Shown: positions 1 to 64,000 of the stretch, piece after piece | Layout of the letters: each line of letters begins with the position of its first letter | Position numbering within the stretch: position 1 is the first letter of the stretch | Assembly: GCA_023475165.1 (NCBI GenBank) | Contig: JAMCWA010000088.1 | Span: forward strand, 130,298-194,297 | Reading direction: 5' to 3' | From: Bacillota bacterium | GTDB taxonomy: Bacteria; Bacillota; Sulfobacillia; JAMCWA01 | Length of the DNA: 64,000 nt | The notes under the pieces: generated by a model | Seen by the model: only the letters and a program-made list of their open reading frames with translations | Told to the model about the DNA's origin: nothing | The model's database searches: none | Program-made: the position numbers and the translations under genes

Positions 1-149
1 TTTCCGGCTTAAATCGCCCACTGCCTGGATGCGTCCGCCCTGCACGCCTACGTCAGCGGCCAACCGCTCTCGGCCCGTTCCGTCCAAAACCTGGCCACCG
101 CGCAGGATGATATCGAAATCCAAGTTCGCTCACTCCTTCCAAACCCCAA

Positions 150-1790
150 TTACTGCCCCCGCCGCAGGACACGCCCGGCTAGGGCGCCCGTATGTTCGCC
201 CTTGGCCACCGTCATTACCCCGTTGACCAGGACGTACTCTACCCCCTGAGCGTATTGGTGTGGTTCCTGATAGCTGGCCCGATCGCTGATCTTTTGCCGA
301 TCAAAGACGACCAGATCGGCCTGGTAGCCTCTCTGTAAGATTCCGCGGCCTTTGAGACCGTATTTCTCCGCGGTCTGCGAGGTCATCTTGCTGATGGCCT
401 CCTCCAGGGAAAGGAGACCCTCCTGGCGTACGTATTTCCCCAGGATCCGGGCGAAGGTACCGTAAGAGCGCGGATGAGGCTTGCCCTTTCCCAACGGTCC
501 GTAAGGGGCGGCAGCACTGGCATCAGAACCGATGACCGCCCCGGGAAAACGGATAACCTCCCGGACGTCTTCCTCCTGCATCAGGAAAAGGACCATACCG
601 ATGTTGTTTTCCTCCTCCAGCAGGAGGTCAAAGACCGTCTCCGCCGGCTCAGTCTGTCGGGCGCGGGCGATCTCGGCTATAGTCTGTCCGGGAAGGTCGC
701 TGTCCGGCCGGTTGGCCCGGGTGATCAGAATATTGTCATAACCGGCCGCCGCTATAAAGTTCTCCCAGCCGGGGATTCCCTCTTCTATCTCCCGTTTCAG
801 CCTTTCACGTACGGCGGGATCGCGAAGCCGCCCAAGGAAGGCTTCCTTGCCGCCAGCATGGGCCCAACTGGGAACCAGGCTTCCTAAGGAGGTACTGGCC
901 GCAGTATAGGGGTAAACGTCGCACCCGGCGGCGACACCCCGTTCCCTCGCCGCCTCCAGCAGAGCCAGGGTAGTCTTGACTTTACCCCAGTTCTTCCGAC
1001 CAGCCGCCTTGTGGTGGGAGATCTCGACCGAGATCCCGGCCTCCTTCCCGACGCGCAGGGCCTCGGCCACCGCTTCAATAACTGTATCACTTTCGCCGCG
1101 GATATGACTGCCGTAGATCCCGCCATAGGCGGCAGCCACGCGGGCCAATTCGATAATCTCCTCGGTCTGGGAATAGGTGCCCGGCGGATAAATCAGACCG
1201 GTGGACAAACCAAAGGAACCTTCCTCCATAGCTTGCCGGAGCAGCCTTTTCATCTCCTCCATCTCTGCCAGGGAGGGAGCCCGGTTTTCCCAGCCCATGG
1301 CCGCCGCCCGCAGGTTACCGTGCCCAACCATGGGGGCAACATTAACGGATACGCCCCGCCTTTCCACCTCGGCCAGGTATTCAGCCAAGGACTGCCATTT
1401 AATCTCCAAACCCGCCGTCCGTCCCAGGAATTCCGAACGCTCCCGGGCCGCCGCTCCTACCAGGGGGGCCCCGGAGGAGCCACACTGGCCAATGACCTCG
1501 GTGGTAACCCCTTGTCGGATCTTGCTCTCCCCTTGGGGGTTTAGCAAGACCGCCAAATCCGAATGAGAATGAGCATCAATGAAGCCCGGGGCGACGATGA
1601 GGCCGCGGGCATCCACAGGCTCATAACGCCCATCTTCCCGTCCCTCCGCCTCCTTTGCGGCGGTCTGGGGACGCGGCACGATCTCCTCTATCCTATCATC
1701 CTCAATGACCACGTCCGCCGGATAACCCGGTCGACCTGTCCCATCGATGACCATGCCCCCGGCAATAATCACCCGCGCCAAAAGAGACAC
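150..1790 (-). CDS. N-acyl-D-amino-acid deacylase (D-aminoacylase), amidohydrolase superfamily
   Basis: 546 aa. N-terminal 'VIIAGGMVIDGTG...ADVVIEDDRI' and metal-binding 'GFIDAHSHSD' are typical of the D-aminoacylase/amidohydrolase family. Confidence 0.8.
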   Translation of the reverse strand: MSLLARVIIAGGMVIDGTGRPGYPADVVIEDDRIEEIVPRPQTAAKEAEGREDGRYEPVDARGLIVAPGFIDAHSHSDLAVLLNPQGESKIRQGVTTEVIGQCGSSGAPLVGAAARERSEFLGRTAGLEIKWQSLAEYLAEVERRGVSVNVAPMVGHGNLRAAAMGWENRAPSLAEMEEMKRLLRQAMEEGSFGLSTGLIYPPGTYSQTEEIIELARVAAAYGGIYGSHIRGESDTVIEAVAEALRVGKEAGISVEISHHKAAGRKNWGKVKTTLALLEAARERGVAAGCDVYPYTAASTSLGSLVPSWAHAGGKEAFLGRLRDPAVRERLKREIEEGIPGWENFIAAAGYDNILITRANRPDSDLPGQTIAEIARARQTEPAETVFDLLLEEENNIGMVLFLMQEEDVREVIRFPGAVIGSDASAAAPYGPLGKGKPHPRSYGTFARILGKYVRQEGLLSLEEAISKMTSQTAEKYGLKGRGILQRGYQADLVVFDRQKISDRASYQEPHQYAQGVEYVLVNGVMTVAKGEHTGALAGRVLRRGQ

Positions 1791-2109
1791 CTTCTTTCTT
1801 CGCTAGACGAAATATAATAGATAGATTCAACAAGACGGGGAGAATTCCTGCTGATAACTGGGACTTTATTATAAACTAGGGCAAAAAAGAACCAGGAGCC
1901 CTCCACCCCACCTGAACCGCCGCCGCTGGCGAGGCGAAGGCACACCTGGGAAAACTGATCGCAAAGCATTCCTGGCCAAAGGAGAGTCTCTCGCAGTCTC
2001 GTATGAAACAAGTCCCATCTCTGCCAGCCTACCGGGCCTGGGTCGATCTCATCGAAGCTCCAGATCCCGCAGAAGCGACGTTTTCATCGTTTGTGGCGCC
2101 GCAGGCGGC

Positions 2110-2200
2110 ATGAGGAACTACCATGAAACAAACCAGCCACTTCCAGGGCGACGCTCGGGCGTTGCCGTCCTCGCTTTCCGTCACCTACGCCGACCGTATC
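2110..2200. repeat. fragment of A-module repeat (reverse orientation)
   Basis: 'aaacaaaccagccacttccagggcgacgct' matches 'aaacaaaccagctacttccaggacgccgctgctgtttc' at 33150. Confidence 0.4.
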
Positions 2201-2314
2201 CCGGATCAGCCCGGTCCACCGGCCGGCAGCGCGGCGATTCACCGTCCGTGGGAAGCGGCGTCCGGCGGCATGGGCATCTAGTACAAAAAAGTAGGCTGGA
2301 TAGTCTTCGCCTTC

Positions 2315-3883
2315 TTATCTCTTAGGCGGTGATTCGACCCTGACCGTCAACGTCTCCGCCTCCCAGGTTACCGTCGCCCCTGCCAGTTTCTCCGCCACAA
2401 AACGGACCGGAACCAATAGGCGCCCTCCCTGAAGTAATGGCGTAACATCCATGGAAAAGTACTGACTTCCCAGCCCGGCTGTGGTTAAGTGGGCCTTCCG
2501 ACGACCTGACCAGAGCTTGAGGGAGCGTCCATTGAGTTCCAGTACCGCCGCCTCTTCTTCCTCCAGCCAGGTTACCCTGGCCCCCATGGCCGTGGCCAGG
2601 AATCTGCCCGGGGCCAAGACCCGTCCCGTATCGAAAAAGGGTGCCACATCTGGAAAAACCACCGGCTGCCCATCCAGCTTGATGGTGAGTCCCTTCCAGG
2701 CGTCCAGACGGCCCACCTGGGACAGGTAAAGGCTCCCCTCCGCCACCAGCGGTGCGGCCACCGCCTTTTCCGCCAAAGGCCATTCCGCCTTCTTCCGGCC
2801 ACTGGTAGAATCCAGGAGGATGAGCCGGGACGGCTCTCCTTCGATCTCAAAGCTGGTGACAATGTAAACGCCTTCGGCCGTGAGCAATGGGGCTTCAATC
2901 ACGGGCCAGTACTTCCTCGTCCCTTTGCGTACCGGCTCGTGGCGAAAGACCCACTTCAACTGGTAATCCCCCGGATTAAAGCCATAGACCTCTCCCCATT
3001 CACTGGCGACCAGGAGGTCGGCCCGCAGGGCTAGGCCTTGCCACTTGTTGTCAGGGGAGCGGTATTCCCAGAGTTGCTTTCCCGTGGCCAAGTCCAAGGC
3101 ATAGAGACCTCCCCCATCTCCAGAAGCTGCCACAAAGACTCGGTCATCGGTGATGACAGGAAGGCTGTCCAGGGCCCCTTTCCCTGGTATCGTCTGCGAC
3201 CAGAGCAGCCGCCCCGAGTCGGAATCCAGGGCCAGGACCTGACCGTTGTGGGTGCCGACTACCAATCGTTTCCCGGCCAGGGCCGCACCGGCCCGGAACA
3301 GGTCATTGCCGGTATCGTACCGCCAACGCAGGGCACCGGTCACGGCGTCGAGGGCATAGAAGCTCCCGTCAGAGGACCCGAAGAGCACCAGATCCTGGGC
3401 CGCCAGCAAAGAACCGCTGATCCAGCCGGCCGTAGGAAACTCCCAAAGGCCCCGGCCGCTGGATGCCTCCACCGCCCGGACCAAACCCCCGTAGTCAGAC
3501 AGAAAGACACGGTCTTGGTCCACCGTCGGGCTACTCCTGATGCGCTGGGAAGAGGGCAGGCTCCAAAGGACGGCGCCCGTTTTTTCGTCCAGGGCATAGA
3601 ACCGACCGCTCTCACTGCCCAAAAAGACCCTCTCGCCGGCCAAGACCGGGCTGCTCCGGAACCGTTCTGGCAGACGGAAAGACCAGCGCGGATAAAGAAC
3701 ACTTCCAGGGCGCTCCTCGGAGGAACGCTGGCGTTGCTCATTGCCCCCTTCCAAAGGCCATTCCCCGGCCTGAACCCGGAGGCCGAACGACAGAAAGGTC
3801 ACCAGAGCCAGCACCGCAAAAAGCCGCCCGATAATACCACGCCGCAGGGTCCGTTCCCCCGGCCTTTCCGCAGTTGCAGCCAT
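2315..3883 (-). CDS. membrane-anchored PQQ-repeat beta-propeller protein with C-terminal copper-amine-oxidase-N-like domain
   Basis: Repeated 'G.LYALD..TG...W' beta-propeller motifs. N-terminal TM segment 'IIGRLFAVLALVTFLSF'. C-terminal 'LVPVRFVAEKLGATVTWEAETLTVRV' matches the Cu-amine-oxidase N-domain. Start is probably the internal Met at about 3883; the ORF itself runs to 4054. Confidence 0.6.
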   Translation of the reverse strand: MAATAERPGERTLRRGIIGRLFAVLALVTFLSFGLRVQAGEWPLEGGNEQRQRSSEERPGSVLYPRWSFRLPERFRSSPVLAGERVFLGSESGRFYALDEKTGAVLWSLPSSQRIRSSPTVDQDRVFLSDYGGLVRAVEASSGRGLWEFPTAGWISGSLLAAQDLVLFGSSDGSFYALDAVTGALRWRYDTGNDLFRAGAALAGKRLVVGTHNGQVLALDSDSGRLLWSQTIPGKGALDSLPVITDDRVFVAASGDGGGLYALDLATGKQLWEYRSPDNKWQGLALRADLLVASEWGEVYGFNPGDYQLKWVFRHEPVRKGTRKYWPVIEAPLLTAEGVYIVTSFEIEGEPSRLILLDSTSGRKKAEWPLAEKAVAAPLVAEGSLYLSQVGRLDAWKGLTIKLDGQPVVFPDVAPFFDTGRVLAPGRFLATAMGARVTWLEEEEAAVLELNGRSLKLWSGRRKAHLTTAGLGSQYFSMDVTPLLQGGRLLVPVRFVAEKLAGATVTWEAETLTVRVESPPKR

Positions 3884-3972
3884 TCGCCTCGACTGGTAGA
3901 CAAACTGATAGAAAAACCGGCTCACGCTCAGGTACCGCCGCGTTTTCAGTTGTTGTCCGCAGAAGAAACGGC

Positions 3973-4581
3973 TCATAGCTTTCCACGCCGGGCCTGATCC
4001 CTGACTTTCTCCAGTTCCCGAAAGATCAACCGTCGCCCCTCTTCCGTCTGCCACCAGTTGTTCCTGGTGACATCCTGCCGCCCATCGGGGACACAGAACG
4101 CCTCAACTCCAGGAAAATAGCGGAGAAAGGTCATTTTCGCCCGGCGCATGTGGAGTGGGGCTGAGATCAAAATCACCTTTTTCAAGTCCCGGTTCAGATT
4201 AGCCTGTTTGAGCACCTCTCGCCCGAAAACGACGTTTTCTTCGGTATTCGCAGACCTCGCCTCGGTGAGAAGGATGTCGGCCGGCAGTCCGCCGGCCCGG
4301 GCTGTTTCCTCCAGAACCACTGCCTCCGCCCTCCCGGTAGTCTTTGGGTCTCCCCCGGTGAAAAGGACGCGCGGCGCGTAACCGGCTTGAAAGAGTTCCA
4401 CCGCCTTCCAGGCCCTTTCCCGATGACGTCCCCCGAAAACAAAAATGAGGTCCGCCCGTTGTGGTTCGTCCTCAAGAAAAAGGAAATCGGTTACCTCGTT
4501 GATGGACATACCCTCATAGATTCGTTCCAAGGGAACCTCCCCCTTTGGCCTATGGATAAAAGAACCCTCATCCATCAACAC
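3973..4581 (-). CDS. DUF218/YdcF (ElyC/SanA) family protein
   Basis: 202 aa. 'LIFVFGG...[34 protein letters not shown]' matches the YdcF-like fold. Confidence 0.6.
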
Positions 4582-4730
4582 AATTCGACGAGATCAGATC
4601 TTTTTCCTGCTACCTCGGAAAGTTCGCCGTCGAAGCTCTTCCCTACAAAGCCCTGCAAGCGCCGCTGGCTGGGGGCGGCTCTTACGAGCTGCACCGCCGG
4701 CGTATCATCGCTTTTCACCAGGGGCTCGAC

Positions 4731-4757
4731 AAGAAAGGGGCCCCGCTCGGGGCCCCC
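4731..4757 (-). terminator. rho-independent terminator downstream of hppA
   Basis: Minus-strand GGGGCCCCG-agc-GGGGCCCC hairpin followed by TTTCTT. Confidence 0.6.
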
Positions 4758-4762
4758 GTCCT

Positions 4763-6808
4763 TCAGCGCACAAAGAGATGCGCCAGTACCAGGGTGATGG
4801 TACTAATGAGCTTGATCAGAACGTGCAAGGATGGCCCAGCGGTGTCCTTGAAAGGGTCCCCTACGGTATCGCCGACTACCCCGGCCTTGTGCGTATCAGA
4901 GCCCTTTCCCCCGTAGTTTCCTAGTTCGATGAATTTTTTGGCGTTGTCCCAGGCCCCACCGCCGTTATTGAGGAAGAGGGCCATCAAGACGCCGCCGATG
5001 GTACCGATCATCAGAAAGGCCGCCGCTGCTTCGGCTCCCAGAAGGAGTCCCACCAACACCGGGGTAAGCACGGCGATGGCGCCGGGCAGAACCATCTGTT
5101 TTAGGGCTCCTACCGTAACAATGTCCACGGCCTGCGCGTAATTCGGCTTGGCCTTCCCCTCCATGATCCCGGGGATCTCCTTAAACTGGCGGCGCACCTC
5201 CAGGATGACCACCTGGGCCGCTTTGCCCACCGCTCGGATGGCCGTGGAGGAGAAAAGGTAGACCATCATGGCCCCAATGAAGCCCCCCACAAAGACCTCC
5301 GGCTTACCGATGTCTACCGGGAAGTCACCCTTCCAATGGAGGGCCAGCTTCACCTCATCCAGGTAGGCAGAAAAGAGGAGGAAGGTGGCCAGGGCGGCGC
5401 TGCCGATGGCATAGCCTTTGGTCAAGGCCTTGGTGGTGTTGCCCGCCGCATCCAGGCGATCCGTTCGCAGCCGGATCTCCTTGGGGGCGCCAGACATCTC
5501 CACGATCCCGCCGGCGTTGTCCGTGATGGGGCCAAAGGTATCCATGGCCAGGATGTAGGCCGCCGTCGAGAGCATCCCCATGGTGGCTACAGCCGTACCG
5601 TACAGTCCGCCGCCCGCCAGTCCACTGTTCTGCCCCAACCAATGCGAAGCCAAGATGGCGGCAGAAATGATGATGGCGGGGATGGCGGTGCTCTCCATAC
5701 CAACGGCCACCCCGCTGATGATATTGGTGGCTGGTCCAGTCTGAGAAGCCGTGGCGATCTCTTTTACCGGGCGATAGCGATAGGAGGTGTAGTACTGGGT
5801 AACATAAACAAAGAGGAAGCTGGTAACAACCCCCACCATGGCCGCCAGGTAAAAATTCAGGAAGTTCACCCCAGGGGCGCTTAACATGTTTTGGGCCACA
5901 AAATAGAGGAAGATCGCGTTAAGTAGCGTGGTCACAAAATAGCCCATGTTCAGGGCCGTCATGGGGTCGCTTTCTTCCCGGGTACGAACGACAAAGATTC
6001 CCACCAGGGAAGCGATGATCCCAAAGGCCCGAGCCACCAGGGGGAAGAGAATACCCTTCACCCCAAAGACGGGCATCAAGGCGATTCCCAGGATCATCGC
6101 CCCGATGTTCTCTGCCGCCGTAGACTCAAAGAGGTCCGCCCCACGGCCAGCACAATCGCCGACGTTGTCCCCCACCAGGTCGGCCACCACGGCCGGGTTG
6201 CGAGGATCATCCTCCGGAATCCCGGCCTCCACTTTCCCCACCAGGTCGGCCCCAACATCGGCCGCCTTGGTGTAGATCCCGCCGCCTAACTGGGCGAAGA
6301 GGGCAACAAAGCTGGCCCCAAAGCCGAACCCAACGATCAAGAGAGGGGCCTTATCCGGCTGGGTGGCTCCCCCGAAGGCATAAAACAGGCCGGCTACTCC
6401 CAGAAGGCTCAAGGCCGTAACCGCCAGACCGGTGACGGCTCCCCCGCGAAAGGAGAGGGTCAGGGCGCGGTTCAGGGAGTGTCTGGCTCCAGCTGCCGCC
6501 CGTATATTGGAGTTGACCGACGTGTACATGCCTATGTATCCCGAAAGAGCCGACGCTAGGGCACCGGTCAGGAAGGCGATGGAGGTATGAAGGCCGTTGG
6601 CGGTAAAACCCAGGAGGGCGGCCACGATCACGGCCAAAAAGGCAATGGTTCGGTACTGGCGGAAGAGGAAAGCCATGGCCCCTTCCCTAATGGCATCAGC
6701 AATGACCTGCATTTCCTGAGAGCCCTTGTCATGACGAAAGACATCATAAATGAGAAAAACGGCGCCGAGTACGGCCAGGGCTCCCGCTATTGGGATAATG
6801 ATCTCCAA
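4763..6808 (-). CDS. hppA: membrane-bound proton/sodium-translocating pyrophosphatase
   Basis: 681 aa polytopic protein with conserved '[17 protein letters not shown]' and '[15 protein letters not shown]' motifs. Confidence 0.9.
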
Positions 6809-7034
6809 GAAAACTCAACCACCTTTCCCTTGTTCTTCAAGCTGAAGGGCGATTTCCTCACCGGTCGCCCTGTTCTGTCTGTTACTGGACTAACGTCCCC
6901 CCTCCTTCAATTGGTTATTCCCTAATTTTGTAGCTTTTACCACGAATAAAGTCTATACTGGACAGGCCGAAAAGTCAAGACCAGAGCCGGACCTCGTGCA
7001 CTCGTTCCCTCTTCACAACATAAACTGCCTTAGA

Positions 7035-7125
7035 GAAGACCTCTCCTAAGCTTTCTCGGGCGGGTTTACCACTCACAGCACAGTTCGTCAGCAGTCTGCT
7101 AAGTGTTCGCCGGAGACGCGAAGCG
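7035..7125. repeat. B-module fragment of dispersed repeat family
   Basis: 'ctttctcgggcgggtttaccactcacagcacagttcgtcagcagtc' matches 'gatttctcgggtgggttaaccactcagaacgcagtttgtcagcggtc'. Confidence 0.5.
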
Positions 7126-7227
7126 AACGGCCTACCCACCCTTGGACTCCCATTCGGAGGGATCTTTCGCTGGGAGAAATAAGGACGGACCACCTGTTCC
7201 ATTCTGTTTTTTGAGGAGGGAAACTTC

Positions 7228-7830
7228 GTGACCTTCCACCCCCGCTTCCTTAAGAGCCAGTTCAGTCCCTCGGCCGCCAGGATCGAAATCGACGTCGCCA
7301 CCCGTACCCTGATCCTCTACCTCGGTCCAACCCCTTCCGGTACCTATCCGGTGGGCGTTGGCAAGCTCAACACCCCTTCCCCCCTCGGGAACTGGGCCAT
7401 CCGGGAGAAGGTGCTCTTCCCCGATTGGGAGGTCCTGGGGACAAGGTGGATGGGCCTTACGGTCCCCTGGGGCAACTACGGTATCCATGGCACCAATGCC
7501 CCCTGGTCCATCGGCAACTACGTCTCCAACGGGTGCATCCGGATGTACAACGCCGACGTCGAGAAGGTGTTCGAGCAGGTGTATGTGGGTACCCCTGTCC
7601 ACATTTTCGGTGCTGCCTACCAATACCGGACCTTGCGGAACGGGAGCACCGGTTACGAGGTCCTCCTCGTCCAAGAAAAACTGGCCGTGCTGGCCTTTTA
7701 TCAGGATACCCCCGATGGGATCTTCGGCCCCAGCACTGAGGAGGCAGTGCGAGCCTTCCAACGGTTCCATGCTTTGGTCCCTGACGGGGTGGTAGGACCC
7801 GCGACCTGGGGCAAGCTTTTGTCCCGTTAG
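7228..7830 (+). CDS. L,D-transpeptidase (YkuD) with C-terminal peptidoglycan-binding domain
   Basis: GTG start with GAGGAGG RBS 7 nt upstream. Catalytic 'HGTN...GCIRM' motif. C-terminal 'LAFYQDTPDGIFGPSTEEAVRAFQ' is a PG_binding_1 domain. Confidence 0.85.
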   Translation: MTFHPRFLKSQFSPSAARIEIDVATRTLILYLGPTPSGTYPVGVGKLNTPSPLGNWAIREKVLFPDWEVLGTRWMGLTVPWGNYGIHGTNAPWSIGNYVSNGCIRMYNADVEKVFEQVYVGTPVHIFGAAYQYRTLRNGSTGYEVLLVQEKLAVLAFYQDTPDGIFGPSTEEAVRAFQRFHALVPDGVVGPATWGKLLSR

Positions 7831-10058
7831 CCCTCTTCCCCTCCGAAGAGCCGCTGGTATTCTCCCAGGGAAAGTCTTACCTCCCGCGGCTTGGAACCTT
7901 CGTAAGGGCCAACGAAGCCCCTTTCTTCCATAGCGTCCACCAGGCGGCCCGCCCGGGCGTAGCCTATCCTGAGGCGCCTTTGCAGAAGTGAGACGGAGGC
8001 CTGCCCTGACTCCACCACCACTCGCACCGCCTGCTGGAAAAGGTCATCATCCCCAGCGGTGTTCTCCCCCGTATCTTCTTCCTCCAGTTTCAAGACACTT
8101 TCCTCGAACTGAGGCTTCCCCTGGCGAGCCAGGTGCTCTACAATGGTCTCCACCTCGGCGTCAGAGATAAAGGCTCCCTGGGCCCGTACCGGTTTGGGGG
8201 AACCCATCAGGTGAATGAGCATGTCCCCCTTGCCCAGGAGTTTTTCCGCCCCGCCCATGTCCAGGATGGTCCGTGAATCGACCTGGGAGGAGACGGCAAA
8301 GGCTATCCGGGAGGGGATATTGGCCTTGATGGTGCCCGTAATGACGTCCACCGAAGGTCTTTGTGTGGCCACCACCAGGTGGATGCCGGCAGCCCGTCCC
8401 ATCTGGGCCAGGCGGGTGATTCCGTCCTCCACATCCACCGGGGCCACCATCATCAAGTCGGCCAGCTCGTCCATAACCACTACAATATAGGGCAGGAACC
8501 CGGCAGCCGCTCCATTTTGAATCTGCTGCTGGTTGTAGCGGGCAATGTCCCGCACCCCGCTGTCAGCAAAGAGCTCCCAGCGGCGGGCCATCTCCCCGAG
8601 CACCCAGCGCAGGGCTCCCGCCACTTTCTTGGGGTCAGTGACCACCGGAGCCAAGAGGTGGGGAATACGGTTGTACACGCTGAGTTCGACCACCTTGGGG
8701 TCGATGAGGAGGAATTTTACCTCCCGAGGTGAAGCCTTAAAGAGAATGCCGGCAATGAGGGAATTAACGCAAACGCTCTTGCCGGAGCCGGTGGCACCAG
8801 CAATGAGAAGGTGCAGGGTCTTCTCCAGGCTGGCCACAATGGGCCGCCCGGCGATATCCTTCCCCAGTGCTACCGTTAGAGGTGAGCTGGCGTTTTGGAA
8901 CTCGGGCGTTTCCAGGACCTCTCGTAGCCGGACCGTAGAAATTTCCTGATTGGGAACCTCAATACCTATGACCGACTTCCCGGGGATAGGGGCCTCGATT
9001 CGGACGCCTTGGGCAGCCAAACTTAACGCAATGTCGTCGGCCAGGCTCACCACTTTGCTGACCTTGATCCCGGGGGCAGGTTGAACCTCAAAACGAGTTA
9101 CGGTAGGTCCCCGGCTGACCTCTACCACCTTAGCGTTAACGCCGAAGGTCTCCATAGTGGCTTCCAAGAGCCGGGCCTTATCGGTGATCTCCCGGTCTCC
9201 CCGCGGGGCTTTCACCTTACCCCCGCGATCCAGCAAAGACAGCGGCGGCAGCTGAAAAAGGAAGCTGTCTCCCAGGGAAAGCTGCTGAAAGGGTGGTTTT
9301 TCCGGGACCCCCGCGCTGTCTCTTTTTTCTTCTCGGGGGGACTGAGGTTTACCGATCTCCGGCCGGATGACCTGAGTTCCTCCCGGAACAGGCTTGTCCT
9401 TGGTGAAAGACCGTAACCCCCTTCCCTGCTCCCCTCCCGGATCTCCTTCGGTAGTACCTGGGCGAGAAGGCAGTCTTTCTTCCTTCGCCGGGACGGCCCG
9501 TTTCCTGCGCATCTGACTCAGTTCCCGCACCTTCCGGAGCAAGGAACGCCCGAGCCCCCGCCCAAGGACCAATCCCTGCGAAGAGACGTGTTTCAGACTG
9601 AAGCCAGTCAACAGCAGAATCCCCACCAGGGCTAGAAACCCCATCACTACATAGTGCCCAGGGGAACCGAAACCGGCCCGCAAGGCCCAGGCCGTCACCG
9701 CCCCCAGGAGACCACCGCCAAAGCCACGCCAAGCGTTTTCAAACTCCAATCCCGGCGGCGTAGTCTGGTGAAGGTAGGCCGCGGCGGCGACAATCAGGAG
9801 GAGGGCCCCCACATACCGTGGTCCAAAGGTAAAACGTCGCCGGTAAAAAACCAAGGCCAAACCCAGCCATCCCAACCCCAGGGGGATTAGAGGGGCGATC
9901 TCCCCCAGAAGGATCCGTATCAGGCGGACAGTGAAATTTCCCAGAACCCCCGCCGTCCCGTTCAGGAGCCCCAAAAAGCCCAGGGTGGAAAGGGCTAGAA
10001 GGATGAGACCGAAAATCTCATATCTCAGGTCTTCTTTCAGCTGGCCAAAGAGCTTCAT
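7827..10058 (-). CDS. ftsK: DNA translocase FtsK/SpoIIIE
   Basis: N-terminal TM segments and a Pro-rich linker. Motor domain with Walker A 'GATGSGKS' and 'VVVMDELADLM'. C-terminal gamma winged helix. Likely start is Met 'MKLFGQ' at about 10058; the ORF extends to 10148. Confidence 0.9.
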   Translation of the reverse strand: MKLFGQLKEDLRYEIFGLILLALSTLGFLGLLNGTAGVLGNFTVRLIRILLGEIAPLIPLGLGWLGLALVFYRRRFTFGPRYVGALLLIVAAAAYLHQTTPPGLEFENAWRGFGGGLLGAVTAWALRAGFGSPGHYVVMGFLALVGILLLTGFSLKHVSSQGLVLGRGLGRSLLRKVRELSQMRRKRAVPAKEERLPSRPGTTEGDPGGEQGRGLRSFTKDKPVPGGTQVIRPEIGKPQSPREEKRDSAGVPEKPPFQQLSLGDSFLFQLPPLSLLDRGGKVKAPRGDREITDKARLLEATMETFGVNAKVVEVSRGPTVTRFEVQPAPGIKVSKVVSLADDIALSLAAQGVRIEAPIPGKSVIGIEVPNQEISTVRLREVLETPEFQNASSPLTVALGKDIAGRPIVASLEKTLHLLIAGATGSGKSVCVNSLIAGILFKASPREVKFLLIDPKVVELSVYNRIPHLLAPVVTDPKKVAGALRWVLGEMARRWELFADSGVRDIARYNQQQIQNGAAAGFLPYIVVVMDELADLMMVAPVDVEDGITRLAQMGRAAGIHLVVATQRPSVDVITGTIKANIPSRIAFAVSSQVDSRTILDMGGAEKLLGKGDMLIHLMGSPKPVRAQGAFISDAEVETIVEHLARQGKPQFEESVLKLEEEDTGENTAGDDDLFQQAVRVVVESGQASVSLLQRRLRIGYARAGRLVDAMEERGFVGPYEGSKPREVRLSLGEYQRLFGGEEG

Positions 10059-10200
10059 GTTTTTCCCTCGCCGCTCCAAGAATAGCATCCATCTCCTCTT
10101 TATGTCAACATGCCCGGTCCTTAAATACTCCGGCTGACCTTTGATCATACTACATGGCAGGTGAAGTACAGCGCAACAAAATCACCCGGAGGTCTAGGAA

Positions 10201-11037
10201 ATGCCAAAAGAGAAGGCCTTTGGCCCCGCGGAACCGGCGCCTGCTCCCGAACCCCAGGGCCCCGACTACTTACCGGGACCGGAGGTACCGGTGCCGCCGA
10301 CTCCGGTCGCCCCTCCCGACGAAAAACCTGTCCCGGAAAAGAAGACGTCTCGCCCCGGAAAGAAGCCGGAGGCGGCTGTCACCGGGAACATCAAGGAGAT
10401 GGGAACGCCCAGCGTGCCCCACCCCACCAGCAATATTCACATCCTGACCATCATCGGTCAAATTGAAGGGCACCTGGTCCTACCAGCTCAGAACAAGACG
10501 ACTCGTTATGAACACATTATACCGCAATTGGCGGCGATTGAGCAGAGTCCCGAGATCGAGGGAGTGCTGGTGGTCCTAAATACGGTGGGCGGCGATGTGG
10601 AGGCCGGTTTGGCCATCGCCGAGCTAGTTGCCAGCTTGACGAAGCCCTCCGTTTCCCTGGTCCTGGGGGGTGGTCACAGTATCGGGGTCCCTATCGCCGT
10701 CAGTACGGCCTATTCCTATATCGCCAATACGGCCACGATGACCATCCACCCCATCCGGCTCACGGGTATGGTCATCGGCGTCCCCCAAACCTATGAATAC
10801 CTGGACAAGATGCAGGACCGCGTGGTGAAGTTCGTCGTGAAAAATTCGGGGATTACCGAAGAAAAATACCGGGAGTTGATGTTTCGCACCGGGGAACTGG
10901 CCCGGGATATTGGAACGGTCTTGGTCGGCAAGGACGCCGTTCAGGTGGGGCTCATCGATGAAGTCGGGGGGCTAGGGTCGTCCCTGAAGAAGCTCAAGGA
11001 ACTGATTGCCGAGAGAAAAAGGCACAAGAGCAGCTGA
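10201..11037 (+). CDS. tepA: ClpP-like translocation-enhancing protein TepA (YmfB family)
   Basis: Clp-protease fold '[41 protein letters not shown]'. Pro-rich N-terminus; the true start may be the internal Met at about 10399. Confidence 0.7.
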
Positions 11038-11082
11038 GAACCACCGGACTAAAATCCAACAGTCTCCCGGGGGGTTGAGCGA

Positions 11083-11298
11083 GTGATCCTTTGGACCGTC
11101 ATGCCTATAGAACTGGTTCTGGAAAACGCCCAGACGGCTCCGGCTTTGCTGGAGGTCCAGCAAGAGGGTCGCCTGCTTCTGGTGGAACCTCAGCCAGGCG
11201 GCCAGGGCAAGCTGGTTCGCCTTATTAGTTCCGACCCAAGCGACTACCTGAATCCTTCCTGGCAACCAGGTACACTGGTGCAACTGGGAGTCCATTGA
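11083..11298 (+). CDS. YlzJ-like small protein
   Basis: 71 aa starting 'MILWTVMPIELV', immediately downstream of tepA as in Bacillus ymfB-ylzJ. Confidence 0.5.
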   Translation: MILWTVMPIELVLENAQTAPALLEVQQEGRLLLVEPQPGGQGKLVRLISSDPSDYLNPSWQPGTLVQLGVH

Positions 11299-11624
11299 AA
11301 ACGACCGTTACCCGCCTCTTAGTTGCCGCTTCTTGCCCCCGCGTATGTCAACTACGGCTACTACGTGGTGTAAGTCCCCACATTCTCGCGTCCAAACTCA
11401 TCCGCTCGGTCTTAGTTCCCTCCGGGAAAGCGCTGACAAACTGTGCCCACCTTTGAGGGTGGTCCTGCCTTTCTTGCTTCACCATCCGGCTGGCGACCGG
11501 CTGGCAAAAACCTTGCTCCGGCTGTCACCCGCCCTTTGCATCCAGCATAGATATATGTTAGAAGTTAAGGTGTTACGTAAACCTCCGCCTGGTCCCTACC
11601 TGAGGTAAAACGCCACGCAGACCT

Positions 11625-11638
11625 TTCCGGATTCCAGG
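11625..11638 (+). promoter_or_regulatory. perfect palindrome 'ttccaggcctggaa' in the gvpA leader/promoter region
   Basis: About 75 nt upstream of the gvpA ATG. A weak TTGCAT -35-like hexamer lies at 11536–11541. Confidence 0.3.
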
Positions 11639-11709
11639 CCTGGAAAGCACGGCCTACTCCAGGGGTTATCCCACTGGAATAGAGACTAGCAGGAAAGGGG
11701 TGAGTCTCA

Positions 11710-11910
11710 ATGAAGACAGCTCTCGGGACCACAAGTTTGGCTGATGTCCTGGATCGTATCCTCGACAAGGGCATCGTCATCGACGCCTGGGCCAAGGTGT
11801 CTCTGGTCGGGATAGAGATCCTGGCTGTGGAAGCCAGGGTGGTCGTCGCCTCGGTGGCCACGTGGATCGAGTACGCCGGGGCCGTAGGACTGCTGGAAAC
11901 CGTAACGTAA
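11710..11910 (+). CDS. gvpA: gas vesicle structural protein GvpA
   Basis: 66 aa. '[53 protein letters not shown]' is a near-canonical GvpA core. RBS GGAAAGGGG. Confidence 0.95.
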
Positions 11911-11955
11911 CTTCTCAATGGAACCGGTATTCTTTCGCCGGATTCCTGGCGCGTT

Positions 11956-12020
11956 CTGCTTGAAATCGCGGAGGCATATGCCTTTAGTTCTTCCCCATCG
12001 GGGCATGTGCCTCCGCAATC
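11956..12020 (+). terminator. hairpin/partial terminator (attenuator) between gvpA and gvpN
   Basis: 'gcggaggcatatgcc...gggcatgtgcctccgc' is a long imperfect stem followed by the pyrimidine/T-rich tract 'aatcttctcttcc'. Confidence 0.5.
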
Positions 12021-12078
12021 TTCTCTTCCCTATCCGGGAACTGAGGTCACCTCAAGAACCCATAATTGGAGTGGGACC

Positions 12079-12993
12079 ATGATCGTCAGTAATTCCGTCA
12101 GGATACTGGAACTTGAAGCATTAACGGACGTCGTCGTCACCCCGTCCGTTCGCGAGGTAGCCGAGAGGGCTCTGGCCTACCTGCGCTGCGGTTTTCCCGT
12201 GAACTTCAGCGGCCCCGCCGGCACCGGCAAGACCACCATGGCCCTTTTGGTCGCCCGCGAACTGGGACGTCCCGTCGTCCTGCTCAACGGAAATGAAAGG
12301 ATGTATAGCACCAGCCTTATCGGTGGCCCCTACGGTTACCGCCACAAAAAAGTGGTCGATAACTACATTCGAACCGTCAGTAAAGTTGAGGAAGAAGTTG
12401 TGGAGGAATGGGTCGATAGCTGGTTGTCGGTGGCCTGCCGAAATGGTTATACCCTGCTCTATGATGAGTTTACCAGGTCCCGCCCCGAGGCTAATAACGC
12501 CCTCCTTTCGGTTCTGGAAGAGAGAATCCTCATCCTACCTGTGCCGCGGGGTGAGGAGGGTTCGATAAACGTACATCCCAACTTTGCCGCTATCTTTACC
12601 AGCAACCCTGAGGAGTACGCCGGCGTCTTTCAAGCCCAAGACGCTTTGCTGGATAGAATGGCCACCATCAAGCTGGACTATTATGATCAGGATACTGAGG
12701 CCAGTATCGTCAGATCCAAGACCGGGCTGGAGTCCGACGACGCCGAAAAGATTGTTTGCCTCGTCCGCTTTCTCCGGCAGAAAAAGGAGATCAAGCCAAA
12801 GCCAAGCTTACGGGCCGCTCTGATGATAGGCCGGATGCTGAAAGTGGATGGCGGTCACGCGGAACCAGAGAATCGCTTTTTCCTGGAGACTTGCCTGGAC
12901 GTTCTCGCAGCCGCCGGCACTTCCCGGGAGAAAATGGCCACTCTAATCAGGCTTTGGTTCAAGGGGGTAACTGGCCGGCATCCAGACGAATAG
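12079..12993 (+). CDS. gvpN: gas vesicle AAA+ ATPase GvpN
   Basis: Walker A 'GPAGTGKTTMA' of the CbbQ/NirQ/GvpN family. Start chosen at ATG 12079 ('MIVSNS') with RBS GGAGTGGG. Confidence 0.9.
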   Translation: MIVSNSVRILELEALTDVVVTPSVREVAERALAYLRCGFPVNFSGPAGTGKTTMALLVARELGRPVVLLNGNERMYSTSLIGGPYGYRHKKVVDNYIRTVSKVEEEVVEEWVDSWLSVACRNGYTLLYDEFTRSRPEANNALLSVLEERILILPVPRGEEGSINVHPNFAAIFTSNPEEYAGVFQAQDALLDRMATIKLDYYDQDTEASIVRSKTGLESDDAEKIVCLVRFLRQKKEIKPKPSLRAALMIGRMLKVDGGHAEPENRFFLETCLDVLAAAGTSREKMATLIRLWFKGVTGRHPDE

Positions 12994-13059
12994 CATAGGG
13001 ATGAGAGATGTTCCATGACGCCCTGGGCGGCTGGCGCAAGGAATGAAAAAGCCGCGGTG

Positions 13060-13175
13060 TGGCGACGGGTGGGCGATTGCCGGCCAAGCGATTTCACCTA
13101 GCCGAGCCCGCCACGATGCGGTCGGCGTAGATGACCCAAAGCGAGGACGGCAATCGCCTGTGCGTCGCCCATTGG
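13060..13175. repeat. degenerate inverted-repeat element related to the C-module of the dispersed repeat
   Basis: 'gggcgattgccggc…gcgaggacggcaatcgcctgtgcgtcgccc'. A second copy lies at 62200–62255 in the same orientation relative to its downstream gene. Confidence 0.5.
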
Positions 13176-13183
13176 CAAAGAAG

Positions 13184-13945
13184 GTGTTTGAATTGTCGAC
13201 TTTCATCTACCTCTACGGAGTAATCGACTCCGGACTGCCCCAGTCCCTGGGTTCGGTGAAATTGGGCTCCCTTCCCCGCGAGGTCCGCACCCTGCCCCTG
13301 GAGGAAATAGCAGCTCTGGTCAGTGAGACGGATGAGCAGAACTTTCTCCCCACCCCGGACGATGTCTTGACCCACGAGAAGGTCCTGGAAACGGCCATGG
13401 CCGAGCACACAGTATTACCGATCCGGTTTGGAACTGTGGCCGGCAGTCTTGAGGACGTCCAGGTCTTCCTCAAGGAAAACTACCGGGAGCTTGCAGCCAA
13501 CCTAAGCCAGCTGCGGGGCAAGGTGGAGGTGGGGGTGAAGGCCTTCTGGCACAAGGAAGCGGTTCGTCAGGAGGTGGAACGGGAAGTCGGTCAATTGGCC
13601 CGGCTCAAACAGGAACTGCGGCAAGCTCCCGGTCGGCAGCAAGAGATAGGCCTCGCCGTGGGCCAGGCGACCGAGGCTGTCATCGAGCGCTGGAAGGAAA
13701 CCCATGTCCAGTCTTTTCTGGCTACCCTCCAGGAATATTCTCTGAAAACGAAGATTAATCCGCCCATTAGCATCCACATGCTCCTGAATGCCTCCTTCCT
13801 GGTGGAGCGAGATCAGGAGCCTGGTTTTCGCTGTCGCGTTTTGGAACTGAGCCAGGTCTATACAAAGAAGTTTGGCATAAAGTACGCCGGACCCCTTCCC
13901 CCTTACAACTTTGTTGACGTCAGGCCGGTCCTGCCACAGAGGTGA
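13184..13945 (+). CDS. gvpF: gas vesicle protein GvpF/GvpL family
   Basis: 'YLYGVIDS...VSETDEQNF...HEKVLETAMAEHTVLPIRFGT' is the GvpL_GvpF signature. GTG start at 13184 with AAGAAGG RBS; the upstream part of the listed ORF is repeat-derived. Confidence 0.85.
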   Translation: MFELSTFIYLYGVIDSGLPQSLGSVKLGSLPREVRTLPLEEIAALVSETDEQNFLPTPDDVLTHEKVLETAMAEHTVLPIRFGTVAGSLEDVQVFLKENYRELAANLSQLRGKVEVGVKAFWHKEAVRQEVEREVGQLARLKQELRQAPGRQQEIGLAVGQATEAVIERWKETHVQSFLATLQEYSLKTKINPPISIHMLLNASFLVERDQEPGFRCRVLELSQVYTKKFGIKYAGPLPPYNFVDVRPVLPQR

Positions 13946-14235
13946 CTGGGATGCCGGAAATGAAGCTCTCTTCCCTCGATCTACTCTTCCTTCCGTTAGC
14001 CCTGCCTGCCAAGGGTCTTTGGTTTATCTTGGAGCAGATCACCGACCTGGTCGATAAAGAACTCTACGACGAAGGTACCCTGCGACGAAAACTCCTCGAT
14101 CTGCAGGTTCTTTATGAGCTGGGGGAAATACAAGACGAAGAGTATCGCCAGTCCTGGAAGGACATTACAGCGCGACTGCAGTTCCTGCGCCAACAACAGC
14201 TGAGCGATGAAAACGAAGGAAGGCAGGGGGTCTGA
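13942..14235 (+). CDS. gvpG: gas vesicle protein GvpG
   Basis: 97 aa. 'LVDKELYDEGTLRRKLLDLQVLYELGEIQDEEYRQ' matches GvpG. Start overlaps the gvpF stop (ATGA). Confidence 0.8.
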   Translation: MTGMPEMKLSSLDLLFLPLALPAKGLWFILEQITDLVDKELYDEGTLRRKLLDLQVLYELGEIQDEEYRQSWKDITARLQFLRQQQLSDENEGRQGV

Positions 14236-14240
14236 TTGAC

Positions 14241-14669
14241 GTGGCCTTGCAGGCAACCAAGGGCAGCAGCGGAACCTTGGTCGATGTCATCGACCGGCTC
14301 CTGGATAAGGGTCTGGTGATCAATGCCGACATCCTGGTCTCATTGGCGGGGGTGGAGCTCTTGGGGATCAAGATCCGGGCAGCTCTGGCCTCCCTGGATA
14401 CCGCCGCCAGGTACGGTCTTGAGTTTCCCTCCGGCACCAATTATAACACCCAGGCCTGGCGAGCCCTTGATACGGGAAGAGAAAGCTGCCCTCAATGCGG
14501 AAAAACGGCGACAACCGCGGAACTCCTGGAAGAGGGCTGTCCGTGGTGCGGTTGGAAGAGTGCCAAAGCCCGCCTGAAAGAAGCCCAGATGGCCCTTCCT
14601 GAGGTTGAGAAGGTTAACGTAAACCCACCGGAGGAACTGTATAACCCGGACGGACCGGCGGTCGGCTAG
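14241..14669 (+). CDS. gvpJ: GvpA-family paralogue (GvpJ-like) with C-terminal CxxC…CxxC zinc ribbon
   Basis: 'LVDVIDRLLDKGLVINADILVSLAGVELLGIKIRAALASLDTAARYG' is a GvpA fold, followed by 'CPQCGK…CPWCGW'. Confidence 0.85.
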   Translation: MALQATKGSSGTLVDVIDRLLDKGLVINADILVSLAGVELLGIKIRAALASLDTAARYGLEFPSGTNYNTQAWRALDTGRESCPQCGKTATTAELLEEGCPWCGWKSAKARLKEAQMALPEVEKVNVNPPEELYNPDGPAVG

Positions 14670-14800
14670 AAGACCGCTGAAAAACACCCATCTGCGGTGT
14701 GGCGCAATCGCCAGGAGAAGTTCTCCGAAAATGTGGCGTAACTATAGGCGATTGTGTCGCTCCGGCGGCTTGGTGCTCAGCCCATTTCGGGAATTTGGAG
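14666..14800. mobile_element. truncated MITE-like repeat (TIR plus C-module) inserted between gvpJ and gvpK
   Basis: 'ctagaagaccgctgaaaaacacccatctgcggtgtggcgcaatc…gattgtgtcgctccggcggc' matches 30224–30330. Its CTAG contains the gvpJ TAG stop. Confidence 0.7.
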
Positions 14801-14816
14801 CCAGGATGCTCTACCC

Positions 14817-15119
14817 ATGACCATACAAATCAACGAGAACAACCTGAAGGATGGCCTTTTGGCCCTGGTTCTGGCCCTGGTAGAAATCATAGGCGACGTC
14901 CTTCAACATCAGGCCTTCCGCCGGATGGAGGGTGGCCGTTTGACGGAGGATGAGGTCGAGAGACTGGGTCAAGCCCTCCTGGACTTGGAGGAAGCCTTAG
15001 AGAAGATTAAGCGGGAACAGGGGATCTTTGAGGCGGTCCGGGCCGTACGCCATGGTTTGGATGACGTGGTGGACGACTTCCTCGATCGGGTCATGAATCC
15101 CGCGCGTTGGAGGGATTAA
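14817..15119 (+). CDS. gvpK: gas vesicle protein GvpK
   Basis: 'NLKDGLLALVLALVEIIGDVLQHQAFRRMEGGRLTEDEVERLGQAL' matches GvpK. Start is ATG 14817 after a GGAG RBS; the 21 N-terminal codons of the listed ORF lie inside the repeat. Confidence 0.85.
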   Translation: MTIQINENNLKDGLLALVLALVEIIGDVLQHQAFRRMEGGRLTEDEVERLGQALLDLEEALEKIKREQGIFEAVRAVRHGLDDVVDDFLDRVMNPARWRD

Positions 15120-15123
15120 GGCG

Positions 15124-16518
15124 ATGGGTGAATCCCCGGATTTCCGCCTGGCCTATCTATACACCATCCTGGCCCTTTCCGCCGCCGGCAAGGAAGTCAA
15201 CCGGGAAAACCTTTTGGAGCTTCTGCCTTTGCTGGGGCTTCCCGTTGAGGAAGCCTATTTGGAAGCCCTCCTCCGACTGACCCAGATGCTGGCGCCGGCT
15301 TCTAAGAAAACAGGGGAGCCATCCTCTCTCGGCAGTCCAGTCCTGGCCGAGGGACCTGACGCATCCTGCAGCCCAGCCTCCAGCTCAGAGGGATTCCGGT
15401 TGGGGCGTCCTGACAAGACCAGGACCGAGCCCCCTGCCGATAAGCCTCCCCCAGGAAGCTGGCCTCAAGTAAAGCCGGCCGGGCCGGGATGCTGGCCCAG
15501 GACAGAACCCGCCCCGAGAGGGCATCCTGGGGGAACCAGGCCGGAACCCACAACTGAGAACCCCTTTGCGGCGAGGCCAGAAGGTACTCCGGCTGAGCGC
15601 CCCACCGAGACCAGTCCGGAAGCGTCCGTGACCGGGCCTGCCAGCCAAGCCACCCCGGAACTCTCGGCTGACCATCACCTTCCGACCCGGCCGGGGCTCG
15701 AGCACGCCGAGTTTCCCGGTGAGGCTGAGGCTCAGGCCAAATCCGACTCCCAGCTTTCCGGTCGCTATCTCTATGGGATAGTCCTGACCGATGCTTCCAG
15801 GAGCCTGGGCTACATAGGTCTGGACAAGGGCCTGGTTTATGTCATCTGCGACGGTGGGGTGGGCGCCATTGTCCAGGCCTGTTCCCCAAGACCCTATGTT
15901 TCAGAAGACGAAGAGGTGGTCAAGAAGTGGATCAGTACCCACCACGAGATCCTGGAGTCGGTCATCCAGATATTCGGTACCGTCCTCCCAGTCGGCTTCA
16001 ACACCATCTTCCAGAGCGGCGCCGGCGACCCCGATCAGGTCGTGATCCAATGGCTCTCCGAGAACCGTTCTGACCTCCTGGGCAAGATCGAAAGGGTCCG
16101 GGGAAAATGGGAGTATGGAGTACAGGTGTTCCTCAGTCCCGGCGAAATCGGCGAGAGTCTCCTGGCCAACGACCCCGACCTCAGGAGAACAAAAGAAGAA
16201 GCGAGAACAAAGTCCCCCGGTCTGGCCTATATGTATACCCATAAGTTGGAGAGGACCCTCAAGGAGCGCATCGCGCAGATCTCTGAGCTATACTTTCAGG
16301 AGTTCTACCAGACCATCAAGGTCCATTGCGAAGAGGTACGCGTTGAGAAGACCCGGCCTTGGCCGGACGGTCGACAGATGATCCTGAACCTCTCCTGCCT
16401 AGTCCGAGAGAGCCAGGTCCAACAGTTGGGCGAGGACCTCGAATCCCTCCACCGGCGTACCGGGGTTTCTGTCCGATTCACCGGTCCCTGGCCACCCTAC
16501 AGCTTTGTAAGCCAATAG
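15124..16518 (+). CDS. gvpL: GvpL/GvpF-family protein with N-terminal aL12/P-stalk-like domain and long disordered linker
   Basis: C-terminal 'YLYGIVLTDA...VSEDEEVVKKWISTHHEILESV…LPVGFNT' is a GvpL_GvpF domain. Residues 1–60 read 'FRLAYLYTILALSAAGKEVNRENLLELL…VEEAYLEALLRL'. Residues about 60–200 are P/E/T/S/A-rich. Confidence 0.8.
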   Translation: MGESPDFRLAYLYTILALSAAGKEVNRENLLELLPLLGLPVEEAYLEALLRLTQMLAPASKKTGEPSSLGSPVLAEGPDASCSPASSSEGFRLGRPDKTRTEPPADKPPPGSWPQVKPAGPGCWPRTEPAPRGHPGGTRPEPTTENPFAARPEGTPAERPTETSPEASVTGPASQATPELSADHHLPTRPGLEHAEFPGEAEAQAKSDSQLSGRYLYGIVLTDASRSLGYIGLDKGLVYVICDGGVGAIVQACSPRPYVSEDEEVVKKWISTHHEILESVIQIFGTVLPVGFNTIFQSGAGDPDQVVIQWLSENRSDLLGKIERVRGKWEYGVQVFLSPGEIGESLLANDPDLRRTKEEARTKSPGLAYMYTHKLERTLKERIAQISELYFQEFYQTIKVHCEEVRVEKTRPWPDGRQMILNLSCLVRESQVQQLGEDLESLHRRTGVSVRFTGPWPPYSFVSQ

Positions 16519-16600
16519 GGTGCTGGAAAAGCACCCGCGGCAGTGCGACTACATTTCACGGGAGCCTTTTCCAAAAATCCTGGCAGATGAGGGCTGTCCC

Positions 16601-16912
16601 ATGAAGCCTACGGGTACTGCGCAAGCTACCTTAACCGACCTGCTGGACCGAGCCTTCGACAAGGGGCTGGTCTTAACCGCCGATGTCATCATCAGCGTCT
16701 CCGGGATTCCCTTACTCGGTCTCAACATACGGGCCATTTTGGCCGGTATGGAGACCTTGCTGGAGTACGGAATCATGGCCGACTGGGATAAAGCCCAGAG
16801 GAAGGCCTTTAGGAAAACACCGCAGAGGAACCCGCTGATCTTTTCTGAAAAAGGGCCGTGGCCGATTACTGGAGGGTCAAACCTATGCTCCACGAATCTC
16901 TGCCCCGATTAA
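16601..16912 (+). CDS. gvpS: GvpA-family paralogue (GvpS/GvpM-like)
   Basis: 'ATLTDLLDRAFDKGLVLTADVIISVSGIPLLGLNIRAILAGMETLLEYG'. ATG 16601 with a GAGGG RBS. Confidence 0.8.
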   Translation: MKPTGTAQATLTDLLDRAFDKGLVLTADVIISVSGIPLLGLNIRAILAGMETLLEYGIMADWDKAQRKAFRKTPQRNPLIFSEKGPWPITGGSNLCSTNLCPD

Positions 16913-17298
16913 GGGGGTTCCGCCAGTTGAAAAGTGGCCTGGATCTGACTCGCAGGCGAGAACCCAAAACCAGGCACTCCCTTACCCGCTTAGAGGAAAA
17001 CACCCCGGTGAGGGTAAACCGGCTCTCCCTGGCCAGGAGAATGCGAAGGGCAAGAGACTTTTTTGCCCGCCTACAGGCAAGCGTCACTGGCTTTCAAGAG
17101 AGAATGCTGCGGCAACGGGAAAAGCTCAAGGCGTTAAAAGAAGAAAACCGCCGGCTGGCACAATACCGACTGCGCGGCCAGCGGGAGGAGCAGAACGGGT
17201 CAAAAAACGCCCGGGAAAAGCCTGGACCGGCCCTTTCCGGCGCAGCGCTAAATCAACCCCAGGGAGGAGCAACAAGAAGATGGATTTGGATAAAGTGA
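16885..17298 (+). CDS. hypothetical basic, Arg-rich coiled-coil protein in gvp locus
   Basis: It fills the 370 nt gap between gvpS and gvpO. GGAGGG RBS before ATG 16885. 'RMLRQREKLKALKEENRRLAQYRLRGQREEQ' is a predicted coiled coil. No recognisable family. Confidence 0.4.
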   Translation: MLHESLPRLRGFRQLKSGLDLTRRREPKTRHSLTRLEENTPVRVNRLSLARRMRRARDFFARLQASVTGFQERMLRQREKLKALKEENRRLAQYRLRGQREEQNGSKNAREKPGPALSGAALNQPQGGATRRWIWIK

Positions 17299-17549
17299 TC
17301 CAGCGAGGCGTCTCCACCGTCAAGGAGCTCACCGGCTTGAAACCTTCCACGGTTACGGGAATCAGTCTGGAAGCAGGCAAATGGCTTCTCAGCTTGGAAA
17401 TGGTGGAGATGTCTTCCATTCCCAATGCCATGGACATCCTGGGTCTCTATGACGTCCAACTGGACGAAAACGGGTCACTGCTCTCTTTCCAACGTAGAGG
17501 CCTCCGCCGCCGTGGTGATACCCCAGAGGGTAAACTGGATACAGATTGA
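17280..17549 (+). CDS. gvpO: gas vesicle protein GvpO
   Basis: 'SIPNAMDILGLYDVQLDENGSLLSFQRRGLRRRGD' matches the GvpO C-terminal motif 'DIIGRYEITLD..G.V..YE...RYRRGD'. Confidence 0.75.
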   Translation: MDLDKVIQRGVSTVKELTGLKPSTVTGISLEAGKWLLSLEMVEMSSIPNAMDILGLYDVQLDENGSLLSFQRRGLRRRGDTPEGKLDTD

Positions 17550-17610
17550 GTGTAGACCGGCCGCGGTCGAGTAAAGGGCCGGGCCCGCCTTTCCCTACAA
17601 GGCGGCCGGG

Positions 17611-18606
17611 TCAGGACCGCCTGGGGGCCACGGGAGCTGAGGCCGGGAGCAATCCCTTGGCCGGAGAAAACCTGGTGCTGAGGTATACCCCTGCCAGCAC
17701 CAGGGTTACGCCCAACAGGTGATAAAGATGGATCGGCTCTGCAAACAACACCGCTGAGAGAAACATGGCCGATACGGGGACCAGGTTGACAAAGATGGCC
17801 GAAGTACTCGCTCCGACCCGATCAATCCCCCGGTACCAGAGGTAAAAGGCCAGCACGGTGACAAAGACCACCAGGAACAGCAGCGCCGCCCACCCATAAA
17901 CATCCAGATTCCCCAAGGCCAGCCGTTCGCCCTTTCCGACGAGGAAAAGGCCCAGGAAGGCGGCCCCACTGAGGCAGGCATAGGTGGTGGTGGCCAGAGG
18001 GGAGTAACGCCGCATGGCTACCTTTCCGCCCAGCGAGAAAGCGGCCCAGGAGAGCGGCGCTCCCAGCAGGATGAGATGGGTCGGGCTAAAACCGGACTGC
18101 CACAGACTACCAAAGGAACCGGCCGATGATATGGTCAGGACCCCCAGAAAGGCCAGTATCACCCCCAGGCCCTGCCAGAAAGAAATGGCCTCCTTCAGGA
18201 GAAGCGCTGAGAAAAGGGTGATGACGATGGGGTTAGAGGCAATGATAACGGCACTTTCTCCGGCCGGGTTGTATTTCAGGCCGTAAAAAAAGGAGAGGTT
18301 GTACAGGAACACACCTGTTAAGCCCAGGAACAGCAGGAGGGGCAGATCTTGCCAGCGCGGCAGTGTCCGTCTTCCTTCCTGGGACCAAAGGAGAGGGACC
18401 AGAAGCAATGAGCTGAAAAGAAACCTGGCCGTAGCCGCCGCTAGAGGGGAAAGCTCCTGAACCAAAAACTTGCCCGCCACAAAGGATCCCCCCCAGATAA
18501 GACCGACCAGGGTCAAGGAGATATAGGTCAAGGTAACATAAGGCCTTGTTGCCAAAAGTTCCCAACCCCCCAGAACATACCTGCCCAGGCTGCCATCAAA
18601 GCCCAT
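17611..18606 (-). CDS. DMT superfamily (EamA-type) transporter
   Basis: 331 aa with 10 predicted TM helices and duplicated EamA halves. Confidence 0.8.
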   Translation of the reverse strand: MGFDGSLGRYVLGGWELLATRPYVTLTYISLTLVGLIWGGSFVAGKFLVQELSPLAAATARFLFSSLLLVPLLWSQEGRRTLPRWQDLPLLLFLGLTGVFLYNLSFFYGLKYNPAGESAVIIASNPIVITLFSALLLKEAISFWQGLGVILAFLGVLTISSAGSFGSLWQSGFSPTHLILLGAPLSWAAFSLGGKVAMRRYSPLATTTYACLSGAAFLGLFLVGKGERLALGNLDVYGWAALLFLVVFVTVLAFYLWYRGIDRVGASTSAIFVNLVPVSAMFLSAVLFAEPIHLYHLLGVTLVLAGVYLSTRFSPAKGLLPASAPVAPRRS

Positions 18607-18739
18607 TTCCTGGCCGAGCCGGTGCCCGCCTCCGCCAGGCGCTCCGTCCCCTGCTGCTCCATCGGCAACGCCCGAGCACCCTCAAGGCCGGGGGGAGTTC
18701 ACGACCAGGCTCCCTGGCTGCCACTCCGCGCGTCATTTC

Positions 18740-19528
18740 CTAAAGGTCTTTCGCCGCCACAACCTCATCCCAGACCGATTGCGCCTCAGAAAAGAGAACC
18801 CTCCCCGCTGGCTCGTCCACCACCACTGTCAAATCTGGGTGTAGCTGCAAAACCGAAGCCGGTACCTGGCTACCCACCGGGCCTTGCAGGGCACGGGCCA
18901 GGATAGCCGCCTTATCGGCCCCACTGGCCAACAAGAGGATGCGCCGCGACAACATGATGGTCCTGATCCCCATGGAAATGGCATAACGCGGGACCTCGGT
19001 CTCCGAATCAAAGTCCGCCCGGCTGGCGGCAACGGACTCCGGATGAAGCTGAATCTTCTGGGTCAAAGAGCCCAGGGCGGTGCCTGGTTCATTGAAACCA
19101 ATGTGACCGTTCCGGCCAATCCCCAGTACCTGGAGGTCAATTCCTCCCGCGGCAAAAATGGCCCTCTCGTAGCGTTCCGCTTCCCTCGCCGGGTCCAGGG
19201 CCGCGCCGTTGGGAAGATGGGTCCTTTCTCGCCGGATATTTACCTGACTGAAAAGATGCTTATCCATGAAGGAACGGAAGCTTCGCGGGTGAGTCGGTGC
19301 AAGGGGATAATATTCATCCAGGTTGAAAGTGGTCACCCGGGAGAAATCCACCTCCCCTCGCTGGTAGGCCTCCACCAGCAGACGGTAAAGCCCCAGGGGC
19401 GTCTTTCCGGTGGCCAACCCCAGGACCAAATCCGCTTTATCTTTAATACCCTCAACAATGCTTTGAGCCGCCACCCGGCTCATCTCCTCATAGTCACGGC
19501 AACGAAGGATTTTCATAACACTGGACAC
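18740..19528 (-). CDS. nagB: glucosamine-6-phosphate deaminase
   Basis: 'GLATGKTPLGLYRLLVEAYQRGEVDFSRVTTFNLDEYYPL' is the NagB signature. Confidence 0.85.
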   Translation of the reverse strand: MSSVMKILRCRDYEEMSRVAAQSIVEGIKDKADLVLGLATGKTPLGLYRLLVEAYQRGEVDFSRVTTFNLDEYYPLAPTHPRSFRSFMDKHLFSQVNIRRERTHLPNGAALDPAREAERYERAIFAAGGIDLQVLGIGRNGHIGFNEPGTALGSLTQKIQLHPESVAASRADFDSETEVPRYAISMGIRTIMLSRRILLLASGADKAAILARALQGPVGSQVPASVLQLHPDLTVVVDEPAGRVLFSEAQSVWDEVVAAKDL

Positions 19529-19536
19529 CTACTCTT

Positions 19537-20649
19537 TCAACTGACATGGCCTGGGAGGACAACATCGTAGATCCCGGGGAAATATCTTTCATAAAGCTGC
19601 CGGTTGAAATCCTCTTCCCCTTTTTCTTCCCCTCGCAGCCGGCGCAGGGTCCCAAGATCCAGATTGGCCACCACGACCTCTTCCTGATCAGAATTGTTGG
19701 TTTGAGCCAGGATACCGTCGCCATTGCCCGTAAGTTGCAGAGGAGCAAAGATTCCGGCCCGACCGGTAAGTTTTATGCCCATAAGTTCCCCTACCAGGCA
19801 GGGATTGACGCCGTAGACCAGCGCTTCTTGCACCCGCGGCCAGATCCCCCGGAGGGCCTTCCAAAAGTTGTATTCCTCCGGATTGGCCGTCGGAATAATA
19901 ACAATCTCTGCCCCCAGGCGGCTGACGATACGGAAGGTCTCAAAGTAGGAGGCATCCATGCAGATGGGGATGGCGACCTTGGTCCAGGGGGTGGAGAAGA
20001 GTTGCAGGTTGTCACCCGTTTGCAGACCCCATTCCCACTCCATCGGGATAAAATGGCACTTCTCCTGGGTTCCCAGCAGCCCTCCGTCGGGTCCATAGAA
20101 GTGGGCCAGGTTGACCATCCGGCCCGTTGCGTCCGGCAAAATGGCGCTGCCCGCAGCCAGGTAAACCCCAAAACGACGCGCCAGACCGGAGAAGGTGGCC
20201 TCATAGATCCTCCTAGTGGCCGGAGCAAGGAAACGAAAAATGTCAGCCACCCGGAGGTTATCACCGGCCATCTCAGTGATGGCCCCCTCCAGGCTGCCCG
20301 CCCCGGCCACTTTCTTAATGCCGGGCAGAAGACCCAGGAGGCCGGTAGCGCTGTCCTCCGGAAAGGCCACCAACTGGGCCCCCTCTTCCACCGCCTGCCG
20401 GACAAGGCGATAGATCTGCTCGGCGTAGGCTTCCGCCGAGGGCATGAGTTCCAGATGCATCTGTACGGCCGCCACCCGCAGGTCGGACGACCCGCTCCCC
20501 TGCACTTCCTTCCTTCCGGAAAGACCCAGCGCAACGCAGTTCTTGGGGTAGCTTTTCTTGTTCAGTAACCTTTCTACCCGCCCCGGGTCGGAGAGCCAAT
20601 GCAGGTAATAACTCAAGGCCTTCTCTTTTAGTAGTTCCAGGAGCTTCAC
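19537..20649 (-). CDS. carbon-nitrogen hydrolase (nitrilase superfamily) protein, catalytic triad present
   Basis: 'RVAAVQMH…LVAFPE' (Glu), Lys, and 'VAIPICMDASYFE' (Cys). Confidence 0.7.
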   Translation of the reverse strand: MKLLELLKEKALSYYLHWLSDPGRVERLLNKKSYPKNCVALGLSGRKEVQGSGSSDLRVAAVQMHLELMPSAEAYAEQIYRLVRQAVEEGAQLVAFPEDSATGLLGLLPGIKKVAGAGSLEGAITEMAGDNLRVADIFRFLAPATRRIYEATFSGLARRFGVYLAAGSAILPDATGRMVNLAHFYGPDGGLLGTQEKCHFIPMEWEWGLQTGDNLQLFSTPWTKVAIPICMDASYFETFRIVSRLGAEIVIIPTANPEEYNFWKALRGIWPRVQEALVYGVNPCLVGELMGIKLTGRAGIFAPLQLTGNGDGILAQTNNSDQEEVVVANLDLGTLRRLRGEEKGEEDFNRQLYERYFPGIYDVVLPGHVS

Positions 20650-21689
20650 CGGCCTTCCCTCCTGACGTCGCCTTTCCCATAAATGCCAGGAAGATAACGA
20701 CGGTATAGGCTGGGGTTAAGTAGCTTCAGCAGGGGATAGGCCTGGACCACCGCCTCACGTCCCGGCAGATCCAAGTCGGCGGACACCACCTCCACCTCCG
20801 GATAGCCGGAGCCTTTCCCTCCTGAGGCCGACTCCCGCAAAGAAATGGGGAGGCCCTCCAGCGCCGCCGGATAGACTCGGGTCAATTCGCGCCAGGTCTC
20901 CTCCCACTGAGAAGCCGCCAGTCCCAGGAAGCCCGTTTCTCCCGCCGTCATCTCGCAGGGGGCAAAGACGGCGCTCCGGCCCACCAGTTCCTGGCCCAGG
21001 AGACGACCGGAAAGTCCACTTTCCAGGGCCAAGAACTGATTCTGCTGGACCTCCTGCCAAAGACCCGCCAACTGCTGCCAAAGACCATAGGGGGGCGGCA
21101 TGGTTACCGGGGCCAAAACCACTTCGGCTCCCAGGAGGGCCAGGATCCGGCTCACTTCCGGGTACCAGATATCGCTGCCTGCCAGCAGGGCCAGTCGCCC
21201 GATTTCTGTAGGCCAGACCTCCACCCCTTCCCCCCTCGCCAATCCCCAGGATCTTTCCCATGGGGTGGTGTGAGTCTGGTCCTGGGTCCCTACCAGTTTC
21301 CCCTCGGGAGAAAAGAGATAGGCCCGGTGGTACATCTTACCATCTCGGAAAACTGGCAGGGTGCCTGCCCCCAGGAAGAGGGAATTCTGCCGGGCCAGCG
21401 CGGCCATGGACTCCAAGAATGAAGCCTCCCCTGTCCGGCCTTTTTCCCCCAGCAAGATCTTCAGGGATGGGCCAAAGCTGACTCCCCGCCGGGTGGGATC
21501 AAAAGACAGCCGCTCTCCCTCAGACAGCAGAAAAAGCAGCCCGGTGAAGGCCGGAAGTAGAGCCAAGCCAGCCCCGCCGGCCCGTGCTGCCGCCAGGCCC
21601 CGGGACAGATTCCCCAGGACTTCCTCAGCCGAGCTATCCTCCCGCAGATTCAGCTGGAGGGAAACGGCCTTCAAAACCAAGGAACCCAC
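20646..21689 (-). CDS. carbon-nitrogen hydrolase-like paralogue, apparently lacking catalytic Glu and Cys
   Basis: It aligns with the upstream paralogue, but 'AFPE' becomes 'LLPA' and 'IPICMD' becomes 'LLAGSD'. Start overlaps the upstream gene stop. Confidence 0.6.
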   Translation of the reverse strand: MGSLVLKAVSLQLNLREDSSAEEVLGNLSRGLAAARAGGAGLALLPAFTGLLFLLSEGERLSFDPTRRGVSFGPSLKILLGEKGRTGEASFLESMAALARQNSLFLGAGTLPVFRDGKMYHRAYLFSPEGKLVGTQDQTHTTPWERSWGLARGEGVEVWPTEIGRLALLAGSDIWYPEVSRILALLGAEVVLAPVTMPPPYGLWQQLAGLWQEVQQNQFLALESGLSGRLLGQELVGRSAVFAPCEMTAGETGFLGLAASQWEETWRELTRVYPAALEGLPISLRESASGGKGSGYPEVEVVSADLDLPGREAVVQAYPLLKLLNPSLYRRYLPGIYGKGDVRREGR

Positions 21690-21863
21690 CTCGCGTGACT
21701 GATTCTCCTGGATCCCCGGGCCGCCTTTGGCAGTGCCGCAAAGACTGAAGACATCGCCTGAGCGGGGGACCGGGTCGATATCGTCGAGAGATCTTGGCCG
21801 AGCCCGGCATAGTAGTGGTCTAGACCTCTCTTAGGAATTCGACAAGAAAGGACAGTTTCCTGC

Positions 21864-23552
21864 CTAGATCTCCATGATCACCGGAAGGATCATCGGCCGC
21901 CGCCTGGTGCGCTCGTTCAAGAACTTGCCCAGACTATCCCGGACACTGGCCTTGATGGTGCTCCAGTCAGAGATGTTGCTCTCCAATTTCTCCTCCAGAG
22001 CCTCCCTAACTTTTCCTCTTGCTTCTTCCATCAAGGCCTCGGACTCCTTGACATAAACAAAACCCCGGCTGATGATGTCCGGTCCGGCGGCGATCTTGCC
22101 GTCCTGTTTGTCCAAAGCCACCACCACTACCAGGATCCCGTCCTGAGAAAGCTGCTTGCGGTCACGCAAAACAACGCTTCCCACATCCCCAACCCCCAGG
22201 CCGTCCACCAGGACGTTTCCGGCCGGAACCCGGCCACCGAGGCTTCCCTTCTCCTCAGTGAACTCGAAAACCGTCCCGTTCTCTCCCACCAGGATGTTTT
22301 CCCGGGGTAAGCCCATAAACTGAGCCAACTGGCTGTGATGAATCAGGTGACGGTACTCTCCGTGGACCGGCACGAAGTAACGCGGACGAATGAAGTTGAG
22401 CATGAGCTTGAGTTCTTCCTGGCTGGCGTGACCGGAGACGTGCACCCCACTTCCGGCCTCGTAGAAAACGTTGGCACCACGTCGGTAAAGGTTATCAACG
22501 GTCCGATGAACCATTTTCTCGTTTCCAGGAACCGGGGTGGCGGCAATGATGACCGTGTCCCCGGGCACGATCTCCACCTTGCGGTGATCAGCTAAAGAGA
22601 TCCGGGTTAAGGCCGACATCGGCTCGCCCTGACTGCCGGTGGCCAGTATGGCCACCCGGTTCAGAGGCAAGCGGTTGAGGTATTCCTGCTCCACCAACAA
22701 TCCGTCTGGTACCGAGAGATACCCTAGCTTCAGAGCCACCTCAACCACATTCTCCATGCTCCTGCCCACCACTGCCACCTGTCGATCGTGCTCGTAGGCA
22801 GCAGTGATAACTTGCTGAATCCGGTGAACGTTGGTGGCGAAACTGGCGACCAGGACCCTTTGTTTAGCCAGGCGAAAGATCTCCCCGAGGGTCTCTCCTA
22901 CCACCCGTTCCGAGGGGGTGAAACCCGGTCTCTCGGCGTTGGTGCTGTCCGAGAGTAGTACCAGGACCCCCTTTTGGCCCAGTTCGGCCAGCTTGTGAAA
23001 ATCTACTACTTCCCGATCTACCGGGGTCTGATCAAACTTGAAGTCACCGGTATGCACCACCATCCCCACCGGGGTACGAATGGCCAGACCCACCGAATCG
23101 GGAATACTATGGTTGACCCGAAAAAGCTCAATCCCAAAGACACCCAACTCTAAAGACTCTCCGGCCTCCAGGACCCTGGACCCCGGCGGCAGGGTCAAAC
23201 CGTGCTCGGCCAGTTTACCCTCCACCAAACCCAGGGTCAGCTTGGTGCCAAAGACGGGCGCCGGCAGAGATTTCAGGACGTAGGGTAAAGCCCCGATATG
23301 ATCCTCATGACCATGGGTCAAAACAATGCCCCGCAGGTGCTCCTTGTTCTCCAAGAGGTAGGTAAGATCGGGAATAACGAGGTCAATTCCTAGCATCTCA
23401 TCATCGGGAAAGGCCAGACCGGCATCCACCACGAAGATATCGTCGCCGTAGTGAAAAACCAGCATGTTCTTACCAATCTCCCCCAGTCCGCCCAGGGGGA
23501 CGATCAAGAGCTTACCGCTCCTGGTCTTCTTCCTTCTCCGTCCTCCAGCCAA
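21864..23552 (-). CDS. rnj: ribonuclease J
   Basis: Metallo-beta-lactamase 'LTHGHEDHIGALPY' plus beta-CASP and C-terminal domains. 562 aa. Confidence 0.9.
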   Translation of the reverse strand: MAGGRRRKKTRSGKLLIVPLGGLGEIGKNMLVFHYGDDIFVVDAGLAFPDDEMLGIDLVIPDLTYLLENKEHLRGIVLTHGHEDHIGALPYVLKSLPAPVFGTKLTLGLVEGKLAEHGLTLPPGSRVLEAGESLELGVFGIELFRVNHSIPDSVGLAIRTPVGMVVHTGDFKFDQTPVDREVVDFHKLAELGQKGVLVLLSDSTNAERPGFTPSERVVGETLGEIFRLAKQRVLVASFATNVHRIQQVITAAYEHDRQVAVVGRSMENVVEVALKLGYLSVPDGLLVEQEYLNRLPLNRVAILATGSQGEPMSALTRISLADHRKVEIVPGDTVIIAATPVPGNEKMVHRTVDNLYRRGANVFYEAGSGVHVSGHASQEELKLMLNFIRPRYFVPVHGEYRHLIHHSQLAQFMGLPRENILVGENGTVFEFTEEKGSLGGRVPAGNVLVDGLGVGDVGSVVLRDRKQLSQDGILVVVVALDKQDGKIAAGPDIISRGFVYVKESEALMEEARGKVREALEEKLESNISDWSTIKASVRDSLGKFLNERTRRRPMILPVIMEI

Positions 23553-24702
23553 CTACTTCACCCCTGATCAGTTCAAGATAAAGCTGCTCCAATTTCTCCG
23601 CCAACATCTTTTCGTCAAATCCGGCCGCCTTTCTCCTGGCCGCCGGGCCCATCCGAGAATGGACCGGCTCCTTCAGAGCCGAAAGGATACGACCGGCAAA
23701 GATTTCCTCCCGCTCTTCCGTCAAGAAACCGTCCTCCCCGTCGCTAACCAGTTCGGCGGTAGCCGGGGAACGAAGGGCCACCACTGGCACGCCAGCCGCC
23801 ATGGACTCCAGCAAGACCATCCCCTGGGTTTCCACCAGGGAGGCAAAGACAAATAAGTCGGCCTCCAGATACCACTGCATCACTTCTTCCTGGGGCAGGA
23901 CACCGGTGAAGGTCACCAATTGTTGCAGGCCCCTTTCGCGTATCAAGGTCTGCAAAGGCCTCTCTTCCGGACCTCCCCCTATCAGTACAAGATGCAGGGC
24001 CTGTCCCCCATCTCGCGCTGCCCGCGCAAAAGCCCGTATTAGAAAAGCCAGGTTCTTCTCCTTCGCCAGCCGCCCGGTGTAAAGAAGGAGCTTAGTGTCC
24101 GAGGCGATTCCCAAAGTCCGCCGCCTGGCCCCGGTCGCCTGAAAACGATAGCGATCAAGGTTTACCCCTGTCGGCAAGACCGCGATTCTGGTTCTAACCC
24201 CCCACCCTTCCAGGGTTTTCTTGACAAAGGAAGATGGAGCCAAGACCAGGGAAACGTTATTGCAAAACCTCACGGTATAGGCGCGGATTAACCACCGGGC
24301 TACGGGGGCAACGGCCGGGACGTAACGGGCGTACTCCTCATAAAGGCTATGACAGGTGAAAACCACCGGGATGTCCCTTTCCCTGACATGCCGAGCCAGC
24401 CGAAGGCCGGAAAGGCCCAGGGTAAAGGGGGAATGGGCATGGATAATGTCGACATCGCGCACCCAGGAGGCCAAAGCGGCCTGCCCGAGGGGGAAGGCCA
24501 AACGGAGGCCGGGATACTGAGGGACAGCAAGGGAGGGAACCACGTACACACCCTCCGCCCGTCCACTTGCCCCAGGGGAAGAGGGAACTACAAACCTGAC
24601 CTGATGACCCCTTTCCTTCAGTCGCCGAGAAAAGGACAACAACGACATAACCGCCCCGCTGGTGTAAGGGAGGTAGGTGTCGCTAAAGAAGGCTATCTTC
24701 AA
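23512..24702 (-). CDS. GT4-family glycosyltransferase
   Basis: 'MKIAFFSDTYLPYTSGAVMS' N-terminus, and the EX7E-type C-terminal half 'GGGPEE...LVTFTG...ADLFVFAS'. Confidence 0.75.
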   Translation of the reverse strand: MKIAFFSDTYLPYTSGAVMSLLSFSRRLKERGHQVRFVVPSSPGASGRAEGVYVVPSLAVPQYPGLRLAFPLGQAALASWVRDVDIIHAHSPFTLGLSGLRLARHVRERDIPVVFTCHSLYEEYARYVPAVAPVARWLIRAYTVRFCNNVSLVLAPSSFVKKTLEGWGVRTRIAVLPTGVNLDRYRFQATGARRRTLGIASDTKLLLYTGRLAKEKNLAFLIRAFARAARDGGQALHLVLIGGGPEERPLQTLIRERGLQQLVTFTGVLPQEEVMQWYLEADLFVFASLVETQGMVLLESMAAGVPVVALRSPATAELVSDGEDGFLTEEREEIFAGRILSALKEPVHSRMGPAARRKAAGFDEKMLAEKLEQLYLELIRGEVVGWRTEKEEDQER

Positions 24703-25229
24703 AGGCTCCCCCCCAACGAGTATGATGAAGCAGCCGTCAGGACATATTCCGTCAGTTCAATGACCCCATTTTTCAAGAGCCAAGTCCTTCCCCCGGTCTG
24801 GGTAAAGCCGAAGCTTTCATAAAAGCGTCTGGCCCTCCAGTTCTCCTTCTCCACCGTCAAAGAGACTGGGTAAGCCCCCTCTCCTAAGTCCGTCAAACCC
24901 ATCCGGAGAAGACTCCGGCCCAAGCCTTGACCTTGCCAGGAGGGCAGGAGGTAGAGTCTGGATAACTCCGTCCCCCGAACTGCCCCCGGCAGCACTCTCC
25001 AGCAAAAATGACAGAATCCTGCCACCGATCCCGCCTCAGCCACCAAAAAGGCGGCAGCGGCGTTAATGTCCCCCTCCAGCCGCGGACGGGAATAGTTGCG
25101 TTCCAGGATCTCGTCTATCAATTCCGGCGACAGGCGGCCGCGAAATGTATCTTCCCAGGTTTCCCGGGCCACCTGCTGAATATGAGGAATATCATCGAGC
25201 CTCGCGGGCCTTATCAGGAACTTCGTCAT
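24699..25229 (-). CDS. GNAT family N-acetyltransferase
   Basis: 176 aa. 'LYLLPSWQGQGLGRSLL' is the acetyl-CoA binding motif A. Confidence 0.75.
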   Translation of the reverse strand: MTKFLIRPARLDDIPHIQQVARETWEDTFRGRLSPELIDEILERNYSRPRLEGDINAAAAFLVAEAGSVAGFCHFCWRVLPGAVRGTELSRLYLLPSWQGQGLGRSLLRMGLTDLGEGAYPVSLTVEKENWRARRFYESFGFTQTGGRTWLLKNGVIELTEYVLTAASSYSLGGSL

Positions 25230-25484
25230 TATCGTAACGACCTTCTAACATTGACCGTGCCAGTTGGTATGAAGAGGGCCTTTCCCAGAACAGGAAAAGC
25301 GCCCGGACTCGCACCGAAAATACCTTCGTTTCAACGCCGCTCGGTGCACCCTGCGCCCCGCGGCGTACGAACTTGCCCTAACTATGATATCATAAATGAA
25401 CCAACTAGGCAAAGACACTCTGCAACCTCGGCGCGGTCGACAAACATTGTTTGCAAGTACCTTCTGACCGAAGTACAGAAAACC

Positions 25485-25570
25485 CCGGCCTCCTGGGCCA
25501 GGGTGACCGATCATTTGCAAACTTCCCTGCCGCCTTCGGCGGCACCGCAAAGGATGAAAACAGCGCTTCA
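25485..25570. repeat. degenerate A-module copy
   Basis: 'cctgccgccttcggcggcaccgcaaaggatgaaaacagcgc'. Confidence 0.5.
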
Positions 25571-25769
25571 GCAGGGGTCTGGGCCAGAAACCTCATTGGC
25601 TGGCCAGATGGGTCAATCGCATGAAACCGCTGACCCCGGCAAACACTCAACGCTGTCTATACCAGTCAAATCGTAACGAAGCGGACCCCCGATACTGGCC
25701 AGGTCATTGAGGAGCTTCGTTCACATCGACCCAGACCCGCCAAGCTGGCAGGAGCTCGACTTTTTCATA

Positions 25770-25995
25770 CTAGGAGATCCCCATGCCGCCTTTTGGCGGC
25801 GCCAAAGAGTAATGAAACAGCAGCGGCGCCCCGGAAGCAGCTGGTTTGTTTCAGGATAGACCCCCATGCCGCCAGCGGCACCAGCAGATGATGAAAACGG
25901 CCGCGGCATGGTGATTGTGGCAGGCGAACGACTGGCGGAGCGCCGGAGTGAGCCGGGACAACGCTCGGCCAAGAAACCTTATTTTCAGGATAGAC
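25770..25995. repeat. two tandem A-module copies
   Basis: 'ccccatgccgccttttggcggcgccaaagagtaatgaaacagcagcggcg…ctggtttgtttcaggatagacc' is followed by a variant 'ccatgccgccagcggcacc…gcggcatgg'. Confidence 0.7.
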
Positions 25996-26021
25996 CACTA
26001 AGGAAATGCGATGGGAAGGTC

Positions 26022-26898
26022 TCACGGGCCGGTCGCTCTGTTTTCTACCACCAGTCCGAGAGACTCCATGGCCTTCCTCAAGACGGACCTCTCCGGTGGT
26101 TCCATCTCCCACAGGGGTGGCCGCACCGGACCCACCGGGAAACCGGCTTCACGCAGAGCTGTCTTAACGGGGATGGGGTTGGCGGTGACAAAGAGCGCCC
26201 GGAAAAGTGGCAGCAACTGGCGATGGATCTCAGCGGCGGTGGTTACATCCCCGGCGAGATGGCTGTAGATCAAACGCGAAATCTCTTTCCCGAGCAGGTG
26301 GGAGGCAACGCTGACCACACCGTAACCGCCCAGGGAGAGAATGGGGAGTAAGAGGTTATCGTCCCCGCTGTAGACCGAAAACCCCGTGGGGGCCTGACGT
26401 AAAATCTCCCCCACCTGATTGAGATCACCGCTGGCCTCCTTGATGGCCACAATGTTCGGTATCCGGGCTAAGCGAAGGGTGGTCGGAGGCTGCAGGTTGA
26501 CCCCGGTGCGACTCGGAACGTTATACAGAAGGACAGGTAGTCGCGTTGCTTCCGCGATGGCTTTAAAGTGCTGGTAAAGTCCCTCCTGCGGGGGTTTGTT
26601 GTAATAAGGGGTTACCAGCATGATGCCCTTGATCCCGGTGACTTCCGCCTTCCTGGTCAGAGCCACGCTTTCCGCCGTGGAATAGGTTCCAGTACCGCCC
26701 AGAACCGCTGCCTTTTCTCCCACAGCCTCTACCACCGTCTCCATCAACTGCAGTTTCTCCGACATAGATAAGGTGGGCGATTCACCAGTTGTTCCGGCGA
26801 CAACGATGCCTTCGGACCCCTCCTCTACCAACCGAAGAGCCAGTTCCCTGGTCCGGATCAGATCCAGGGAAAAATCCCGATTAAAGGGTGTGACCATG
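26022..26898 (-). CDS. dapA: 4-hydroxy-tetrahydrodipicolinate synthase
   Basis: 'MVTPFNRDFSLD…VVAGTTGESPTLS…YNVPSRTG'. Start at Met 26898; the longer ORF upstream is a GC artefact. Confidence 0.9.
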
Positions 26899-26950
26899 GC
26901 GGTGATTAACCTACCAAAGGGCAATTTTCTCACTCCTTCCTGGAGCGGAT

Positions 26951-28162
26951 CTATAGACCGAACTTCTGGTGGAGGGCGCGAACGGCCTTCTCCATATCCC
27001 GGATATCGACAAGACAGGAGATGGTCAGGTGAGAATCGCTGGTCTGCAGGATTGGTACTCCCGCCGCCTGCAAGGCTTCCGCCAGCCTGGCCATCACCCC
27101 CGGGACCCCTCTCATGCCGCTCCCCACCACCGAGACCTTGGCGCACTCGTCCCTGATCTGAAGCTCAAGATTCATATCTTTCAAGATGTGGAGGGCTTTC
27201 TCGGCTTTTTCCCCCGCTACCACGAAGACTAGGAGATCAGGAGTCACATTGATCATGTCCAGACTAACGCCGGCATTGCCCAGCCAACGGAAGACTTTGG
27301 CCGGCCATACCCCCTCCGGTTCGGAGGGAACCCGCACCCGGAATTGCGTCAGACCGGGGAGGTTGGTTATTCCAGTTATGACCTTGCCATTTTCCAGAGA
27401 GGGCCAGTTCCCCTCGAGGGCATAGGACAGGAGGGTGCCGGGATGATCACTGAAGGTGGACTTAATGCGGAGGGGAACATTCCACCGCCGGGCGATCTCT
27501 ACCGCCCGGGGATGAATGACCCTAGCCCCTTCATAAGCCAGCTGAGTGATCTCGTCGTAGGTGGCACCCTCCAGGGTTCTGGCCTCCGGAACAATCCTGG
27601 GATCGGCGGTCTTGACACCTTCCACATCAGTATAAACCTCCACCAATTCCGCCCTCAGGGCGGCCCCCAAGGCCACGGCCGTCGTATCGCTGCCGCCCCG
27701 TCCCAGGGTGGTGATATCGCCGTTCTCCGTTACCCCCTGAAATCCGGCCACCACCACCACCTTCCCTTCGTTGAGATGGCGGAGGACATGATCGGGCTGT
27801 ACCCGCAAGATGTGGGCGTCGCCAAAGTTATCGTCGGTAATGATCCCCGCCTGACCGCCGGAAAGAGCCAAAGCCTCGATCTGAAAACCCTTAAGGGTGT
27901 TCGTAAAGATGACGGCCGAGATGAGTTCGCCGCAAGAAGCCAGGAGATCCATCTCCCGCAGCGCCGTGTCGGGATAGACACTCCTGGCCAGACTGATCAG
28001 GGTGTCGGTGGCATAGGGGTCACCGCCCCGCCCCATGGCGGAGACCACCACCACCAGCAGGGCATCTTGCTGCAGGGCCTTCCGGCAGTGCTCCACGGCC
28101 TTAGTCCTGGCCGGCGGCGTCACCAGAGAAGTTCCCCCAAACTTCTGTACGATAATGCGCAT
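26951..28162 (-). CDS. lysC: aspartate kinase
   Basis: 'MRIIVQKFGGTSL' N-terminus and C-terminal ACT domains. Confidence 0.9.
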   Translation of the reverse strand: MRIIVQKFGGTSLVTPPARTKAVEHCRKALQQDALLVVVVSAMGRGGDPYATDTLISLARSVYPDTALREMDLLASCGELISAVIFTNTLKGFQIEALALSGGQAGIITDDNFGDAHILRVQPDHVLRHLNEGKVVVVAGFQGVTENGDITTLGRGGSDTTAVALGAALRAELVEVYTDVEGVKTADPRIVPEARTLEGATYDEITQLAYEGARVIHPRAVEIARRWNVPLRIKSTFSDHPGTLLSYALEGNWPSLENGKVITGITNLPGLTQFRVRVPSEPEGVWPAKVFRWLGNAGVSLDMINVTPDLLVFVVAGEKAEKALHILKDMNLELQIRDECAKVSVVGSGMRGVPGVMARLAEALQAAGVPILQTSDSHLTISCLVDIRDMEKAVRALHQKFGL

Positions 28163-28188
28163 GACTGTACCTCTCCTCCCTCAGTCTT

Positions 28189-28782
28189 TCATTGCCCACT
28201 CCGACTGATGAGAACAGGTTGCAGCTGTCTTCCCTCCAGGGCGGCCATGACCGTCTCCACCAAGAGAGTAAAGTCGGCTTCCAGCGAGGCGGGTTTTTCT
28301 CTGGGATTGTCCTGACCAAAGGGGATGAAGTATATGTTCCTGCAATTCAAGAGGAAACCGATGTTTTTGGCGTTCAGTCCCAGACCGTCGTTGGTGGCCA
28401 CCCCGATGACCACCGGTCGACCATTGCGCAAGGTCGCCTTGGCCGTCATGGTCACCGGTCCGTCGGTGATGGCATTGGCCAGCCTGGATAGGGTATTCCC
28501 GGTACAGGGCGCGATAACCAGGGCATCGAAAAGCCGCCCGGGACCCACTGGCTCCGCCTCCACAATGCTGGTAATGGGGGTGTGTCCGCTAAGCTCCTCG
28601 ACCTTCCTTATCCAGCCTTCCCAGGTTCCAAAACGGGTGGAGGTACTGCTGACCGAGCTTGAAAGAACAGGGAAGACCTCCGCCCCCAGGGTGACCAGTC
28701 GCTCCATCTGGGGTAAGACCTTGGAAAGGGTGCAATGGGATCCCGTTAGAGCCAACCCGATTCTCTTGCCTGACAGATCCAC
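28189..28782 (-). CDS. dpaB: dipicolinate synthase subunit B
   Basis: Flavoprotein-like 'KRIGLALTGSHCT…VIAPCTGNTLSRLANAITDGPV'. GTG start with GGAGGTG RBS. Confidence 0.9.
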   Translation of the reverse strand: MDLSGKRIGLALTGSHCTLSKVLPQMERLVTLGAEVFPVLSSSVSSTSTRFGTWEGWIRKVEELSGHTPITSIVEAEPVGPGRLFDALVIAPCTGNTLSRLANAITDGPVTMTAKATLRNGRPVVIGVATNDGLGLNAKNIGFLLNCRNIYFIPFGQDNPREKPASLEADFTLLVETVMAALEGRQLQPVLISRSGQ

Positions 28783-28802
28783 TTCTTCTCACCTCCTCAG
28801 TC

Positions 28803-29187
28803 CTAGATTTCCATGCCGCCTGCGGCGGCACAAAGAATGAAACAGCAGCTAACTCTTTGCTGGGAGATCCCCATGCCGCCTTTTGGCGGCGCCAAAGAGT
28901 ATTGAAACAGCAGCGGCGGCCTGGCAGTAGCTGGTTTGTTTTAGGGTAGAGTGCTGACAAACTGCGTTTTGAGTGGTTAACCCACCCGAGAAACCGTTAG
29001 GGCGAGAGCTCAAATCAGCCCAGATGCTAGGAGCAACAAGGCTCCGAGGCGAGGCGTACTGGGCGGTACGTTGAGCGAGGAGCCGACGGAGCGACAATCG
29101 GCAATAGTAACGCCCCTTGAACAAGGTGGATCTTTCTTGCAGATTGCGCCACACCGCAAGATGGGGGTTTTTCAGAAGTCTCCTAGG
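28803..29187. mobile_element. full composite repeat copy (A-A-B-C plus TIR) inserted between dpaB and dpaA
   Basis: It ends '…ttttcagaagtctcctagg'. The CTAG supplies the dpaA TAG stop. A 17-bp tandem duplication 'gacgtcggcaaactctt' follows, at 29187–29220. Confidence 0.8.
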
Positions 29188-30081
29188 ACGTCGGCAAACT
29201 CTTGACGTCGGCAAACTCTTCAGGAAACTCCCTGGCCAAAAAGGAGGCAACAACTTGGAAAATGGCTCGTCCTGCCGTCCTGGGAGCGACCTTGCCGGGC
29301 AACCCCAGAGCCCAGATCGTCTTTAGGCCTAGCTCCCCGGCTCCTGCAAAATCGGTTCCACCGGGGGCGGAAGCCAGATCAATGATCAAGAGTTCAGGTT
29401 GGGCTTTCCCCAAGACCTCCCGGTTCAGCACCAGCGCCGGGATGGTATTAAAGACTACTGTACCCTCCCGGATGACCGCGCCCAGGTTGCGAAGGGGCAC
29501 CGGGCAGCAGCCCATCTCGGCGGCCCGGGCCAATTGCGCCGGGTTTCTGGCCACGACCACTGTGCGCGCCCCCAATCCGCAAAGCATTCTGGCCAGGGTC
29601 AGCCCCGTCCGCCCCAGTCCTAGAACCAGGGCGGTACTGCCGTGCAGGGTCACTGGCAGGTTCTCCATGGCTACTTGCAGGGCCCCTTCCGCGGAAGGAA
29701 TGGAGTTGAGAATGGCAAAGTCGTCACGCTCCCGGTAAGGTATGACCCTAACCCCAGCGGCCGCCGCAGCTACTTCCAAAGCCGGATTACTGCTGCCAAA
29801 AAAGAGGAGGCCCCCCTTCTGCATGGACGCCAGGGCGGTTTCCTCCAGCTTCATTTCGCAACCGTAAGCGTTCTTAATACCTCCAGAGGAGTCCAAGCCC
29901 AAAACCGGGCCTACGACCAGACGGGCACCGGCCAGGGCTTCCGGCAGACCGCGGGTGTAGCCGATGCCCTCCGGCACAAGATTAACCGGGCAACCAGCAA
30001 TAACCACTTCCTCCACCCAACCGCGAAAATAGCCGGCCGCCTCTACCTCCCTTCTATCACCTACCAAGATGGCCAGTTTCA
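29183..30081 (-). CDS. dpaA: dipicolinate synthase subunit A
   Basis: Rossmann 'GLGRTGLTLARML'. Start at 'MKLAILVGD' (30081). The last 11 codons are encoded by the 17-bp duplication and the element CTAG. Confidence 0.85.
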
Positions 30082-30223
30082 TGTTGTCCCTCCGCCCCTC
30101 CGAATCAACCTCCGTCCTCGGCCCCACCCGGGTTCTTCGCGCCAACCTCCAGCCTCCAACCTCTAACCTCCGCCCTTTTGGCCTATCCCAGTATATGTGA
30201 CCCGAAGTCTGTGGGTGCCTGCC

Positions 30224-30465
30224 CCTAGGAGACCGCTGAAAAACACCCATCTGCGGTGTGGCGCAATCTGCAAGAAAGAACCTTTTCATTAAAGGGCGTT
30301 GCTATTGCAGATTGTCGCGCCTGCGGCTGGTGCTAACGTATTTCTCTATGCGCCTCCGCGCCAAGCCTTGTCGCTCCTAGTATCTGGGCTGAATTGAGGT
30401 CTCGCCTTAACGATTTCTCGGGTGGGTTAACCACTCAGAACGCAGTTTGTCAGCGGTCTCCTAGG
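30224..30465. mobile_element. MITE-like element (C+B modules) with perfect 15-bp terminal inverted repeats
   Basis: 'cctaggagaccgctg…cagcggtctcctagg'. No ORF. The C and B modules match seven or more other loci. Confidence 0.85.
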
Positions 30466-30593
30466 TTCCTCTGGCATTAGGGACGGCAAAGCCCCGCCGC
30501 CCTTGGGAGATCATTGCCAAGGCCGGTCTGCTGCCCTGTCGCTGAAGCTTTCGAAGGGTCGCCAAGAGCTTTGAAGTCTAGAAATCTCATGAC

Positions 30594-30628
30594 TGAAAAA
30601 AAGAGCCCCTGTCTCGGACAGGGACTCC
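30594..30628 (-). terminator. rho-independent terminator downstream of the YflT-like gene
   Basis: Minus strand: CCCTGTC-cga-GACAGGG, then GCTC TTTTTTT. Confidence 0.7.
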
Positions 30629-30654
30629 CCGGTCAGACCGATGTTTCCAAGTTT

Positions 30655-30705
30655 CTCGAGCGAGTTAACCATTCAAGACGCAGTTCATCTGCTGTCTCCT
30701 AGTGG
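30655..30705. repeat. B-module fragment
   Basis: 'gagttaaccattcaagacgcagttcatctgctgtctcctag'. Confidence 0.5.
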
Positions 30706-31196
30706 GTCTCAACATCAGTGGCACCGTTTTGCCGGAGGATGGAGGCTGCCTCACTCACCTTCTTCTCATCGGATTTAATGACGGTCAGGATGCTGCCCCG
30801 CTTAACTTCTTCCTCATAAAAGCGACCCCTGGCCTCGGGGATCCCCAGGTCCAGCAGTCCACCAGCGATGCCCCCGGTTACAGCTCCGGTCAAACCGGCG
30901 GCAATGGGTCCAGCCGCCAGGATGGGACCGACCCCGGGTATAGCCAGGGCTCCCGCCCCGGCCAGCAGGCCGGCCAAACCGCCAATGGTTCCACCGGTTA
31001 GAGTACCGTTAGAAAGGTTGTCATTGGCGAAACCACCGCCCTGCCCGCCTCTTGTACCAGTCTGACCGCCCCGAGCGGTAGCTTCCTTGGCCACTATGGA
31101 GATCTCGTTGTTGGTAAAGCCTTTTCTGCGCAAATCGTCAACAGCCGTCTCAGCTTGTTGTCGTGACTTAAAGACACCGATCACCGTCTTGGACAT
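30699..31196 (-). CDS. YflT-like general stress protein with glycine-zipper segment
   Basis: 'VIGVFKSRQQAETAVDDLRRKGF…ISIV' N-terminus. 'GGLAGLLAGAGALAIPGVGPILAAG' is a glycine zipper. C-terminus 'ILTV…ASILRQNGATDV'. Confidence 0.55.
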   Translation of the reverse strand: MSKTVIGVFKSRQQAETAVDDLRRKGFTNNEISIVAKEATARGGQTGTRGGQGGGFANDNLSNGTLTGGTIGGLAGLLAGAGALAIPGVGPILAAGPIAAGLTGAVTGGIAGGLLDLGIPEARGRFYEEEVKRGSILTVIKSDEKKVSEAASILRQNGATDVETH

Positions 31197-31294
31197 TTAA
31201 AAACCTCCTTCTTGTTGACCTACCATTAGTATGAGAAGGAGGCGCCTGGCTTTATTCAATTTCTGAAGATCTTAACAACCCAAAGAGCGAAAAC

Positions 31295-31615
31295 CTAACG
31301 CCTTTGCCCGCGCAGGGTTAAGCCAAAATAGGGCTGGAGGATGGCCAGGAGCATGGCCAGGGCTGCCAGTGGGTCAAAGGCCATTCCCCACAGCCCGATC
31401 CGATCGGGCGGGTTAAGTTTGAGAAATTGGATGATCCCGGCCAGGGCCAAATAGATTCCGGCGGCCATGGCCAGAAAGTCTTTGAGGGCATCCGCCAGAG
31501 GAGAGGCGACGGCTGGAGTCTCCTCCCTGGTCGTCACCCGTAAGGACACCCGCCGTACTATCGAACTTACCACCAGAAGAAAGAGGATGGCCACCGCCAC
31601 TGGGGTCATCGCCAT
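31295..31615 (-). CDS. hypothetical small membrane protein
   Basis: 106 aa with 3 predicted TM helices. No family recognised. Confidence 0.35.
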   Translation of the reverse strand: MAMTPVAVAILFLLVVSSIVRRVSLRVTTREETPAVASPLADALKDFLAMAAGIYLALAGIIQFLKLNPPDRIGLWGMAFDPLAALAMLLAILQPYFGLTLRGQRR

Positions 31616-31619
31616 GTCC

Positions 31620-31710
31620 CTGCTCCCCCCTGGGAGACCGCTGGAGAACTCCCATCTGCGTGCCAGGCGGGCTCCCGCCCGTCTGAAACCGCAGTTCGTC
31701 AGCAGTCACG
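31620..31710. repeat. repeat fragment (TIR plus B-module end)
   Basis: 'gggagaccgctggagaactcccatctgcg…aaaccgcagttcgtcagcagtc'. Confidence 0.5.
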
Positions 31711-31905
31711 ACAATAGTTGCTTAATATCTTGTATGCCCGCAGGTCGCAAAAAAGACCGGGCTGGGCCGCTTTGCCTTCCCACGCCGGGCAAAAAAAATC
31801 CGAGTCCTCCTCGGTGTTTGGTTTTCAGGGTCAGCACCTCGGCCAACCCCTTGCCCAGCTGTGATGACGACAGGTTGGCACCTACTGGTGGCGAAAAAGC
31901 ACGCT

Positions 31906-32112
31906 CTATCTACCGCTTTGCAACCTCAAAGCCCGGACGATCAGGAAATCCAGTTGCCGTGAGAGGGTCCACACCGCCTGAATCCTCCCGCTATCGTATT
32001 CAGGCCCGCTGTCCTCTTGCAGCTGCCTTCGGAGTCGCTCGATCTCCAAGAGCAGCTCTGCTTCGCTCAAAAACGACCTCGTCCTCCTTTTTTTCTCTTT
32101 TGAGGTGAACAA
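31906..32112 (-). CDS. Spo0E-like sporulation regulatory phosphatase
   Basis: 68 aa. 'LLLEIERLRRQLQE…LSRQLDFLIVRAL' resembles the Spo0E helix-hairpin motif (SQELD.LI). Confidence 0.5.
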   Translation of the reverse strand: MFTSKEKKRRTRSFLSEAELLLEIERLRRQLQEDSGPEYDSGRIQAVWTLSRQLDFLIVRALRLQSGR

Positions 32113-32251
32113 ATCGCCAAATAGTCGCCTAATCCTTCAGCCAGGCTCAACCATATGCGATTATACTACACTCCCCCGGTCACGTCCAATTAAATCGATC
32201 GCAATTTCCGACAAGATCATACCCTTCAGATCGACTTTTTTCGATAAAAAA

Positions 32252-32715
32252 CTATTTCCGTAGCCCAGTATGGCCAAAACCTCCCGCCCCACGCTGCGTC
32301 GCCTCCAGTTCCTCAACCTCGACCAGTTCCGCCCGAAGCACCGGTTGGAGGACCAATTGGGCGATCCGGTCGCCGCGCCGGATGACAAAGGGCTCTTTCC
32401 CGAGGTTAATGAGAATAACCTGGACCTCTCCCCGGTAATCACTGTCAATGGTACCGGGGCTGTTCAAGAGGGTTACCGAATGTTTGAGGGACAGACCGCT
32501 CCTGGGACGCACCTGACCCTCGTACCCGGGTGGAACGGCCAAAGATAACCCCGTCGGGACCAGGGTCACCCCTCCAGCCGGTAGCGTTATTTCCGCCTCG
32601 ACGGCGGCGTAGAGATCCATCCCGGCCGCTCCCTCCGTCATGTAGCGAGGAAGAGGTAGATCCTCAGTCCCCTTGCGGCGTCGCACCCGGACGATGATGT
32701 TCTGGCCCTGTCTCA
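32252..32715 (-). CDS. dut: dUTP diphosphatase
   Basis: 'AAGMDLYA', 'RSGLSLKH', '[11 protein letters not shown]', and 'GDRIAQLV'. Start is Met 32715. Confidence 0.85.
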
Positions 32716-32735
32716 TCCGAAAAACCCCCTTTGTC

Positions 32736-33040
32736 TTGGAGACCGCTGGAAAACACCCATCTGCGTTGCCGCAATCCGCCGGAGGACTCTTCCTAAAAAT
32801 GGGACGCGCCTGTGGCGGATTGCCGGGCAATCGGCCCGCAACAACTTGCCATCAAGTCAGGCGTCGGCTAAGGCCGATTGTGGCGCAATTCGCCAGGGGA
32901 GCTTTCCTGGTCAGATGGTGCATGACTACGACGAATTGTGTCGTTCCGGCGGCTCCTCACTCAACGTACCGCCCAGTACGCCTCGCTTCGGAGCCTTGTC
33001 GCTCCTAGCATCTGGGCATTCTTGAGCGGTCTTGGCCCAA
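32736..33040. mobile_element. composite repeat copy with internal duplication
   Basis: 'cttggagaccgctggaaaacacccatctgcg…ggcgattgtggcgcaat…cttgtcgctcctagcatctgggc…gagcggtcttggcc'. Confidence 0.7.
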
Positions 33041-33089
33041 CAGTGTGGCTAAAGCCGTCAGAAGGACTTTCGTTATCAAGCCTTTTATA

Positions 33090-33243
33090 GACTATGGCGT
33101 CTTTCCTCGGGCAGGTAACCACTCAAACCGCAGTTCGTCAGCATTCTACACGGAAACAAACCAGCTACTTCCAGGACGCCGCTGCTGTTTCACTACCCTT
33201 TGGCGCCGCCAAAAGGCGGCATGGGGGTCTCCTAGGAGACCTT
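33090..33243. mobile_element. B(partial)+A modules in reverse orientation ending in an abutted TIR–TIR palindrome
   Basis: '…ggcggcatgggggtctcctaggagacc'. The CTAG supplies the TAG stop of the M16 peptidase. Confidence 0.7.
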
Positions 33244-34494
33244 CTCCCGCCCGCCAGGAAGGAGACGGCTCAGCCGCTTTTCACTGATTGGTCCAACCGC
33301 CGCCGCCGACAGGTCATCAATCTGCAATACCAACTCGGCGATGGCCGCAAGATCCTCCAGAGTAACGGCCTCAATCTTGGCCAGGAGCTCATCCAAACTC
33401 AAAACCCGGCCAAGCAAGATTTCCGAGCGGCCCAAATGACTCATCCGACTCCCAGTGCCCTCCAGACCCAGCATGAGCCCGCCCTTTAACTGTTCCTTGG
33501 CCCTCACCATTTCCTCCCGGCTTACTTCCCCCTGGCGAAGGGCTTGCATCTCCCTTTGGATCAGGCTAACAACCCGCTCCAGATATCGCGAGCTCATCCC
33601 GGCATAGACGGTGAAAAGACCGGCATCGTCAAAGGAAGACGGATAGGAATAGATGGAGTAAACCAGACCCATCTCCTCCCTCACCTTTTGGAAGAGCCTG
33701 GAGCTGGAGCCTCCCCCCAGGATGGTGTTTAGGACATTGAGCGAATAGTTGCGTTCGTCACCGGTGGGTAGTCCTCTGGTGCCCAGACAGAGATGGACCT
33801 GTTCCGTCCGGCGTTTTTTTAAGAGGACGCCGGGCAAGTCCAGCGGCTTCTCCCCCGTTGGAAGGTCGGACCTGCTTCCCTCCCAGGCGTCAAAAGCCCC
33901 TCCCACCAGGTCAAAAACCTCCTTGGCCTGGACATGTCCGGCTACGGACAGGACGGTCTGGCCCGGAACATAATTCTCTCGAAAATAACCCAAGATGTCT
34001 GCCGCCCGCATTCCTGCGATGACCTCCTTGCTTCCCAGGACGGGTCGACCCAGGGGGTGACCGTCCCAGCGGCTGCGGGCAAAAAGGTCATGTACTTCTT
34101 CATCCGGGGTATCCTCATACATCTTGATCTCTTCCAGGATTACACCGCGCTCGCGTTCCATATCCCCCGGATCAAAGCGAGGTGACAGGATCATGTCGGC
34201 GAGGACCTCGGTGGCTATCCCCAGATGCTCGTCCATGACTTTGGCATAATAGCAGGTATACTCCTTGGTGGTATAGGCGTTGATCTGACCCCCCAGACCT
34301 TCAATGGCTTCCGCCAGCTGGCGGGCTGTCCGCTTCTCCGTCCCTTTGAAAAGGAGGTGTTCGATGAAATGGGAAATCCCAGCCTGATCATCCCTTTCCC
34401 GGCGTGAACCTACTCCTACCCAAACCCCTATGGAGACGGAGCGGACGTGGGGTATTTCCTCCACCAGTATTCTCAGCCCATTGGGCAATACCAT
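33232..34494 (-). CDS. M16 family zinc peptidase (pitrilysin-like)
   Basis: Inverted zincin 'HFIEHLLFKGT' motif. Probable start is 'MVLPNGLRILVEE' (34494); 34530 is an alternative. Confidence 0.8.
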   Translation of the reverse strand: MVLPNGLRILVEEIPHVRSVSIGVWVGVGSRRERDDQAGISHFIEHLLFKGTEKRTARQLAEAIEGLGGQINAYTTKEYTCYYAKVMDEHLGIATEVLADMILSPRFDPGDMERERGVILEEIKMYEDTPDEEVHDLFARSRWDGHPLGRPVLGSKEVIAGMRAADILGYFRENYVPGQTVLSVAGHVQAKEVFDLVGGAFDAWEGSRSDLPTGEKPLDLPGVLLKKRRTEQVHLCLGTRGLPTGDERNYSLNVLNTILGGGSSSRLFQKVREEMGLVYSIYSYPSSFDDAGLFTVYAGMSSRYLERVVSLIQREMQALRQGEVSREEMVRAKEQLKGGLMLGLEGTGSRMSHLGRSEILLGRVLSLDELLAKIEAVTLEDLAAIAELVLQIDDLSAAAVGPISEKRLSRLLPGGREKVS

Positions 34495-34535
34495 CCGCTG
34501 AAACAGATTCTCTCCTCCCTTACTCCCCATCAAGG

Positions 34536-34556
34536 ATAAAAACCCCTCGCGGGGTT
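34536..34556 (-). terminator. rho-independent terminator after pnp
   Basis: Minus strand: AACCCCGCGAGGGGTTTTT. Confidence 0.7.
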
Positions 34557-34606
34557 TATCGATCGGCAGCTCTTTTCGGCCGTATCCGAGAGCCAAAGCA
34601 GGAACC

Positions 34607-36745
34607 TTAACGACGCTTCGGACCTGGCAGCGGTGGTCGTTCAGCATTATCCTTTTTTGCTTTCTCTTGGCGCAGCGCCTCTTTGTGTGAGAGATTGATG
34701 CGGCCGCGATCGTCGATCTCTACCACCTTGACCAGAATCTCATCGCCGACATTGACCACGTCCTCGACCTTCCCCACTCGCTCTTCCGCCAACTGCGAGA
34801 TGTGGACCAGTCCTTCCTTCCCCGGCAAGAACTCCACAAAGGCACCGAAATTCATGAGCCGGACGACCTTACCCAGGTAGACTGAGCCCACTTCAGGATC
34901 GCGGGTTAACGATTCGATGATGGACAGCGCCTTTTGACCCGACTCCATATCCGCAGCGGCGATAAAGACCCTTCCGTCCTGCTCCACATCGATCTTGGTC
35001 TTCGTTTCCGAGATGATCCGGTTAATGATCTTCCCACCCGGTCCGATGATATCGCGGATCTTCTCCGGATCGATCTGAGTAACCAGGATCCTGGGGGCAT
35101 AGGGCGAAAGCTCTTTCCTGGGCTCCGGCAGGACCGCTGTCATCTTGTCCAGGATAAAGAGACGTCCTTCTCGGGCCTGTTTCAAGGCCGTACTCAGGAT
35201 TTCCCGGTTGACACCGCCAATCTTAATATCCATCTGTAGGGCCGTTACCCCCTCCCTGGTCCCGGCCACCTTAAAGTCCATATCCCCCAGGGCATCTTCT
35301 AAGCCCTGGATGTCCGTCAAGACAGCAAACCGACCTCCCTCCTCGATGAGGCCCATGGCCACGCCACCTACGGGGGCCTTAACGGGAACCCCGGCGTCCA
35401 TGAGGGCCAGGGTACTGCCGCAAACGCTGGCCATAGAGGTGGAGCCGTTGGATTCCAGGACCTCTGAAACTACCCGGACGGTATAGGGAAAATCCGTCTC
35501 CGGGGGAAGCACCGGCTCCAAAGCCCGTTCGGCCAAAGCCCCATGCCCGATCTCGCGCCGGCCGGCTCCCCGGAGGGGTCGCGCCTCGCCCACGCTAAAG
35601 GGGGGGGAAGTTGTAATGGTGCATGTAGCTTTGGCCTCTTCATATCCTACATCATCCAGGGGTTGGACGTCCCCTACCGCCCCCAGGGTGGCCACAGAGA
35701 GGACCTGGGTTTGCCCCCGGGTGAAAAGCCCGCTGCCGTGGGTCCGAGGCAGAATGCCCACTTCCACCGAGATGGGCCTGATTTCGTCGGTTCTTCGTCC
35801 ATCTGGCCGGATACCTTCCTCCAGGATCATCCGCCGAACTTCTTTCTTCAAAATATCCTTGAGGACCGCCGCGATATCCTTTTCCCTGTCTGGCCATTCC
35901 TGGAGCAGGGCTGCCTGAACCTCTTTCTCAATCTCGTCGATGGTTTCCTCACGGCGGAGCTTATCTTTAATGGTCAGGGCTTCCCGCAGGCCCGCCCCGC
36001 CCCTCTCCTCGACCCGCTCGCGCAGGGCCTCTTCGATCTCATAAAGAGGGATCCGCCGCTTGGGTTTGCCCACCTCGGCCACGATCTTCTCCTGGAAATC
36101 GGTCAGGGTCTTGATAAACTCGTGACCATAAAGAATGGCCTCCAACATCGACTCCTCCGGGATCTCCCTGGCCCCGGCTTCCACCATCAAGATGGCTTGC
36201 CTGGTTCCGGCCACCACCAGGTGCAGGTCGCTCTTTTCCGCTTCTTCCCGCTTGGGGTTAATAATGAAACGACCATCGACCCGGCCAACTATCACCGCCC
36301 CTATTGGCCCCTCAAAGGGGATATCAGAGAGAGAAAGAGCGGCCGAGGCACCGATGAGAGAGCACACCTCCGGGGCATGGTCATGATCCACGGACAGGAT
36401 GGTGCTGATGATCTGGACATCGTTGCGGAAACCTTTTGGGAACAAAGGCCGAATGGGGCGGTCGGTGAGGCGGGCAGCCAAAATGGCCTTGGTCGGAGGT
36501 CGTCCTTCCCGCCGGTGCCAGTTCCCTGGTATCCTGCCTACAGCGTAGAGCCGCTCCTCCACATCGACGGTTAGAGGGAAAAAATCAATCCCTTCCCGCG
36601 GTTCGGCCGAGCTGGTGGCGGTAACCAGGACGACGGTATCGCCGTAGCGTACCAGAACAGCTCCGTTGGCTTGCTTGGCCAACTTACCGGTTTCAATGGT
36701 CAAAGGTCTACCGGCTAATTCTAAGGTAAAGGTTCTGTATTCCAC
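34607..36745 (-). CDS. pnp: polynucleotide phosphorylase
   Basis: 712 aa with two RNase PH domains, KH and S1. N-terminus '[37 protein letters not shown]'. Confidence 0.95.
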
Positions 36746-36903
36746 TATCTCTATACTCTCCTCCCTGTCGGTACAGACATCGGCAATGCGTAGTTAGGGA
36801 ACTGCAACGTCTCCAGGAACCTCCCACGGATGCCTTCCAGCTGGTTGGGTGTACTCGGCACCGCAAACCGCAGGGTGATAGGGGAGATTCCTCCAGTTCC
36901 CGA

Positions 36904-36931
36904 CAGAATAAAGAGCGGGCTTACCCGCTCT
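36904..36931 (-). terminator. rpsO terminator / pnp leader hairpin
   Basis: Minus strand: AGAGCGGG-taag-CCCGCTCT, then TTATTCTG. Confidence 0.65.
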
Positions 36932-36944
36932 GAAGACCACCGGC

Positions 36945-37214
36945 TTACTTACGTAAGCCCAAACGGTCGATGATCTCGCGATAACGTCCGACGTCGTTAT
37001 CCTTGAGATAGTTCAAAAGGCCACGTCGGGAACCGACCATCTTCAAGAGCCCACGGCGCGAATGAAAGTCCTTGCGGTGCTCCTTCAGGTGCTCCGTCAG
37101 ATAGTTGATCCTTTCTGTCAGGATAGCGATCTGGACCTCGGGCGAACCGGTATCCTTTTCGTGGCGCTTGAACCTCTCGATGATTTCCTTTTTCTTGCTA
37201 GTATCCAGCGACAC
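36945..37214 (-). CDS. rpsO: 30S ribosomal protein S15
   Basis: '[49 protein letters not shown]'. GTG start preceded by GGAGGTG. Confidence 0.9.
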
Positions 37215-37321
37215 CTTTTTCACCTCCAGGATTATTATCCCCAATCAGCCAAGTAAACCGCCGGTGAATTCGGCAAACCTAGCCGTGGTTAGTGGACAAA
37301 TGAGATTTTATCATACCGCTT

Positions 37322-38278
37322 TCAGGTTGTAAACGGAAAACCACCCCTCCTTTCCCGGCTCAAGACGGTCCGGGCTCGCAGGATATCCTTTCCCACCTGT
37401 TCCAGGAGGGCCTTGACCCCAGGAAACCTCTGTTCCTCACGCAGCCATTCCACAAATTGCACCGTCAACTCTCTCCCGTATAGATCACCGCTAAAGTCCA
37501 GGAGGTGCACCTCCAGAGTATCTTCCGGACCGTCGGGCCCGAAGGTGGGTTGACGTCCCAGGTTGGCCACACCCAGGTAAGAGAACCCCTCGTATTCAAC
37601 CCGCACGACATAAACACCCCTCGCCGGAACCACTTTCCCGGCAGGCCAGACCAGATTAGCGGTCGGTAATCCCAGGCCCCGGCCACGGCCATGACCGCTA
37701 ATCACCAGGCCGGTTACCGCGTAGGAACGTCCGAGCAACTCGGCCGCACGCCCGACCTTACCGGTCGATAACATCTCCCGGATGAGGGTACTGGAGACGG
37801 TCTCGCCACCTATCACTACGGGCGGCAAGACATCCACCTCAAACCCCAGGCTCCTCCCCAAAAACCCCAGGGTCTGCGGCGTCCCCACCCCTCGATAGCC
37901 AAAACTGAAATTGAACCCCACCAGCACTCGCCTGGCGCCAATACCGTCCCGTAAGATCTCCCGTGCAAAAGACTGGCAATCCTTCTGAGCCATCTCCCGG
38001 GTGAAAGGCAACACCAGGAGATACTCTGCCCCCAGGGCCTCGATAGCTGCCCTCTTCTCCTCAGAAGTGGTCAGAAGAAGGGGAGCCCTGGCCGGATTGA
38101 TCACCTCCAGGGGATGGGGATCAAAGGTTAAGACAATGACCCTCCCCCTGGCCGTCCTGGCCTTTTCCACCGCCATCCGGATCAGGGCCTGATGACCACG
38201 GTGGACTCCGTCAAAACTGCCGATAGCCACTACGTTGGACTGATCCCGGATCAATCCCACATCCCTGACTACCTGCAT
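37322..38278 (-). CDS. ribF: bifunctional riboflavin kinase / FMN adenylyltransferase
   Basis: 'VVAIGSFDGVHRGHQALI' FAD-synthetase N-terminus and riboflavin-kinase C-terminal domain. Confidence 0.9.
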   Translation of the reverse strand: MQVVRDVGLIRDQSNVVAIGSFDGVHRGHQALIRMAVEKARTARGRVIVLTFDPHPLEVINPARAPLLLTTSEEKRAAIEALGAEYLLVLPFTREMAQKDCQSFAREILRDGIGARRVLVGFNFSFGYRGVGTPQTLGFLGRSLGFEVDVLPPVVIGGETVSSTLIREMLSTGKVGRAAELLGRSYAVTGLVISGHGRGRGLGLPTANLVWPAGKVVPARGVYVVRVEYEGFSYLGVANLGRQPTFGPDGPEDTLEVHLLDFSGDLYGRELTVQFVEWLREEQRFPGVKALLEQVGKDILRARTVLSRERRGGFPFTT

Positions 38279-38282
38279 TAAC

Positions 38283-39308
38283 TCACCTCTCGATCTCTCC
38301 CCGCAGGACCTTCCTCATTCGGAAAAGATACCCTCCCGGCCTCTCCTCCACGCCCGCCAGGGCCAGAAGGTGGCCGGTGTTTGAACAGATCTTGATTAAC
38401 TCCGATCCTTTCGTTCTGCCAATGGCCCAGGCTTCACTTACCGTTGACCAATAGCTTCCTTCACCTTTGGCCTCTCGCCAGAGACTGCCTCCCTTTAGGA
38501 CCTTTTCCTCCTCCTCCCGAGAAACCGCCAAGGTAGGCCATTGCGCCAGGGCCTGGGCCATGGGAACGAGCCGACCAGTCAGTTCGGCGGCATGACCCAA
38601 AGAGACCATCTCTTCTAAGGTGATGGCCTGGCTCAAGTCAAAGGAACCCGAGGCTAAGCGAAGCAAAAAGGAGAGGTGTCCTCCCACCCCCAACCTTTCC
38701 CCGATATCGGCGCACAGGGTTCGCAGGTAGGTCCCCCGGGAACAATGGACGTCGAAAAGGATACGGGGAAATGGCCCCGGACTGATTTCCAGCAACTGAA
38801 TTTGATAAATCGAAACGGTGCGTGGCGCGACGGAGGTCATCTCGCCAGCCCGGGCCAACTCATAAAGACGGCGACCCCCTTTTTTGACGGCAGAAAAGGC
38901 CGGAGGGGTCTGCTGGATGTCACCGATGAAGCCCGTCAGGGTGTCTTGCAGGAGCTGCCTATCCAGAGGGGGAACCTCTCTCCTGAACAGAACCCGCCCA
39001 AAACCATCCTGGGTATCTGTGCTCATTCCCAGGGTCATTTCGGCCCGATAAATCTTAGAGTAGGCCATGAGGTATTCCGACAATCGTACAGCTTGTCCCA
39101 GGAGCAAGACCAAAACGCCGGCGGCGCCAGGATCTAGGGTCCCGGCATGGCCGACCCGCCTTTGTCCCGTCACCGTCCGCACCAGGTCGACAACATCATG
39201 GGAGGTCAGCCCCGGTGGTTTCAAGAGCACCAGTATGCCATCCACAGCTAATCTTCCCCCACCGGAGATATCCACGCTGCTTTCCGTTGAACCATGACTG
39301 TGCACCAT
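38283..39308 (-). CDS. truB: tRNA pseudouridine(55) synthase
   Basis: 'GILVLLKPPGLTSHDVVDLVR…VGHAGTLDPGAAGVLVLLLG'. The N-terminal start is uncertain. Confidence 0.85.
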   Translation of the reverse strand: MVHSHGSTESSVDISGGGRLAVDGILVLLKPPGLTSHDVVDLVRTVTGQRRVGHAGTLDPGAAGVLVLLLGQAVRLSEYLMAYSKIYRAEMTLGMSTDTQDGFGRVLFRREVPPLDRQLLQDTLTGFIGDIQQTPPAFSAVKKGGRRLYELARAGEMTSVAPRTVSIYQIQLLEISPGPFPRILFDVHCSRGTYLRTLCADIGERLGVGGHLSFLLRLASGSFDLSQAITLEEMVSLGHAAELTGRLVPMAQALAQWPTLAVSREEEEKVLKGGSLWREAKGEGSYWSTVSEAWAIGRTKGSELIKICSNTGHLLALAGVEERPGGYLFRMRKVLRGEIER

Positions 39309-39324
39309 GACTGCCTGAAAAGGC

Positions 39325-39375
39325 CTCGGCGTGGCGACGGGCAGGTTAACCCGTCAGAACGCAGTTTGTCAGCTA
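39325..39375. repeat. B-module fragment
   Basis: 'gttaacccgtcagaacgcagtttgtcagc'. Confidence 0.5.
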
Positions 39376-40337
39376 TCGGCTAAAGCCCCCCGCACCGCGG
39401 TGATAACCTTCTCTCTGGCCTCATTTAAGGGAAGAGATAGGGTGCACCCAGCGGCACGGGGATGCCCACCCCCGTCAAAATGGCTGGCCACACGGCTCAC
39501 GTCCACTTGGTGGCGGGAACGTAAGGAGACGCGCACCTTCCCGTCACCCGTCTCCCGAAAAAGGAGGCCGACCTCAACCCCGCGGATGGCCCGGGCATAG
39601 TTAATGATACCCTCGGTTTCCTCATCGCTGGCTCCCGTCTCCTCCAAAGCGGCTCGGCTGATCACCAACCAGGCCACCTTTCCATCCGGGGTCAACTCCA
39701 GAGTCTCCAAGGCCCGCCCAAGAAGGCGCGCGCTGGAAAGAGACCTGGTCTCAAAGGCGTTTTCGGCCACCTGAGCCGGCTTGGCCCCCAGTCTCACCAG
39801 TTCCGCCGCCACGCGGAAGGTGCTCTCCCTGGTACTCTCATACCGAAAGGAGCCGGTATCCGTAACAATGGCCGTATAAAGGCAGGTAGCGATCGCCGGG
39901 CTGATGTCTACCTCCATGCTCCTCAATAGCTCATAGATCTGCTCACCTACCGCTGCCGCCTGTACGTCGACATAGTTATACTGCCCAAAGCCGGCGTTAG
40001 TGCCGTGGTGATCGATGTTGACTACTAAAGCTACCCTCGCCAAAAGCTTTGCCGCCTCCCCGACTCGCGTCGGGTCACCGCAATCTACCAGTACTCCCAC
40101 CCGGAAATCCCCCTCAACCTGGCGCCAATCCGCGATTTCTCCGGACCCAGGCAGGAACTGGTAGATCTCCGGAAGGGGGTCAGACCGCACCACCACTGCT
40201 TTTTTGCCCAGGAGCCGGAGGGAGAGGCCCAGGGCCAGGGCGGAACCGAGGGTATCCCCGTCGGGCTGGACATGGGTGAAAATGAGAAAACCATTTTCCC
40301 GTTGAAAGAGTTCGGCCAGGTCTTTAGGAGACTCCAT
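39369..40337 (-). CDS. nrnA: DHH-family bifunctional oligoribonuclease / pAp phosphatase NrnA
   Basis: 'FTHVQPDGDTLGS', 'DHHGTN', and the DHHA1 C-terminus. Start at 'MESPKD'. Confidence 0.8.
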   Translation of the reverse strand: MESPKDLAELFQRENGFLIFTHVQPDGDTLGSALALGLSLRLLGKKAVVVRSDPLPEIYQFLPGSGEIADWRQVEGDFRVGVLVDCGDPTRVGEAAKLLARVALVVNIDHHGTNAGFGQYNYVDVQAAAVGEQIYELLRSMEVDISPAIATCLYTAIVTDTGSFRYESTRESTFRVAAELVRLGAKPAQVAENAFETRSLSSARLLGRALETLELTPDGKVAWLVISRAALEETGASDEETEGIINYARAIRGVEVGLLFRETGDGKVRVSLRSRHQVDVSRVASHFDGGGHPRAAGCTLSLPLNEAREKVITAVRGALADS

Positions 40338-40716
40338 CTGACTTTTCCCCTTCTGGCCCCGGCCCCTCCTGCCGGACTTCCTCCAGGAGCCGGGCAATTC
40401 TGGCACCGTGTTCGATGGATTCGTCCAACAGGAAAACCAATTCCGGGGTGTGGTAGAGCCGTACCCTTTGACCCAGCTCGCTCCGAATAAAGCCAGTGGC
40501 CTTCTGGATGGCTTTCACCGTCTCTTCCTTTTGGGCCGGTTCACCAAGGACACTGATGTAAACCTTAGCATGACGCAAGTCGTTGGAGACGTCCACCTGG
40601 ATTACGCTAACAAAACCGATGCGCGGGTCCTTCAGTTGGTGCTGAAGGATGTCACTGACCTCTTCTTTGATGGCCTCCCCCACCCGTTGGGCCCTCTGTC
40701 TAGCCAACCAGGACAC
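40324..40716 (-). CDS. rbfA: ribosome-binding factor A
   Basis: 'RAQRVGEAIKEEVSDIL…DPRIGFVSVIQVDVSNDLRHAKVYISVLG'. Confidence 0.85.
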   Translation of the reverse strand: MSWLARQRAQRVGEAIKEEVSDILQHQLKDPRIGFVSVIQVDVSNDLRHAKVYISVLGEPAQKEETVKAIQKATGFIRSELGQRVRLYHTPELVFLLDESIEHGARIARLLEEVRQEGPGPEGEKSDGVS

Positions 40717-40888
40717 CTCCTGGTCGCTGCATGGCGCCGCCAGCCTCTTTGCACCTGCCTACCACGCCGATCGACCATCCGGTTCAAGCGGTGGCCGATC
40801 ACACCTTGCCTGGCAGGGTATGGTATCGCAACCGGCATAATGAGGCTCGCCGCCGTCCATGTCCGCGACATATTGGAACATCATGGCG

Positions 40889-41170
40889 TTAGTCGATTTC
40901 TATCAGGTAGTCTTCCAATTCCACCGTCCCCACGCCTTCCACCCAGTGGACCAGTCGGGAGAGGATTTCATTGGCGTGACGGCCGTCGTTGGAGACACAG
41001 GCGACCCCCAGGGTACTACGGGCCCAAAGGTCGAGGTCGTCCACCTCCGCCGCCGCCACCTGGAAACGGGCACGAAGATCCTGCAGGAGGGGACGCAAGA
41101 CGCGCCTCTTGGCTTTCAAGGAATCAGCACCGGGAATAATCAGCTCCAGAACCGCGCGCCCCACCACCAC
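40889..41170 (-). CDS. DUF503 (YlxP-like) protein
   Basis: 93 aa between infB and rbfA, as ylxP is in Bacillus. 'LELIIPGADSLKAKRRVLRPL'. Confidence 0.7.
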   Translation of the reverse strand: MVVGRAVLELIIPGADSLKAKRRVLRPLLQDLRARFQVAAAEVDDLDLWARSTLGVACVSNDGRHANEILSRLVHWVEGVGTVELEDYLIEID

Positions 41171-41175
41171 GGTTT

Positions 41176-44100
41176 TCAGGCCTCTTCCTTAATCTGTTCC
41201 ATGATGAAGGCCTCGATGATGTCGCCTTCCTTAACATCCTGGAACCGTTCCAGGCCGATGCCGCATTCCTTGCCAGCAGTGACTTCGCGAACATCATCCT
41301 TAAAATGCTTTAAGGATTCGATCTTACCTTCGTGGACAACCACACCATCACGGATAAGCCTGACTTGTGCGTTCCGGAGGATCTTACCTTCTTGAACGTA
41401 AGAACCGGCCACCGTCCCTACCTTGGGGACCTTGAAAGTGGCCCTGACTTCGGCTCGGCCCAGGGTAGTCTCTTTGAACTTGGGAGACAGCATCCCTTTT
41501 AGGGCTGCCTTGACATCGTCGATGGCATCGTAAATCACGCGGTAGGAGCGAACGTCGACCTTTTCCGTTTCCGCCGCTTCTCTGGCCTTGGGCTCTGGAC
41601 GCACATCAAAACCGATGATGATGGCTCCAGAAGCAGAAGCCAGCATGACATCCGTCTCCGTAATGGCCCCGACTCCGGCATGAATGACCCGGACCTTGGT
41701 CTCCTCATTCCCTAGCTTTTCCAGGCTCTGGCGGACGGCTTCCACCGTCCCCTGAACGTCACCCTTGATGATGAGGTTCAGTTCCTTCAGTTCGCCTTCC
41801 TTCATCCGGCGATAGAGGTCATCCAAGGTCAGGCGGCTCGCCACCCGCAGTTCCTCTTCTCGTCGCTTGGTCTGCCGCCGGGCCGAAATCTCCTTGGCTT
41901 TTCGCTCATCTTCAACCACGATGAAGATGTCGCTGGCCGACGGAACGTCGGTAAAGCCAAGGATTTCCACCGGGGTGGCCGGACCGGCCTTCTTGATGCG
42001 ACGCCCCCGGTCATCAGTCATGGCGCGGACCTTTCCATAGGTGCGACCGCTGACGAAGACATCGCCAACGGACAGCGTTCCATTCTGAATGAGGACAGTC
42101 CCGACCGGGCCGCGACCCTTATCCAACTGAGCCTCAATGACAATACCCCTGGCTGCCCGCTTGGGATTGGCCTTCAATTCCTCCATGTCGGCAACCAACA
42201 AAAGCATCTCCAGAAGGTGATCAATGCCGGTCTTGTCCCGGGCCGATACCGGGACCATGATGTTTGTGCCACCCCACTCCTCGCCAACCAGTCCGTACTC
42301 CGTTAGCTGTTGCTTAACCCGTTCCGGCTGCGCATTGGGCTTATCAATCTTGTTAATAGCCACCACAATGGGAACGCCGGCGGCTCGGGCATGGTTAATG
42401 GCCTCCACGGTCTGTGGCATTACCCCGTCGTCCGCCGCCACTACCAGTACGGCAATGTCGGTCGCCTTAGCCCCTCTGGCTCGCATGGCCGTGAAAGCCT
42501 CATGGCCCGGCGTATCCAGAAAGACTACTTTACGATCTCCCGCCTCCACCGTGGAAGCCCCGATGTGCTGGGTAATACCCCCCGCCTCCTGGGCCGTAAC
42601 ATTGGTTTTCCGGATGGCATCCAGCAGGGAGGTCTTCCCATGGTCGACATGACCCATTACAGTGACTACCGGGGCTCGGGGAACCAAATCCGCCGGATCG
42701 TCCACGATGACCTCTTCCTCCGGCTCTTCAATGACCGCGGCCTTCTCCTCGATCTCGACGCCGTAGGCTTCCGCCACCACGGCGGCCGTTTCCAGGTCGA
42801 TCTCTTGATTTATGGTCGCCATCACACCCATGGAGATCAACTTCTTCAGCAAATCGGTCCCCTTGACGGCCATTTTCTCGGCCAGATCCTTTACCGATAC
42901 AGGTCCTTCCAGGGCTATGACCCGCGGTGTAGCAGGTCTCTCGTCCACCCGGGCCCCCAACCTCGGTTTGGCTTTCCCTCTACCCCCCGGTCTGACCTTG
43001 GCCAGAAGACGTTCCTCATCTTGCGTCAGCCATTGCTTAGATCTCTCTCGTTCGGGTACTCGCTTCGCGCCCTTTTTGCCCTGAGCCACCTTTTCGGTAC
43101 CCTTTTCACCAGCCGGGCCCGCTTTCTCTCCAGGGCGGGGCGGGGTCACGGGCCCGCGTACCGGTCCGGACACCGGTCGATCCACCCCCGGTATCCGGCG
43201 AGTATCGGTTCGCCGAATGGGAAGGCCGACGTTTCCCCCCGGTTTTCTGGGGATGGGTCCTTCCAGAGGTCTCCTGGGCTGTTCTTCCGGGCGAAGGACC
43301 GTCAGCCGATCACGGCCCGTCCTGACCTCACCAGCTCCGTTCCGGTCCGGCCCAACGGCCCGCGCGGTCCCCTCCCGCGACAAACCGCGCTTTTCTTCGC
43401 GATCACTCCAGGCCGGGCCGAATGTGGATGAAGGGGAGACCGTCGCCCTGGGCAGACCATTGGTCTTGCCAACTCGCGCTGGACCGTTGAGGCGACCAAT
43501 GGAACTTGGACCCTCCGCCCGGTCCTCCTCTGTCCCCTCCCAGGTTTTCGCCACGGTGGACGGCTCCACTTCAGAAGAGAAAGTGACGTCAGGAGTCTCT
43601 TCCTTTGCCCCCGCCCGCACTCCGGCACCGTCACCTCGGTTTATTCCCGCTTCCTGGGGGGCGTCCTCCCTCTCGTCACCCTTTTCAGCCGTAATTCCTT
43701 TCTCTTCCACCTCAGCCAACCGGGCTCGGGCGGCAGACCAGCCCTTGTCCGGAGCCACCGGAAAGGAGTGCTCTTCTCCCCTCAAGTCAGCCGGTGGCTT
43801 CTCCGTTTCCCAATCTCTGGCCTCCTGGCCCGTTTCCCAACGGGGCGTCTCAAAACGCGAAAGGTCCGGCTCACTACCACTTATGACCCTGACCGTTCCG
43901 GTGCTTCCCCGGCGAGAGGGCGGGATCTGCCGGCTCTGATCCATCTCCGGTGTCCAGAGACCGGTCTTCACCACCGGTCTGGGATCCCTGGTCTCTTTTC
44001 TCGTACCAGGACCATGACCGGTCCTCTCTTCCGGCCCTGTGGTCATCCCTTTCTTGGCTAGCCCTCCAGCCGCTGCCCCTTGGCCGCCCTTCTGATCCGA

Positions 44101-44544
44101 ACGGCTCTTTTGAACGACGCCGCTTTTCCCGGCGACAGCCCGCGCGTCCATTGAGCCTTGCCGCGTGGCTAGCCGGTCGCGATTGGTGGTGGTCTGCCGC
44201 AAGGTCTCCGGGACGGGACGATTGGCCGGACCGCCCACCCTAACGGCCAGGCGGTCATTGGCCATACGGGTCCCTGGCCGCTCCGGCGATACCTTCAGAG
44301 CAGCACCCGCGCTACCTTCAGAACGTATCTCTATCTCTTTGGTCAGCTCCCCTTCTCCCCTTTCCCCCACTTCCTGAACCTTAATCTTCCCCGAAAAAAT
44401 ATCCATAAGGGTCTGGACGGTCAATGGCTCCAGGGTGCTCATGTGATTCTTGACGTCAACCTTCAGTTGACCCAGAACCTTCATGACTACCTTGGAGTCG
44501 ACGCCAGCCTTTTTGGCCAGTTCATAAACCCTCAGTTTCTCCAA
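41176..44544 (-). CDS. infB: translation initiation factor IF-2 (long form)
   Basis: 1122 aa. G-domain '[16 protein letters not shown]', 'DTPGHEAF', 'NKIDK'. About 500 aa of low-complexity N-terminal region. Confidence 0.95.
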
Positions 44545-44559
44545 ACAAAGCCACCTCCG

Positions 44560-44886
44560 TCAGGACGAACCCATCGGTTTCGCCCCTTCCGCCAATATTC
44601 TCTGTATCTCTCTAACCATATTGTCGTCGGTGATCCCCGCTAAAGCTATCGTAGCCTGCCCGAAAATCAAGCCCAGCTCAACCTTGTTCGAAAGATAGAC
44701 ATAAGGAATAGAATTGCGATCAGCCAAAACCCCTGCCTCCCAGCGCGAATGCACGCCGGCGTCATTGGCGATTATCAGGAGTTTCACCGTCTTGTCTTCC
44801 AGAGCCCGTTTAACCCGCTCCGTCCCCAGAACCAACCGCCCGGCCTTTTTGGCCAGACCAAGGAGATTCCTCACTTTATCCTCCAT
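44560..44886 (-). CDS. L7Ae-family RNA-binding protein YlxQ
   Basis: 'LLGLAKKAGRLVLGTERVKRALEDKTVKLLIIANDAG'. Confidence 0.8.
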   Translation of the reverse strand: MEDKVRNLLGLAKKAGRLVLGTERVKRALEDKTVKLLIIANDAGVHSRWEAGVLADRNSIPYVYLSNKVELGLIFGQATIALAGITDDNMVREIQRILAEGAKPMGSS

Positions 44887-44891
44887 AGCCT

Positions 44892-45197
44892 TTACCCTCC
44901 ACGGGATCGCCCGGGGACCGGCAGGTTCCTGACGGCCTCCCGGAGGGTTTCCGCCAGCTCCGGCGGGATGGGGGCCTTAAGAGCTCTTTCCAGGTGCTTG
45001 CCCTTCCAGGCCTTCTCCAGACAATCCAGCGAGGGACAAACATAGGCCCCACGGCCCGATTTCTTTCCGGTGGGATCCAGCACCACTTCACCCTCCGGCG
45101 TGCGGACTATTCTAATTAACTCTTTCTTGGGCCGGGCCTCCTGGCAGCCGACACAGATCCGCACAGGTATCTTACGGACTTTTTGACCTCTGGGCAT
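44892..45197 (-). CDS. YlxR (DUF448) RNA-binding protein
   Basis: 'RICVGCQEARPKKELIRIVRTPEGEVVLDPTGKKSGRGAYVC'. Confidence 0.75.
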   Translation of the reverse strand: MPRGQKVRKIPVRICVGCQEARPKKELIRIVRTPEGEVVLDPTGKKSGRGAYVCPSLDCLEKAWKGKHLERALKAPIPPELAETLREAVRNLPVPGRSRGG

Positions 45198-45245
45198 CCA
45201 TCCCACCCCCCGGAACTCAGGTCTCCCAAAACTGTGGTCTGGCAC

Positions 45246-45292
45246 CGCTAGGAGACCGCTTAAAAAGGGTTTTCCAGCGGTCTCCTAGGTTT
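45246..45292. repeat. solo-TIR palindrome of the MITE family between nusA and ylxR
   Basis: 'gctaggagaccgcttaaaaagggttttccagcggtctcctagg': a 10–11 bp stem with a 14 nt loop. The CTAG supplies the nusA TAG stop. Confidence 0.8.
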
Positions 45293-46316
45293 GACCCTCA
45301 CTCTTGATATCCACCTTCCAGCCCGTCAGCCTGGCCGCCAAGCGGGCATTCTGTCCTTCCTTACCAATAGCCAAAGACAGTTGGTAGTCTGGGACCACAA
45401 CCCTGGCCATCCTGATCTCCTCATCAACAGCGACTGAAATTACCTTGGCCGGGCTTAGGGCGTTGGCCACAAAACTGGCCGGGTCGGAATCCCACCTTAT
45501 GATATCCAACTTTTCCCCTCGAAGTTCATCAACGATGGCTCCAACCCGAGCCCCTCGCGGCCCGACACACGCCCCCACGGGATCGATGTCCTCATCTCGG
45601 GAGTAGACGGCCACCTTGGAACGAAAACCCGCCTCACGGGAGATCCCCTTGATCTCCACCAGGCCGTCATGAATCTCCGGTACCTCCTGTTCGAAAAGTC
45701 TCTTGATTAAACCGGGATGAGTCCGGGAAACGTAGATCTGGGGCCCGCGGTTGGTCTTGCGAACCTCAATGATGTAGCTTTTCAAGGTTTCGCCCTGCCG
45801 ATAAACCTCCGTCACCACCTGTTCCGCCTGGGTCAAAACGGCCTCAACTCGGCCCAGATCCAGAATAACGTTCTTCTGCTCAATGCGATGGACTTTGCCG
45901 CTGACAATGTCACCCTCGCGGTTGGAGAATTCCTCGAAAATAATACCCCTCTCGGCCTCTCTAATGCGTTGTACCACCACCTGCTTGGCCGTCTGAGCGG
46001 CTATGCGGCCAAAATCTTTGGGGGTGACCTCCTTCTCCACCACATCCCCTACCTCATAGGAACGGTTTAGTCTGCGGGCCTCCTCCAACGAGATCTCCAA
46101 ACGGGGATCAACGGCCTGCTCCACCACCGTTCTTTGGGTGAGAACCTTTATCTCACCGGTTTGCCGGTCGATGTGAACCCGCACATTCTGAAGGGAACCA
46201 AAGTTGCGCCGGTAGGCGGACACCAAAGCCGCCTCAATGGCTTCAAGAAGGACCTCCTGCGAAATTCCCTTCTCTTCCTCCAGTTCGCGGATGGCCTCCA
46301 ACAATTCCGTGTTCAT
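45285..46316 (-). CDS. nusA: transcription termination/antitermination factor NusA
   Basis: 343 aa with S1 and tandem KH domains. '[19 protein letters not shown]'. Confidence 0.95.
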
Positions 46317-46442
46317 GCTCTAATCCTCCCGAAACTGCTTTAACTGCAAAATCCGAGACCGCTGAGAACGGCCTCCTGCGATCTCGCCTGGTGGCGCGGG
46401 CTACGGTAACAGGCAGCCCCCAGGCTGTTCTTCCCGGTACGC

Positions 46443-46973
46443 CTAAAGCTCAGGTCGTAGTCGAGCCGAAGCCACCTTCTCTTTGGGAATGGCTACTTCC
46501 TTTCCTTCTTCCAGCATCAGGATTACCCGCTCCTCTACCAGGCCCTGCAAGTCCCCGACGAAAACCTTCCTTCCCTCCACAGGAGCAAAGGTCTTAACCT
46601 CAACCCGGCGCCCCCGAAAACGTTCAAAATCATTGTCTTTTCTCAGCGGGCGCTCCAGGCCAGGTGAAGCCACCTCCAGGAAGTAGTTGCCAGGGATCAG
46701 GTCGAGTTCATCCAACTTCCCGCTCAACTCACGATTCACAACCTCGCATTCCTCGAGACTAATCCCGCCAGGGCGATCGATGAAAACCCGCAGGAACCAG
46801 TTCCCAGCCTCTTGCACCATCTCCACCGCCACCAGTTCAAAATGCCTGAACTGGGTTATCGCCTCAGCCAGGCCGTGGACCCTTTCTTCGATTTCTCTTC
46901 GGTTAAAGCGACCTTTCAAGCCTTCACCTCCCGAAAGGAATCCTTGGAATGGCAGCAAGTCTTCACTCTTCAT
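46443..46973 (-). CDS. rimP: ribosome maturation factor RimP
   Basis: 'FELVAVEMVQEAGNWFLRVFIDRPGGISLEECEVVNRELS…LEVASPGLERPL'. The N-terminal start is uncertain. Confidence 0.8.
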   Translation of the reverse strand: MKSEDLLPFQGFLSGGEGLKGRFNRREIEERVHGLAEAITQFRHFELVAVEMVQEAGNWFLRVFIDRPGGISLEECEVVNRELSGKLDELDLIPGNYFLEVASPGLERPLRKDNDFERFRGRRVEVKTFAPVEGRKVFVGDLQGLVEERVILMLEEGKEVAIPKEKVASARLRPEL

Positions 46974-47134
46974 GTTAAAAAGAGTGGGTAGTCACCCACT
47001 CCTCCGACGACAGCGACAAAACTTCGGTTATCGTCTCTGGCCCTTGAAGACCAAAAGTTCGACACCTTTTTGAGTATATCATATGATTTGAAGCAAAACA
47101 AGGATATCTTTTTGATTCCAGTTGGCTGCTGGGG

Positions 47135-47405
47135 GGCCGCCGAAAAACCTCCCCCTCTGTGGCGCAACCATTTCCTGGTCGGGCAGGCCACTGAAACCCA
47201 GCCGGTCAGTGGTCGCCCAGGAGACTGCTGACGAACTACGTCTTGAGTGGTTAACCCGCCCGAGATACCGTTCGGGCGAGACCGCTCAAAAATGCCCAGA
47301 TGCTAGGAGCGACAAGGCTCCGAAGCGAGGCGTACTAAGTGGTACGTTGAGCGAGGAGCCGCCGGAGCGACACCGCAGATGGGTGTTTTTCAGCGGTCTC
47401 CTAGC
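47135..47405. mobile_element. MITE-like repeat copy (C and B modules, TIRs)
   Basis: 'ggccgccgaaaaacc…gttaacccgcccgagataccgtt…cagcggtctcctagc'. The TIR encodes the last 5 codons and the TGA stop of murC. Confidence 0.8.
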
Positions 47406-48775
47406 TCTGATAACCGGTCGGCAATTTCCACAGCCACCCGGTCAATATCCCCGGCTCCCAGGGTAATGACCAGATCTCCAGGCCGGGCCAGGGAAAGCAC
47501 CAGGGCGGGAATCTCTTCCTTCACCGCTCGGTAATAAGTGGCAGGGTGTCGGCGGCCTACGGCCTTGGCCAGGTCGGCCCCGGAAATCTCACCAGTGTCC
47601 TTTTCCCGAGCGGCGTAAATGGAGGTCAAGATGACGATATCGGCCTCAGCCAGGGAATCGGCAAAACCGGCCAGGAGGTCTTTGGTCCGGCTGTAAAGAT
47701 GAGGTTGAAAAATGGCGATGAGCCTACCCTCGGCCAACTTCCTGGCCGCCGCCAGCGTAGCCCTGATCTCCGTGGGATGGTGAGCGTAATCATCGACCAC
47801 GGTAATCCCGGCCTGGCTGGCTTTCTTCTCAAAACGGCGGTGGGTCCCGGCAAAGCTCTCTAAACCTTCCCTTGTCTCCTCCGGCCCCAGACCCAACCCA
47901 ACGACTAGAGCTGCCGCCGCCAGGGCGTTGGCAACATTGTGAGCACCAGGAACCTTCAGGGAGACCCGGCCCAGATTCCGTCCCTGTCCCACCAGTTCAA
48001 AGGAGGGATAGCCTTTGTCAAAAGCTACATTCTGGGCACGCCAGTCGGCCTCCCCTTTCAGGGCAAAGGTGACCACCCGGCTCCTGGCTCTTGCTGCCAC
48101 CAGCCGCCAATTGGGATCTTCCCCATTTAATACCAAGAACCCTTCTCGATTGACCCGGCTGGCAAAGCGGCCGAAGGCCTCCAGGACCCTCTCAAAGGTT
48201 CCATAGTAGTCCAGGTGATCGGGCTCCATATTAAGTACGGCGGCCGCATAAGGGTTAAACCGGAGAAAGGATTCACTATATTCGCAGGCCTCGGTTATGA
48301 AGTACTGGGATTGGCCCACCCGAACGTTTCCCCCGATTTCATCCAGTTCTCCCCCCACCAAAACCATCGGATCCTTACCGGCATGAATCAGGATAGTGGA
48401 AACCATGGAGGTGGTGGTGGTTTTCCCGTGGGTACCGGCGATAGCAATGCCATATTGGGCGCGTTCCATGAGTCGTCCTAAAACCTCGGCCCGGCTGTAT
48501 ACCGGTAAGCCCTTTTCCCTGGCTCGAAGCAGTTCCGGGTTATCTGGTTTGACGGCCGCCGTGTAGATGACGGCCTCCGCCCCATCGACATTCTCCGAAC
48601 GATGACCGAGAAATATCGTGGCCCCGTGCTGGGCCAGCCGGTCCAACAGATTCGAAGTCTTGAGGTCCGAACCAGTTATGCGGTGCCCTTCCCGCAGCAG
48701 AACCTCGGCGATCCCGCTCATGCTGATCCCACCGATGCCGATCATATGGATCCGGTGGGCCGAAAGGATATCCAT
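47390..48775 (-). CDS. murC: UDP-N-acetylmuramate–L-alanine ligase
   Basis: 'HMIGIGGISMSGIAEVL' and Mur ligase 'GTHGKTTTTSM'. Start at 'MDILSAHRIH'. Confidence 0.9.
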   Translation of the reverse strand: MDILSAHRIHMIGIGGISMSGIAEVLLREGHRITGSDLKTSNLLDRLAQHGATIFLGHRSENVDGAEAVIYTAAVKPDNPELLRAREKGLPVYSRAEVLGRLMERAQYGIAIAGTHGKTTTTSMVSTILIHAGKDPMVLVGGELDEIGGNVRVGQSQYFITEACEYSESFLRFNPYAAAVLNMEPDHLDYYGTFERVLEAFGRFASRVNREGFLVLNGEDPNWRLVAARARSRVVTFALKGEADWRAQNVAFDKGYPSFELVGQGRNLGRVSLKVPGAHNVANALAAAALVVGLGLGPEETREGLESFAGTHRRFEKKASQAGITVVDDYAHHPTEIRATLAAARKLAEGRLIAIFQPHLYSRTKDLLAGFADSLAEADIVILTSIYAAREKDTGEISGADLAKAVGRRHPATYYRAVKEEIPALVLSLARPGDLVITLGAGDIDRVAVEIADRLSELGDR

Positions 48776-48849
48776 CTCTTCTCCCTTCCTCACTGGTCCG
48801 GCCTTTCCCAAGCCACCAGTACTCATATTATCACAATCATGTGCCCCTC

Positions 48850-49803
48850 TCAAGGGCGCTCGGAACCGCGAAAAAGCCTCCTTTGGGCCTCTTCCAGACT
48901 CTGCCCTCGGGAAAGGAACCCGGCGTAGAGGTCACCCACCTGCCTCAGACGTTCTCCCAGGCTTTTCATGTTGAACCCGGCCGGTTGCAGGCCGGGTAAT
49001 TCCCGCCACGTGAAGGGGGTAGAGACGGGGGCGCCAGGTAACGGCCGCGGGACGTAAGCTCCGACAATGGTTTTTCCGCGGATGTTCTGCAGGTAGTCAA
49101 TATAGACCTTACCCCCTCTCCTTTTAACCGCCCGCTCCAGGGTGATGCGTTCCGGGAAGGCTTGACAAAGTAGGCTGGCCACTCTTTGGACAAAGCCCGC
49201 CACCTCTTTATAGGGATATCTGTTTTCCAAAGGAACATAGATATGTATCCCCGTGGCTCCCGAGGTCTTCGGCCAACCCTCCAAACCAGCCTCATCCAGG
49301 ACCGTTTTCACCAGTTGGGCTACGGCCCTGGCTTCTTCAAAACCGGCTGGTTCAGCCGGGTCTAGGTCAAAGACGGCAAAATCGGGGTAGTCCAAACTCC
49401 CCACCCGGGAAAACCAGGGGTGAATCTCGATACAGGCCTGGTTGGCCAGCCAGGCCAGGGCAGCCACCTCATCGACCAGGATGAATTCGACGACCCGTTC
49501 ACCGGACGGCGCTGAGTAAGGGAACTTTCTTATCCAGGGTGGGGTGTAGACCGGGGCATTCTTTTGATAAAAGGATTTCCCGTGGATTCCTTCCGGATAC
49601 CGGGTGAAGACCAGAGGGCGATCCCGCAAGAAGGGCAGGAGGTAAGGTGACATGTCCACGTAGTGTCTTACCAGATCAGCCTTGGTTAAGCCATCCTCCG
49701 GCCAAAGCACGCGTTCCGGGTTAGTCAGTTCCAACCGTCGTCCTTCTATGGAGACCGGGTAACGCTTTACCTTCACGTCGTACCACCACATCGCAACAGT
49801 CAA
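48850..49803 (-). CDS. ligD: LigD polymerase/primase (PolDom) domain protein
   Basis: 'RPLVFTRYPEGIHGKSFYQKNAP…DLDP' is the NHEJ primase-polymerase domain. Stand-alone ORF. Confidence 0.85.
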   Translation of the reverse strand: MTVAMWWYDVKVKRYPVSIEGRRLELTNPERVLWPEDGLTKADLVRHYVDMSPYLLPFLRDRPLVFTRYPEGIHGKSFYQKNAPVYTPPWIRKFPYSAPSGERVVEFILVDEVAALAWLANQACIEIHPWFSRVGSLDYPDFAVFDLDPAEPAGFEEARAVAQLVKTVLDEAGLEGWPKTSGATGIHIYVPLENRYPYKEVAGFVQRVASLLCQAFPERITLERAVKRRGGKVYIDYLQNIRGKTIVGAYVPRPLPGAPVSTPFTWRELPGLQPAGFNMKSLGERLRQVGDLYAGFLSRGQSLEEAQRRLFRGSERP

Positions 49804-49902
49804 CCCTATTTCAAGGAGGTCTCACCTGGGACAAGCCAGCTGCCTACAAGGCGCCGCCCGGGCGTCGCCACTCTGCGGCTGTAACACCATGCCACCTAAC
49901 AT

Positions 49903-50844
49903 TTAAGAATTGGGTGATAACCTCCCACCGGTGTCCCAAGTAAAGAGACATTCCCTAGGGTCCTTATCCAGGCGCAGGGTGATGAAGCTGGGTTGCCGTA
50001 ACAGTCCCTCGCCGGTTACCTCCAGGTATTCCACCTCGCAAACCAATTCCGGTTCCGACCACCCTTCCACTTCCCGCCGCAGGCCGGGAGGAAATTGGCT
50101 TTGGAAGGGGGGCGTCGGGCGTGGGGTAAGTCTGGCCAGGATTTGCGCCGCCTCGGCCTCGGAAAACCCCGTCCCAGCCCGCCCTCTGTACAAGAACTTC
50201 TCGCCCAAGTAAGCGCCCAGGAGAAGACCGCCGATGCGCTTGCCTCTTCCCCTGGTATACCCACCGATGACACAATCCGCCCGTCGCCGGTGCTTGACCT
50301 TCAGCCAATCCGTTGTTCGCCGTCCAGGACGGTAGGGACTGGCGAGAGCCTTGGCCACTATCCCCTCCAGCCCAAGCTCCCGGGTGGCAGCATAAAGACC
50401 AGTACCATTCCCCGCCACGCTTTCTGACAGGAGCAACCTCCCACCGGGCCTGATGCCTTCGGCCAAGAGGCGTCGCCTTTCCCCCAGGGTAAGTTCCAGT
50501 AAGGCCCGGTCGCCCAGGTACAGTAGGTCAAAGGCCAAATAGAGAATCTCCCCCCGGCCAGCCTGGAGTTGAGCAAAAGACGGCCGTCCCTGAAAGAAGG
50601 CCACGATCTCACCGTCCAAAACGGCGGGCTCCCGGAAGCTTCGGTACAGATCGGACAGGACTGGGAACTTCCCCGAAATGTTACGCCCGCTCCGACTCTG
50701 CAGGACAGTCTTCCCTTCCAGATAGGCGATGGCCCGATAGCCGTCCCATTTCACCTCAAAGAGGTGGTTAGGAGAGTTGAAGGGGACCTCAACCTCCCAG
50801 GCCAACATGGGTCTTATTACTAAGTCCCGACCGCGATAGAGCAC
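49903..50844 (-). CDS. ligD: ATP-dependent DNA ligase (LigD ligase domain)
   Basis: 'FEVKWDGYRAIAY' contains the catalytic Lys motif KxDG. 313 aa. Confidence 0.85.
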   Translation of the reverse strand: MLYRGRDLVIRPMLAWEVEVPFNSPNHLFEVKWDGYRAIAYLEGKTVLQSRSGRNISGKFPVLSDLYRSFREPAVLDGEIVAFFQGRPSFAQLQAGRGEILYLAFDLLYLGDRALLELTLGERRRLLAEGIRPGGRLLLSESVAGNGTGLYAATRELGLEGIVAKALASPYRPGRRTTDWLKVKHRRRADCVIGGYTRGRGKRIGGLLLGAYLGEKFLYRGRAGTGFSEAEAAQILARLTPRPTPPFQSQFPPGLRREVEGWSEPELVCEVEYLEVTGEGLLRQPSFITLRLDKDPRECLFTWDTGGRLSPNS

Positions 50845-51663
50845 TTAAGGAGGCCCCTGGTAGGAAGGGCCGGGTGGTTGAAGAGGGGATTGGCCCTGCT
50901 CCAGCAAAGCCAGACTGCTTCGCAACGCCTCCATCAGATCCCTGGTCGGAGGAATTTCCGTCGGTGCCACCACCAGTTCTTCTCCCTCTATTTTCTTTCG
51001 AACCGCCCCGAGCAGCGCCTCGCGATAGCGGTCATGATAGCGCTCCGGATCAAAGTCACCGGCCAGAGCCCCAATGAGCGTCCTGGCCATTGACACCTCC
51101 CGTTCCGTAGGGACCTCCCGTTCCGCGTCGATCTTTAACTCACCATAGGAACGGATTTCGTCGGGGAAATGTATGGTTACCATGGTCAAAACCCGGTTCT
51201 TGTAAACCCGCAGGGCGGCCAAAGACTCCCGATTTCTGAGGGCGACCCGGACCAGGGCAATACGCCCTGTTTCCAGCATGGCCTGCCGGAGAAGGTGGTA
51301 GGCCTTCTGCCCCCCTTCCGCCGGCTCCAGGAAATAGGACTTCTCAAAATAAATGGGGTCAATCTGCTCCAGGCTGACAAAATCCAGGATTTCGACGGTC
51401 CTGGCGGAGGCCACCGGTATGGCTTCCAGATCTTCTTCGCTAAAGATTACATAGCGGCCCTTTTCATACTCGTAACCACGGACAATCTCGTGACTAGCCA
51501 CCTCACGTCCGCAAGTCGGGCACCATTTCTTATATTGGATTGGTGTCTGACACTCTCTATGCAGATAGTGGAAGTGGACATCCTTCTCTTCCACCGCCCG
51601 GTAGAGGCGAACGGGGATGTGAACCAGCCCGAAGCTGATGGCACCCTTCCAAAGAGATCGCAA
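50845..51663 (-). CDS. ku: Ku end-binding protein
   Basis: 'MRSLWKGAISFGLVHIPVRLY'. Confidence 0.9.
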   Translation of the reverse strand: MRSLWKGAISFGLVHIPVRLYRAVEEKDVHFHYLHRECQTPIQYKKWCPTCGREVASHEIVRGYEYEKGRYVIFSEEDLEAIPVASARTVEILDFVSLEQIDPIYFEKSYFLEPAEGGQKAYHLLRQAMLETGRIALVRVALRNRESLAALRVYKNRVLTMVTIHFPDEIRSYGELKIDAEREVPTEREVSMARTLIGALAGDFDPERYHDRYREALLGAVRKKIEGEELVVAPTEIPPTRDLMEALRSSLALLEQGQSPLQPPGPSYQGPP

Positions 51664-51818
51664 TTCTCACCCGGTCTGCCCAACCCAACTGTTCCTGTCA
51701 AACAGCCGGCGGCCTCCCCCTGACCAGGTGTTCACTCCCTTCATCTGAACGATCGTCTGGGCCAAAGGTAGTGCTGGGGAGACCTGCCTCCGGAAACCCC
51801 AATAAGGCCCCGCTGCGC

Positions 51819-52970
51819 TCATCTTGTCAAGTACCTCGGCAAGAAGCGCCAGGCGGCCCTGACACTCTCCAACAGTCTCTTCAGGAAAAGACCCCAAAGC
51901 GGGGCGCGCTCGACGTCCTTTCCGGCCGCCAGGGTTACCTCACCGACTTTCTCCTGTCCTAACCAGAAAGATACCGTCCCGAGGGGAGCCCCCTTTTTTA
52001 CGGGAGCCCTGACCCCGGTTGGGAGATCTTCTTCCCTCCGCAGTTGCCCTTCCTCCCCTTCCTGTAAAGGCAGAAAAAGGCTCTTTTGATAAACTAGAGG
52101 CAGCCGATCTTCCCTGCCGCCCGAAAGGGGCAGCGTCCTGACCATGATCCCCCGACTGGCCACAGGCACCTTTTCCCAATAGGAAAAGCCGTACTCGAGG
52201 AGTTGAGCCGCTTCCCCAAAGGCCTGTTGACTGTTGAGCAGGACAGCACACAATTCCATCTCACGATTTGAGGCCGCAGCCACCAGGCAGGGACCCGAAG
52301 TTAGGCTGAACCCCGTCTTGACCCCCCGGGCGGCCGGATATTCCCACAGCAACCTGTTCCGGTTGTAAAACAGCCGGTTCACTTGACGGCCCGGACAGGG
52401 CACCTCCCAGGTCCTGGTCCCGACGATTTGACGGAAGTTCGGGTCCTTCCATGCCTCCCGGGTAATCAAGGCCAGGTCCCGGGCCGTGGAGTAATGGTCC
52501 TCTTGTGGCAGACCGTGGGGATTGGCAAAATGGCTGTTTTTGGCGCCCAGTTGCAAAGCCTTCTCATTCATGAGCCTGACAAATTCCTCCACCGAGCCGC
52601 CCACCTTCTCCGCCAAAGCCACGGCGGCATCATTGGCCGAGGGCAGAAGCAGGGCATAAAGAAGGTCGCGAACGGTGAGTTCCTCGCCTTCTTGCAACCA
52701 AGCCGACGATCCCGCGGTGGTGGCAGCTCGCCGGCTTACCTTCACCTTCTCCTCCATTCCCTCGTTCTCCAGGACCAGCAGGGCCGTCAGGATTTTGGTG
52801 GTACTCGCAGGTGGCCAGCGCAGGCTCCCTTCCTTTTCCCAAAGGAGCCGCCCACTGTCTAGTTCCATAAGAACAGCGGAACTTGAGCCGAGAGACGGTT
52901 GCGAGAAAACCGGAGTTGGCAAAAGGAAGGCGGCCAACAAAAGGAGGATGGGAGTCAGGCACCTGGTCAT
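51819..52970 (-). CDS. D-alanyl-D-alanine carboxypeptidase (S11 family)
   Basis: Signal peptide; 'PASTTKILTALLVLE' (SxxK), 'SANDAAVALA' (SxN), 'KTGFS' (KTG). Confidence 0.8.
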   Translation of the reverse strand: MTRCLTPILLLLAAFLLPTPVFSQPSLGSSSAVLMELDSGRLLWEKEGSLRWPPASTTKILTALLVLENEGMEEKVKVSRRAATTAGSSAWLQEGEELTVRDLLYALLLPSANDAAVALAEKVGGSVEEFVRLMNEKALQLGAKNSHFANPHGLPQEDHYSTARDLALITREAWKDPNFRQIVGTRTWEVPCPGRQVNRLFYNRNRLLWEYPAARGVKTGFSLTSGPCLVAAASNREMELCAVLLNSQQAFGEAAQLLEYGFSYWEKVPVASRGIMVRTLPLSGGREDRLPLVYQKSLFLPLQEGEEGQLRREEDLPTGVRAPVKKGAPLGTVSFWLGQEKVGEVTLAAGKDVERAPLWGLFLKRLLESVRAAWRFLPRYLTR

Positions 52971-53005
52971 TGGAAAACCCCCGGGCGCAACCTAAAGGAC
53001 TACTC

Positions 53006-53488
53006 CTATCCGCGTATGATATTCTCGTCGGCAACGGCAGGAGTGGCCTTGTTCGTCATTTGAGTTTTAGACCCTGCATTGTTCTTGATCAGTCCTTGGA
53101 TTTGATTTAACACTTGAGGAGCCAGATCGATGAGCCGATCCACCACGGCTCCCCCGTCAACCGGGAGCAGCCGTACCGTTCCATTACCAACCACCAGGAA
53201 ACCCACCGGTTGCACGGTCACCCCGGCGCCACTACCTCCCCCAAAGGGGAGGGTCGTCTCACGCCCTCCGGGACTTGGAGCACCGCCCCTGGGCTCGTTG
53301 GTCGCTGTCGTTCCGGTTTCGTACTCGCCGCCTCCGGCGGCAAAACCAAATGTCACCCGGGAGACGGGAAGAATGACACTACCATCGGGCGTTTCCACCG
53401 CCTCGCCCACTACGGTATTAACGTCCACCATTTCCTTGATGCTCTCCATGGCCGTCTTCATTAAGCCTTGGATGGGATGCTCGTTCAC
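53006..53488 (-). CDS. ytfJ: sporulation protein YtfJ/GerW
   Basis: 'GEAVETPDGSVILPVSRVTFGFAAGGGEY' is the YtfJ_HI0045 family motif. Confidence 0.8.
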   Translation of the reverse strand: MNEHPIQGLMKTAMESIKEMVDVNTVVGEAVETPDGSVILPVSRVTFGFAAGGGEYETGTTATNEPRGGAPSPGGRETTLPFGGGSGAGVTVQPVGFLVVGNGTVRLLPVDGGAVVDRLIDLAPQVLNQIQGLIKNNAGSKTQMTNKATPAVADENIIRG

Positions 53489-54155
53489 CAGTCAGAACCC
53501 CCTTTAGGAGCAATCGCCAAAAAAATACGCTTCCGGCGGTCATAATATAGCCCAGCCGGGTAACAAATATACAGGCGAAATCTGTGTCCAGGCGCGGTTG
53601 CAGGAAATCGGCGGAAAGGGTGATCCGGGGTGGCCTCCCCTTTATCCGAGCATGCTGGGTCATGAGGGCATAGGCCGAACCCTTCAAGGCCCACAGGAAA
53701 CCATAAAGTAATCCAGTGGCGGCGGCGTCTTCAGTGCCCACCGCCGACTGCCAGGTTAAGTTTCGGCACCAGGTTCTCCTGGCCAGGTAGCGGATGAGTC
53801 GGGCGTATTCGTGGCCAATCTTCTTCCCCAGCCGGAGGCCCCGGATTAGCTTACCCCAGTTTACCTTTTCCACGGTTACCGTCTTCAGCTCCTGGTCTTT
53901 ACCGACTCCGTCCTCCCGGAGGACCTCCTCCACCCGCCAGGTAGCACCCCAACCCTCGGCCCGCCAGATAGCCGGGACCTGGTACCGGTAGTCCACCAGC
54001 CCCTTGAGGGTCTCAATTTCCACTGAGAATTGCTCATCTTGCTCCTTCCTTTTAATCCTGATGGCGACGTTGAAAGGGACCAAGAAGCTGAGGAGCAAAA
54101 CGCCTACTAGTAGACCGCAAAACAGGCCTAGCGACAGAGAGATGGTCGTCATCAA
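53418..54155 (-). CDS. DUF2953 (YtfI-like) membrane protein
   Basis: N-terminal TM segment. Adjacent to ytfJ as in Bacillus. Confidence 0.55.
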   Translation of the reverse strand: MMTTISLSLGLFCGLLVGVLLLSFLVPFNVAIRIKRKEQDEQFSVEIETLKGLVDYRYQVPAIWRAEGWGATWRVEEVLREDGVGKDQELKTVTVEKVNWGKLIRGLRLGKKIGHEYARLIRYLARRTWCRNLTWQSAVGTEDAAATGLLYGFLWALKGSAYALMTQHARIKGRPPRITLSADFLQPRLDTDFACIFVTRLGYIMTAGSVFFWRLLLKGVLTGERASHPRLNEDGHGEHQGNGGR

Positions 54156-54311
54156 CGGGTCCCCCCACCGTAAGCTCCACCCCAGTTTGTCATTCCCTTA
54201 TCCTTCCCGCCTAACCCGGTGGCCATACCCGGTGACAACAAAATAACCCACAAAAAAGGGACTTCGCAGGACGAAGCCCCTCGGGGTTCCCTAACCCTTC
54301 TGTTGTCCTTT

Positions 54312-54557
54312 CCTAGGAGACCGCCGAAAAACCCCCCTCTGCGGTGTGGCGCAATCTGCAAGAAAGAACCTTTTTATGAAAGGGGCCTTACCATTGCAGA
54401 TTGTCGCTCCGGCGGCTCCTCGCTCAACGTACCACCTGGTACGCCTCGCCTCGGAGCCTTGTCGCTCCTAGCATCTGGGCTGATTTGAGGTCTCGGCCTG
54501 GCGGTATCTCGGGTCGGTTTTACCATTCAAAACGCAATTCGACGGCCGTCTCCTAGG
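54312..54557. mobile_element. MITE-like repeat copy (C+B modules, TIRs)
   Basis: 'cctaggagaccgccgaaaaacc…gcggtgtggcgcaatctgcaagaaagaacc…gccgtctcctagg'. The CTAG supplies the scpB TAG stop. Confidence 0.8.
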
Positions 54558-55071
54558 GGACCTTTTCCGGCAAGGGAGGCAAGTCATCCCGCGAGCGCAA
54601 GCCGAAGTATCGCAGAAAATCCTCAGTGGTAGCATACAGAATGGGTCTCCCCGGCCCCTCTCGTCGACCGGCCTCCCGGACCAACTTCCTCTCCAGTAAC
54701 GTCGCCAGGGCCCGCTCGCTTCGGACCCCCCGGATGGCCTCGACTTCGGCCCGGGTAATGGGACCCCGGTAGGCAACAACAGCCAGCGTTTCCAGGGCGG
54801 CGTGAGAAAGCCCCGAGACTCCAGGCGGACCCAAAAGCTTTTCCACGTAAAGGGCCCAGCGCGGATCAGTCACCAATTGAAAACCGGAGGCCACGGCCTG
54901 AATCTCCAACCCGCCCTCCTTTGCTCGGTACTCTCTCTGCAGGGACTGCAGGAGTTCCCTGGCCTGGCCCTCGGTTATCTCCAGAATCTCGGCCGCCCTC
55001 TGCGGCGACAGGGGCGTCGGCGAGGCCAAAAGGAGGGCTTCCACTATCGCTTTCGCTTCATCAAAGGTCAT
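54553..55071 (-). CDS. scpB: segregation and condensation protein B
   Basis: 'MTFDEAKAIVEALLLASPTPLS…LEIQAVASGFQLVT'. Confidence 0.85.
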   Translation of the reverse strand: MTFDEAKAIVEALLLASPTPLSPQRAAEILEITEGQARELLQSLQREYRAKEGGLEIQAVASGFQLVTDPRWALYVEKLLGPPGVSGLSHAALETLAVVAYRGPITRAEVEAIRGVRSERALATLLERKLVREAGRREGPGRPILYATTEDFLRYFGLRSRDDLPPLPEKVP

Positions 55072-55075
55072 CCTG

Positions 55076-55819
55076 TCACCTCGTGCCAGAGGGGTCGTGC
55101 CAGGTTTTTCCGCCATCTCCTAAGGAGAGATAAATCTCTCCGAAAGGCCGCTCCTGGCGTAGCAAGAGCTTTCTCTGCCGCAGGAGTTCCAGCACCGCCA
55201 GGAAGGTCAGGATGAGGTCAGGGCGGGAAGGGCGTGGGCCCAGTAACCGCCGGAAACTGATCCCTTCCGAATGGCGGGTGACGAACCAGAGAACCTCCCG
55301 CAGACGTTCTTGCAGAGATTTCTCCTCCAGTTCAATCTCCCGTACCGGCTCCTCGACCAGTGCTAAGAAGGCTCGGAAAAGATCGTCCACGGAGAGCCCC
55401 TCCGTCGGAAGGATGGGAATCGTGGGTGCCGTCTCGGGAAAACTACCTCGGGGATAGCGCAGGGCTTGCTGCCGTTCCAACTCCTGCAGGGAGGTCAAAA
55501 CCTCCTTGTACCTACGATATTCTAAAAGGCGTTCCACCAACTCCGCCCGCGGGTCCGCTTCCTCCTCCCCCTCGGGAGTCACAGCGACCCGGCGGGGGAA
55601 AAGGGCCCGCGTCTTGATCTCCATGAGGGTTGCGGCCATAACCAAGAACTCGCTGGCCAGGTCAATGTTAAACTCCCGCCAGGTAGTCAGGTAGTCCAGG
55701 TATTGTTGGCTGATCTCGGCGATGGGAATATCATAGATGTTGATGCGGTTCTTCTCGATCAAGTGAAGCAAGAGATCCAGCGGTCCCTCAAAGACCTCCA
55801 CCTTCACCGTGTAGCTCAC
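55076..55819 (-). CDS. scpA: segregation and condensation protein A
   Basis: 'FEGPLDLLLHLIEKNRINIYDIPIAEI'. Confidence 0.85.
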   Translation of the reverse strand: MSYTVKVEVFEGPLDLLLHLIEKNRINIYDIPIAEISQQYLDYLTTWREFNIDLASEFLVMAATLMEIKTRALFPRRVAVTPEGEEEADPRAELVERLLEYRRYKEVLTSLQELERQQALRYPRGSFPETAPTIPILPTEGLSVDDLFRAFLALVEEPVREIELEEKSLQERLREVLWFVTRHSEGISFRRLLGPRPSRPDLILTFLAVLELLRQRKLLLRQERPFGEIYLSLGDGGKTWHDPSGTR

Positions 55820-55849
55820 CCGCCAATACCTCCCAGAGCAGCCGGGTTT

Positions 55850-55885
55850 CTTGAAAGATGAAGCTTTTTCAGCGGTCTCCTATCT
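55850..55885. repeat. TIR fragment
   Basis: 'gctttttcagcggtctcctatc'. Confidence 0.4.
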
Positions 55886-56855
55886 GCATGGCTGCCCGTA
55901 CCTCTTCCATAGTTCTGGCAGCCACCTCCCGGGCCTGGCTGTCTCCTTCCCGGATGATATCTTCCACCAGGTCGGGACGTTTCTCCAGTTCCTCCCGTTT
56001 GGCCCGGATCGGTTTCAAGAATTCATTCACATACCTGTTTAAATCCCTCTTGCACTGGACACAACCGATCATACCGGCCTGGCAATCAACTTCCAGTTGC
56101 TGCCAACCTGAGGGGTTAAGGAGCCGGTGGAAGGCAAAAACGTTACAAACGTCGGGATGTCCCGGATCATTTTTACGAATACGGGCTGGATCAGTAACCA
56201 TCAGTCCCACCTTCTCCTCGACCTCTGCCGGACTGGCGGCCAGCATGATGTGATTGCCATAACTCTTACTCATCTTGCGCCCGTCGATTCCCGGCAAGAC
56301 GGCCGCTTTGCCCAGGCGCCCCTGGGGCTCTGGGAGAACGTCCCCGTAGAAATGGTTGAAGCGCCGGGCTATCTCCCGGGTCAACTCTATGTGCGGCATC
56401 TGATCCTCACCCACCGGTACCACATCGGCCTTGTAAATGAGGATGTCGGCAGCCTGCAGAACGGGATAACCCAAAAAGCCATAGGTACTGATCTCGCGCC
56501 CCTCCAATTCCCGCAACTGCTCCTTGTAGGTGGGGACCCTCTCCAGCCAGGAGAGAGGGGTGACCATGGACAAAAGGAGGTGCAGTTCTGCATGCTCCTT
56601 GACGTGCGACTGGACAAAGATCACACTCTTTTCCGGATCCAACCCCGCACTGACCCAATCAATGACCATCTCACGAGTATTGGCCTTAAGTTCCCCAGTA
56701 TCCTCATAGCCGGTGGTCAAAGCATGCCAGTCCACCACCGCGAAATAGCACTCAAACTCGTCCTGGAGACGGACCCAGTTCTCCAGGGCCCCGAAGTAAT
56801 TACCCAGATGCAACCGTCCCGTCGGGCGCATACCGCTCAGAATACGTTTCCTCAT
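55869..56855 (-). CDS. trpS: tryptophan–tRNA ligase
   Basis: 'ILSGMRPTGRLHLGNYFGAL' (HIGH) and 'KMSKS'. Start at 'MRKRIL'. Confidence 0.9.
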   Translation of the reverse strand: MRKRILSGMRPTGRLHLGNYFGALENWVRLQDEFECYFAVVDWHALTTGYEDTGELKANTREMVIDWVSAGLDPEKSVIFVQSHVKEHAELHLLLSMVTPLSWLERVPTYKEQLRELEGREISTYGFLGYPVLQAADILIYKADVVPVGEDQMPHIELTREIARRFNHFYGDVLPEPQGRLGKAAVLPGIDGRKMSKSYGNHIMLAASPAEVEEKVGLMVTDPARIRKNDPGHPDVCNVFAFHRLLNPSGWQQLEVDCQAGMIGCVQCKRDLNRYVNEFLKPIRAKREELEKRPDLVEDIIREGDSQAREVAARTMEEVRAAMQIGDR

Positions 56856-56980
56856 TGAGATGACTCCTTTCGCCACAAAGGCACTTCGGCGTACTGCCTC
56901 CCGGGCCAACCGCCTTTACCGGGCAATATCGGCAGGAAGGGCTGACACTAGTTTTAACTCTCCCGTATCTCCTGGCTCCG

Positions 56981-57631
56981 CTAGTGGACCCCGGTAATCA
57001 GACTGGCAGTGGTGATCAAGAACTCCACAATACCGTTAGTCATCGGTCCAATGATCCTCCCAATGATGTTTGTGACCAGCAAGAACATGAGAATAATCGG
57101 TCCATAAGCTTCCAGTTGTTCAAAAATGACCTGTTGTCCCTCCGGAAGAATGGCCGACAGGACCTTGGAGCCGTCCAGGGGGGGCAGGGGCAAGAGATTG
57201 AAAACCGCTAGAGCCACGTTAATGAAAAAGGCCGATTGCAGCAACCGGTAAAGGATGGAACCCGTCCCCGGGCCAAACCAGCCCCAGCCCAGAACCAACG
57301 GGAAGGCCAGTAACAAGCCCAGGACCAGGTTCATCAACGGGCCGGCCAGGGAGACCAAAAGCAAACCCCAGCGCGGATTTTCGTAGTTATAGGGATCAAT
57401 GGGGACCGGTTTTGCCCAGCCAAACCCAAAGAAGATGAGCATCAAGGTCCCAATGAGATCCAGGTGAGCCCAGGGCTCCAGGGTTAACCGGCCGGCCAGT
57501 CGCGGCGTCCGGTCACCCAGCCAGTCCGAAACCGTGGCATGAGCAAACTCATGGAAACTCAGAGCCAGGATGATTCCAGGGAGAGAAGTGATGATATCGT
57601 AAATCCCCGTCAAACCGACCATCCTTTCCAA
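56981..57631 (-). CDS. M50 (site-2 protease) family membrane metalloprotease
   Basis: 'HEFAHA' HExxH in a TM helix; LDG motif 'LPLPPLDGSKV'. Confidence 0.7.
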   Translation of the reverse strand: MERMVGLTGIYDIITSLPGIILALSFHEFAHATVSDWLGDRTPRLAGRLTLEPWAHLDLIGTLMLIFFGFGWAKPVPIDPYNYENPRWGLLLVSLAGPLMNLVLGLLLAFPLVLGWGWFGPGTGSILYRLLQSAFFINVALAVFNLLPLPPLDGSKVLSAILPEGQQVIFEQLEAYGPIILMFLLVTNIIGRIIGPMTNGIVEFLITTASLITGVH

Positions 57632-57741
57632 GGCGTTCTTTCCCCGTCATTATAGCATAACCCTTTCGGGGGAAAAAGGAAAACCACCACAAAAGGCGGT
57701 TTTCGCAGAATGCAGCCCGTACACGATCCAGCGATTCTCAT

Positions 57742-59088
57742 TTACGAACCAGTGGCCACCAGATAACCCTCTCCCCTGGCCCGCAGCCTTTCCGGCATGA
57801 TATCATGAGCCACCAAATCGGCATAGGTTTCCCGGCGCACAATAAGGTCGGCCTGACCACTGTGCACCAAGACCACCGCCGGACGACCAAAACGGTTGTA
57901 GTTGCTGGCCATGGAATAGTGATAGGCGCCCGTGGAAAAGACAGCCAGAAGATCGCCCGGGGTGACCCTGGGTAAGGGGGCGTCCCAAAGGAGCATATCC
58001 CCCGACTCACAAAACCGCCCAGCAATGGAGACCACGTGCTCCAAGGGGGCGTCGGCCCGGTTGGCCACTATCGCTTCATATTTCGCGCCATAGAGGGCGA
58101 CCCGGGGATTATCAGCCATACCGCCGTCCACGGCCACGTAGGTTCGCACCCCGGGGATCTCCTTGATGGAACCGATGCGGTAAAGGGTGAGGCCGGCATC
58201 CCCGATGATGGAACGGCCCGGCTCCAGGATTAGCCTCGGCGCCTCCAGACCCAGCTCACGGACCTTCCGCACGACGGTTTCGACCACGTCCTTCAGAAAG
58301 ACAGCTACCAGAGGTGGATCATCCTGGGAAAGATAGCGGATCCCCAAGCCACCACCCAGATCCAGTTCCTTCACCGCCAGCCCCAGCTCTCGCTTCACCC
58401 GGGCCACAAAATTCAGTAATACTTCCGCCGCCAACTGGTAGGGGGCCGCTTCAAAGACTTGGGAACCGATATGGCTATGGAACCCCAACAGTCTTATGTT
58501 TCTTAGACTCATGGCCAGGCGGACCGCCGAAAAAGCTTGGTCCCCGACCAAACCAATGCCGAACTTGGAATCAACCTGACCGGTTTGAATGTACTCGTGG
58601 GTATGGGCTTCGACCCCGGGGGTCAGCCGCAAGAGGATGCTGGCCTTCTTCCCCTGGCGAGCAGCCAGAGCATTTAGAAGCTCCAGTTCATAGAGGTTGT
58701 CGACCACGATGCGCCCGACCCCGGATTCCAGGGCCAGGTTGAGCTCCTCTTCCGACTTATTGTTGCCGTGAAAGAAGATTTTCTCCGGCGGAAAATCGGC
58801 CCTCAGGGCGGTGTAAAGTTCCCCGCCCGAGACCACATCCAGCCCCAAACCCTCTTCATCCATCAATCGACACATTGCTGTAGTCAAGAAGGCCTTTCCA
58901 GCGTAAAGGACGAGGCTGTTGGGATAGGCTCGGACCAAGGTCTCCTGATAAGCCCGCGCCTTGCGGCGGATAGTGGCCTCATCCATGACATAAAGCGGTG
59001 TCCCGAAGATCTGGGCCAAATCGACGGCATCACAACCCCCGATCTCCAGGTGGCCGGCATTGATCTTAATGGTCTCGTTGTAAGGCAA
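57742..59088 (-). CDS. lysA: diaminopimelate decarboxylase
   Basis: PLP-dependent fold-III 'YAGKAF' and 'GGGLGI'. TTG start ('PYNETIKINAGHLEIGG') after a GGAGGAG RBS; the longer ORF is an artefact. Confidence 0.85.
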   Translation of the reverse strand: MPYNETIKINAGHLEIGGCDAVDLAQIFGTPLYVMDEATIRRKARAYQETLVRAYPNSLVLYAGKAFLTTAMCRLMDEEGLGLDVVSGGELYTALRADFPPEKIFFHGNNKSEEELNLALESGVGRIVVDNLYELELLNALAARQGKKASILLRLTPGVEAHTHEYIQTGQVDSKFGIGLVGDQAFSAVRLAMSLRNIRLLGFHSHIGSQVFEAAPYQLAAEVLLNFVARVKRELGLAVKELDLGGGLGIRYLSQDDPPLVAVFLKDVVETVVRKVRELGLEAPRLILEPGRSIIGDAGLTLYRIGSIKEIPGVRTYVAVDGGMADNPRVALYGAKYEAIVANRADAPLEHVVSIAGRFCESGDMLLWDAPLPRVTPGDLLAVFSTGAYHYSMASNYNRFGRPAVVLVHSGQADLIVRRETYADLVAHDIMPERLRARGEGYLVATGS

Positions 59089-59590
59089 AGGTACTTCACT
59101 CCTCCATAAATTGATGGAAAGATAGGCTGCTCCGGGTCGGGAGGCGGCCCGGTGGGAGGCCCGGCAAAGTCTGCCGGCGTCTTGGCTACCATAGCTTTTC
59201 AGCCATCTCCTCCTCACTCCGAACATGACTCGCAACAAATACAAAAACGTCCGAGCGTATCCACCCGGACGCACCTATCCTGGGATACCCCCTCTCTCCC
59301 TCATTGTGAGATAGCGCTCCACTGGTAACCAAGGGAAGAGCCACCAGTGACAGTCCGGCAACTCTTCGTTGCCGGCCCAGCCTGATCACCTGGGCGGTTA
59401 TCAGACTTCGGCGGAGATCCCTTTCCTCGCCCTTCCTGGCTGCCTTGCTCCAGGCGGTACTCTTGATCCTCCGCGCCTCTACCTCACCTCTTGGAGAGAT
59501 GAGGTAATCAGTATTAAATTGACACCGTGCAAGTCAAACCTTGGAACTACTCTAATTTTAACATGTCCACTCTCGGGGCGCAATCATTTT

Positions 59591-61057
59591 TTATTTTAGT
59601 CCGGCCTTGCGCAGCCGATATTGCAGAGTCTGACGCGGTAACCCGAGCCGACGCGCCGCCTCCGAAAGATTCCCCCCGCTTTCGGCCAGGGCCTCACGAA
59701 GAAACTCCCCCTCTAACTTCCTGATGGCCTCGCGAATGGGTTCCCTGGTCCCGCCAGGGGTGATCGGGGAGGGGTGGCCAACCAAGGAGGTACTCCCGCT
59801 TTCCCTATACTCATCGACGCCCGGCGCGTAATTCCTGATCCTCTCCGGAAGGTGCCCAACCTCAAGAAGGTCACCATCCATCAGACTCAAGGCCCCTTCC
59901 AGGGTGTGCTTCAGTTCTCTGACGTTCCCTGGCCAGGGATAGAGAGAAAACTTGTGGAAAACCTCCGGGGAGATAGTCGGCAGGCGGTGTCCCCCTTTCC
60001 TTTCGAACTCCCGGGCAAAATGCTCGACCAACAGCGTAATATCCTCCCGCCTCTCTCTTAAAGGGGGCAATCGGATTGACAGGACGTTTAAACGATAAAA
60101 GAGGTCTTCCCGCAGGAGTGCCCGTCCCAGGGCCTCTTCCGGGGTGAGATTGGTGGCGGCGATGACCCTGACATGCACCGAACGTTCCCGAGTCGCCCCC
60201 AAACGACGAATGCGCCCCTCCTCCAACCCACGAAGGAGTTTGGCCTGCAGATCCAGTTGCATGGAGGTGATTTCATCCAAGAAAAGAGTCCCACCGTCCG
60301 CCAGCTCAAAGAGTCCTGGTCTGGCTTCCGAACCGGTAAAGCTACCCTTCACCGTACCAAAGAGAATGGAATCCAGGAGGGTGGCGGGCAGGGCGGCACA
60401 GTTTTGGGCAATGAAAGGGCCCTCTCGCCGCTGGCTGGCCTGGTGGATAGACTGCGCCACGATCTCCTTGCCCGTCCCGGTTTCACCACTGACGAAGACG
60501 GGGGCCTCGTGCTCGGCGGCCCGCAGGATGAACCTCCTCACCTCGGCGATGGCTCGGCTCTCTCCCTTCAGATCGCTGAGCTGATACCTGGTGGGGGGGA
60601 CCCTGCTCCGTCCCCCGGCCGCATCCCGGAGCCTGGCCTCCAAGTCATTAACTCGCTCGGCCAGGCGCTTGATGTGGGTGATGTCTTTGGAGACCTCTAC
60701 GGCGCCGATGAGACGACCGCCAGAATGAATGGGCAGGGTGGTATTGATGGTGGTAATCTGTTTGCCGCGAAAATTGGTATAGGTCTGCTGCTGGTCCACA
60801 ATCGGTTGGCCAGTGTCCAGAACCCGCAGAAGGGTGCTGGTTTCCCGAGAAAGAGAAGGGAAAACCTGGAGCAGGTCTTGCCCCAAGATCTCGTCTTGCT
60901 CTACGCCTTCCAGTCGTGCGGCGGCTTGATTATAAAAGACGGTGATTCCCCGGAGATCGACGGCGTGAATTCCTTCCTCGACCGACTCCAGGATAGCCTT
61001 CAGGAAGGGCTCTGCCTCCTGACCTCCCCAACGGTTCTCTCCCCCAAGAGCAACCAT
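59591..61057 (-). CDS. sigma-54-dependent transcriptional activator with N-terminal PAS sensor domains
   Basis: PAS ('ILESVEEGIHAVD'). AAA+ region with 'GETGTGKE' and the GAFTGA-like 'GSFTGS' loop. C-terminal Fis-type HTH. Confidence 0.85.
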   Translation of the reverse strand: MVALGGENRWGGQEAEPFLKAILESVEEGIHAVDLRGITVFYNQAAARLEGVEQDEILGQDLLQVFPSLSRETSTLLRVLDTGQPIVDQQQTYTNFRGKQITTINTTLPIHSGGRLIGAVEVSKDITHIKRLAERVNDLEARLRDAAGGRSRVPPTRYQLSDLKGESRAIAEVRRFILRAAEHEAPVFVSGETGTGKEIVAQSIHQASQRREGPFIAQNCAALPATLLDSILFGTVKGSFTGSEARPGLFELADGGTLFLDEITSMQLDLQAKLLRGLEEGRIRRLGATRERSVHVRVIAATNLTPEEALGRALLREDLFYRLNVLSIRLPPLRERREDITLLVEHFAREFERKGGHRLPTISPEVFHKFSLYPWPGNVRELKHTLEGALSLMDGDLLEVGHLPERIRNYAPGVDEYRESGSTSLVGHPSPITPGGTREPIREAIRKLEGEFLREALAESGGNLSEAARRLGLPRQTLQYRLRKAGLK

Positions 61058-61172
61058 AACGGGCACCCCCCGGGTAAGATTATAGCACAGCCGGAACTTC
61101 TCTCCATCCCCCCGACCGTCCTGCACCCGGGCTCGATTTAGCCGAAAGATTCTTGCCGCGCTGCGGCCCTTC

Positions 61173-62159
61173 TCAATCCCCCCCGGCGGCCCGATCTTCC
61201 CTGGGTTCCACGTAGTCCCACTTGCCGCAACGGCTTCCCCACCGCGCCACCAAAGTCTTTTCCATTGAGATCTCCACGATTTCACAGTTATTGGCGCAGT
61301 CGTGACACTCAAAGGTCCGGGTGGAGAAATCGAGGTCGGCCACCCCGAAGCCCCGGAAATTGGTGGTCTTTGTCTTCAGCGCCGCTTCCATAGCCAGGAG
61401 AGCCGCCCCCACCGCCCCCATGACCCGGTGCTGCTCCGGGATCGTGACCTCAAATCCCAAGGCCTCCTCAAAGGCGCGCTTCATCCCGACATTGGAAGCC
61501 ACACCCCCCTGAAAAAGTACAGGGGGCCGGATGTCTTTCCCCTTGGCCACGTTATTTAAGAAGTTGCGCACCAGGGCCTGGCAAAGGCCCCGGACGATAT
61601 CTTTGGTCTCATGTCCCATTTGCTGTTTATGGATCATGTCTGACTCAGCAAAGACGGCACAACGGCCAGCGATGCGGACCGGATTCCTGGATTCCAAGGC
61701 CAAGGCACCAAAAGACTCGATGGGGATGTTGAGCCGGGCGGCCTGTCGATCCAAAAAGGAACCAGTCCCAGCGGCGCAGACGGTGTTCATGGCGAAGTCC
61801 ACCACAACCCCGTCGTTCAAGAGGATGATCTTGGAGTCCTGGCCACCGATTTCTAGAATGGTCTGTACTGCAGGGACCAGTTCCAGAGCGGCGACGGCGT
61901 GGGCGGTGATTTCATTTTTCACACTGTCGGCCCCCACCAGGACACCGGCCAGTTGACGACCACTCCCCGTAGTCCCGACCCCGGAGACCCTAACCCCTTC
62001 GGGCAGTTCCGCCCGAATCCGGCGGAGCCCCTCCCGGATCATCTTAACCGGTTGACCCATGGTCATCATGTAGGTGGAGGTGACGACCCGCTTTTGGCGG
62101 TCGATGGCGGTCATCTTGGTGCTGACGGAGCCGACATCAATTCCCAGAAAGACTTCCAA
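61173..62159 (-). CDS. acyl-CoA dehydratase activase (BadF/BadG/BcrA/BcrD ATPase family)
   Basis: 'FLGIDVGSVSTK' ASKHA phosphate-1 motif and 'CAAGTGSFLD'. C-terminal Cys cluster 'CHDCANNC…C'. TTG start with GGGGGTG RBS. Confidence 0.8.
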   Translation of the reverse strand: MEVFLGIDVGSVSTKMTAIDRQKRVVTSTYMMTMGQPVKMIREGLRRIRAELPEGVRVSGVGTTGSGRQLAGVLVGADSVKNEITAHAVAALELVPAVQTILEIGGQDSKIILLNDGVVVDFAMNTVCAAGTGSFLDRQAARLNIPIESFGALALESRNPVRIAGRCAVFAESDMIHKQQMGHETKDIVRGLCQALVRNFLNNVAKGKDIRPPVLFQGGVASNVGMKRAFEEALGFEVTIPEQHRVMGAVGAALLAMEAALKTKTTNFRGFGVADLDFSTRTFECHDCANNCEIVEISMEKTLVARWGSRCGKWDYVEPREDRAAGGD

Positions 62160-62199
62160 ATCTACTTTCACCCCCTCTTACTTTCAGGGCGACGCCCGG

Positions 62200-62255
62200 G
62201 CGATTGGTCGTCCTCGCTTGCGGTGCCCGCCGGCAATCGCCCGACCGTCACCAGG
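62200..62255. repeat. degenerate IR element (second copy) immediately 5' of the activase gene
   Basis: Minus-strand sense: 'gggcgattgccggcgggcaccgcaagcgaggacgaccaatcgcccgggcgtcgccc'. It can form a GGGCGATTG/CAATCGCCC stem. Confidence 0.5.
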
Positions 62256-62303
62256 CTACGGCTTTTTCATCCACTGGCGGCGTTAACTCAGGCAGTATGA
62301 AGA

Positions 62304-63500
62304 TCATTCTTCTTGGGCCAGGGCGGTTCTCCGCCGTTCCAGAAGGTCGACAAAAGCTTCCAGGCGGGTACGGATACCGGCCTCGCCGGATTGCTCGTCC
62401 AGGATCAGGGTCAAGACCGGGATGTTCTTCTCCTGACTTACGCGGGGGAGAATGCTCTGAGCCACAATTTCCGGCATACAGGTGAATGGCATCAATTGAA
62501 TGACTCCGTCGAAGCCTTGCTGTGCATAAAGGACGGTATTCCCAACGCTATCCAGGCCGTCGCCACCAACAAAGTGCCGCAGGTAAGGTGCGGCTGCCTC
62601 GGCGACGCGGCTTTCCTTCTTCTTCTTCCAACGCAGGGCATCGAGAAAGAGGTGGGTCTTGATCCAGTCGCTGAGATAAAGGGAACGTTCCACCTCGGCT
62701 CCCAGTTCCCCCAGAGCCTCTTCCAGATGCAGATTGGCAAATGGCTCCAGGAGCATGAAGATCTCCCCCACCAGACCGATGCGCACGGGGCTAACGCCCG
62801 ACTTTCGGGGTATATTGTTGAGGATTTCCTCTCCCCTGGCCAGGGCCGACCTGGTCTCCTGGATATCCCCGGCCTGGTCGATGAGAGCCAAGGCCTGACG
62901 GTAGGCGGCCGTGGTGGAACCACGCCGTCCTTCCCGCGGCCGTACCCGATGACTCAGGCGTTCGACCTCATCGACCGCCAAAAACTTCTCCCAACCCAGC
63001 TGTAAGGCTGCCCAGACCTGCCGCAAGGATCTCTTACCGGTCAAACGGCGGATTTTCTCCAGGAGCTCACCCAAGTGCCCGCGCGGCGGCTCCAGGACCA
63101 CCATCTCCAGTTCATAGCCCAGATCACGCAGGATCTCCCGCTGGACCTCGGCATAATAGCCAAAGCGGCAGGGGCCGATCCCCCCCGCCATGATCACGGT
63201 ATCGGCCCCCCGGTGGTGGGCCTCGATGAAGTCGCCCAAGTTGACCTTCAGGGGGAAGCAGGCAAACTCCGGGGAGTGTTTGACCCCGAAATTCAGGCTG
63301 TTCTTGCTGGGCAGAGGCGGTACTACCACCTCCAACCCCAATTCCTGCAAGATGGCCCGCACCGGGATATAGAGGTTACCCATATGGGGAAAGGTTACCT
63401 TCAAGCTAATCCAACCCCTACTATGAAGAACTCCGGTTTCCGCCAGCTTACTGGGTCTGGGTCGACATAATCGAATCTCCTCAATGACCTGCCCCGCCAT
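62304..63500 (-). CDS. 2-hydroxyacyl-CoA dehydratase D-component-like (HgdB/DUF2229) subunit
   Basis: 'FPHMGN', 'SPEFACFPLK', 'GPCRFGYY', and C-terminal 'LDEQSGEAGIRTRLEAFVDL'. Confidence 0.6.
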   Translation of the reverse strand: MAGQVIEEIRLCRPRPSKLAETGVLHSRGWISLKVTFPHMGNLYIPVRAILQELGLEVVVPPLPSKNSLNFGVKHSPEFACFPLKVNLGDFIEAHHRGADTVIMAGGIGPCRFGYYAEVQREILRDLGYELEMVVLEPPRGHLGELLEKIRRLTGKRSLRQVWAALQLGWEKFLAVDEVERLSHRVRPREGRRGSTTAAYRQALALIDQAGDIQETRSALARGEEILNNIPRKSGVSPVRIGLVGEIFMLLEPFANLHLEEALGELGAEVERSLYLSDWIKTHLFLDALRWKKKKESRVAEAAAPYLRHFVGGDGLDSVGNTVLYAQQGFDGVIQLMPFTCMPEIVAQSILPRVSQEKNIPVLTLILDEQSGEAGIRTRLEAFVDLLERRRTALAQEE

Positions 63501-64000
63501 ATCCGGCCCGGGCCTTCCGACGAGCGATCATATCGATGAAGGCCTCCAGACGGGTAGCCAGTCCGGCTTCGCCGGTGTGCTCGTCTACTGTCAACAGCAT
63601 AAAGGGCCGCCGTCCCTTCCTGACCTTCCTTTCGACAATTTCTCCGACCATGGAATCTGGGCCACAGCCAAAGGAGGCCACATTGATAATACCATCGACG
63701 CCCCCCTTGTCCAAAAGATGGAGGGCCGCCCCCAGGATCCGCTTCTCATAAGTCCAAAAGAGGGGTTTTTGCAGATGAGCCAGGCCTCCTTTTATGTCCT
63801 GAGCTGGGATCTGCTCTGGGGTGATGACTCTGGCCCCCAGCGATCTGAGCTTCCTCAGAAGATTCAGGCTGATTTGTGCGTCGTAAAGGATATAGGGATG
63901 CCCCAAAACGGCCACCGTTAGATCGAGGGATGGCCCGCCAGTGGATTTACCCCTGCCCTCCAGGATTTCAATGGCCTCGTATAAGGTGGCCCCCCGGGCT
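63481..64000 (-). CDS. second HgdB-like dehydratase subunit, 3' portion (gene continues beyond window)
   Basis: 'GHPYILYD…SFGCGPDS…VDEHTGEAGLATRLEAFIDM' aligns with the C-terminal half of the neighbouring 398-aa protein. Confidence 0.5.
   Translation of the reverse strand, partial: ARGATLYEAIEILEGRGKSTGGPSLDLTVAVLGHPYILYDAQISLNLLRKLRSLGARVITPEQIPAQDIKGGLAHLQKPLFWTYEKRILGAALHLLDKGGVDGIINVASFGCGPDSMVGEIVERKVRKGRRPFMLLTVDEHTGEAGLATRLEAFIDMIARRKARAGYGGAGH

Follow-up and report, generated by a model that had tools for sequence, protein, structure and literature searches.

Does the ten-gene block that lies among sporulation genes of a deep-branching, uncultured Bacillota—known from metagenomes only—amount to a self-contained gas-vesicle locus, and how did it come to be there? 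Gas vesicles have been known in endospore-formers since 1977. Their occurrence in spore-formers is well documented; vesicles have been observed in Desulfosporosinus cupriresistens during sporulation, as well as in further spore-forming sulfate reducers (PMC12739157). We analyzed a 64-kb stretch of a metagenome-assembled genome (MAG) of this lineage ("the window" hereafter means that whole stretch) and consider it likely that it holds an intact, self-contained 5.84-kb gas-vesicle operon of an uncultured, deep-branching, endospore-forming Bacillota. The cluster type is ordinary; it is features of two of its proteins for which no description was found in the literature searched.

Two MAGs at NCBI contain the cluster, as do several independent assemblies; the strains carrying it differ by 2.5%, and its gvp proteins in the window are already annotated as gas-vesicle proteins at NCBI. 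A host of the endospore-forming type, as first proposed, is borne out by dpaA/dpaB, ylzJ, tepA and spoIIIE/ftsK, which stand in the window in Bacillus-like synteny; judged from its relatives, the host is plausibly anaerobe-like.

Gene content and integrity of the cluster

The preliminary description had placed ten gvp genes at about 11700-17550. All of these ORFs are present on the + strand and unbroken, with no frameshift or internal stop in any of the ten in the translated window, and the gene identities and order named then agree with profile searches: nine of the ten lie above curated Pfam or NCBIfam cut-offs with full-length domain coverage, the exception being orfX. The absence of gvpC was likewise confirmed, as no cluster ORF matches GvpC, and within the 64-kb window no further gvp paralogues lie outside the cluster.

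11710-17549, + strand: gvp cluster gvpA-N-F-G-J-K-L-S-orfX-O, ten intact genes
11710..11910, + strand: gvpA, major shell protein, 66 aa, pI 4.5 (PF00741 4e-16)
12079..12993, + strand: gvpN, AAA+ ATPase, 304 aa (TIGR02640 320 bits, cut-off 267)
13193..13945, + strand: gvpF, 250 aa, TTG start (PF06386 5e-61, model 2-245 of 245)
13951..14235, + strand: gvpG, 94 aa (PF05120 1e-16, model 1-66 of 67)
14817..15119, + strand: gvpK, 100 aa (PF05121 6e-19)
17280..17549, + strand: gvpO, 89 aa (PF05800 4e-16)

The longest-ORF starts given earlier for four genes had to be moved, the true starts lying later (gvpN 12079, gvpF 13193, gvpK 14817, gvpS 16601); that of gvpF was taken from the MAG gene call, and an indel in strain L004 falls upstream of it. 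Ribosome-binding sites (RBSs) precede the start codons (GGAAAGGGG for gvpA, GGGAGGAG for gvpO), and the tight or overlapping gene spacing is operon-like. GvpA scores 107 bits against the NF006874 cut-off of 100 and aligns over its entire length with the shell-protein structures 8GBS and 7R1C (E about 1e-22), GvpN shows Walker A (GPAGTGKT) and Walker B (LLYDEF) motifs, and GvpF reaches an identity of ~33% at most among the species-representative loci compared. Relative to strain L004, changes in gvpA (three synonymous, 0 non-synonymous) and gvpN (eight synonymous, two non-synonymous) are mostly synonymous and the spacers have diverged by ~6%; both genes are under purifying selection.

Experimentally, the essential set is B, N, F, G, L, S, K and J in B. 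megaterium (PMC11223475) and A, F, G, J, K, L, M and O in haloarchaea, whose vesicles also require N to enlarge (PMC9501494). Every family of the two minimal sets has a gene in the window. A gas-vesicle function is predicted from sequence: if the proteins act as in characterised systems, polymers of GvpA would make up the ribbed shell, the nucleation and assembly machinery would consist of GvpF, G, K, L and O together with GvpJ and GvpS, and the AAA+ ATPase GvpN would drive vesicle enlargement. That the ten genes suffice for vesicle formation we infer rather than assert, because the C-terminal domains of GvpS and the Hsp20 (GvpH-like) and CDC48-type AAA genes of relatives are missing.

Unusual features of GvpL, GvpJ, GvpS and orfX

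Four genes of the cluster call for a closer description:

14241..14669, + strand: gvpJ-type GvpA paralogue, 142 aa (PF00741 1e-15)
14487-14549, + strand: GvpJ C-terminal zinc ribbon, C83-x2-C86...C100-x2-C103
15124..15294, + strand: gvpL N-terminal domain, aa 1-57 (TIGR03685, E=6.6e-4 with the single sequence)
15295..15759, + strand: gvpL linker, ~155 aa, Pro/Ala/Ser/Glu-rich (P30 A19 S17 E16 G15 in 156 residues)
15760..16518, + strand: gvpL C-terminal GvpF/L domain, aa 213-464 plus stop (PF06386 1e-59, model 1-244 of 245)
16601..16912, + strand: gvpS/M-type GvpA paralogue, short form, 103 aa (PF00741 2e-13)
16885..17298, + strand: orfX, 137 aa, pI 11.9 (RBS GGAGGG 9 nt upstream)

The C-terminal domain of GvpL is that of its family (NF045778 GvpL, 6e-51) and ends in an invariant GPWPPYSF. 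Its N-terminal domain, by profile and predicted structure, is homologous to the dimerisation domain of the archaeal ribosomal stalk protein P1 (aL12). Specifically, an 11-domain profile of the GvpL N-terminus matches 3A1Y_A at E=1.1e-16; the AF2 model consists of three helices (pLDDT 85); and the top four Foldseek matches in the PDB are all P1/P2 N-terminal domains, with 3a1y_A superposing at an rmsd of 0.9 A and 41% identity. Archaeal P1 (3A1Y) resembles GvpL in sequence and three-helix fold and in the flexible Ala/Pro/Glu-rich hinge that follows. However, GvpL is non-ribosomal, a 250-aa GvpF/L domain replaces the conserved C-terminal factor-binding tail of P1, and the GvpL host is bacterial; bacteria use L7/L12 and L10, not P1 and P0. 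The linker, unaligned and of varying length across homologues, is presumed to be a disordered tether, and we propose as a hypothesis that GvpL acts as a dimeric, flexibly tethered hub.

The two additional GvpA-fold proteins have haloarchaeal families as their best NCBIfam matches (halo GvpJ, 5e-26; halo GvpM, 5e-23, for GvpS). The CPxC..GCPWCGW tail of GvpJ is kept in the GvpJ-type ORFs of 30 related loci. GvpS lacks the GRAM/bPH domain and zinc ribbon that most close relatives carry (245-370 aa in L007, L008, L017, L034 and L035), and by this sequence comparison it is a truncated form.

The extra ORF noted earlier between gvpS and gvpO is indeed there. Its start is most likely ATG 16885, and an identical 137-aa product is called in other assemblies. 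Homologues are few (n=13, 105-154 aa, among 1.84 billion representatives), and those in L007 and L019 lie directly upstream of gvpN; Pfam and the PDB returned no match, and AF2 predicts for this strongly basic protein one long helix, spanning residues 46-109 (pLDDT about 98). Judged from its conservation, orfX is a real accessory gene of this cluster subtype without known family, and we propose, as a hypothesis, that its product attaches to the acidic shell or to Gvp proteins that are acidic, as a GvpC- or GvpI-like modulator.

Expression, role and origin

11299..11709, + strand: leader, presumed promoter region, non-coding, no family match
11965..12019, + strand: strong 17-bp RNA hairpin between gvpA and gvpN (inverted repeat I11)
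17563..17620, no strand assigned: GC-rich stem-loop between convergent gvpO and eamA (fold -32 kcal/mol)

The whole block would probably be transcribed from the leader upstream of gvpA, which belongs to the segment missing from L087, the closest relative found, and varies more between strains than any other segment (25 differences/411 nt vs L004). Its sole conserved AT-rich patch (about 11546-11570, GCATAGATATATGTTAGAAGTTAAG) contains a CATA-type motif, a weak match; a sigma-70 scan of the leader gave no promoter, and Rfam gave no match. The gvpA/gvpN intergenic region folds with z = -3.75 (0/200 shuffles fold as well), the hairpin arms are identical in L004 with variable flanking bases, and a U-tract 3' of the hairpin is absent. 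The hairpin may serve as an attenuator or stabilise the gvpA transcript at its 3' end, and would favour gvpA transcript excess. The gvpO/eamA stem-loop (z = -0.7, not significant) is possibly a terminator.

By analogy with Desulfosporosinus, Desulfofarcimen and Desulforudis, sporulating cells may form the vesicles, which would help in flotation or dispersal. A narrower version, possible but less likely, has a mother-cell sporulation sigma factor driving the cluster and the vesicles attached to spores for dispersal, not vegetative buoyancy control; it would refine the main explanation and does not exclude it. Spore-associated vesicles in Desulfosporosinus cupriresistens, Desulfofarcimen acetoxidans, Desulfallas sapomandens and Desulforudis (PMC12739157) argue for it, as do the position of the cluster among spoIIIE/ftsK, tepA, ylzJ and dpaAB and a leader with a CATA-type motif and no sigma-70 promoter. 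Yet these sporulation genes stand in L087 too, where gvp is absent, so chance insertion explains the location, and the motif match carries the weakness given above.

In Streptomyces, gvp clusters can be intact and still give rise to no visible vesicles, and the cluster of Anabaena PCC 7120 has reportedly been termed "intact but partially degenerated." We think it improbable that the present cluster is likewise cryptic or silent, through expression too weak for visible vesicles, as reported for some soil bacteria, or conserved for a non-buoyancy role (e.g., stress, cell-volume control). The lack of a recognisable sigma-70 promoter and of gvpC, the truncated GvpS, the missing Hsp20 and CDC48 accessory genes and the non-buoyancy roles discussed in PMC12739157 are consistent with this reading; purifying selection on gvpA and gvpN, the union of both experimental minimal sets (PMC11223475, PMC9501494) and the full length of every domain speak against it.

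As to origin, the flanks are as described before, with YlzJ (PF14035) upstream and an EamA/DMT transporter (PF00892, minus strand) downstream. The block had been called co-directional from gvpA on; the shared strand stands, but the run starts at tepA (10201). The window is collinear with L087 over ~26 kb in all, to either side of the cluster (ftsK-tepA-ylzJ, then eamA-nagB-..-rnj), and in L087 ylzJ and eamA abut directly, with no gvp genes between. None of ~55 other Bacillota loci has gvp genes at tepA-ylzJ, and the nearest gvp homologues are 33-72% identical, many of them in other phyla (Dehalococcoidia and others). From these comparisons, the cluster and leader (~6.3 kb) are best read as an old, ameliorated, lineage-specific insertion between convergent ylzJ and eamA, whose base composition has had time to equilibrate. 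The earlier view of the locus as native rather than a recent island was therefore partly right: composition is like the flanks (GC 0.555-0.62), but an ancestral presence of the cluster is not supported, the L087 site being empty. A recently acquired mobile island, which the empty site in the closest relative and the homologues in other phyla might suggest, is very improbable given a GC, GC3 (equal to flanks) and tetranucleotide signature inside the range of the remaining window (correlation 0.937; other segments 0.949 +/- 0.010), no integrase, tRNA or flanking repeat found around the cluster, the 33-72% protein identities and the presence of the cluster in strains that differ by 2.5%.

Comparison with known gas-vesicle clusters

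Actinomycete clusters (Streptomyces gvpO-A-F-G-(Y)-J-L-S-K) share with the window gvpO, the lack of gvpC and families A, F, G, J, L, S and K (PMC9501494; loci L061-L086). However, O comes first there and last in the window, as the preliminary description had noted of its 3' end; gvpN, present in the window, is usually absent there; and the K/L/S order differs. Haloarchaeal p-vac/c-vac clusters (gvpACNO + gvpFGHIJKLM + gvpDE) have their eight essential families A, F, G, J, K, L, M/S and O, plus N, in common with the window (PMC9501494), whereas the window is a single co-directional operon without C, H, I, D or E, and O follows N inside gvpACNO there instead of standing last. Nor do the haloarchaeal loci examined have a GvpL with the P1-like domain or a GvpJ with the short zinc-ribbon tail.

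The B. megaterium cluster (gvpAPQ-BRNFGLSKJTU; minimal functional set B, N, F, G, L, S, K, J) likewise belongs to an endospore-forming Bacillota, lacks gvpC, is similarly compact and has the eight core families A/B, N, F, G, L, S, K and J; 59 residues of GvpA align with its GvpB (7R1C), at E about 2e-22. The order there is L-S-K-J, in contrast to J-K-L-S in the window, GvpO is not shared with B. megaterium (PMC11223475), no window ORF was assigned to gvpR/T/U or gvpP/Q, and orfX is extra in the window.

Closest are uncharacterised clusters from Dehalococcoidia and other anaerobe MAGs (L007, L019, L009) and from the isolate Desulfosporosinus sp. SRJS8 (L017). L007, the most similar cluster and the best GvpL match (47%), and L019 share the order A-(X)-N-F-G-J-K-L-S-O with O last, the orfX family, the P1-like GvpL N-terminus and the zinc-ribbon GvpJ; L017 has the GvpL, GvpJ and GvpS variants of the window, though its GvpS is the long form. 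Clusters of the L007/L019/L009/L017 type exceed that of the window in size: they encode Hsp20 (x2), a CDC48-type AAA, additional zinc-ribbon proteins and a second GvpJ, and their GvpS is long, with GRAM/bPH and zinc ribbon, where that of the window is short. In the relatives' clusters orfX adjoins gvpN instead of lying between gvpS and gvpO. The window cluster is a pared-down version of the L007-type clusters.

Gene content and integrity of the gas-vesicle cluster

Ten consecutive plus-strand open reading frames (ORFs), with no internal stops, occupy positions 11710-17549 of the window. In a profile HMM search, nine of the ten pass curated Pfam or NCBIfam cut-offs, so that the gas-vesicle family calls made in the preliminary description hold. 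Calls made on near-identical contigs, together with inspection of ribosome-binding sites (RBS), served to revise the gene starts.

Genes of the cluster with their profile matches (window positions, all plus strand)
gvpA, from 11710: PF00741 (4e-16); NF006874 (107 bits, cut-off 100)
gvpN, start 12079: TIGR02640 equivalog (320 bits, cut-off 266.8)
gvpF, start 13193 (TTG): PF06386 (5e-61), domain spanning the full model
gvpG, start 13951: PF05120 (61 bits, cut-off 30.6)
gvpJ, 14241-14669: GvpJ-like, PF00741; top NCBIfam model haloarchaeal GvpJ, below that lineage-specific cut-off
gvpK, start 14817: PF05121 (68.5 bits, cut-off 25)
gvpL: PF06386 (1e-59), domain spanning the full model; N-terminal domain (residues 1-57) at 15124-15294
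gvpS, 16601-16912: GvpS/M-like, PF00741; top NCBIfam model haloarchaeal GvpM, below that lineage-specific cut-off
orfX, 16885-17298: RBS GGAGGG; overlaps gvpS by 28 nt and gvpO by 19 nt
gvpO, to 17549: PF05800

The solved shell proteins 8GBS (Anabaena GvpA) and 7R1C (Bacillus megaterium GvpB) align with 59 residues of GvpA at E ~1e-22, and GvpN keeps its Walker A (GPAGTGKT) and Walker B (LLYDEF) motifs. Adjacent genes overlap or lie 4-5 nt apart, except at three spacers (gvpA-gvpN, 168 nt; gvpN-gvpF, 199 nt; gvpJ-gvpK, 147 nt). The locus is thus correctly identified as an intact gas-vesicle operon, which public records already machine-annotate: identical proteins in NCBI (MCL4424469.1, MCL5040127.1 and neighbours, from "Firmicutes/Bacillota bacterium" MAGs) are named gas-vesicle proteins. 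As previously described, gvpC is absent: none of the ten ORFs, each of which has another explanation, matches a GvpC family in Pfam or NCBIfam. GvpC is the outer reinforcing protein of cyanobacterial, haloarchaeal and Serratia clusters and is not universal; because the B. megaterium cluster likewise lacks it, its absence does not disqualify a gvp cluster. No further gvp paralogues occur elsewhere in the 64-kb window, and no gvpR, gvpT or gvpU was assigned, the only ORF without a Pfam or NCBIfam match (as judged by these family models) being orfX.

Comparison with a 97.5% identical strain variant (L004) gives three synonymous and no non-synonymous changes in gvpA, eight and two in gvpN, and one and two in gvpF, with the three spacers ~5-6.5% divergent (indels included). 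Judged from these alignments, the substitution pattern is that of functional genes. The gvpA-gvpN spacer holds a hairpin (11965-12019; 17-bp perfect stem, z = -3.75) whose arms are invariant in L004; it could raise the gvpA:gvpN transcript ratio, a role that is uncertain because no U-tract follows the hairpin. A long imperfect hairpin (z = -2.6) also lies in the gvpN-gvpF spacer (13061-13169). Two further candidates were dropped: a small terminator-like hairpin (11936-11951), whose stem L004 breaks with two non-compensatory changes, and a stem-loop 3' of gvpO that scored no better than shuffles. An Rfam scan of 10900-18800 returned one chance-level lncRNA match and no riboswitch or leader, and a sigma-70 scan upstream of gvpA found no promoter. 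The gvpA leader contains a single AT-rich patch that is conserved, and this patch includes a CATA motif; by-eye inspection of the leader for sporulation-sigma motifs revealed nothing convincing; a sporulation-specific promoter for the cluster is possible.

Host lineage and placement of the cluster

The same DNA occurs in four read-set assemblies, one of which is the 97.5% variant (L004), and contig JAMCQG010000076.1 (GCA_023379645.1) matches the window at 99.9% identity. A literature search for the MAG and run accessions found no paper mentioning either. On the GCA_023379645.1 contig, ftsK and a tepA-like gene, both intact in the window, are each split into two calls (3283-5552 and 5665-6526), which are probably assembly errors of that MAG. 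The window polynucleotide phosphorylase (PNPase) has one relative at 86% identity and is at most 70% identical to all others (nearest named taxa, at 65-69%: Thermosinus, Heliomicrobium, Caldinitratiruptor, Symbiobacteriaceae and Thermoanaerobacteraceae), a divergence that marks the lineage as deep-branching. The window also encodes dipicolinate synthase (dpaA and the flavoprotein dpaB), ylzJ, a ClpP-like tepA, ftsK/spoIIIE, rnj, dapA and aspartokinase. With dpaA/dpaB, ylzJ, tepA and ftsK/spoIIIE in a Bacillota-type locus, the endospore-forming host proposed earlier is well supported by gene content; anaerobiosis of the host is suggested, from relatives only.

The cluster had been described as native on the grounds that its GC content equals that of its flanks and that no integrase is present. 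Both observations stand. GC is 0.555-0.62 throughout cluster and flanks, GC3 is 0.60-0.75 in the gvp genes versus 0.60-0.72 in their neighbours, and in tetranucleotide usage the cluster correlates with the remainder of the window at 0.937 (other segments of equal size, 0.949 +/- 0.010). Flanking direct repeats, a tRNA and an integrase were all sought at the cluster, and none was found. Base composition thus gives no hint of foreign origin.

Gene order in relatives, however, argues against the cluster having always been there. The closest relative found (L087, recovered by a metagenome scan with TepA) has a TepA 74% identical in amino acids, and is 65-82% identical in nucleotides and collinear across window positions 382-26759. 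Its gene order—ykuD, ftsK (minus), tepA (plus), ylzJ (plus), eamA (minus), nagB (minus), two CN-hydrolases (minus), rnj (minus), dapA (minus)—is that of the window, except that ylzJ abuts eamA and the whole gvp block is missing. Specifically, L087 10942-11131 aligns to window 11084-11273, and L087 11222-12085 to window 17663-18526. At this empty site (L087 ~10923-11180 / 11083-12120, versus window 11299-17610), ylzJ and eamA are convergent, with a ~90-nt overlap of the two stop-to-stop reading frames where the 3' ends meet. Likewise, gvp genes are found at tepA-ylzJ in none of ~55 other Bacillota loci. Most fetched Bacillota loci (~50 others) have the order dapA-rnj-tepA-ylzJ-ftsK, relative to which tepA-ylzJ of the window (10201-11298) is inverted; loci bearing on this inversion include L087, L125, L128 and L154. 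Because L087 carries the inversion too, it predates gvp insertion. Among the species-representative loci fetched, the Gvp proteins of the window are at most 33-72% identical to their homologues, with top matches spread across Dehalococcoidia, Hakubella, Nitrospirota, Desulfobacterota and archaea as well as a few Bacillota.

The most parsimonious reading of these sequence comparisons is that ~6.3 kb (leader plus ten genes, ~11299-17610) represents a lineage-specific insertion, old enough for compositional amelioration. Alternatively, the gvp block may have been lost in the L087 lineage, the empty-site comparison being one of two taxa. Read as an insertion, the comparison offers a clean example of an entire organelle operon inserted as a single 6.3-kb unit. 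The place of the cluster amid sporulation genes is best explained as a chance insertion site, since L087 has the same sporulation genes without gvp.

GvpL, OrfX and variant shell-family proteins

In GvpL (464 aa), a ~155-aa linker (30 Pro, 19 Ala, 17 Ser and 16 Glu) joins an N-terminal domain of 57 aa to a GvpF/L domain. The N-terminal domain alone matches archaeal ribosomal P1 weakly (TIGR03685, E=6.6e-4), and 5 of 11 members of the domain family match PF00428 weakly. A profile built from these 11 domains matches 3A1Y_A, the Pyrococcus P1 N-terminal domain of a P0-P1 stalk complex, at E=1.1e-16 over positions 1-44. The AF2 model of the domain (three helices, pLDDT 85) has 3a1y_A as its top PDB match in Foldseek (rmsd 0.9 A over 44 columns, 41% identity), followed in ranks 2-4 by yeast and human P1/P2. 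By profile and predicted fold, then, the N-terminal domain of GvpL is a homologue of the P1 N-terminal helical dimerisation domain. Full-length GvpL scores 20 bits with TIGR03685 (cut-off 100) and ends as a GvpF/L domain (..GPWPPYSFVSQ) without the acidic/hydrophobic translation-GTPase-binding tail of P1/P2; for these two reasons we regard it as a domain relative and not a ribosomal protein.

A motif search found the domain in 79 of the 120 best GvpL homologues, some of which JGI pipelines have named "ribosomal protein L12E/RPP1/RPP2". Eighty genome loci with GvpL were annotated by phmmer; of the annotated genome loci, only L007 (an unclassified MAG), L009, L019 (Dehalococcoidia), L017 (Desulfosporosinus sp. 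SRJS8) and L057 (a Clostridiales MAG) carry the P1-like domain on GvpL, and none of the archaeal, haloarchaeal or actinomycete loci do. The P1-like domain is widespread on bacterial GvpL of anaerobe MAGs. A second, unrelated class of N-terminal extension (consensus ..VRQEIQDILAENEASIKEIVKTSLLPELKAAVRDS..) is seen on the GvpL homologues P0059, P0074, P0087, P0089, P0092, P0109, and P0110.

In P1 (3A1Y), the N-terminal domain dimerises and docks onto helices of P0, and it is these two properties that lead us to propose that GvpL forms a dimeric hub held on flexible tethers. In this subtype of gvp clusters, which is large, uncharacterised and spans this Bacillota lineage, Desulfosporosinus and Dehalococcoidia, GvpL would have captured the N-terminal dimerisation domain of archaeal P1 together with its flexible hinge. 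Vesicle nucleation would then run through a stalk-like, dimeric, flexibly tethered hub, which might dock on a helical partner as P1 dimers do on P0. A full-text literature search found no paper tying GvpL to ribosomal P1, stalk or L12E.

The extra ORF noticed earlier between gvpS and gvpO proves to be a gene in its own right. OrfX has 137 aa and a pI of 11.9, versus 4.5-6.0 (acidic to near neutral) for the other Gvp proteins and 7.8 for GvpS. The gene caller of the MAG missed it; the exact protein is called in other assemblies. An exhaustive search recovered 13 full-length homologues (105-154 aa), a word-indexed protein search OrfX alone, and no relatives were found in Pfam or PDB. Homologues lie within gvp clusters directly upstream of gvpN in L007 (2235-2636) and L019 (2493-3038), and AF2 predicts a single long helix (residues 46-109, pLDDT ~98). 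Given its RBS, its 13 homologues and their gvp-cluster location in L007 and L019, orfX is, on sequence grounds, a genuine and previously unnamed accessory gene of this subtype. That it is a frameshifted remnant of a long GvpS C-terminus is excluded by its own RBS and by the separately encoded homologues next to gvpN. The OrfX profile also weakly matched (28 residues, E ~5e-4) an acidic coiled-coil ORF between gvpH and gvpJ in two Haladaptatus clusters (L067, 3751-4578; L069, 8372-9247), a match that is probably compositional.

From charge, size and helicity, we hypothesize that OrfX binds the acidic shell or acidic Gvp proteins in a GvpC- or GvpI-like manner; it would stand in for either of these proteins in coating the acidic shell or setting its size. 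Haloarchaeal GvpI has a mass of 15.8 kDa and a pI of 10.8 (PMC9501494). Neither the stalk-like feature of GvpL nor a shell role of OrfX was found in the searchable literature. Taken jointly, the stalk-like GvpL hub and OrfX as a new shell-associated protein (a GvpC/GvpI substitute) are put forward tentatively, as a reading that we would not yet call probable.

Both GvpA-fold paralogues are variants as well. GvpJ carries a C-terminal zinc ribbon (CPQCG-x13-CPWCGW, C83..C103, window 14487-14549), a tail also found on GvpJ-type ORFs of 30 related loci from several phyla. GvpS is a short form of 103 aa; its orthologues in L007, L008, L017, L034 and L035 are 245-370 aa long and bear one or two GRAM/bPH-like domains as well as a zinc ribbon at the terminus (Pfam matches GRAM, bPH_3 and Vps36 GLUE; L007 11249-12340, L017 11548-12654). 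GRAM/bPH domains and a zinc ribbon on a GvpA paralogue are an undescribed architecture. The P1-like domain of GvpL, the OrfX family, zinc-ribbon GvpJ and GRAM/PH-bearing versus truncated GvpS offer testable handles on shell nucleation.

Relation to known gas-vesicle systems

Gas vesicles in endospore-formers have long been known and are documented in this group. They were shown in sporulating Desulfosporosinus cupriresistens (PMC12739157); the same study refers to Desulfofarcimen acetoxidans (1977), Desulfallas sapomandens and Desulforudis, organisms whose vesicles accompany spores and may aid dispersal. Since the Desulfosporosinus isolate in our set (L017) has the same GvpL, GvpJ and GvpS variants, this subtype is plausibly a candidate maker of these spore-former vesicles. 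As a gas-vesicle locus the cluster is ordinary, and it adds another spore-forming Bacillota lineage encoding gas vesicles; what merits pursuit is how minimal the cluster naturally is, along with its stalk-protein-like GvpL and the OrfX family.

The gene order of the window, with gvpO last as first described, recurs in L007 (GvpL 47% identical) and L019, though the clusters of both are larger. L007 has inside its cluster a CDC48-type double AAA ATPase (4737-6917) and two Hsp20 (GvpH-like) proteins (4153-4650 and 9170-9652), none of which the window has, as well as extra zinc-ribbon proteins and a second GvpJ. Compared at the level of gene content, the window cluster is a pared-down form of these two. 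Synteny with B. megaterium, a suggested check, does not hold: the order there is N-F-G-L-S-K-J, versus N-F-G-J-K-L-S here, so that the cluster is not of the B. megaterium type. In content, it equals the union of two experimentally determined minimal sets: those of B. megaterium (GvpB, N, F, G, L, S, K, J; PMC11223475) and of haloarchaea (GvpA, F, G, J, K, L, M, O, where enlargement additionally requires N; PMC9501494). Mainly on this basis, the cluster would be sufficient for vesicle building and, with 5.8 kb and ten genes uniting both minimal sets, it could reasonably be considered for engineering into acoustic reporters or nanoparticles.

Follow-up and report, generated by a model that had tools for sequence, protein, structure and literature searches.

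A conserved two-knuckle zinc-ribbon-type module on the gas-vesicle protein GvpJ of a Bacillota bacterium and of a large GvpJ clade in bacteria and archaea

The window (the whole 64,000 nt stretch of Bacillota DNA that was analyzed) contains a complete gas-vesicle cluster in the order gvpA-N-F-G-J-K-L-M-X-O, inside which the gene under study, here called gvpJ-Zn (14241-14669; 142 aa, GTG start, TAG stop), is flanked on the same, forward strand by gvpA, N, F, G, K, L, an M-like gene and O. The upstream part of the cluster holds gvpA (11710-11910), gvpN (12007-12993) and gvpF (13043-13945), followed by gvpG (13942-14235; PF05120, 61 bits), which lies directly upstream and ends 6 nt ahead of the gvpJ-Zn start. 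Directly downstream, gvpK (14754-15119; PF05121, 68.5 bits) starts 85 nt on, and is followed by gvpL of the GvpL/GvpF family (15124-16518; PF06386 on residues 213-462), the product of which has a low-complexity N-terminal extension of ~210 aa. The next gene encodes a GvpM-like GvpA paralogue in a short form without the ribbon described below (16520-16912; PF00741; NCBIfam GvpM, 80.6 bits over residues 28-94), whose translation probably begins with the Met at 16601. ORF X (16858-17298), assigned to no family, and gvpO (17280-17549) complete the downstream part. It was considered whether the short GvpM could be a truncated long GvpM and ORF X its out-of-frame remainder; this was rejected, as M, X and O are found in this order as separate genes in loci L016 and L067. 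The gvpJ-Zn product is identical to a deposited protein (P0001, ‘gas vesicle protein’ of a Bacillota MAG), and its GTG start is supported by homologues that begin with ‘MALQAT...’.

Profile, motif and structural comparisons indicate that this gene encodes the GvpJ of its cluster, with a core predicted to adopt the α-β-β-α GvpA fold. Residues 12-50 matched the full Gas_vesicle profile in Pfam (PF00741; 58 bits, cut-off 25), and among NCBIfam models the best match was GvpJ (90.6 bits), ahead of GvpM (56.8 bits) and GvpA (56.5 bits). The score of 90.6 bits misses the 125-bit cut-off of the NCBIfam model halo_gas_GvpJ; since this ‘exception’ model is tuned to haloarchaea, the miss excludes the protein from that narrow group without affecting its assignment to GvpJ more broadly. 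Motifs RAAxA and (E)YGL, which are found only in GvpJ and GvpM (PMC8716928), are read in the window protein as 46-RAALA-50 and 57-RYGL-60. The AlphaFold2 (AF2) model mcbc89a2933b7 places α1 at residues 13-23, β1 at 25-35, β2 at 38-49 and α2 at 52-58 (14277-14414); a Foldseek search of the PDB with the model from a diverse alignment matched 7r1c and 8gbs at probability 1.0, and phmmer aligned residues 1-59 with GvpA of the PDB (E values 1e-11 and 2e-10). The initial annotation of the gene as a GvpJ-like paralogue with the GvpA fold is thereby borne out. The core passes into a conserved J-type linker, YGLEFPSGTNYNTQAW, with a short helix at 71-77 (14412-14477), in which P63, G65, T66 and W73 were invariant in alignment A1 and of which the part ‘YGLEFP.GT’ is common to the window protein and the Cys-free GvpJ of Halobacterium.

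Beyond the linker the translation holds CPQCGKTATTAELLEEGCPWCGW, exactly as quoted in the initial annotation, and the sole cysteines of the protein, Cys83, Cys86, Cys100 and Cys103 (codons at 14487, 14496, 14538 and 14547), form the motif CPQC-X13-CPWC (residues 83-103). AF2 predicts residues 80-105 (14478-14555) as a four-Cys two-knuckle ribbon at a pLDDT of 95-96, built from a strand (80-82), the first knuckle CPQC (83-86; nt 14487-14498), a second strand (89-91), a helix (92-97) and CPWCGW (100-105; nt 14538-14555). With the diverse alignment, the protein was modeled as a GvpA fold plus a strand-knuckle-strand-helix-knuckle-helix arrangement, in which residues 80-120 reached pLDDT values of 92-96; an earlier model from a shallow alignment had a pLDDT of 61 and mis-predicted the β hairpin as a helix. 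The ribbon segment has a net charge of −3 in the window protein, and directly after it comes a basic helix, KSAKARLKEAQMA (residues 106-118; 14556-14594; AF2 helix at 108-118, pLDDT ~92), which includes KSAKARLKEAQ with conserved S107, A108 and A110; in the homologues, the mean net charge over the 12 residues that follow CGW is +2.6. The acidic, Pro-containing tail that had been described as following the ribbon does exist at residues 119-142 (14595-14666; net charge −4, four Pro), but it begins only after this helix and is not conserved, most homologues being ~115-126 aa long and lacking it.

The four cysteines did not vary among 42 close homologues or among 38 divergent ones with identities as low as 35% (alignments A1 and A4), and in the divergent alignment they belong to a set of only 10 invariant columns. 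Across 81 genes, TGC and TGT were mixed in about equal use at each of the four Cys positions, the spacer was 13 residues long in 79, and the second knuckle read CPWCGW in 78, while the residue after the first knuckle varied among G, S, N, E and D. A six-frame translation of the window contained only two occurrences of CxxC-X8-25-CxxC, the second of them in a 34-aa non-coding segment. Two concerns raised with the original proposal, that the Cys pairs might be absent from close relatives and that a frameshift might leave the extension untranslated, were thus dispelled by the invariance of the cysteines and by a continuous ORF with synonymous codon turnover. Judged from this conservation, the C-terminal extension is translated and under selection, and the results support the presence on GvpJ-Zn of a real, conserved two-knuckle zinc-ribbon-type module with exactly the CxxC-X13-CxxC pattern first noticed. 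We infer that the Cys4 site binds a metal, which is most likely zinc, with an Fe(Cys)4 center as a less likely alternative. Scanned on its own against Pfam and NCBIfam, the C-terminus matched dozens of zinc-ribbon models weakly and none at threshold, with the Pfam families DUF7560 (16.9 bits) and Zn_ribbon_3 (16.2 bits; cut-off 27 for each) at the top, and Foldseek searches of the PDB with two models returned GvpA as the sole significant match and no solved zinc ribbon. In the literature searched, on gas vesicles with zinc or cysteine motifs, no mention of ribbons on GvpJ was found.

The motif was present in all of the 120 best homologues and in all of the 80 best GTDB species loci, the latter spanning ~18 bacterial and archaeal groups of phylum rank, and hundreds of bacteria and archaea possess the conserved ribbon. 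Most carriers are anaerobes of sediments or the subsurface, and the aerobes Streptomyces, Micromonospora and Natronococcus are also among them. When the ribbon was mapped on the GvpJ core, ribbon-less forms were interspersed, many of them being frameshifted gene calls. When a set of 5.8 billion proteins was queried, the C-terminal half recovered at least 86 matches, every one with PF00741, and an alignment of the 47-aa module recovered at least 10 small proteins, some with PF24441, both counts being limited by the word index and not a census. Within the data searched, the signature C-P-x-C-x-K...E-L-L-x-x-G-C-x-x-C-G-W was confined to gvp loci. The ribbon is therefore a standard feature of a very large GvpJ clade in both domains; the implication of the initial annotation that it is an oddity of one paralogue or lineage is not supported, and its spread over ~18 groups of phylum rank rules out a lineage-specific oddity.

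Gene order around gvpJ-Zn is likewise conserved, with gvpK and gvpL following it in 66 of the 80 loci; among the 66 related loci with a downstream gvpK, this is the very next gene in 51. Such J(Zn)-(M)-K-L cassettes also occur without gvpA, gvpN, gvpF or gvpG nearby; those with no gvpA nearby were found in Ca. Formimonas, Micromonospora, a Streptomyces plasmid, a Natronococcus plasmid and ANME-1. Median identity to the window protein was highest for GvpJ-Zn (69.8%; core 82.8%, ribbon alone 61.8%), followed by GvpA (63.9%) and GvpK (60.6%), with GvpF, G, L and O at 32-41%, a comparison biased toward GvpJ by the selection of loci through their GvpJ match.

The module is not confined to GvpJ. A ribbon-module HMM, built from GvpJ ribbons alone, scored the window GvpJ at 63.8 bits and found no further copy in the window, the next match reaching 8.5 bits and the window GvpM-like protein giving none. 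In related loci, the same HMM recognized the module in long GvpM-like proteins, where it sits at the C-terminal end ~250 residues away from the GvpA fold (30-50 bits), and in two copies on small proteins that are encoded between gvpJ and gvpK and have no GvpA fold (~34 bits), whereas unrelated zinc ribbons of the same loci scored <8 bits.

Taken together, we favor, at a probability only slightly better than even (roughly 55%), the reading that the ribbon is a metal-stabilized, portable docking module on the cytoplasmic face, which replaces the essential partner-binding C-terminus of haloarchaeal GvpJ in a J/K/L/M seeding complex. According to this model, the GvpJ core would insert into, or template, the gas-vesicle wall, and would be continued by the linker, the two-knuckle ribbon stabilized by a Cys4-bound metal, and the short basic helix. 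The ribbon would be displayed on the outer, cytoplasmic face, because by analogy the α2 helix of GvpA and what comes after it face the cytoplasm; GvpC binds helix α2 outside the gas-vesicle wall (PMC9994262). There the rigid ribbon could recruit, or be held by, early components of the seeding complex, of which the products of the neighboring gvpK and gvpL, plus GvpM and GvpG, would be the likeliest partners, and could so stand in for the hydrophilic C-terminal region of Halobacterium GvpJ, which is essential and cluster-specific. Clusters of the ribbon type, known here from their genes, are candidate gas-vesicle producers.

The strongest competing explanation, which we nonetheless consider unlikely, is that the Cys4 knuckle is a passive stabilizer that rigidifies and solubilizes the C-terminus of the very hydrophobic GvpJ, or makes J-J contacts in a small lattice at the tip of the cone, with no dedicated heterologous partner. 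Zinc knuckles often have purely structural roles, GvpJ forms SDS-insoluble oligomers in another system, and the standing of GvpJ-Zn as the most conserved protein of the cluster, in core and ribbon, is as expected of a lattice subunit and could reflect lattice-like self-contacts instead of docking. Against this explanation stands the occurrence of the module ~250 residues off the GvpA fold or on proteins without that fold, which local stabilization or a fixed lattice packing hardly explains: for a module that works at varied distances from a shell fold, or without one, a docking tag is a more fitting description than an element of lattice packing. A more far-reaching reading, which we hold to be improbable, would see in GvpJ-Zn not a minor cap protein but a subunit that forms the lattice of a separate J-K-L-M nucleation cassette. 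The outward-facing metal ribbons on GvpJ, on long GvpM and on the free double-ribbon proteins would then interlock into the first bicone, and the cassettes with no gvpA nearby would build a GvpA-independent nanostructure.

It is also improbable that the module is a redox or metal sensor, in which vesicle nucleation would depend on oxygen, redox state or the supply of metal through an Fe(Cys)4 site of the rubredoxin kind or a Zn(Cys)4 site that is redox-labile. In favor of such a sensor, the two knuckles share the CPxCG-like form of rubredoxins, their spacing is similar to that in the rubrerythrin C-terminal domain (weak, near-complete RUBY_RBDX matches over profile positions 3-28 of 30, E values 0.0095-0.039), homologues in Bathyarchaeia are labelled ‘rubredoxin’ by JGI, and most carriers are anaerobes. 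However, the rubredoxin-type family PF21349 stayed far below its threshold (13.8-15.8 versus 26.5 bits), the residue after the first knuckle is variable where rubredoxins have a strict Gly, no redox partner genes are linked, and the three aerobic genera carry the module as well. As to the suggestion of the initial annotation that the ribbon mediates protein or nucleic-acid contacts during vesicle initiation, protein contact is the best-supported reading, whereas the nucleic-acid part is unsupported and very improbable. Binding of DNA or RNA by the ribbon and basic helix, for example in autoregulation of the gvp operon or in coupling nucleation to gvp mRNA, would agree with the function of many zinc ribbons, with the basic residues after the ribbon and with JGI automatic names borrowed from nucleic-acid-binding zinc ribbons; yet these names reflect weak generic similarity with no family at threshold, the ribbon segment itself is acidic, the loci give no pointer to a conserved nucleic-acid target, and a hydrophobic shell fold anchors the protein. 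Finally, a chance motif, a frameshift artefact or an untranslated extension has a negligible probability, since the ORF is continuous and identical to a deposited protein, several relatives that look ‘ribbon-less’ in the database stem from gene calls with a frameshift or truncation of their own, and conservation at 120/120 and 80/80 with synonymous codon turnover rules out a chance origin.

Nucleation is the main open question on gas vesicles, and the seed is suspected to consist of GvpJ, K, L and M (or S); mechanistic work so far has used systems in which the GvpJ C-terminus is disordered or helical and cluster-specific. A natural clade that has a small, folded, conserved, predicted metal domain at this place offers a tractable handle on nucleation, as does the recurrence of this domain on GvpM-like and on free-standing proteins. 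In addition, a conserved J-K-L-M cassette emerges from the analysis, and the CPxC-X13-CxxCGW signature sets apart a cluster type in metagenomes and flags candidate anaerobe clusters for the engineering of acoustic reporter genes. If the domain proves to be redox- or metal-responsive, it would be the first known post-translational switch of vesicle initiation.

Among known systems, GvpJ of Halobacterium salinarum (p-vac; WP_010890526) resembles the window protein in its GvpA-fold core, in a gene position directly upstream of gvpK, and in having RAAxA and (E/R)YGL at the same places as well as the ‘YGLEFP.GT’ linker, but it has an acidic C-terminal half, rich in Ser and Thr, with neither cysteines, ribbon nor basic helix. 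Each deletion of 5-30 aa from this C-terminus abolishes vesicles, and the fragment J47-114 binds GvpG, GvpH, GvpL and fragments of GvpM and GvpA, with weak binding to GvpJ, GvpK and full-length GvpM (PMC8716928). The last 30 aa are dispensable for the J-L interaction (PMC8716928), so GvpL may not be the partner of the ribbon. In the pNL29 operon, GvpJ, GvpK and GvpS are all needed for the GvpA2-GvpL interaction and have been proposed as vesicle seeders, and it is in this system that the SDS-insoluble GvpJ oligomers were observed (PMC11445434). As an example of the GvpJ type found in Bacillus, cyanobacteria and classical Streptomyces clusters, the p1 cluster of S. fungicidicus (gvpO-A-F-G-J-L-S-K) likewise encodes a GvpA-fold minor paralogue (gene at L087, 6953-7369), but this GvpJ has an ‘AGIDWWETDP’ α2/linker and a helical, charged C-terminus without the Cys4 motif. 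To our knowledge, GvpJ of B. megaterium, Anabaena and Serratia also lacks the motif. GvpA itself (PDB 7R1C, 8GBS) differs from GvpJ-Zn in ending soon after α2, with no linker, ribbon or basic helix.

Small zinc-ribbon proteins of DUF7560 (PF24441), a family with no assigned function and no gas-vesicle link of its own, are what the module matches best in Pfam: the GvpJ ribbons stay below the threshold of 27 bits (16.9 in the window, 21.2 in a homologue), and a free-standing double-ribbon protein encoded beside gvpJ in locus L002 passes it (28.1 bits). HypA, eL43/L37ae, TFIIB and the rubrerythrin C-terminal domain also have two CxxC knuckles 12-17 residues apart and gave weak sequence matches, none reaching a curated threshold or structural significance. 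A precedent for a metal motif on a gas-vesicle protein is the haloarchaeal GvpC, an outer-surface protein whose C-terminal domain carries a zinc-finger motif (reviewed in PMC9501494), although GvpC is a helical-repeat and not a GvpA-fold protein and no sequence kinship with GvpJ-Zn was seen. Only by comparison with the model systems that were checked, namely Halobacterium and the classical Streptomyces cluster, is the ribbon unusual.

The gvpJ-Zn gene (14241-14669, + strand; GTG start, 142 codons, TAG stop) encodes the protein MALQATKGSSGTLVDVIDRLLDKGLVINADILVSLAGVELLGIKIRAALASLDTAARYGLEFPSGTNYNTQAWRALDTGRESCPQCGKTATTAELLEEGCPWCGWKSAKARLKEAQMALPEVEKVNVNPPEELYNPDGPAVG, and an identical database entry, named 'gas vesicle protein', comes from a Bacillota (Firmicutes) MAG. 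Residues 12-50 matched the Pfam Gas_vesicle family at 58 bits (cut-off 25), and NCBIfam ranked GvpJ (90.6 bits, under the cut-off of this narrowly haloarchaeal profile) ahead of GvpM (56.8) and GvpA (56.5). The initial annotation as a GvpJ-like paralogue of the GvpA fold was thereby borne out, and so was its C-terminal four-Cys ribbon: residues 83, 86, 100 and 103, which are all the cysteines of the protein, form the pattern CPQC-X13-CPWC within residues 80-105. The acidic/Pro tail annotated behind the ribbon is present, but only after a basic helix, KSAKARLKEAQ, which adjoins the ribbon C-terminally. Six-frame translation of the 64-kb window gave one other CxxC...CxxC string, in a 34-aa non-coding segment.

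The gene belongs to a complete, co-directional gvp cluster on the + strand, comprising gvpA (11710-11910), gvpN (12007-12993), gvpF (13043-13945), gvpG (13942-14235), gvpJ-Zn, gvpK (14754-15119), gvpL (15124-16518), a short gvpM-like gene (16520-16912), ORF X with no family assigned (16858-17298) and gvpO (17280-17549). Because no second GvpJ-type gene occurs in the cluster, gvpJ-Zn represents its GvpJ rather than an additional paralogue. At 11936-11951 (+), 26 nt past the gvpA stop codon, lies a GC-rich, terminator-like hairpin with a tail rich in T, which may act as an attenuator holding accessory genes such as gvpJ below gvpA expression; the remaining + strand candidates found downstream by the scan have weaker stems and lie within coding sequence. 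ORF X encodes an Arg-rich protein of 146 aa, probably a coiled coil, shares 55 nt with the 3′ end of the gvpM-like gene and matched nothing in Pfam and NCBIfam. Its homologues in other clusters (31-36% identity) are located between gvpA and gvpN in Dehalococcoidia loci, whereas those of the related loci L016 and L067 lie, like ORF X itself, between gvpM and gvpO. GvpL has an N-terminal extension of ~210 aa in which Pro, Glu, Thr, Ser and Ala abound, with its GvpL/GvpF Pfam domain beginning at residue 213, and GvpL lengths range from 253 to 481 aa across related loci. In GvpF, ~54 N-terminal residues fall outside the GvpL/GvpF profile and the protein exceeds its homologues by ~50 aa; the true start probably differs from the annotated ATG.

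A first homology search with the window protein returned 3519 relatives. The 120 best, which come from independent metagenomes and MAGs and share 65-77% identity with it, all have CxxC-X13-CxxC. C83, C86, C100, P101, C103, G104, W105, S107, W73, E81 and L95 were invariant in a 42-sequence alignment, and four of the ten invariant columns of a second alignment, reaching down to 35% identity, were the cysteines. Among 81 genomic copies, the inter-knuckle spacer has 13 residues in 79 and 14 in two, the second knuckle reads CPWCGW in 78, and TGC and TGT are about equally frequent at each Cys position. This pattern reflects selection on the amino acids rather than shared DNA ancestry; the Cys pairs are conserved among relatives, the C-terminal extension is no untranslated frameshift product, and a chance motif or artefact is excluded. 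The site is very probably a real, selected Cys4 knuckle domain that binds metal.

With one genome scanned for each GTDB species, relatives were found in 495 species, and all of the 80 best loci encode a ribbon-bearing GvpJ. The bacterial carriers in these 80 are Dehalococcoidia and other Chloroflexota, Atribacterota, Ignavibacteria, Nitrospirota, Nitrospinae, Zixibacteria, Omnitrophota, Desulfobacterota, Actinomycetota, Thermotogota, Patescibacteria, Bacillota (Syntrophomonas, Desulfosporosinus, Fermentithermobacillus) and Bacteroidota (Prolixibacteraceae, Mariniphaga); the archaeal ones are ANME-1 Methanophagales, Methanomicrobiaceae and one Halobacteriota MAG. Among the cultured organisms with a ribbon-bearing GvpJ are Streptomyces abyssomicinicus, Streptomyces sp. 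SGAir0924, Micromonospora pattaloongensis, Natronococcus occultus SP4, Natrinema zhouii and Ca. Formimonas warabiya. Given this bacterial and archaeal spread, the Cys pairs are not lineage-specific; the ribbon is characteristic of a very large GvpJ clade with a common 'YGLEFPSGT..AW' linker. Bathyarchaeia have more divergent ribbons with spacers of 11-14 residues, labelled 'rubredoxin' by JGI. Ribbon-less forms are interspersed among ribbon-bearing GvpJ, and many are frameshifted gene calls. In a 50%-identity representative set, seven apparently ribbon-less close relatives (P0135, P0140, P0145, P0153, P0161, P0172 and P0188) resemble frameshifted or truncated calls, with Arg-rich nonsense tails or the second knuckle alone kept, so that databases overcount the 'ribbon-less' GvpJ of this clade.

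AlphaFold gave a poor model from a shallow alignment (pLDDT 61) and a better one from a diverse alignment (mean pLDDT 76), which predicts α1 (13-23), β1 (25-35), β2 (38-49), α2 (52-58) and then a short helix (71-77). Strands 80-82 and 89-91 lie on either side of the first knuckle, helix 92-97 leads to the second, and a last helix spans residues 108-118. In this metal-free model, pLDDT is 92-96 over residues 80-120. The only significant Foldseek matches were the two GvpA shell structures, at probability 1.0, the non-significant tail of the list being mixed zinc ribbons.

The ribbon signature of the related loci, C-P-x-C-x-K ... E-L-L-x-x-G-C-x-x-C-G-W and then basic residues, was found in two contexts beyond GvpJ. 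The first is the C-terminus of long GvpM-like proteins (~250-380 aa) encoded after gvpL (L001 8380-9465, L010 10132-11205, L013 10427-11566, L085 12604-13653), in which a GvpA fold is followed by one or two PH-like repeats of GRAM/GLUE type (Pfam GRAM 24.1 bits, cut-off 23.6) and then the ribbon. The repeats share the motif 'GIY..W.PG.LYLT.KR'; a paralogue of the gas-vesicle shell protein would not be expected to carry PH-like domains, which might make contact with lipid or protein. The second comprises small proteins (~100-165 aa) that lack a GvpA fold, have their genes between gvpJ and gvpK and carry two ribbon copies each (L001 9680-10072, L002 8388-8714, L005 7367-7777, L011 2786-3217); the copies stand in tandem with the pattern CPxCG-X11-GCxxCGW, an aromatic pair (Y/W) is conserved immediately ahead of the first Cys, and one free-standing ribbon protein passes Pfam DUF7560 (28.1 bits, cut-off 27). 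An HMM built from GvpJ ribbons alone scored 30-50 bits on the long GvpM-like ribbons, ~34 bits on the free double-ribbon proteins and <8 bits on other zinc ribbons in the same loci; in the window it found GvpJ (63.8 bits; next best 8.5) and no further copy. A GvpM-like protein of L002 (11285-11944) ends in 'ECPCGWTSPKLKR', apparently a decayed ribbon with an internal deletion in which the first CxxC pairing and the spacer were lost.

Gene order around gvpJ-Zn is conserved: gvpK follows in 66 of 80 loci, directly in 51, with a free ribbon protein between the two in at least 12 of the 66 and none in the window, and 44 of the 58 readable cases have a GvpM-type gene after gvpL, which is long in 27 and ribbon-bearing in 20. 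Cassettes of gvpJ-Zn, a GvpM-like or other gene, gvpK and gvpL were also found with no gvpA, gvpN, gvpF or gvpG within 8-10 kb, namely in Ca. Formimonas warabiya CP017634 (L085, 7310-13653), M. pattaloongensis (L084, 9141-12482), a plasmid of Streptomyces sp. SGAir0924 (L082, 8001-10594), N. occultus plasmid 2 (L081, 8001-10568) and the loci L001, L038 and L073; tblastn of two whole cassette plasmids gave no further GvpA-family match. In Formimonas, genes for an Hsp20-like protein and a CDC48-type double AAA+ ATPase stand ahead of the cassette, which encodes between gvpJ and gvpK a GvpH-like protein of 261 aa bearing two alpha-crystallin-like repeats. The cassettes of the unrelated Natronococcus (L081 6836-7693) and Micromonospora (L084 9141-9851) both have a gene for an MBL-fold metallo-hydrolase directly upstream of gvpJ-Zn.

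In GvpA, α1-β1-β2 faces the gas and α2 lies outside, where GvpC binds (PMC9994262); by homology, GvpJ past α2, including the ribbon, should face the cytoplasm. The counterpart region of Halobacterium GvpJ (aa 62-114) was described as 'unique', cluster-type-specific and essential, a five-residue deletion already abolishing vesicles, and fragment J47-114 binds GvpG, GvpH and GvpL as well as parts of GvpM and GvpA (PMC8716928). In the pNL29 operon, GvpJ, GvpK and GvpS are each needed for the GvpA2-GvpL interaction and have been proposed as vesicle seeds, and urea-washed bicones retain GvpJ and GvpS (PMC11445434). Because the J-K-L-M synteny is fixed, the cassettes persist with no gvpA, gvpN, gvpF or gvpG nearby, and the same ribbon occurs at varying distance from the GvpA fold or detached from it, we favour, at a probability of roughly 0.55, a role of the ribbon in the seeding complex as a docking module stabilised by metal, its likeliest counterparts being GvpK, GvpL or GvpM. 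A self-stabilising or lattice role would suit the extreme conservation, the median identity to the window protein being 69.8% for GvpJ-Zn (GvpA 63.9%, GvpK 60.6%) and 61.8% for the ribbon segment alone versus 32-41% for GvpF, G, L and O, figures biased by the selection of loci through their GvpJ match; the portability of the module makes such a role unlikely. A rubredoxin-like iron or redox-sensing centre, suggested by the CPxCG knuckles, a spacing like that of rubrerythrin and the fact that most carriers are anaerobes, is rather improbable, as profile matches fall far under threshold and aerobic actinomycetes and haloarchaea carry the module too. Nucleic-acid binding, which the initial annotation had named beside protein contacts during vesicle initiation, has the basic helix and borrowed auto-annotations as its sole grounds and is very improbable.

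If the function we infer holds, the ribbon offers a small folded handle on the nucleation problem; ribbon-type clusters, known here from their genes, are candidate vesicle producers. GvpJ itself is familiar, and databases already contain ribbon-bearing copies by the thousand under the plain label 'gas vesicle protein'. We could not find a description of the ribbon domain, its invariance, its breadth or its reuse on GvpM-like and free-standing proteins: a search of an open-access literature library gave no paper on gas vesicles and a zinc ribbon together, and the only zinc-finger remark concerned the unrelated haloarchaeal GvpC. The only solved structures that match the window protein are of GvpA, over residues 1-59. 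Halobacterium salinarum GvpJ shares with it the core and the 'YGLEFP.GT' linker, whereas its linker leads into an acidic Ser/Thr-rich tail with no cysteine, as the Halobacterium GvpJ authors likewise described (PMC8716928), and the classical Streptomyces cluster of S. fungicidicus p1 (gvpO-A-F-G-J-L-S-K) encodes a different, Bacillus-like GvpJ ('AGIDWWETDP') that lacks the Cys motif.

Follow-up and report, generated by a model that had tools for sequence, protein, structure and literature searches.

Short repeats and the gene ends that they adjoin

The window (the whole 64-kb stretch of DNA analyzed here) contains 14–16 loci of a family of short repeats, whose members measure 41, ~90, ~180–240 or ~330 nt and are accompanied by truncated relics. 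Their terminal inverted repeats (TIRs) occur in the forms GGAGACCGCTGA(A/C)AAAC, GGAGACTGCTGACGAAC and GAAGACCGCTGAAAAAC. Nine of the ~16 repeat blocks coincide with the end of a gene, which is a TAG in the flanking CTAG at six genes (gvpJ-like, dpaA, YflT-like, M16 peptidase, nusA and scpB) and a TGA within the TIR at three (murC, trpS and nrnA). A preliminary description of this DNA had under-counted these cases; all six positions that it gave are correct, including those of the five TAG stops that it placed in the CTAG flanking a repeat, and the YflT-like, trpS and nrnA genes are additional to them.

The gvpJ-like ORF (14241–14669, plus strand) ends with a TAG (14667–14669) inside the flanking CTAG (14666–14669) of element A, a truncated copy at 14666–14780 with the left end CTAG-AAGACCGCTGAAAAACACCC. 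The flank had been described throughout as C-TAG-G, which holds except at this gene, where a mutation of the TIR to GAAGACC makes the context CTAG-A. The dpaA stop (29183–29185, minus strand) lies in the right CTAG of composite block B (28803–29186, CTAG at 28803 and 29183), which fills the dpaA–dpaB spacer and is built of two type 3 copies, one partial and one full (28860–28947), and a reversed ~240-nt element (28948–29182). Directly outside that CTAG the last codons of dpaA carry a 17-nt tandem duplication (GACGTCGGCAAACTCTT twice, 29187–29220) that brings the junction TAG into frame. The YflT-like gene (30699–31196, minus strand) has its TAG in the CTAG of a solo right-end remnant (30652–30702, ...GTTCATCTGCTGTCTC-CTAG), and its native terminator then follows at 30630–30600. 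The M16 peptidase stop (33232–33234, minus strand) is in the right CTAG of composite block F (32735–33235, from CTTG-GAGACCGCTGG... to ...GGGGGTCTC-CTAG), which fills the M16 peptidase–dut spacer and has the derived internal junction GTCAGCA(C/T)TCTAC in common with block B. Between nusA and ylxR lies the 41-nt mini element H (45248–45288, CTAG-GAGACCGCTTAAAAAGGGTTTTCCAGCGGTCTC-CTAG), whose right CTAG contains the nusA stop (45285–45287, minus strand); it forms a -31.8 kcal/mol hairpin and is present as well in the strain from SRR28285718. The scpB stop (54553–55, minus strand) is in the right CTAG of element J, a complete ~240-nt copy (54313–54556) with perfect CTAG...CTAG flanks, downstream of which is a native terminator at 54282–54256.

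At the three remaining genes, all on the minus strand, the reading frame runs on into the repeat. The murC gene (..48853) stops at a TGA (47390–47392) in element I (47217–47404), which consists of a 180-nt body (47221–47400) and a duplicated tetranucleotide; its tail reads GAG CTA GGA GAC CGC TGA, so that four codons (LGDR) and the stop lie in the CTAG and TIR, and not five codons and the stop in the TIR itself as had been proposed. An older small element, K1 (47129–47220, CTGG-GGGGCCGCCGAAAAAC...CAGTGGTCGCC-CAG), adjoins it. The trpS tail, ATA GGA GAC CGC TGA (IGDR, stop at 55869–55871), is in a solo TIR remnant at 55856–55883 between trpS and scpA, and the last five codons and TGA (39369–39371) of nrnA are in the degenerate TIR (TTA GCC GAT AGC TGA, protein tail LADS) of a solo right-end remnant at 39338–39382 between nrnA and truB. 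Genes enter type 1 ends five times, type 2 ends three times and a type 3 end once; since all three end types are entered, there is no dependence on orientation.

Other copies lie elsewhere. Complete ~240-nt element C (30225–30464) is intergenic, upstream of dpaA, and ends no gene, and like H, J and composite block B it has perfect CTAG...CTAG flanks. A 91-nt type 3 copy (25770–25860, CTAG-GAGATCCCCATGCCGCC...CAGG-ATAG) is at an intergenic CTAG away from a stop, a short degenerate copy (31630–31710, CTGG-GAGACCGCTGGAGAAC...GTTCGTCAGCAGTC) is also intergenic, and a solo right-end remnant (7045–7101, ...GTTCGTCAGCAGTCTG-CTAA) is away from any stop.

Relationship to IS1182-family insertion sequences

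Five insertion sequences annotated by PGAP as IS1182 family, on plasmids, have ends matching those in the window (CTAG-GAGACYGCTGAA…TTCAGCRGTCTC-CTAG). Their plasmid hosts are Rhodococcus, Gordonia, Dietzia, Mycobacterium and Streptomyces, where the ends read CTAG-GAGACTGCTGAA...TTCAGCAGTCTC-CTAG, and the CTAG is present on both sides in five of five complete IS1182 copies. TIRs of IS1182 elements include GGAGACTGCTGAACAA (L006 and L031), GGAGACTGCTGAATAA (L032), GAAGACTGCTGAAAATC (L033) and GGAGACCGCTGAAAAAC (L002). A further insertion sequence from a soil metagenome, with the left end CTAG-GAGACCGCTGAAAAAC, encodes a DUF772/IS1182 transposase (NF033551, E = 9e-29) that scores 100.7 bits with this model vs 52 and 37 bits with IS5 models; it sits between two convergent genes, both of which terminate in its flanking CTAGs. 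That IS1182-family elements have the same CTAG-flanked ends indicates that the CTAG is a 4-bp target-site duplication, and the earlier proposal of integration at CTAG sites is thus upheld by these matching ends, by the four CTAG...CTAG elements in the window and by the filled and empty murC sites described below.

We found no transposase gene in the 64-kb window, and six-frame translation of the elements, which are too small for one, gave no protein homologs. We conclude that the repeats are very probably MITEs, non-autonomous transposons that descend from IS1182-family insertion sequences, and we infer that a mobilizing IS1182-family insertion sequence is present in this organism.

Comparison with other strains and relatives

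Independent assemblies of this species, GCA_023379645.1 as well as several from Logan and ENA (99–100% identity), contain the elements too, and in all of the near-identical assemblies examined they are fixed, with the exception of one copy. That copy is element I, which is missing from strain L009 (Logan contig SRR28285718_52440), where flanks 99.0–99.4% identical to ours enclose a sequence exactly 184 nt shorter, corresponding to the 180-nt body and 4 nt. This presence/absence polymorphism is evidence of mobility. The empty site reads GAG-CTGG-GCG and the filled one GAG-CTAG-(element)-CTGG-GCG; the two tetranucleotides, CTAG and CTGG, are unequal, which calls for an additional mutation, a slight relaxation of the target or an excision. 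In L009 the murC end comes from the TIR of element K1 (CTG GGC GAC CAC TGA), and the protein terminates in LGDH rather than the LGDR of the window.

The 400-nt gap between dpaA and dpaB is found in GCA_023379645.1 as well. The nearest relative (L005) has an element-free dpaA–dpaB spacer of 17 nt and a TAA stop, and removal of block B in silico leaves a comparable spacer of 20 nt with a ribosome binding site. Most copies in the window are 9–18% diverged and several are truncated; most insertions are therefore old, and selection is inseparable from insertion preference.

CTAG sites and predicted RNA folding

The window contains 64 CTAG sites vs 163 expected, and none in the stop frame within a coding sequence. 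An element occupies six of the eight CTAGs that overlap a stop (the two without one are at 21864 and 56981) vs 3 of 50 others (Fisher p = 5e-5). If insertions were uniform over the residual spacers, the six exact abutments would have a joint probability of ~8e-11. When only other non-coding CTAGs are compared, the occupancy is 6/8 vs 2/11 (p = 0.02, n = 19), a small excess in a comparison chosen post hoc; all of these statistics are from one 64-kb window. A preference for stop-overlapping over other non-coding CTAGs is weakly indicated, and purifying selection explains the excess equally well.

The elements are located between stops and native terminators, and the host operons nusA–ylxR, nrnA–truB, M16–dut and dpaA–dpaB are conserved arrangements. 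Judged from this placement, it is reasonable to suppose that the elements are transcribed as 3′ UTR or intercistronic RNA. Such an RNA is predicted to fold with -108 kcal/mol (z = -4.7 vs shuffled controls, on both strands), with the UAG buried at the base of the TIR stem. At the gathering threshold Rfam had no family for the elements, its only match being a lysine riboswitch elsewhere in the window. The elements do not appear to be intrinsic terminators, as they lack terminator-like U tracts and the terminator scan flags the native terminators downstream of them instead.

Proposed mechanism and alternative explanations

An IS1182-family DDE transposase acting in trans would mobilize the MITEs, recognizing the TIR GGAGACYGCTGAA... 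and making cuts staggered by 4 bp at the palindrome CTAG, which would leave a CTAG on both sides of the element; the 4-bp duplication itself has been demonstrated. Where the target was the C of a sense codon followed by a TAG stop, duplication would leave the junction with a complete TAG and the protein unchanged, as at gvpJ, dpaA, the YflT-like gene, M16, nusA and scpB. Where it was a CTA-Gnn in frame and within a few codons of the native end, translation would continue into the TIR and halt four codons on at the TGA of GGAGACCGCTGA (CTA GGA GAC CGC TGA, LGDR), as in murC, trpS and nrnA. The earlier statement that the repeats supply stop codons is thus accurate for the element-encoded TGAs, whereas the TAGs pre-existed in the target and were duplicated. 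Because CTAG is scarce and is barred from the stop frame inside genes, and because other insertions in genes and promoters would be purged by selection, tolerated targets would be mostly stops and the last few codons, and we attribute the concentration at gene ends to these three factors. The earlier suggestion that insertions are tolerated only where a stop is re-created goes too far, given the copies at intergenic CTAGs (30225/30461 and 25770) and those at in-frame CTA-G codons near a native end. Each insertion would make two new CTAGs, which accounts for tandem and composite arrays and for a new copy landing between murC and an older one. Truncated relics probably persist where they encode the last codons or stop of a gene. 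This whole explanation, in which IS1182-derived MITEs duplicate CTAG and accumulate at gene ends, is very likely correct, and the stop codon pattern is then a tidy and largely predictable outcome of a known transposition mechanism.

IS630 elements target CTAG and duplicate TA. If the repeats were members of the IS630/Tc1-mariner group, only the central TA would be duplicated, the element would be GGAGACC...GGTCTCC and its outer C/G would come from the target; at CTAG targets the junctions, CTA-GGAGACC...GGTCTCC-TAG, are identical under both models. We nevertheless consider this derivation very unlikely and have rejected it, as identical termini bound IS1182-family and not IS630 transposase genes, the CTGG empty site of L009 has no TA, and 4-bp direct repeats are reported for IS1182-family elements (PMC3281130, PMC11578231). 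That the gene ends are coincidental, or are artefacts of annotation or assembly, might be suspected in a 58% GC genome, since high-GC windows have many spurious ORFs, and long ORFs could then end at repeat ends by chance or through misassembly. This is effectively refuted: the nine gene identities are backed by NCBIfam and Pfam, with C-termini at or a few residues from the model ends, independent assemblies reproduce the junctions, and the joint positional probability is ~1e-10.

The position at stops could instead be adaptive in the manner of REP/BIME sequences (through mRNA stabilization, modulation of termination or tmRNA tagging, or translational coupling), or the transposase could be guided to regions where translation or transcription stops. 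The folding far beyond shuffled controls with the UAG at the stem base, the higher occupancy of stop-overlapping CTAGs, the near-complete fixation and the location upstream of native terminators would all fit, but any TIR-bearing element folds strongly anyway, and the occupancy excess has the weakness already noted. Moreover, the elements at stops occur in either orientation and with each of the three end types, where a directional RNA function predicts otherwise, U tracts and an Rfam match are lacking, REP/RAYT elements make no target duplication, and the murC element is dispensable in L009; we regard this explanation as quite improbable. A related idea, which we hold to be unlikely, is that the TIR serves as a portable gene end: translation entering it meets a stop in two frames out of three (the junction TAG and the TGA four codons in), which, combined with CTAG targeting, would let the family colonize the 3′ ends even of essential genes. 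Relics might then have been co-opted to encode the C-terminus and stop in murC, trpS and nrnA, and as stable stop-enclosing hairpins that could adjust termination, the stability of mRNA 3′ ends or the coupling of translation in the nusA–infB, dpaAB and scpAB operons. If that were true, stop-overlapping CTAGs would be occupied more often than other non-coding ones because of benefit or targeting rather than mere tolerance.

Comparison with known systems

Short structured repeats just 3′ of operon genes, in mosaics and tandem arrays, are also characteristic of the REP/BIME/REPIN, Correia (CREE) and Chunjie-type MITE families; the repeats of these families are transcribed together with the operons that contain them and can alter the 3′ ends of transcripts. 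REPs are moved by RAYT (Y1) proteins without target duplication and Correia elements duplicate TA, whereas the window elements have a CTAG duplication and DDE-type TIRs, and so the likeness is positional and not mechanistic. Mobilization by RAYT as for REP/REPIN was accordingly rejected, since a target duplication is present and the termini match DDE-type insertion sequences; no RAYT gene was found among the selected window ORFs scanned.

IS5 elements likewise have a 4-bp target duplication, YTAR and mostly CTAG (PMC5493358), and their transposases have the DUF772 N-terminal domain in common with those of IS1182. MITEPsy1 of Pseudomonas syringae also duplicates CTAG (PMC3189936), and its TIR GGAAGGTCTGAAAAAGCC resembles GGAGACCGCTGAAAAAC. 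By TIR and by transposase, however, IS1182-family models match best, ahead of IS5-family models.

Direct repeats of 4 bp occur in that family in ISPse1, in MITEPye1 (with ISPye18) and in the Methanosarcina acetivorans MITEs related to ISMac2 (PMC3281130, PMC11578231, PMC3852290), and the TIR GGAGACYGCTGAA... of the window is essentially identical to that of the annotated IS1182-family elements described above. Like these MITEs, the window elements are small non-coding hairpin-forming sequences that occur in multiple copies, mostly between genes. They differ in their host, an uncultured, spore-forming lineage of Bacillota (MAG GCA_023379645.1), in their modularity, having ends of three types, a form of 41 nt made of TIRs only, and composite or tandem arrays, and in that more than half of the blocks are at a stop or last codons, which the papers cited here do not report.

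Gene ends at repeat boundaries

In the window (58% GC) the genes follow a conserved Bacillota order, rimP-nusA-ylxR-ylxQ-infB-rbfA-nrnA-truB-ribF-rpsO-pnp-M16-dut, with a YflT-like gene next and dpaA-dpaB-dapG-dapA after it; murC, trpS-scpA-scpB and a gas-vesicle operon are also present. There is also a lysine riboswitch (Rfam RF00168, 115.9 bits) at 59304–59489 on the minus strand, upstream of an Orn/DAP decarboxylase (lysA-like) gene. Self-comparison resolves the dispersed repeats into about 16 blocks. The preliminary description reported that the TAG stops of the gvpJ-like gene (14667), dpaA (29183), the M16 peptidase gene (33232), nusA (45285) and scpB (54553) are the TAG of a CTAG that abuts a repeat end, and all five coordinates are correct. 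It also placed the last five codons and the stop of murC inside a terminal inverted repeat (TIR); the TGA is indeed inside, but four codons, not five, lie within the CTAG and TIR (GAG CTA GGA GAC CGC TGA). The count had been too low: the YflT-like gene (stop 30699) terminates in the CTAG of a solo TIR relic, and trpS (55869) and nrnA (39369) use the same TIR-internal TGA as murC, with tails IGDR* and LADS*. Stop or last codons coincide with 9 of the approximately 16 blocks, and the observation is real and stronger than first stated.

Genes read into all three types of repeat end (type 1 five times, type 2 three times and type 3 once), so the association is with the element boundary and not with its orientation. 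The three frames differ when the TIR is read from outside: the first meets TAG right at the junction, the second meets TGA after four codons (CTA GGA GAC CGC TGA), and the third meets a stop only after 11–20 codons; the numbers of genes observed in these frames are 6, 3 and 0, respectively. The TGA ends of murC, trpS and nrnA fall within a few residues of the family-model ends, which indicates that these three are insertions into the last codons that left a 4-aa replacement tail.

No clear conservation that would indicate a wider target consensus is seen in the flanks of CTAG at the window elements. The M16 and scpB ends are alike (GAGAAGGTCTCCTAG, giving EKVS*, and GAAAAGGTCCCCTAG, giving EKVP*). 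We note that their last codons, GAGAAGGTCTCC-TAG in M16 (33236–33252) and GAAAAGGTCCCC-TAG in scpB (54557–54572), form with the TIR a longer palindrome, GGTCTC-CTAG-GAGACC; the likeness may be accidental, or may come from a weak preference for palindromic targets or from remnants of even older ends. In dpaA, a perfect 17-nt tandem duplication (two copies of GACGTCGGCAAACTCTT, 29187–29220) occupies the last codons just outside the element's CTAG, and by changing the frame it makes the junction TAG the stop; without it dpaA would read to the TGA of the TIR or, before insertion, to a TGA within the dpaB ribosome binding site. The same duplication occurs in the related assembly GCA_023379645.1, and is possibly a footprint of aberrant transposition or repair.

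The repeats are IS1182-derived MITEs

Alignment of the longer copies gives a consensus of about 240 nt with CTAG at either side and imperfect TIRs, which read GGAGACCGCTGAAAAACACCCATCTGCGG and GGAGACCGCTGACAAACTGCGTTCTGAGTGG at its two ends. Other forms are 91 nt long (with the end GGAGATCCCCATGCC), 89 nt, and 41 nt with scarcely more than two TIRs, and there are also composite and tandem arrays and solo-end relics. The composite blocks B (dpaA-dpaB spacer) and F (M16-dut spacer) have a derived internal junction in common, so the composite was itself mobilised.

When contigs were scanned for the TIR pattern GGAGACCGCTGNNNAACNNCNNTCTG, the metagenome set yielded only a soil insertion sequence (L002/L003), and the genome set a single chance match (L001). 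The soil element (Ga0126313_10011744, 2840–4460) is a degraded IS of about 1.6 kb on an actinobacterial contig; its left end is CTAG followed by GAGACCGCTGAAAAAC. In its frameshifted ORF a DUF772 domain is recognised, as is the NCBIfam model for IS1182-family transposases (E = 9e-29). The element is located between convergent MarR regulator and glyoxalase-like genes, each of which terminates in the TAG of its own flanking CTAG copy, an arrangement that would be the expected product of a 4-bp duplication of one CTAG common to two overlapping stops. With this transposase as a tblastn probe, 287 plasmids were found in PLSDB. Five annotated IS1182-family elements with ends recognisable by fuzzy TIR search, from Rhodococcus, Gordonia, Dietzia, Mycobacterium and Streptomyces, have the termini CTAG-GAGACTGCTGAA…TTCAGCAGTCTC-CTAG, and in one of them the sequence GAAGACTGCTGAAAATC agrees with the gvpJ copy at 18 of 20 positions. 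The same search found no match to the window's TIR subgroup at three sampled plasmid loci (L034–L036). Beside two plasmid IS1182 copies, small PGAP-annotated CDSs stop at the TIR TGA. The window repeats have no coding capacity, and a concatenated six-frame translation of the element had no match among 5.8 billion proteins. Ends of the IS1182 subgroup together with this lack of coding capacity make them MITEs (small non-autonomous transposons) derived from IS1182, and the target-site duplication that they make is CTAG.

Degenerate repeats at 13037–13170, 62166–62270 and 2082–2200 have ends (..TGAAAAAGCCGCGGTGTGGCGAC..) that resemble the type 1 TIR minus its outer 10 nt or so; none adjoins a stop codon, and they are probably older relatives of the family. 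In addition, a segment of about 78 nt, which is the 5′ end of the gene at 62304..63500 (MAGQVIEE..RPRP.KLA), is present in three copies (25697–25774 and, in reverse complement, 63417–63494 and 1998–2080); the copy at 25.7 kb resembles a gene-start fragment, and the 91-nt MITE follows it at a CTAG.

Target duplication and an empty site

MAG GCA_023379645.1 represents the same uncultured Bacillota lineage as the window, with 99.9–100% identity across four contigs, on which blocks A, B, C, D, F and J are found, and several Logan and ENA assemblies also match. Short-read contigs often end within the TIR, a few bases past the gvpJ stop. One metagenome contig (ENA ERZ27236928 k141_337636, positions 1–110, against window 14589–14697) has a second element end (…GTTCGTCAGCAGTCTC-CTAG) directly before the CTAGAAGACC of element A, the copy at the gvpJ stop, and an additional hairpin module inside element A; the stop region of gvpJ either varies between strains or was assembled here as a chimera across TIRs.

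Perfect CTAG…CTAG flanks surround C (30225/30461), the 41-nt element H between nusA and ylxR (45248/45285), J (54313/54553) and composite B (28803/29183), and no additional direct repeat lies outside these four pairs. Removal of B and one CTAG in silico leaves the dpaA TAG and 20 nt with GGAGGTG, followed by GTG, the start codon of dpaB. In the closest relative available, dpaA ends in TAA and a spacer of 17 nt with a similar ribosome binding site and no element separates it from dpaB; the DpaA of this relative is only 63% identical, and DNA-level comparison with element-free relatives is confined to this spacer.

The strongest evidence for duplication of CTAG is the natural filled/empty pair at murC. 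Logan contig SRR28285718_52440 is 99.0–99.4% identical to window 42975–48465, and lacks exactly 184 nt: it reads …TTATCAGAG-CTGG-GCGACCACTGA…, and the window reads …TTATCAGAG-CTAG-[180-nt element]-CTGG-GCGACCACTGA…. Position and length (body + 4) match expectation; as the two tetranucleotides differ at one base, either the target was relaxed, or a further mutation or an excision that started from a filled ancestor has to be invoked. The murC gene of the empty allele runs into the TIR of an older adjacent MITE and stops there (CTG GGC GAC CAC TGA, LGDH*), and in the window it ends in that of the newer copy (LGDR*). The newer copy landed on the CTAG-like junction made by the older one, and insertion of this kind also explains the tandem and composite arrays. 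In a search for other empty sites in related contigs, only this murC copy (element I) varied in presence; all related assemblies have B, C, D, F, H and J, and many contigs just stop inside a TIR.

Why the repeats cluster at stop codons

CTAG is strongly avoided in the window, with 64 sites against 163 ± 11 expected. Classification of all 64 relative to genes and elements gave 8 that overlap stops (6 with an element; those at 21864 and 56981 have none), about 38 within genes, none of them in the frame where a stop would arise, about 9 free intergenic, and 18 that flank or lie within elements. Stop-overlapping CTAGs are occupied more often than all others (Fisher p = 5e-5) and, more weakly, than other non-coding CTAGs (p = 0.02; 19 non-coding sites). 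Under a model of uniform insertion in residual spacers, the joint probability of the six exact abutments is about 8e-11. A palindrome, GGTCTAGACC, at 21815–21830, 40 nt downstream of the element-free stop at 21864, looks like a TIR-CTAG-TIR junction that has lost most of its sequence and could be an excision footprint or chance.

The preliminary description proposed that the repeats supply the stops, through either preferential integration at CTAG sites that overlap stop codons or selective tolerance. Integration at CTAG holds; the TAG, on the other hand, is part of the duplicated target, and the element itself encodes only the TGA stops. When the target is C-TAG, duplication regenerates the stop and the protein is untouched. 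Given the rarity of CTAG and the harm that insertions at other places in genes, or in promoters, would do, surviving copies would accumulate on stop and terminal codons, and relics would be kept where they now encode a gene's end. Rephrased in this way, the earlier interpretation is largely right, and the clustering is mostly a predictable by-product of CTAG targeting plus selection.

A regulatory role for the elements is possible but unsupported. They are very probably transcribed: two are preceded by a stop codon and followed by a clear native intrinsic terminator (30630–30600 and 54282–54256, minus strand), and others lie between genes of conserved operons. The stop codon is at the base of the predicted TIR stem, and predicted folding is strong on either strand (−108 kcal/mol, z about −4.7; −31.8 kcal/mol for the 41-nt form). 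Any element with TIRs folds in this way automatically, however, and the repeats have no Rfam match at the gathering threshold. We rejected the idea that they are terminators themselves, as they have no U tracts and native terminators lie downstream. Should the stop-codon hairpins be regulatory, nusA-infB, dpaAB and scpAB would be good operons in which to test it, but the data require no such effects.

Significance and relation to known elements

A transposon that duplicates CTAG is nearly harmless at C-TAG stops and accumulates there, a striking pattern with an ordinary mechanism. For annotation, this means that essential genes such as murC, trpS and nrnA will appear with their last codons or stop inside a repeat, that short-read assemblies break a few bases past such stops, and that the 4-aa tails LGDR, IGDR and LGDH are transposon-encoded. 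The family is modular and previously undescribed, at least one copy is polymorphic between strains, and its host belongs to an uncultured, sporulating, gas-vesicle-bearing Bacillota lineage.

It is a new MITE family of an already known kind. Published work agrees with the assignment of the window repeats to IS1182-derived MITEs: MITEPye1 (PMC11578231) and the MITEs related to ISMac2 (PMC3852290) are known examples of such MITEs, the IS1182-family ISPse1 has 4-bp direct repeats (PMC3281130), and the related IS5 (PMC5493358) and likewise MITEPsy1 (PMC3189936) duplicate YTAR, usually CTAG.

Follow-up and report, generated by a model that had tools for sequence, protein, structure and literature searches.

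The 64,000-nt stretch of DNA analysed here, referred to as the window, carries a gas-vesicle operon on its + strand, the genes of which we delimited from open reading frames, Pfam matches and the gene calls of the NCBI record. The spacer between gvpJ and gvpK holds the left part of a dispersed repeat, whose modules (L, H and M) are described below. The features of the operon, in window coordinates, are the following.

11710-11910, + strand: gvpA
12079-12993, + strand: gvpN
13193-13945, + strand: gvpF
13951-14235, + strand: gvpG
14241-14669, + strand: gvpJ, 142 aa, GvpA/J family (Pfam Gas_vesicle, E=1e-15), TAG stop at 14667-14669
14666-14669, + strand: CTAG, the end of the element or its target site, with its TAG serving as the gvpJ stop codon
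14666-14700, + strand: L module, made up of the left end's terminal inverted repeat (CTAGAAGACCGCTGAAAAAC, with position 5 changed from G to A) and a subterminal CACC...GGTG mini-hairpin
14701-14762, + strand: H module, a conserved hairpin of the form GCGCAATC-stem-loop-stem-GATTG(TG)TCGC
14763-14789, + strand: truncated start of the M module, with the end of element homology at 14784 by nhmmer and at 14789 by pairwise alignment
14754-14816, + strand: spurious 21-codon N-terminal extension of the mechanically called gvpK reading frame, from GTG 14754
14790-14816, + strand: non-repeat gvpK leader, without significant similarity to any part of the element
14817-15119, + strand: gvpK, 100 aa from ATG 14817 (Pfam GvpK, E=5.6e-19)
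15124-16518, + strand: gvpL
16601-16912, + strand: gvpS-like gene
17280-17549, + strand: gvpO

Gaps within the F-G-J and K-L blocks of the operon measure 4-5 nt, as against 147 nt between gvpJ and gvpK. The gvpJ product ends in a C-terminal CxxC...CxxC tail whose length past the motif equals or exceeds that of its homologues, and nothing in this comparison suggests that the insertion truncated gvpJ. A resemblance of the N-terminal domain of GvpL to that of a ribosomal stalk protein found no backing in Pfam, which returned no match even at E=10. The window sequence also matches the metagenome-assembled genome GCA_023379645.1 and the Logan assemblies of runs SRR227461xx.

The gvpJ-gvpK spacer starts with CTAGAAGACCGCTGAAAAACACCCATCTGCGGTGTGGCGCAATC, and its identity as the left end of a dispersed repeat was established by BLAST of the spacer against the window, by repeat search and by multiple alignment. 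From 14666 onward it matches copies at 30225, 54313, 29188 (reverse complement), 47405 (reverse complement) and 32735 in the BLAST and repeat searches. With nhmmer and a profile built from four full copies, 14666-14784 aligned to positions 1-119 of the 242-position model (E=2.2e-20), and pairwise alignment to the copy at 30225 extended the homology to 14789. The L module alone is 97% identical to 30225-30258. A reading made earlier from the sequence only had described this spacer as occupied by a truncated MITE copy that begins exactly at the gvpJ stop and is without an internal module and the right terminal repeat. The profile match bears out that the copy is incomplete and belongs to a dispersed, non-coding family whose ends are inverted repeats, the profile and pairwise alignments agree on a start at the CTAG that includes the gvpJ stop, and model positions 120-242 (the rest of M, the R module and the right inverted end) found no match anywhere in 11-18 kb in the profile search. 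The fragment is real, although not at the 135 bp originally given, the detectable stretch being 119-124 bp. It comprises L, a single H hairpin and the first ∼27 nt of M; the remaining M, R and the right end are absent.

Two candidates for the missing part were considered. Local alignments of 14780-14816 against every element copy scored no better than shuffles, and a resemblance of 'CTCTACCC' noted by eye, which might have marked a right-end or R/M remnant within the same interval, was rejected with scores inside the shuffle range. A solo R end at 7040-7100 was considered as the lost half; its placement and orientation, with R standing left of L, are not those expected had one element simply been split, and solo R ends are common.

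The family has the build L-H(0-3)-M-R, with a model of about 242 positions, and is bounded by CTAGGAGACCGCTGA(A/C)AAAC inverted ends. Four full copies, one composite, one truncated copy and at least eight solo ends or fragments lie in the 64-kb window. The full copies, the composite and two short forms are located as follows.

28948-29188, - strand: full copy, one H module
30225-30465, + strand: full copy, one H module
31630-31710: 80-bp form
32735-33151: composite of about 420 bp with three H modules
45248-45288: minimal form of 42 bp, two ends back to back
47219-47405, - strand: full copy, H module absent
54313-54555, + strand: full copy, one H module

The full copies span 187-243 bp, sit between annotated housekeeping genes and have no coding capacity, as judged by the lack of any protein-family match inside them. 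Their L module (∼35 nt) combines the terminal repeat CTAGGAGACCGCTGAAAAAC with a small subterminal hairpin, the H module (∼57-60 nt) is a hairpin of the form GCGCAATC-stem...stem-GATTGTGTCGC, the M module measures ∼78 nt, and the R module (∼70 nt) terminates in ...GTTTGTCAGCGGTCTCCTAG, which repeats the left end in inverted form (19/20). Compared directly, the terminal repeats of the full copies, CTAGGAGACCGCTGAAAAAC and the reverse complement CTAGGAGACCGCTGACAAAC, pair at 19 of 20 positions. The gvp copy carries the left terminal repeat only and is a relic, not an intact MITE. H copy number varies from none (47219-47405) through one (the copies at 30225, 54313 and 29188, and the gvp relic) and two (the ENA contig L014, discussed below) to three (the composite at 32735). 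The seven H copies share a predicted 17-pair consensus stem with compensatory changes in six of the pairs, and this maintenance of pairing could reflect selection on structure.

Neighbours of the family include dpaA/dpaB, dapA, the aspartokinase gene, dut, the M16 peptidase gene, nusA, rimP, a Mur ligase gene, scpA/scpB and trpS, all of those tested being housekeeping genes, and copies are found in both orientations relative to the adjoining genes. Since the copies lie beside unrelated housekeeping genes and in both orientations, the element counts as a sequence repeated across the genome and not as a signal specific to gas-vesicle genes. In a scan of the whole window with Rfam 15 at gathering thresholds, only a lysine riboswitch elsewhere passed, and permissive Rfam scans of 14500-15000 and 28800-33300 gave chance-level matches or none. 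Plasmid BLAST in distant mode found no match for a full MITE copy or for a full metagenomic element of the kind described next.

To place the family we scanned JGI metagenomes for exact matches to the terminal repeat (TAGGAGACNGCTGAMRAAC), which yielded 121 matches on 120 stretches. A C directly precedes 84 of the 121 matches, making CTAG, and an inverted partner within 2.6 kb was inward-facing in 35 cases versus outward-facing in 2. The end-to-end distances cluster at 109-173 bp (14 cases) and at ∼1.7-1.95 kb (∼18 cases). All seven of the large elements that were translated encode IS1182-family transposases above the NCBIfam cut-off (NF033551, 280-367 bits), and the transposases of the large metagenomic elements carry the Pfam domains DDE_Tnp_1_6 and DUF772. 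The link to IS1182 runs through the terminal repeat that served as the search pattern, whereas the partner repeats, the CTAG flanks and the transposases are independent of that pattern and identify the matches as ends of transposons. What is shared is the ends: the interiors of the metagenomic elements are unrelated to L-H-M-R, and the scan yielded no further L-H-M-R members. Unrelated interiors are usual for MITEs. No IS1182 transposase bounded by these ends was found within the 64-kb window of this genome. Because the same end sequence bounds, on unrelated metagenome contigs, both elements with IS1182 transposases and miniatures of 110-170 bp, we file the family, by its ends, as an IS1182-type MITE, and the MITE nature proposed earlier for the gvp fragment is supported by a terminal repeat that is also that of IS1182-family insertion sequences and their miniatures. 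The competing assignment would be to the IS630/Tc1-mariner type. IS630 has CTAG as its insertion site and duplicates the TA within it, and flanking CTAGs look alike after a TA and after a CTAG duplication; the coding content of the full-size elements, with seven of seven tested encoding IS1182-family transposases and none an IS630-type enzyme, nevertheless makes this assignment very unlikely. Within the IS1182 family, ISPsy36 of Pseudomonas is reported to use the 4-bp palindromic target GGCC (PMC8027508).

Every full copy has CTAG on either side, and where elements abut they have a single CTAG in common (at 33232 in the window, and in contigs L014 and L058). These common CTAGs lead us to infer that CTAG is a duplicated target rather than part of the repeat; the duplication may comprise CTAG or its central TA, the flanks being compatible with both. 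The simplest reading points to a transposase that targets CTAG. The tetranucleotide is 3.7-fold under-represented in the window, with 64 occurrences observed against 234 expected from base composition, and element termini make up some 15 of the 64. At 6 of these ∼15 termini the TAG is the stop codon of a real gene, as compared with at most 3 of the 49 other CTAGs (Fisher p ∼0.004). The six genes are gvpJ, a dpaA-like gene, a YflT-like gene, the M16 peptidase gene, nusA and scpB. One metagenomic insertion sequence (L037) likewise sits on a TAG stop, that of a 311-aa ORF. A plausible account is that selection would remove insertions inside genes, leaving stops of the form C+TAG as a large share of the tolerated targets. 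If CTAG is the target and genic insertions are selected against, the gvpJ stop would be older than the insertion.

We compared the locus with related gas-vesicle clusters, as the sequence-only reading had proposed. The two relatives L138 and L139, with GvpK 68% identical, have the gene order F-G-J-K-L-S-x-O as in the window and a gvpJ-gvpK spacer of 16 nt, with a GAGG ribosome-binding site within it, as against 147 nt here. This difference, which rests on a 68%-identical relative, supports expansion of the present spacer by insertion. The closest relative found, the Logan contig L010 (GvpK 73% identical), has the order A-N-F-G-K-J-L and no element; its gvpG and gvpK overlap (ATGA) and it is without an orthologous gvpJ-gvpK junction. 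We considered that the element might have accompanied the gvpJ/gvpK swap, and ruled this out as L138 and L139 share the G-J-K-L order of the window; the swap is more likely specific to L010, and gvpJ-gvpK adjacency is not peculiar to this genome. A GTDB genome scan with GvpK recovered only four loci, ∼63% identical, with gvpK directly after gvpJ in none; wherever these loci have gvpJ, other genes separate it from gvpK, and they are of no use as empty sites. In more distant relatives, too, other genes intervene between the two. No empty site at the exact gvpJ-gvpK locus was found among the relatives recovered.

Since the spacer contains a dispersed repeat, we also asked how its assembly compares across samples. 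Four Logan contigs from four samples cross the junction of gvpJ and the element and end at 14692 (14674 in one), and other Logan contigs begin at 14742 and continue into gvpK. Such breaks at 14692 and 14742 in several samples, together with the divergence of the ENA contig L014 to the left of 14698, might be taken to mean that the spacer is an artefact of contigs misjoined through the repeat. The spacer is, however, identical in the window and in the NCBI contig JAMCQG010000076.1 from a metagenome-assembled genome, two sequences that may not be separate assemblies. The two junctions to unique sequence have independent support: the path from gvpJ to 14692 is present in the four Logan contigs, and the path from 14742 or 14698 into gvpK, including the junction of element and gvpK, was recovered from two studies in Logan and ENA contigs. 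One of these, the Logan contig L140 from another study (SRR28285718), starts at 14742, differs from the window at 42 of 4673 nt (99.1% identity) and shares its truncation junction while carrying a SNP at 14791. L014 has that junction and the SNP at 14791 as well, and for sharing the SNP with L140 it is assigned to the sister strain; it bears two sister-strain SNPs, which marks it as a strain variant and not as a conflicting path. An assembly artefact is, on these comparisons, highly improbable, and the truncation junction holds as genuine and as predating the split of the strains.

The left part of L014, a contig of only 573 bp that begins inside the repeat, is arranged differently from the window, which it matches from 14698 on. 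It reads as an R module end, CTAG, AAGACCGC, an extra H module and then the same H module, and is without 18 nt of L. This arrangement would be explained by a further, complete element having entered at that CTAG, together with module-level indels. The 5' half of the spacer thus appears structurally labile and gives no hint of being under tight functional constraint.

The mechanical reading frame of gvpK runs from GTG 14754 and would fuse 21 codons to the N-terminus of the protein. An open frame does exist there, and the possibility that GvpK starts at GTG 14754 with a repeat-encoded extension was weighed against several indications. In the 121-aa ORF the Pfam GvpK match opens at residue 24, which aligns with profile position 2. 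A total of 473 GvpK homologues (E<=1e-10) align from residue 1-3, and those listed are mostly 100-110 aa long. The N-termini of relatives, MTIEIDENNL (L010) and MAIEIDEGNL (L138) in the closest ones and MPIDIDQDNL in L006, correspond to MTIQINENNL in the window. NCBI, Logan and ENA gene calls all give a GvpK of 100 aa, every caller having chosen 14817, and no Shine-Dalgarno site is evident before 14754. Given the Pfam boundary, the lengths and N-termini of the homologues and the gene calls, GvpK is concluded to start at ATG 14817, as the sequence-only reading had favoured, with the 21-codon extension spurious; a start at GTG 14754 is exceedingly improbable.

Two details of that earlier account needed amendment. 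It had treated all 21 codons as repeat-encoded; the first 10-12 are repeat-derived, and the last 27-32 nt are non-repeat leader. It had also placed the start after GGAG, and here the position of the ATG stood and the proposed ribosome-binding motif did not. GGAG at 14797-14800, 16 nt upstream of the ATG, is paired in the predicted fold (unpaired probability 0.10), and AGGA at 14803-14806 lies 10 nt upstream of the ATG in a small loop (unpaired probability 0.40), making AGGA the likelier Shine-Dalgarno candidate according to the fold model.

Folded alone, RNA of 14666-14789 is predicted to form one long self-contained hairpin of -51.8 kcal/mol, and in the context of the 166-nt spacer the predicted energy is -67 kcal/mol (z=-3.4 relative to dinucleotide shuffles). 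Consensus scans detected no intrinsic terminator in 14666-14816 on the + strand and no sigma-70-like promoter in the spacer; the relic hairpin is followed by CCCAUUUCGGGAAUUUGG, not by a U-run. Masking of the gvpK ribosome-binding site by the hairpin is not predicted, the mean unpaired probability of the gvpK initiation region being 0.51 both with and without 14670-14784 (in silico deletion).

A hairpin of this kind could have been co-opted, the L+H structure being selected as an intercistronic RNA that sets the levels of gvpA-N-F-G-J relative to gvpK-L-S-O through an RNase III/E/Y site or a barrier to 3'-exonucleases. The strength and self-contained nature of the predicted structure (-51.8 kcal/mol) would suit such a role, as would the maintained pairing of the H module, with compensatory changes in 6 of 17 pairs, and the conservation of the 3' half of the relic, bar one leader SNP, in a strain diverged by 0.9%. 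Precedents exist for co-transcribed MITEs that alter mRNA stability (PMC2229807; PMC3049150). Against this, the modules occur in both orientations beside unrelated genes, which makes the covariation a feature of the family at large, not one peculiar to the gvp copy; strains appear to differ structurally over the 5' half of the spacer, L014 having one more H module and a deletion of 18 nt, which speaks against tight constraint; and a 16-nt spacer suffices in a relative. We regard co-option as unlikely, and the suggestion of the sequence-only reading that the insertion modulates expression from gvpK to gvpO as speculative. A broader proposal would join it to the target preference: with CTAG rare, surviving insertions of CTAG-targeting IS1182-type MITEs would pile up at TAG stops, so that the family would as a rule place structured RNA modules behind coding regions and between the genes of core operons (gvp, dpa, nusA-infB, scp); in the gvp case the host would exploit the L+H hairpin for RNA processing or stability and in this way fix how much GvpA-N-F-G-J is made relative to GvpK-L-S-O. 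Taken as a whole this proposal is speculative and rather improbable.

MITEs inside operons are well known, and several described systems resemble the present family in part. The nearest are the IS1182-family MITEs of Methanosarcina acetivorans related to ISMac2, which are 160-169 bp long with 25-26-bp inverted repeats and 4-bp duplications (PMC3852290). They too are short, non-coding and multi-copy, with terminal repeats matching IS1182 and a 4-bp flank. In contrast, the family described here belongs to another phylum (uncultured Bacillota) and has larger, modular elements of 187-243 bp (to ∼420 bp) with 0-3 tandem hairpin modules; its gvp copy is a one-ended relic, and the cognate transposase was not seen in the 64-kb window. 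The BOX elements of Streptococcus pneumoniae (boxA-boxB(n)-boxC) likewise have a variable number of internal hairpins between terminal modules, are intergenic, are co-transcribed with their neighbours and have extensive RNA secondary structure, and effects on mRNA stability have been suggested for them (PMC3049150); co-transcription of the family here is presumed from its setting. There is no sequence similarity between the two, and BOX is without an identified transposase partner, whereas the present family has IS1182-type ends and CTAG flanks. Correia/NEMIS elements of Neisseria and ERIC/IRU elements of enterobacteria are also MITE-like repeats found inside operons, and for their transcribed hairpins RNase III cleavage or altered stability of flanking mRNA has been reported (PMC2229807). 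They have no sequence relationship to the present family, their effects were measured whereas the hairpin here is a predicted one, and the gvp copy is truncated. Any influence of the relic on its operon would be of the Correia, ERIC or REP kind. Identity with REP/BIME sequences was ruled out, the ends reading CTAGGAGAC and the element being 190-240 bp long with IS-type terminal repeats. REP/BIME sequences are intercistronic palindromes able to stabilise upstream mRNA; REPs are imperfect palindromes of ∼35 nt that carry a conserved GTAG at the head and owe their mobility to RAYT (Y1) transposases, unlike the present elements, which have IS-type repeats of ∼20 nt and are 5-10 times longer.

Taken together, we consider it likely, with good confidence, that an IS1182-type MITE inserted at the CTAG of the gvpJ stop, later lost its distal half and is now a tolerated relic. 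The element would have entered at a CTAG made up of the last base of the final gvpJ codon and the TAG, leaving the stop intact. Later the right inverted end would have been lost together with the second CTAG, the R module and most of M, leaving an immobile relic of ∼120 bp followed by ∼27-32 nt of native leader with the gvpK ribosome-binding site. The relic widens the spacer from ∼16 nt, as in the relative, to 147 nt. It would be co-transcribed in the gvp polycistron and fold into a self-contained hairpin of ∼120 nt that is not expected to terminate transcription, has no recognisable promoter and, by prediction, leaves access to the gvpK start unchanged. Its most likely effect would be to end any translational coupling of gvpJ and gvpK, with GvpK made from its own ATG 14817; it could also serve as a 3'-exonuclease barrier or as a site for a double-strand RNase. 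On balance the relic is probably a near-neutral, tolerated passenger, and a selected regulatory role for it appears quite unlikely.

The relic leaves the understanding of gas vesicles and of MITEs as it was, and its consequences are practical ones for this organism and its elements. GvpK should be annotated as a protein of 100 aa, not 121 aa. The relic accounts for a gap of 147 nt that stands out in a gas-vesicle operon whose genes are elsewhere closely spaced, and for the breaks in short-read assemblies at gvpJ-gvpK in this organism, and for heterologous gas-vesicle production from this cluster it could probably be removed. Beyond the operon, a dense modular MITE family with IS1182-type ends is documented in an uncultured Bacillota lineage, and a CTAG target in a CTAG-poor genome would offer a simple reason for finding its elements flush against TAG stops.

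CTAG is 3.7-fold under-represented in the window (64 sites observed versus 234 expected), and a window-wide count of this tetranucleotide revealed that six MITE termini fall precisely on a TAG that serves as the stop codon of a real gene:

14666, 29183, 30699, 33232, 45285 and 54553: CTAG sites at MITE termini and TAG stops
gvpJ, dpaA-like, YflT-like, M16 peptidase, nusA and scpB: genes whose TAG stop falls at a MITE terminus

Besides the modular L-H-M-R elements, the window holds a minimal element, a second repeat family and a solo terminal repeat:

45248-45288: minimal element of 42 bp, between nusA and ylxR
25770-25860, 28860-28950 and 33145-33235 (reverse complement): second repeat family, ~91 bp
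2082-2155 and 28812-28842: pieces related to the ~91-bp family
55856-55885: solo terminal repeat at the end of trpS

The minimal element consists of two terminal repeats back to back and nothing else (GCTAGGAGACCGCTTAAAAAGGGTTTTCCAGCGGTCTCCTAGG). Members of the ~91-bp family likewise start with CTAGGAGA (CTAGGAGATCCCCATGCCGCC...GGTTTGTTTCAGGATAGA) and are often joined end to end to L-H-M-R elements. The tryptophanyl-tRNA synthetase ORF (55869-56909, minus strand) ends within the solo terminal repeat, and the element seems to supply its last few codons and TGA stop. On a metagenome contig carrying the terminal repeat that bounds IS1182-family elements (L093; JAABUV010064258.1, 176-2148), an IS1182-family transposase gene lies between outward-facing copies of that repeat, each following an identical CACCAGCCAT; a simple IS structure does not account for this arrangement. 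Elsewhere in the window, a lysine riboswitch was identified at 59304-59489 on the minus strand (115.9 bits).

Two proteins of the gas-vesicle operon have additional regions. Residues ∼80-110 of GvpJ (14241-14669) form a C-terminal zinc-ribbon-like motif, CPxC...CPWCGW, which is also found in gvpJ homologues from Nitrospinae MAGs, Dehalococcoidia MAGs and two unassigned contigs; the 86-amino acid GvpJ of L138, a more distant relative with the window's gene order, lacks it. GvpL has an N-terminal extension:

15124-15760: GvpL residues 1-212, ∼210 amino acids ahead of the GvpL/GvpF domain

Its first ∼55 residues are conserved in L010, the closest relative of the cluster, and are followed by a proline-rich low-complexity linker. 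The extension had no Pfam match; we take it to resemble the N-terminal domain of a ribosomal stalk protein.

In L010 (Logan SRR22746121_21383, 2595-3757) the order of gvpJ and gvpK is swapped (A-N-F-G-K-J-L) and gvpG and gvpK overlap by ATGA, whereas the window's gvpG frame continues into the conserved gvpJ leader (GGGGGTCTG). The truncation junction of the gvpJ-gvpK relic is common to the window and its sister strain (∼99.1% identical), which is represented by two contigs:

L014 (ENA ERZ27236928 k141_337636), 1-196
L140 (Logan SRR28285718), 1-75

Upstream of this junction the sister strain appears to differ from the window: it seems to have an additional H module, to lack 18 nt of L and to carry the end of an R module directly against the CTAG.

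The gvpN-gvpF spacer also contains repeat sequence:

12994-13192: gvpN-gvpF spacer, with dispersed-repeat pieces especially at 13043-13170

Within the window these pieces match 2146-2200 (minus strand), 62187-62270 (minus strand) and 39316-39341, and they belong to a different family from the repeat in the gvpJ-gvpK spacer. Since a second intercistronic spacer thus carries pieces of another repeat family, the gvp operon has received at least two repeat insertions.
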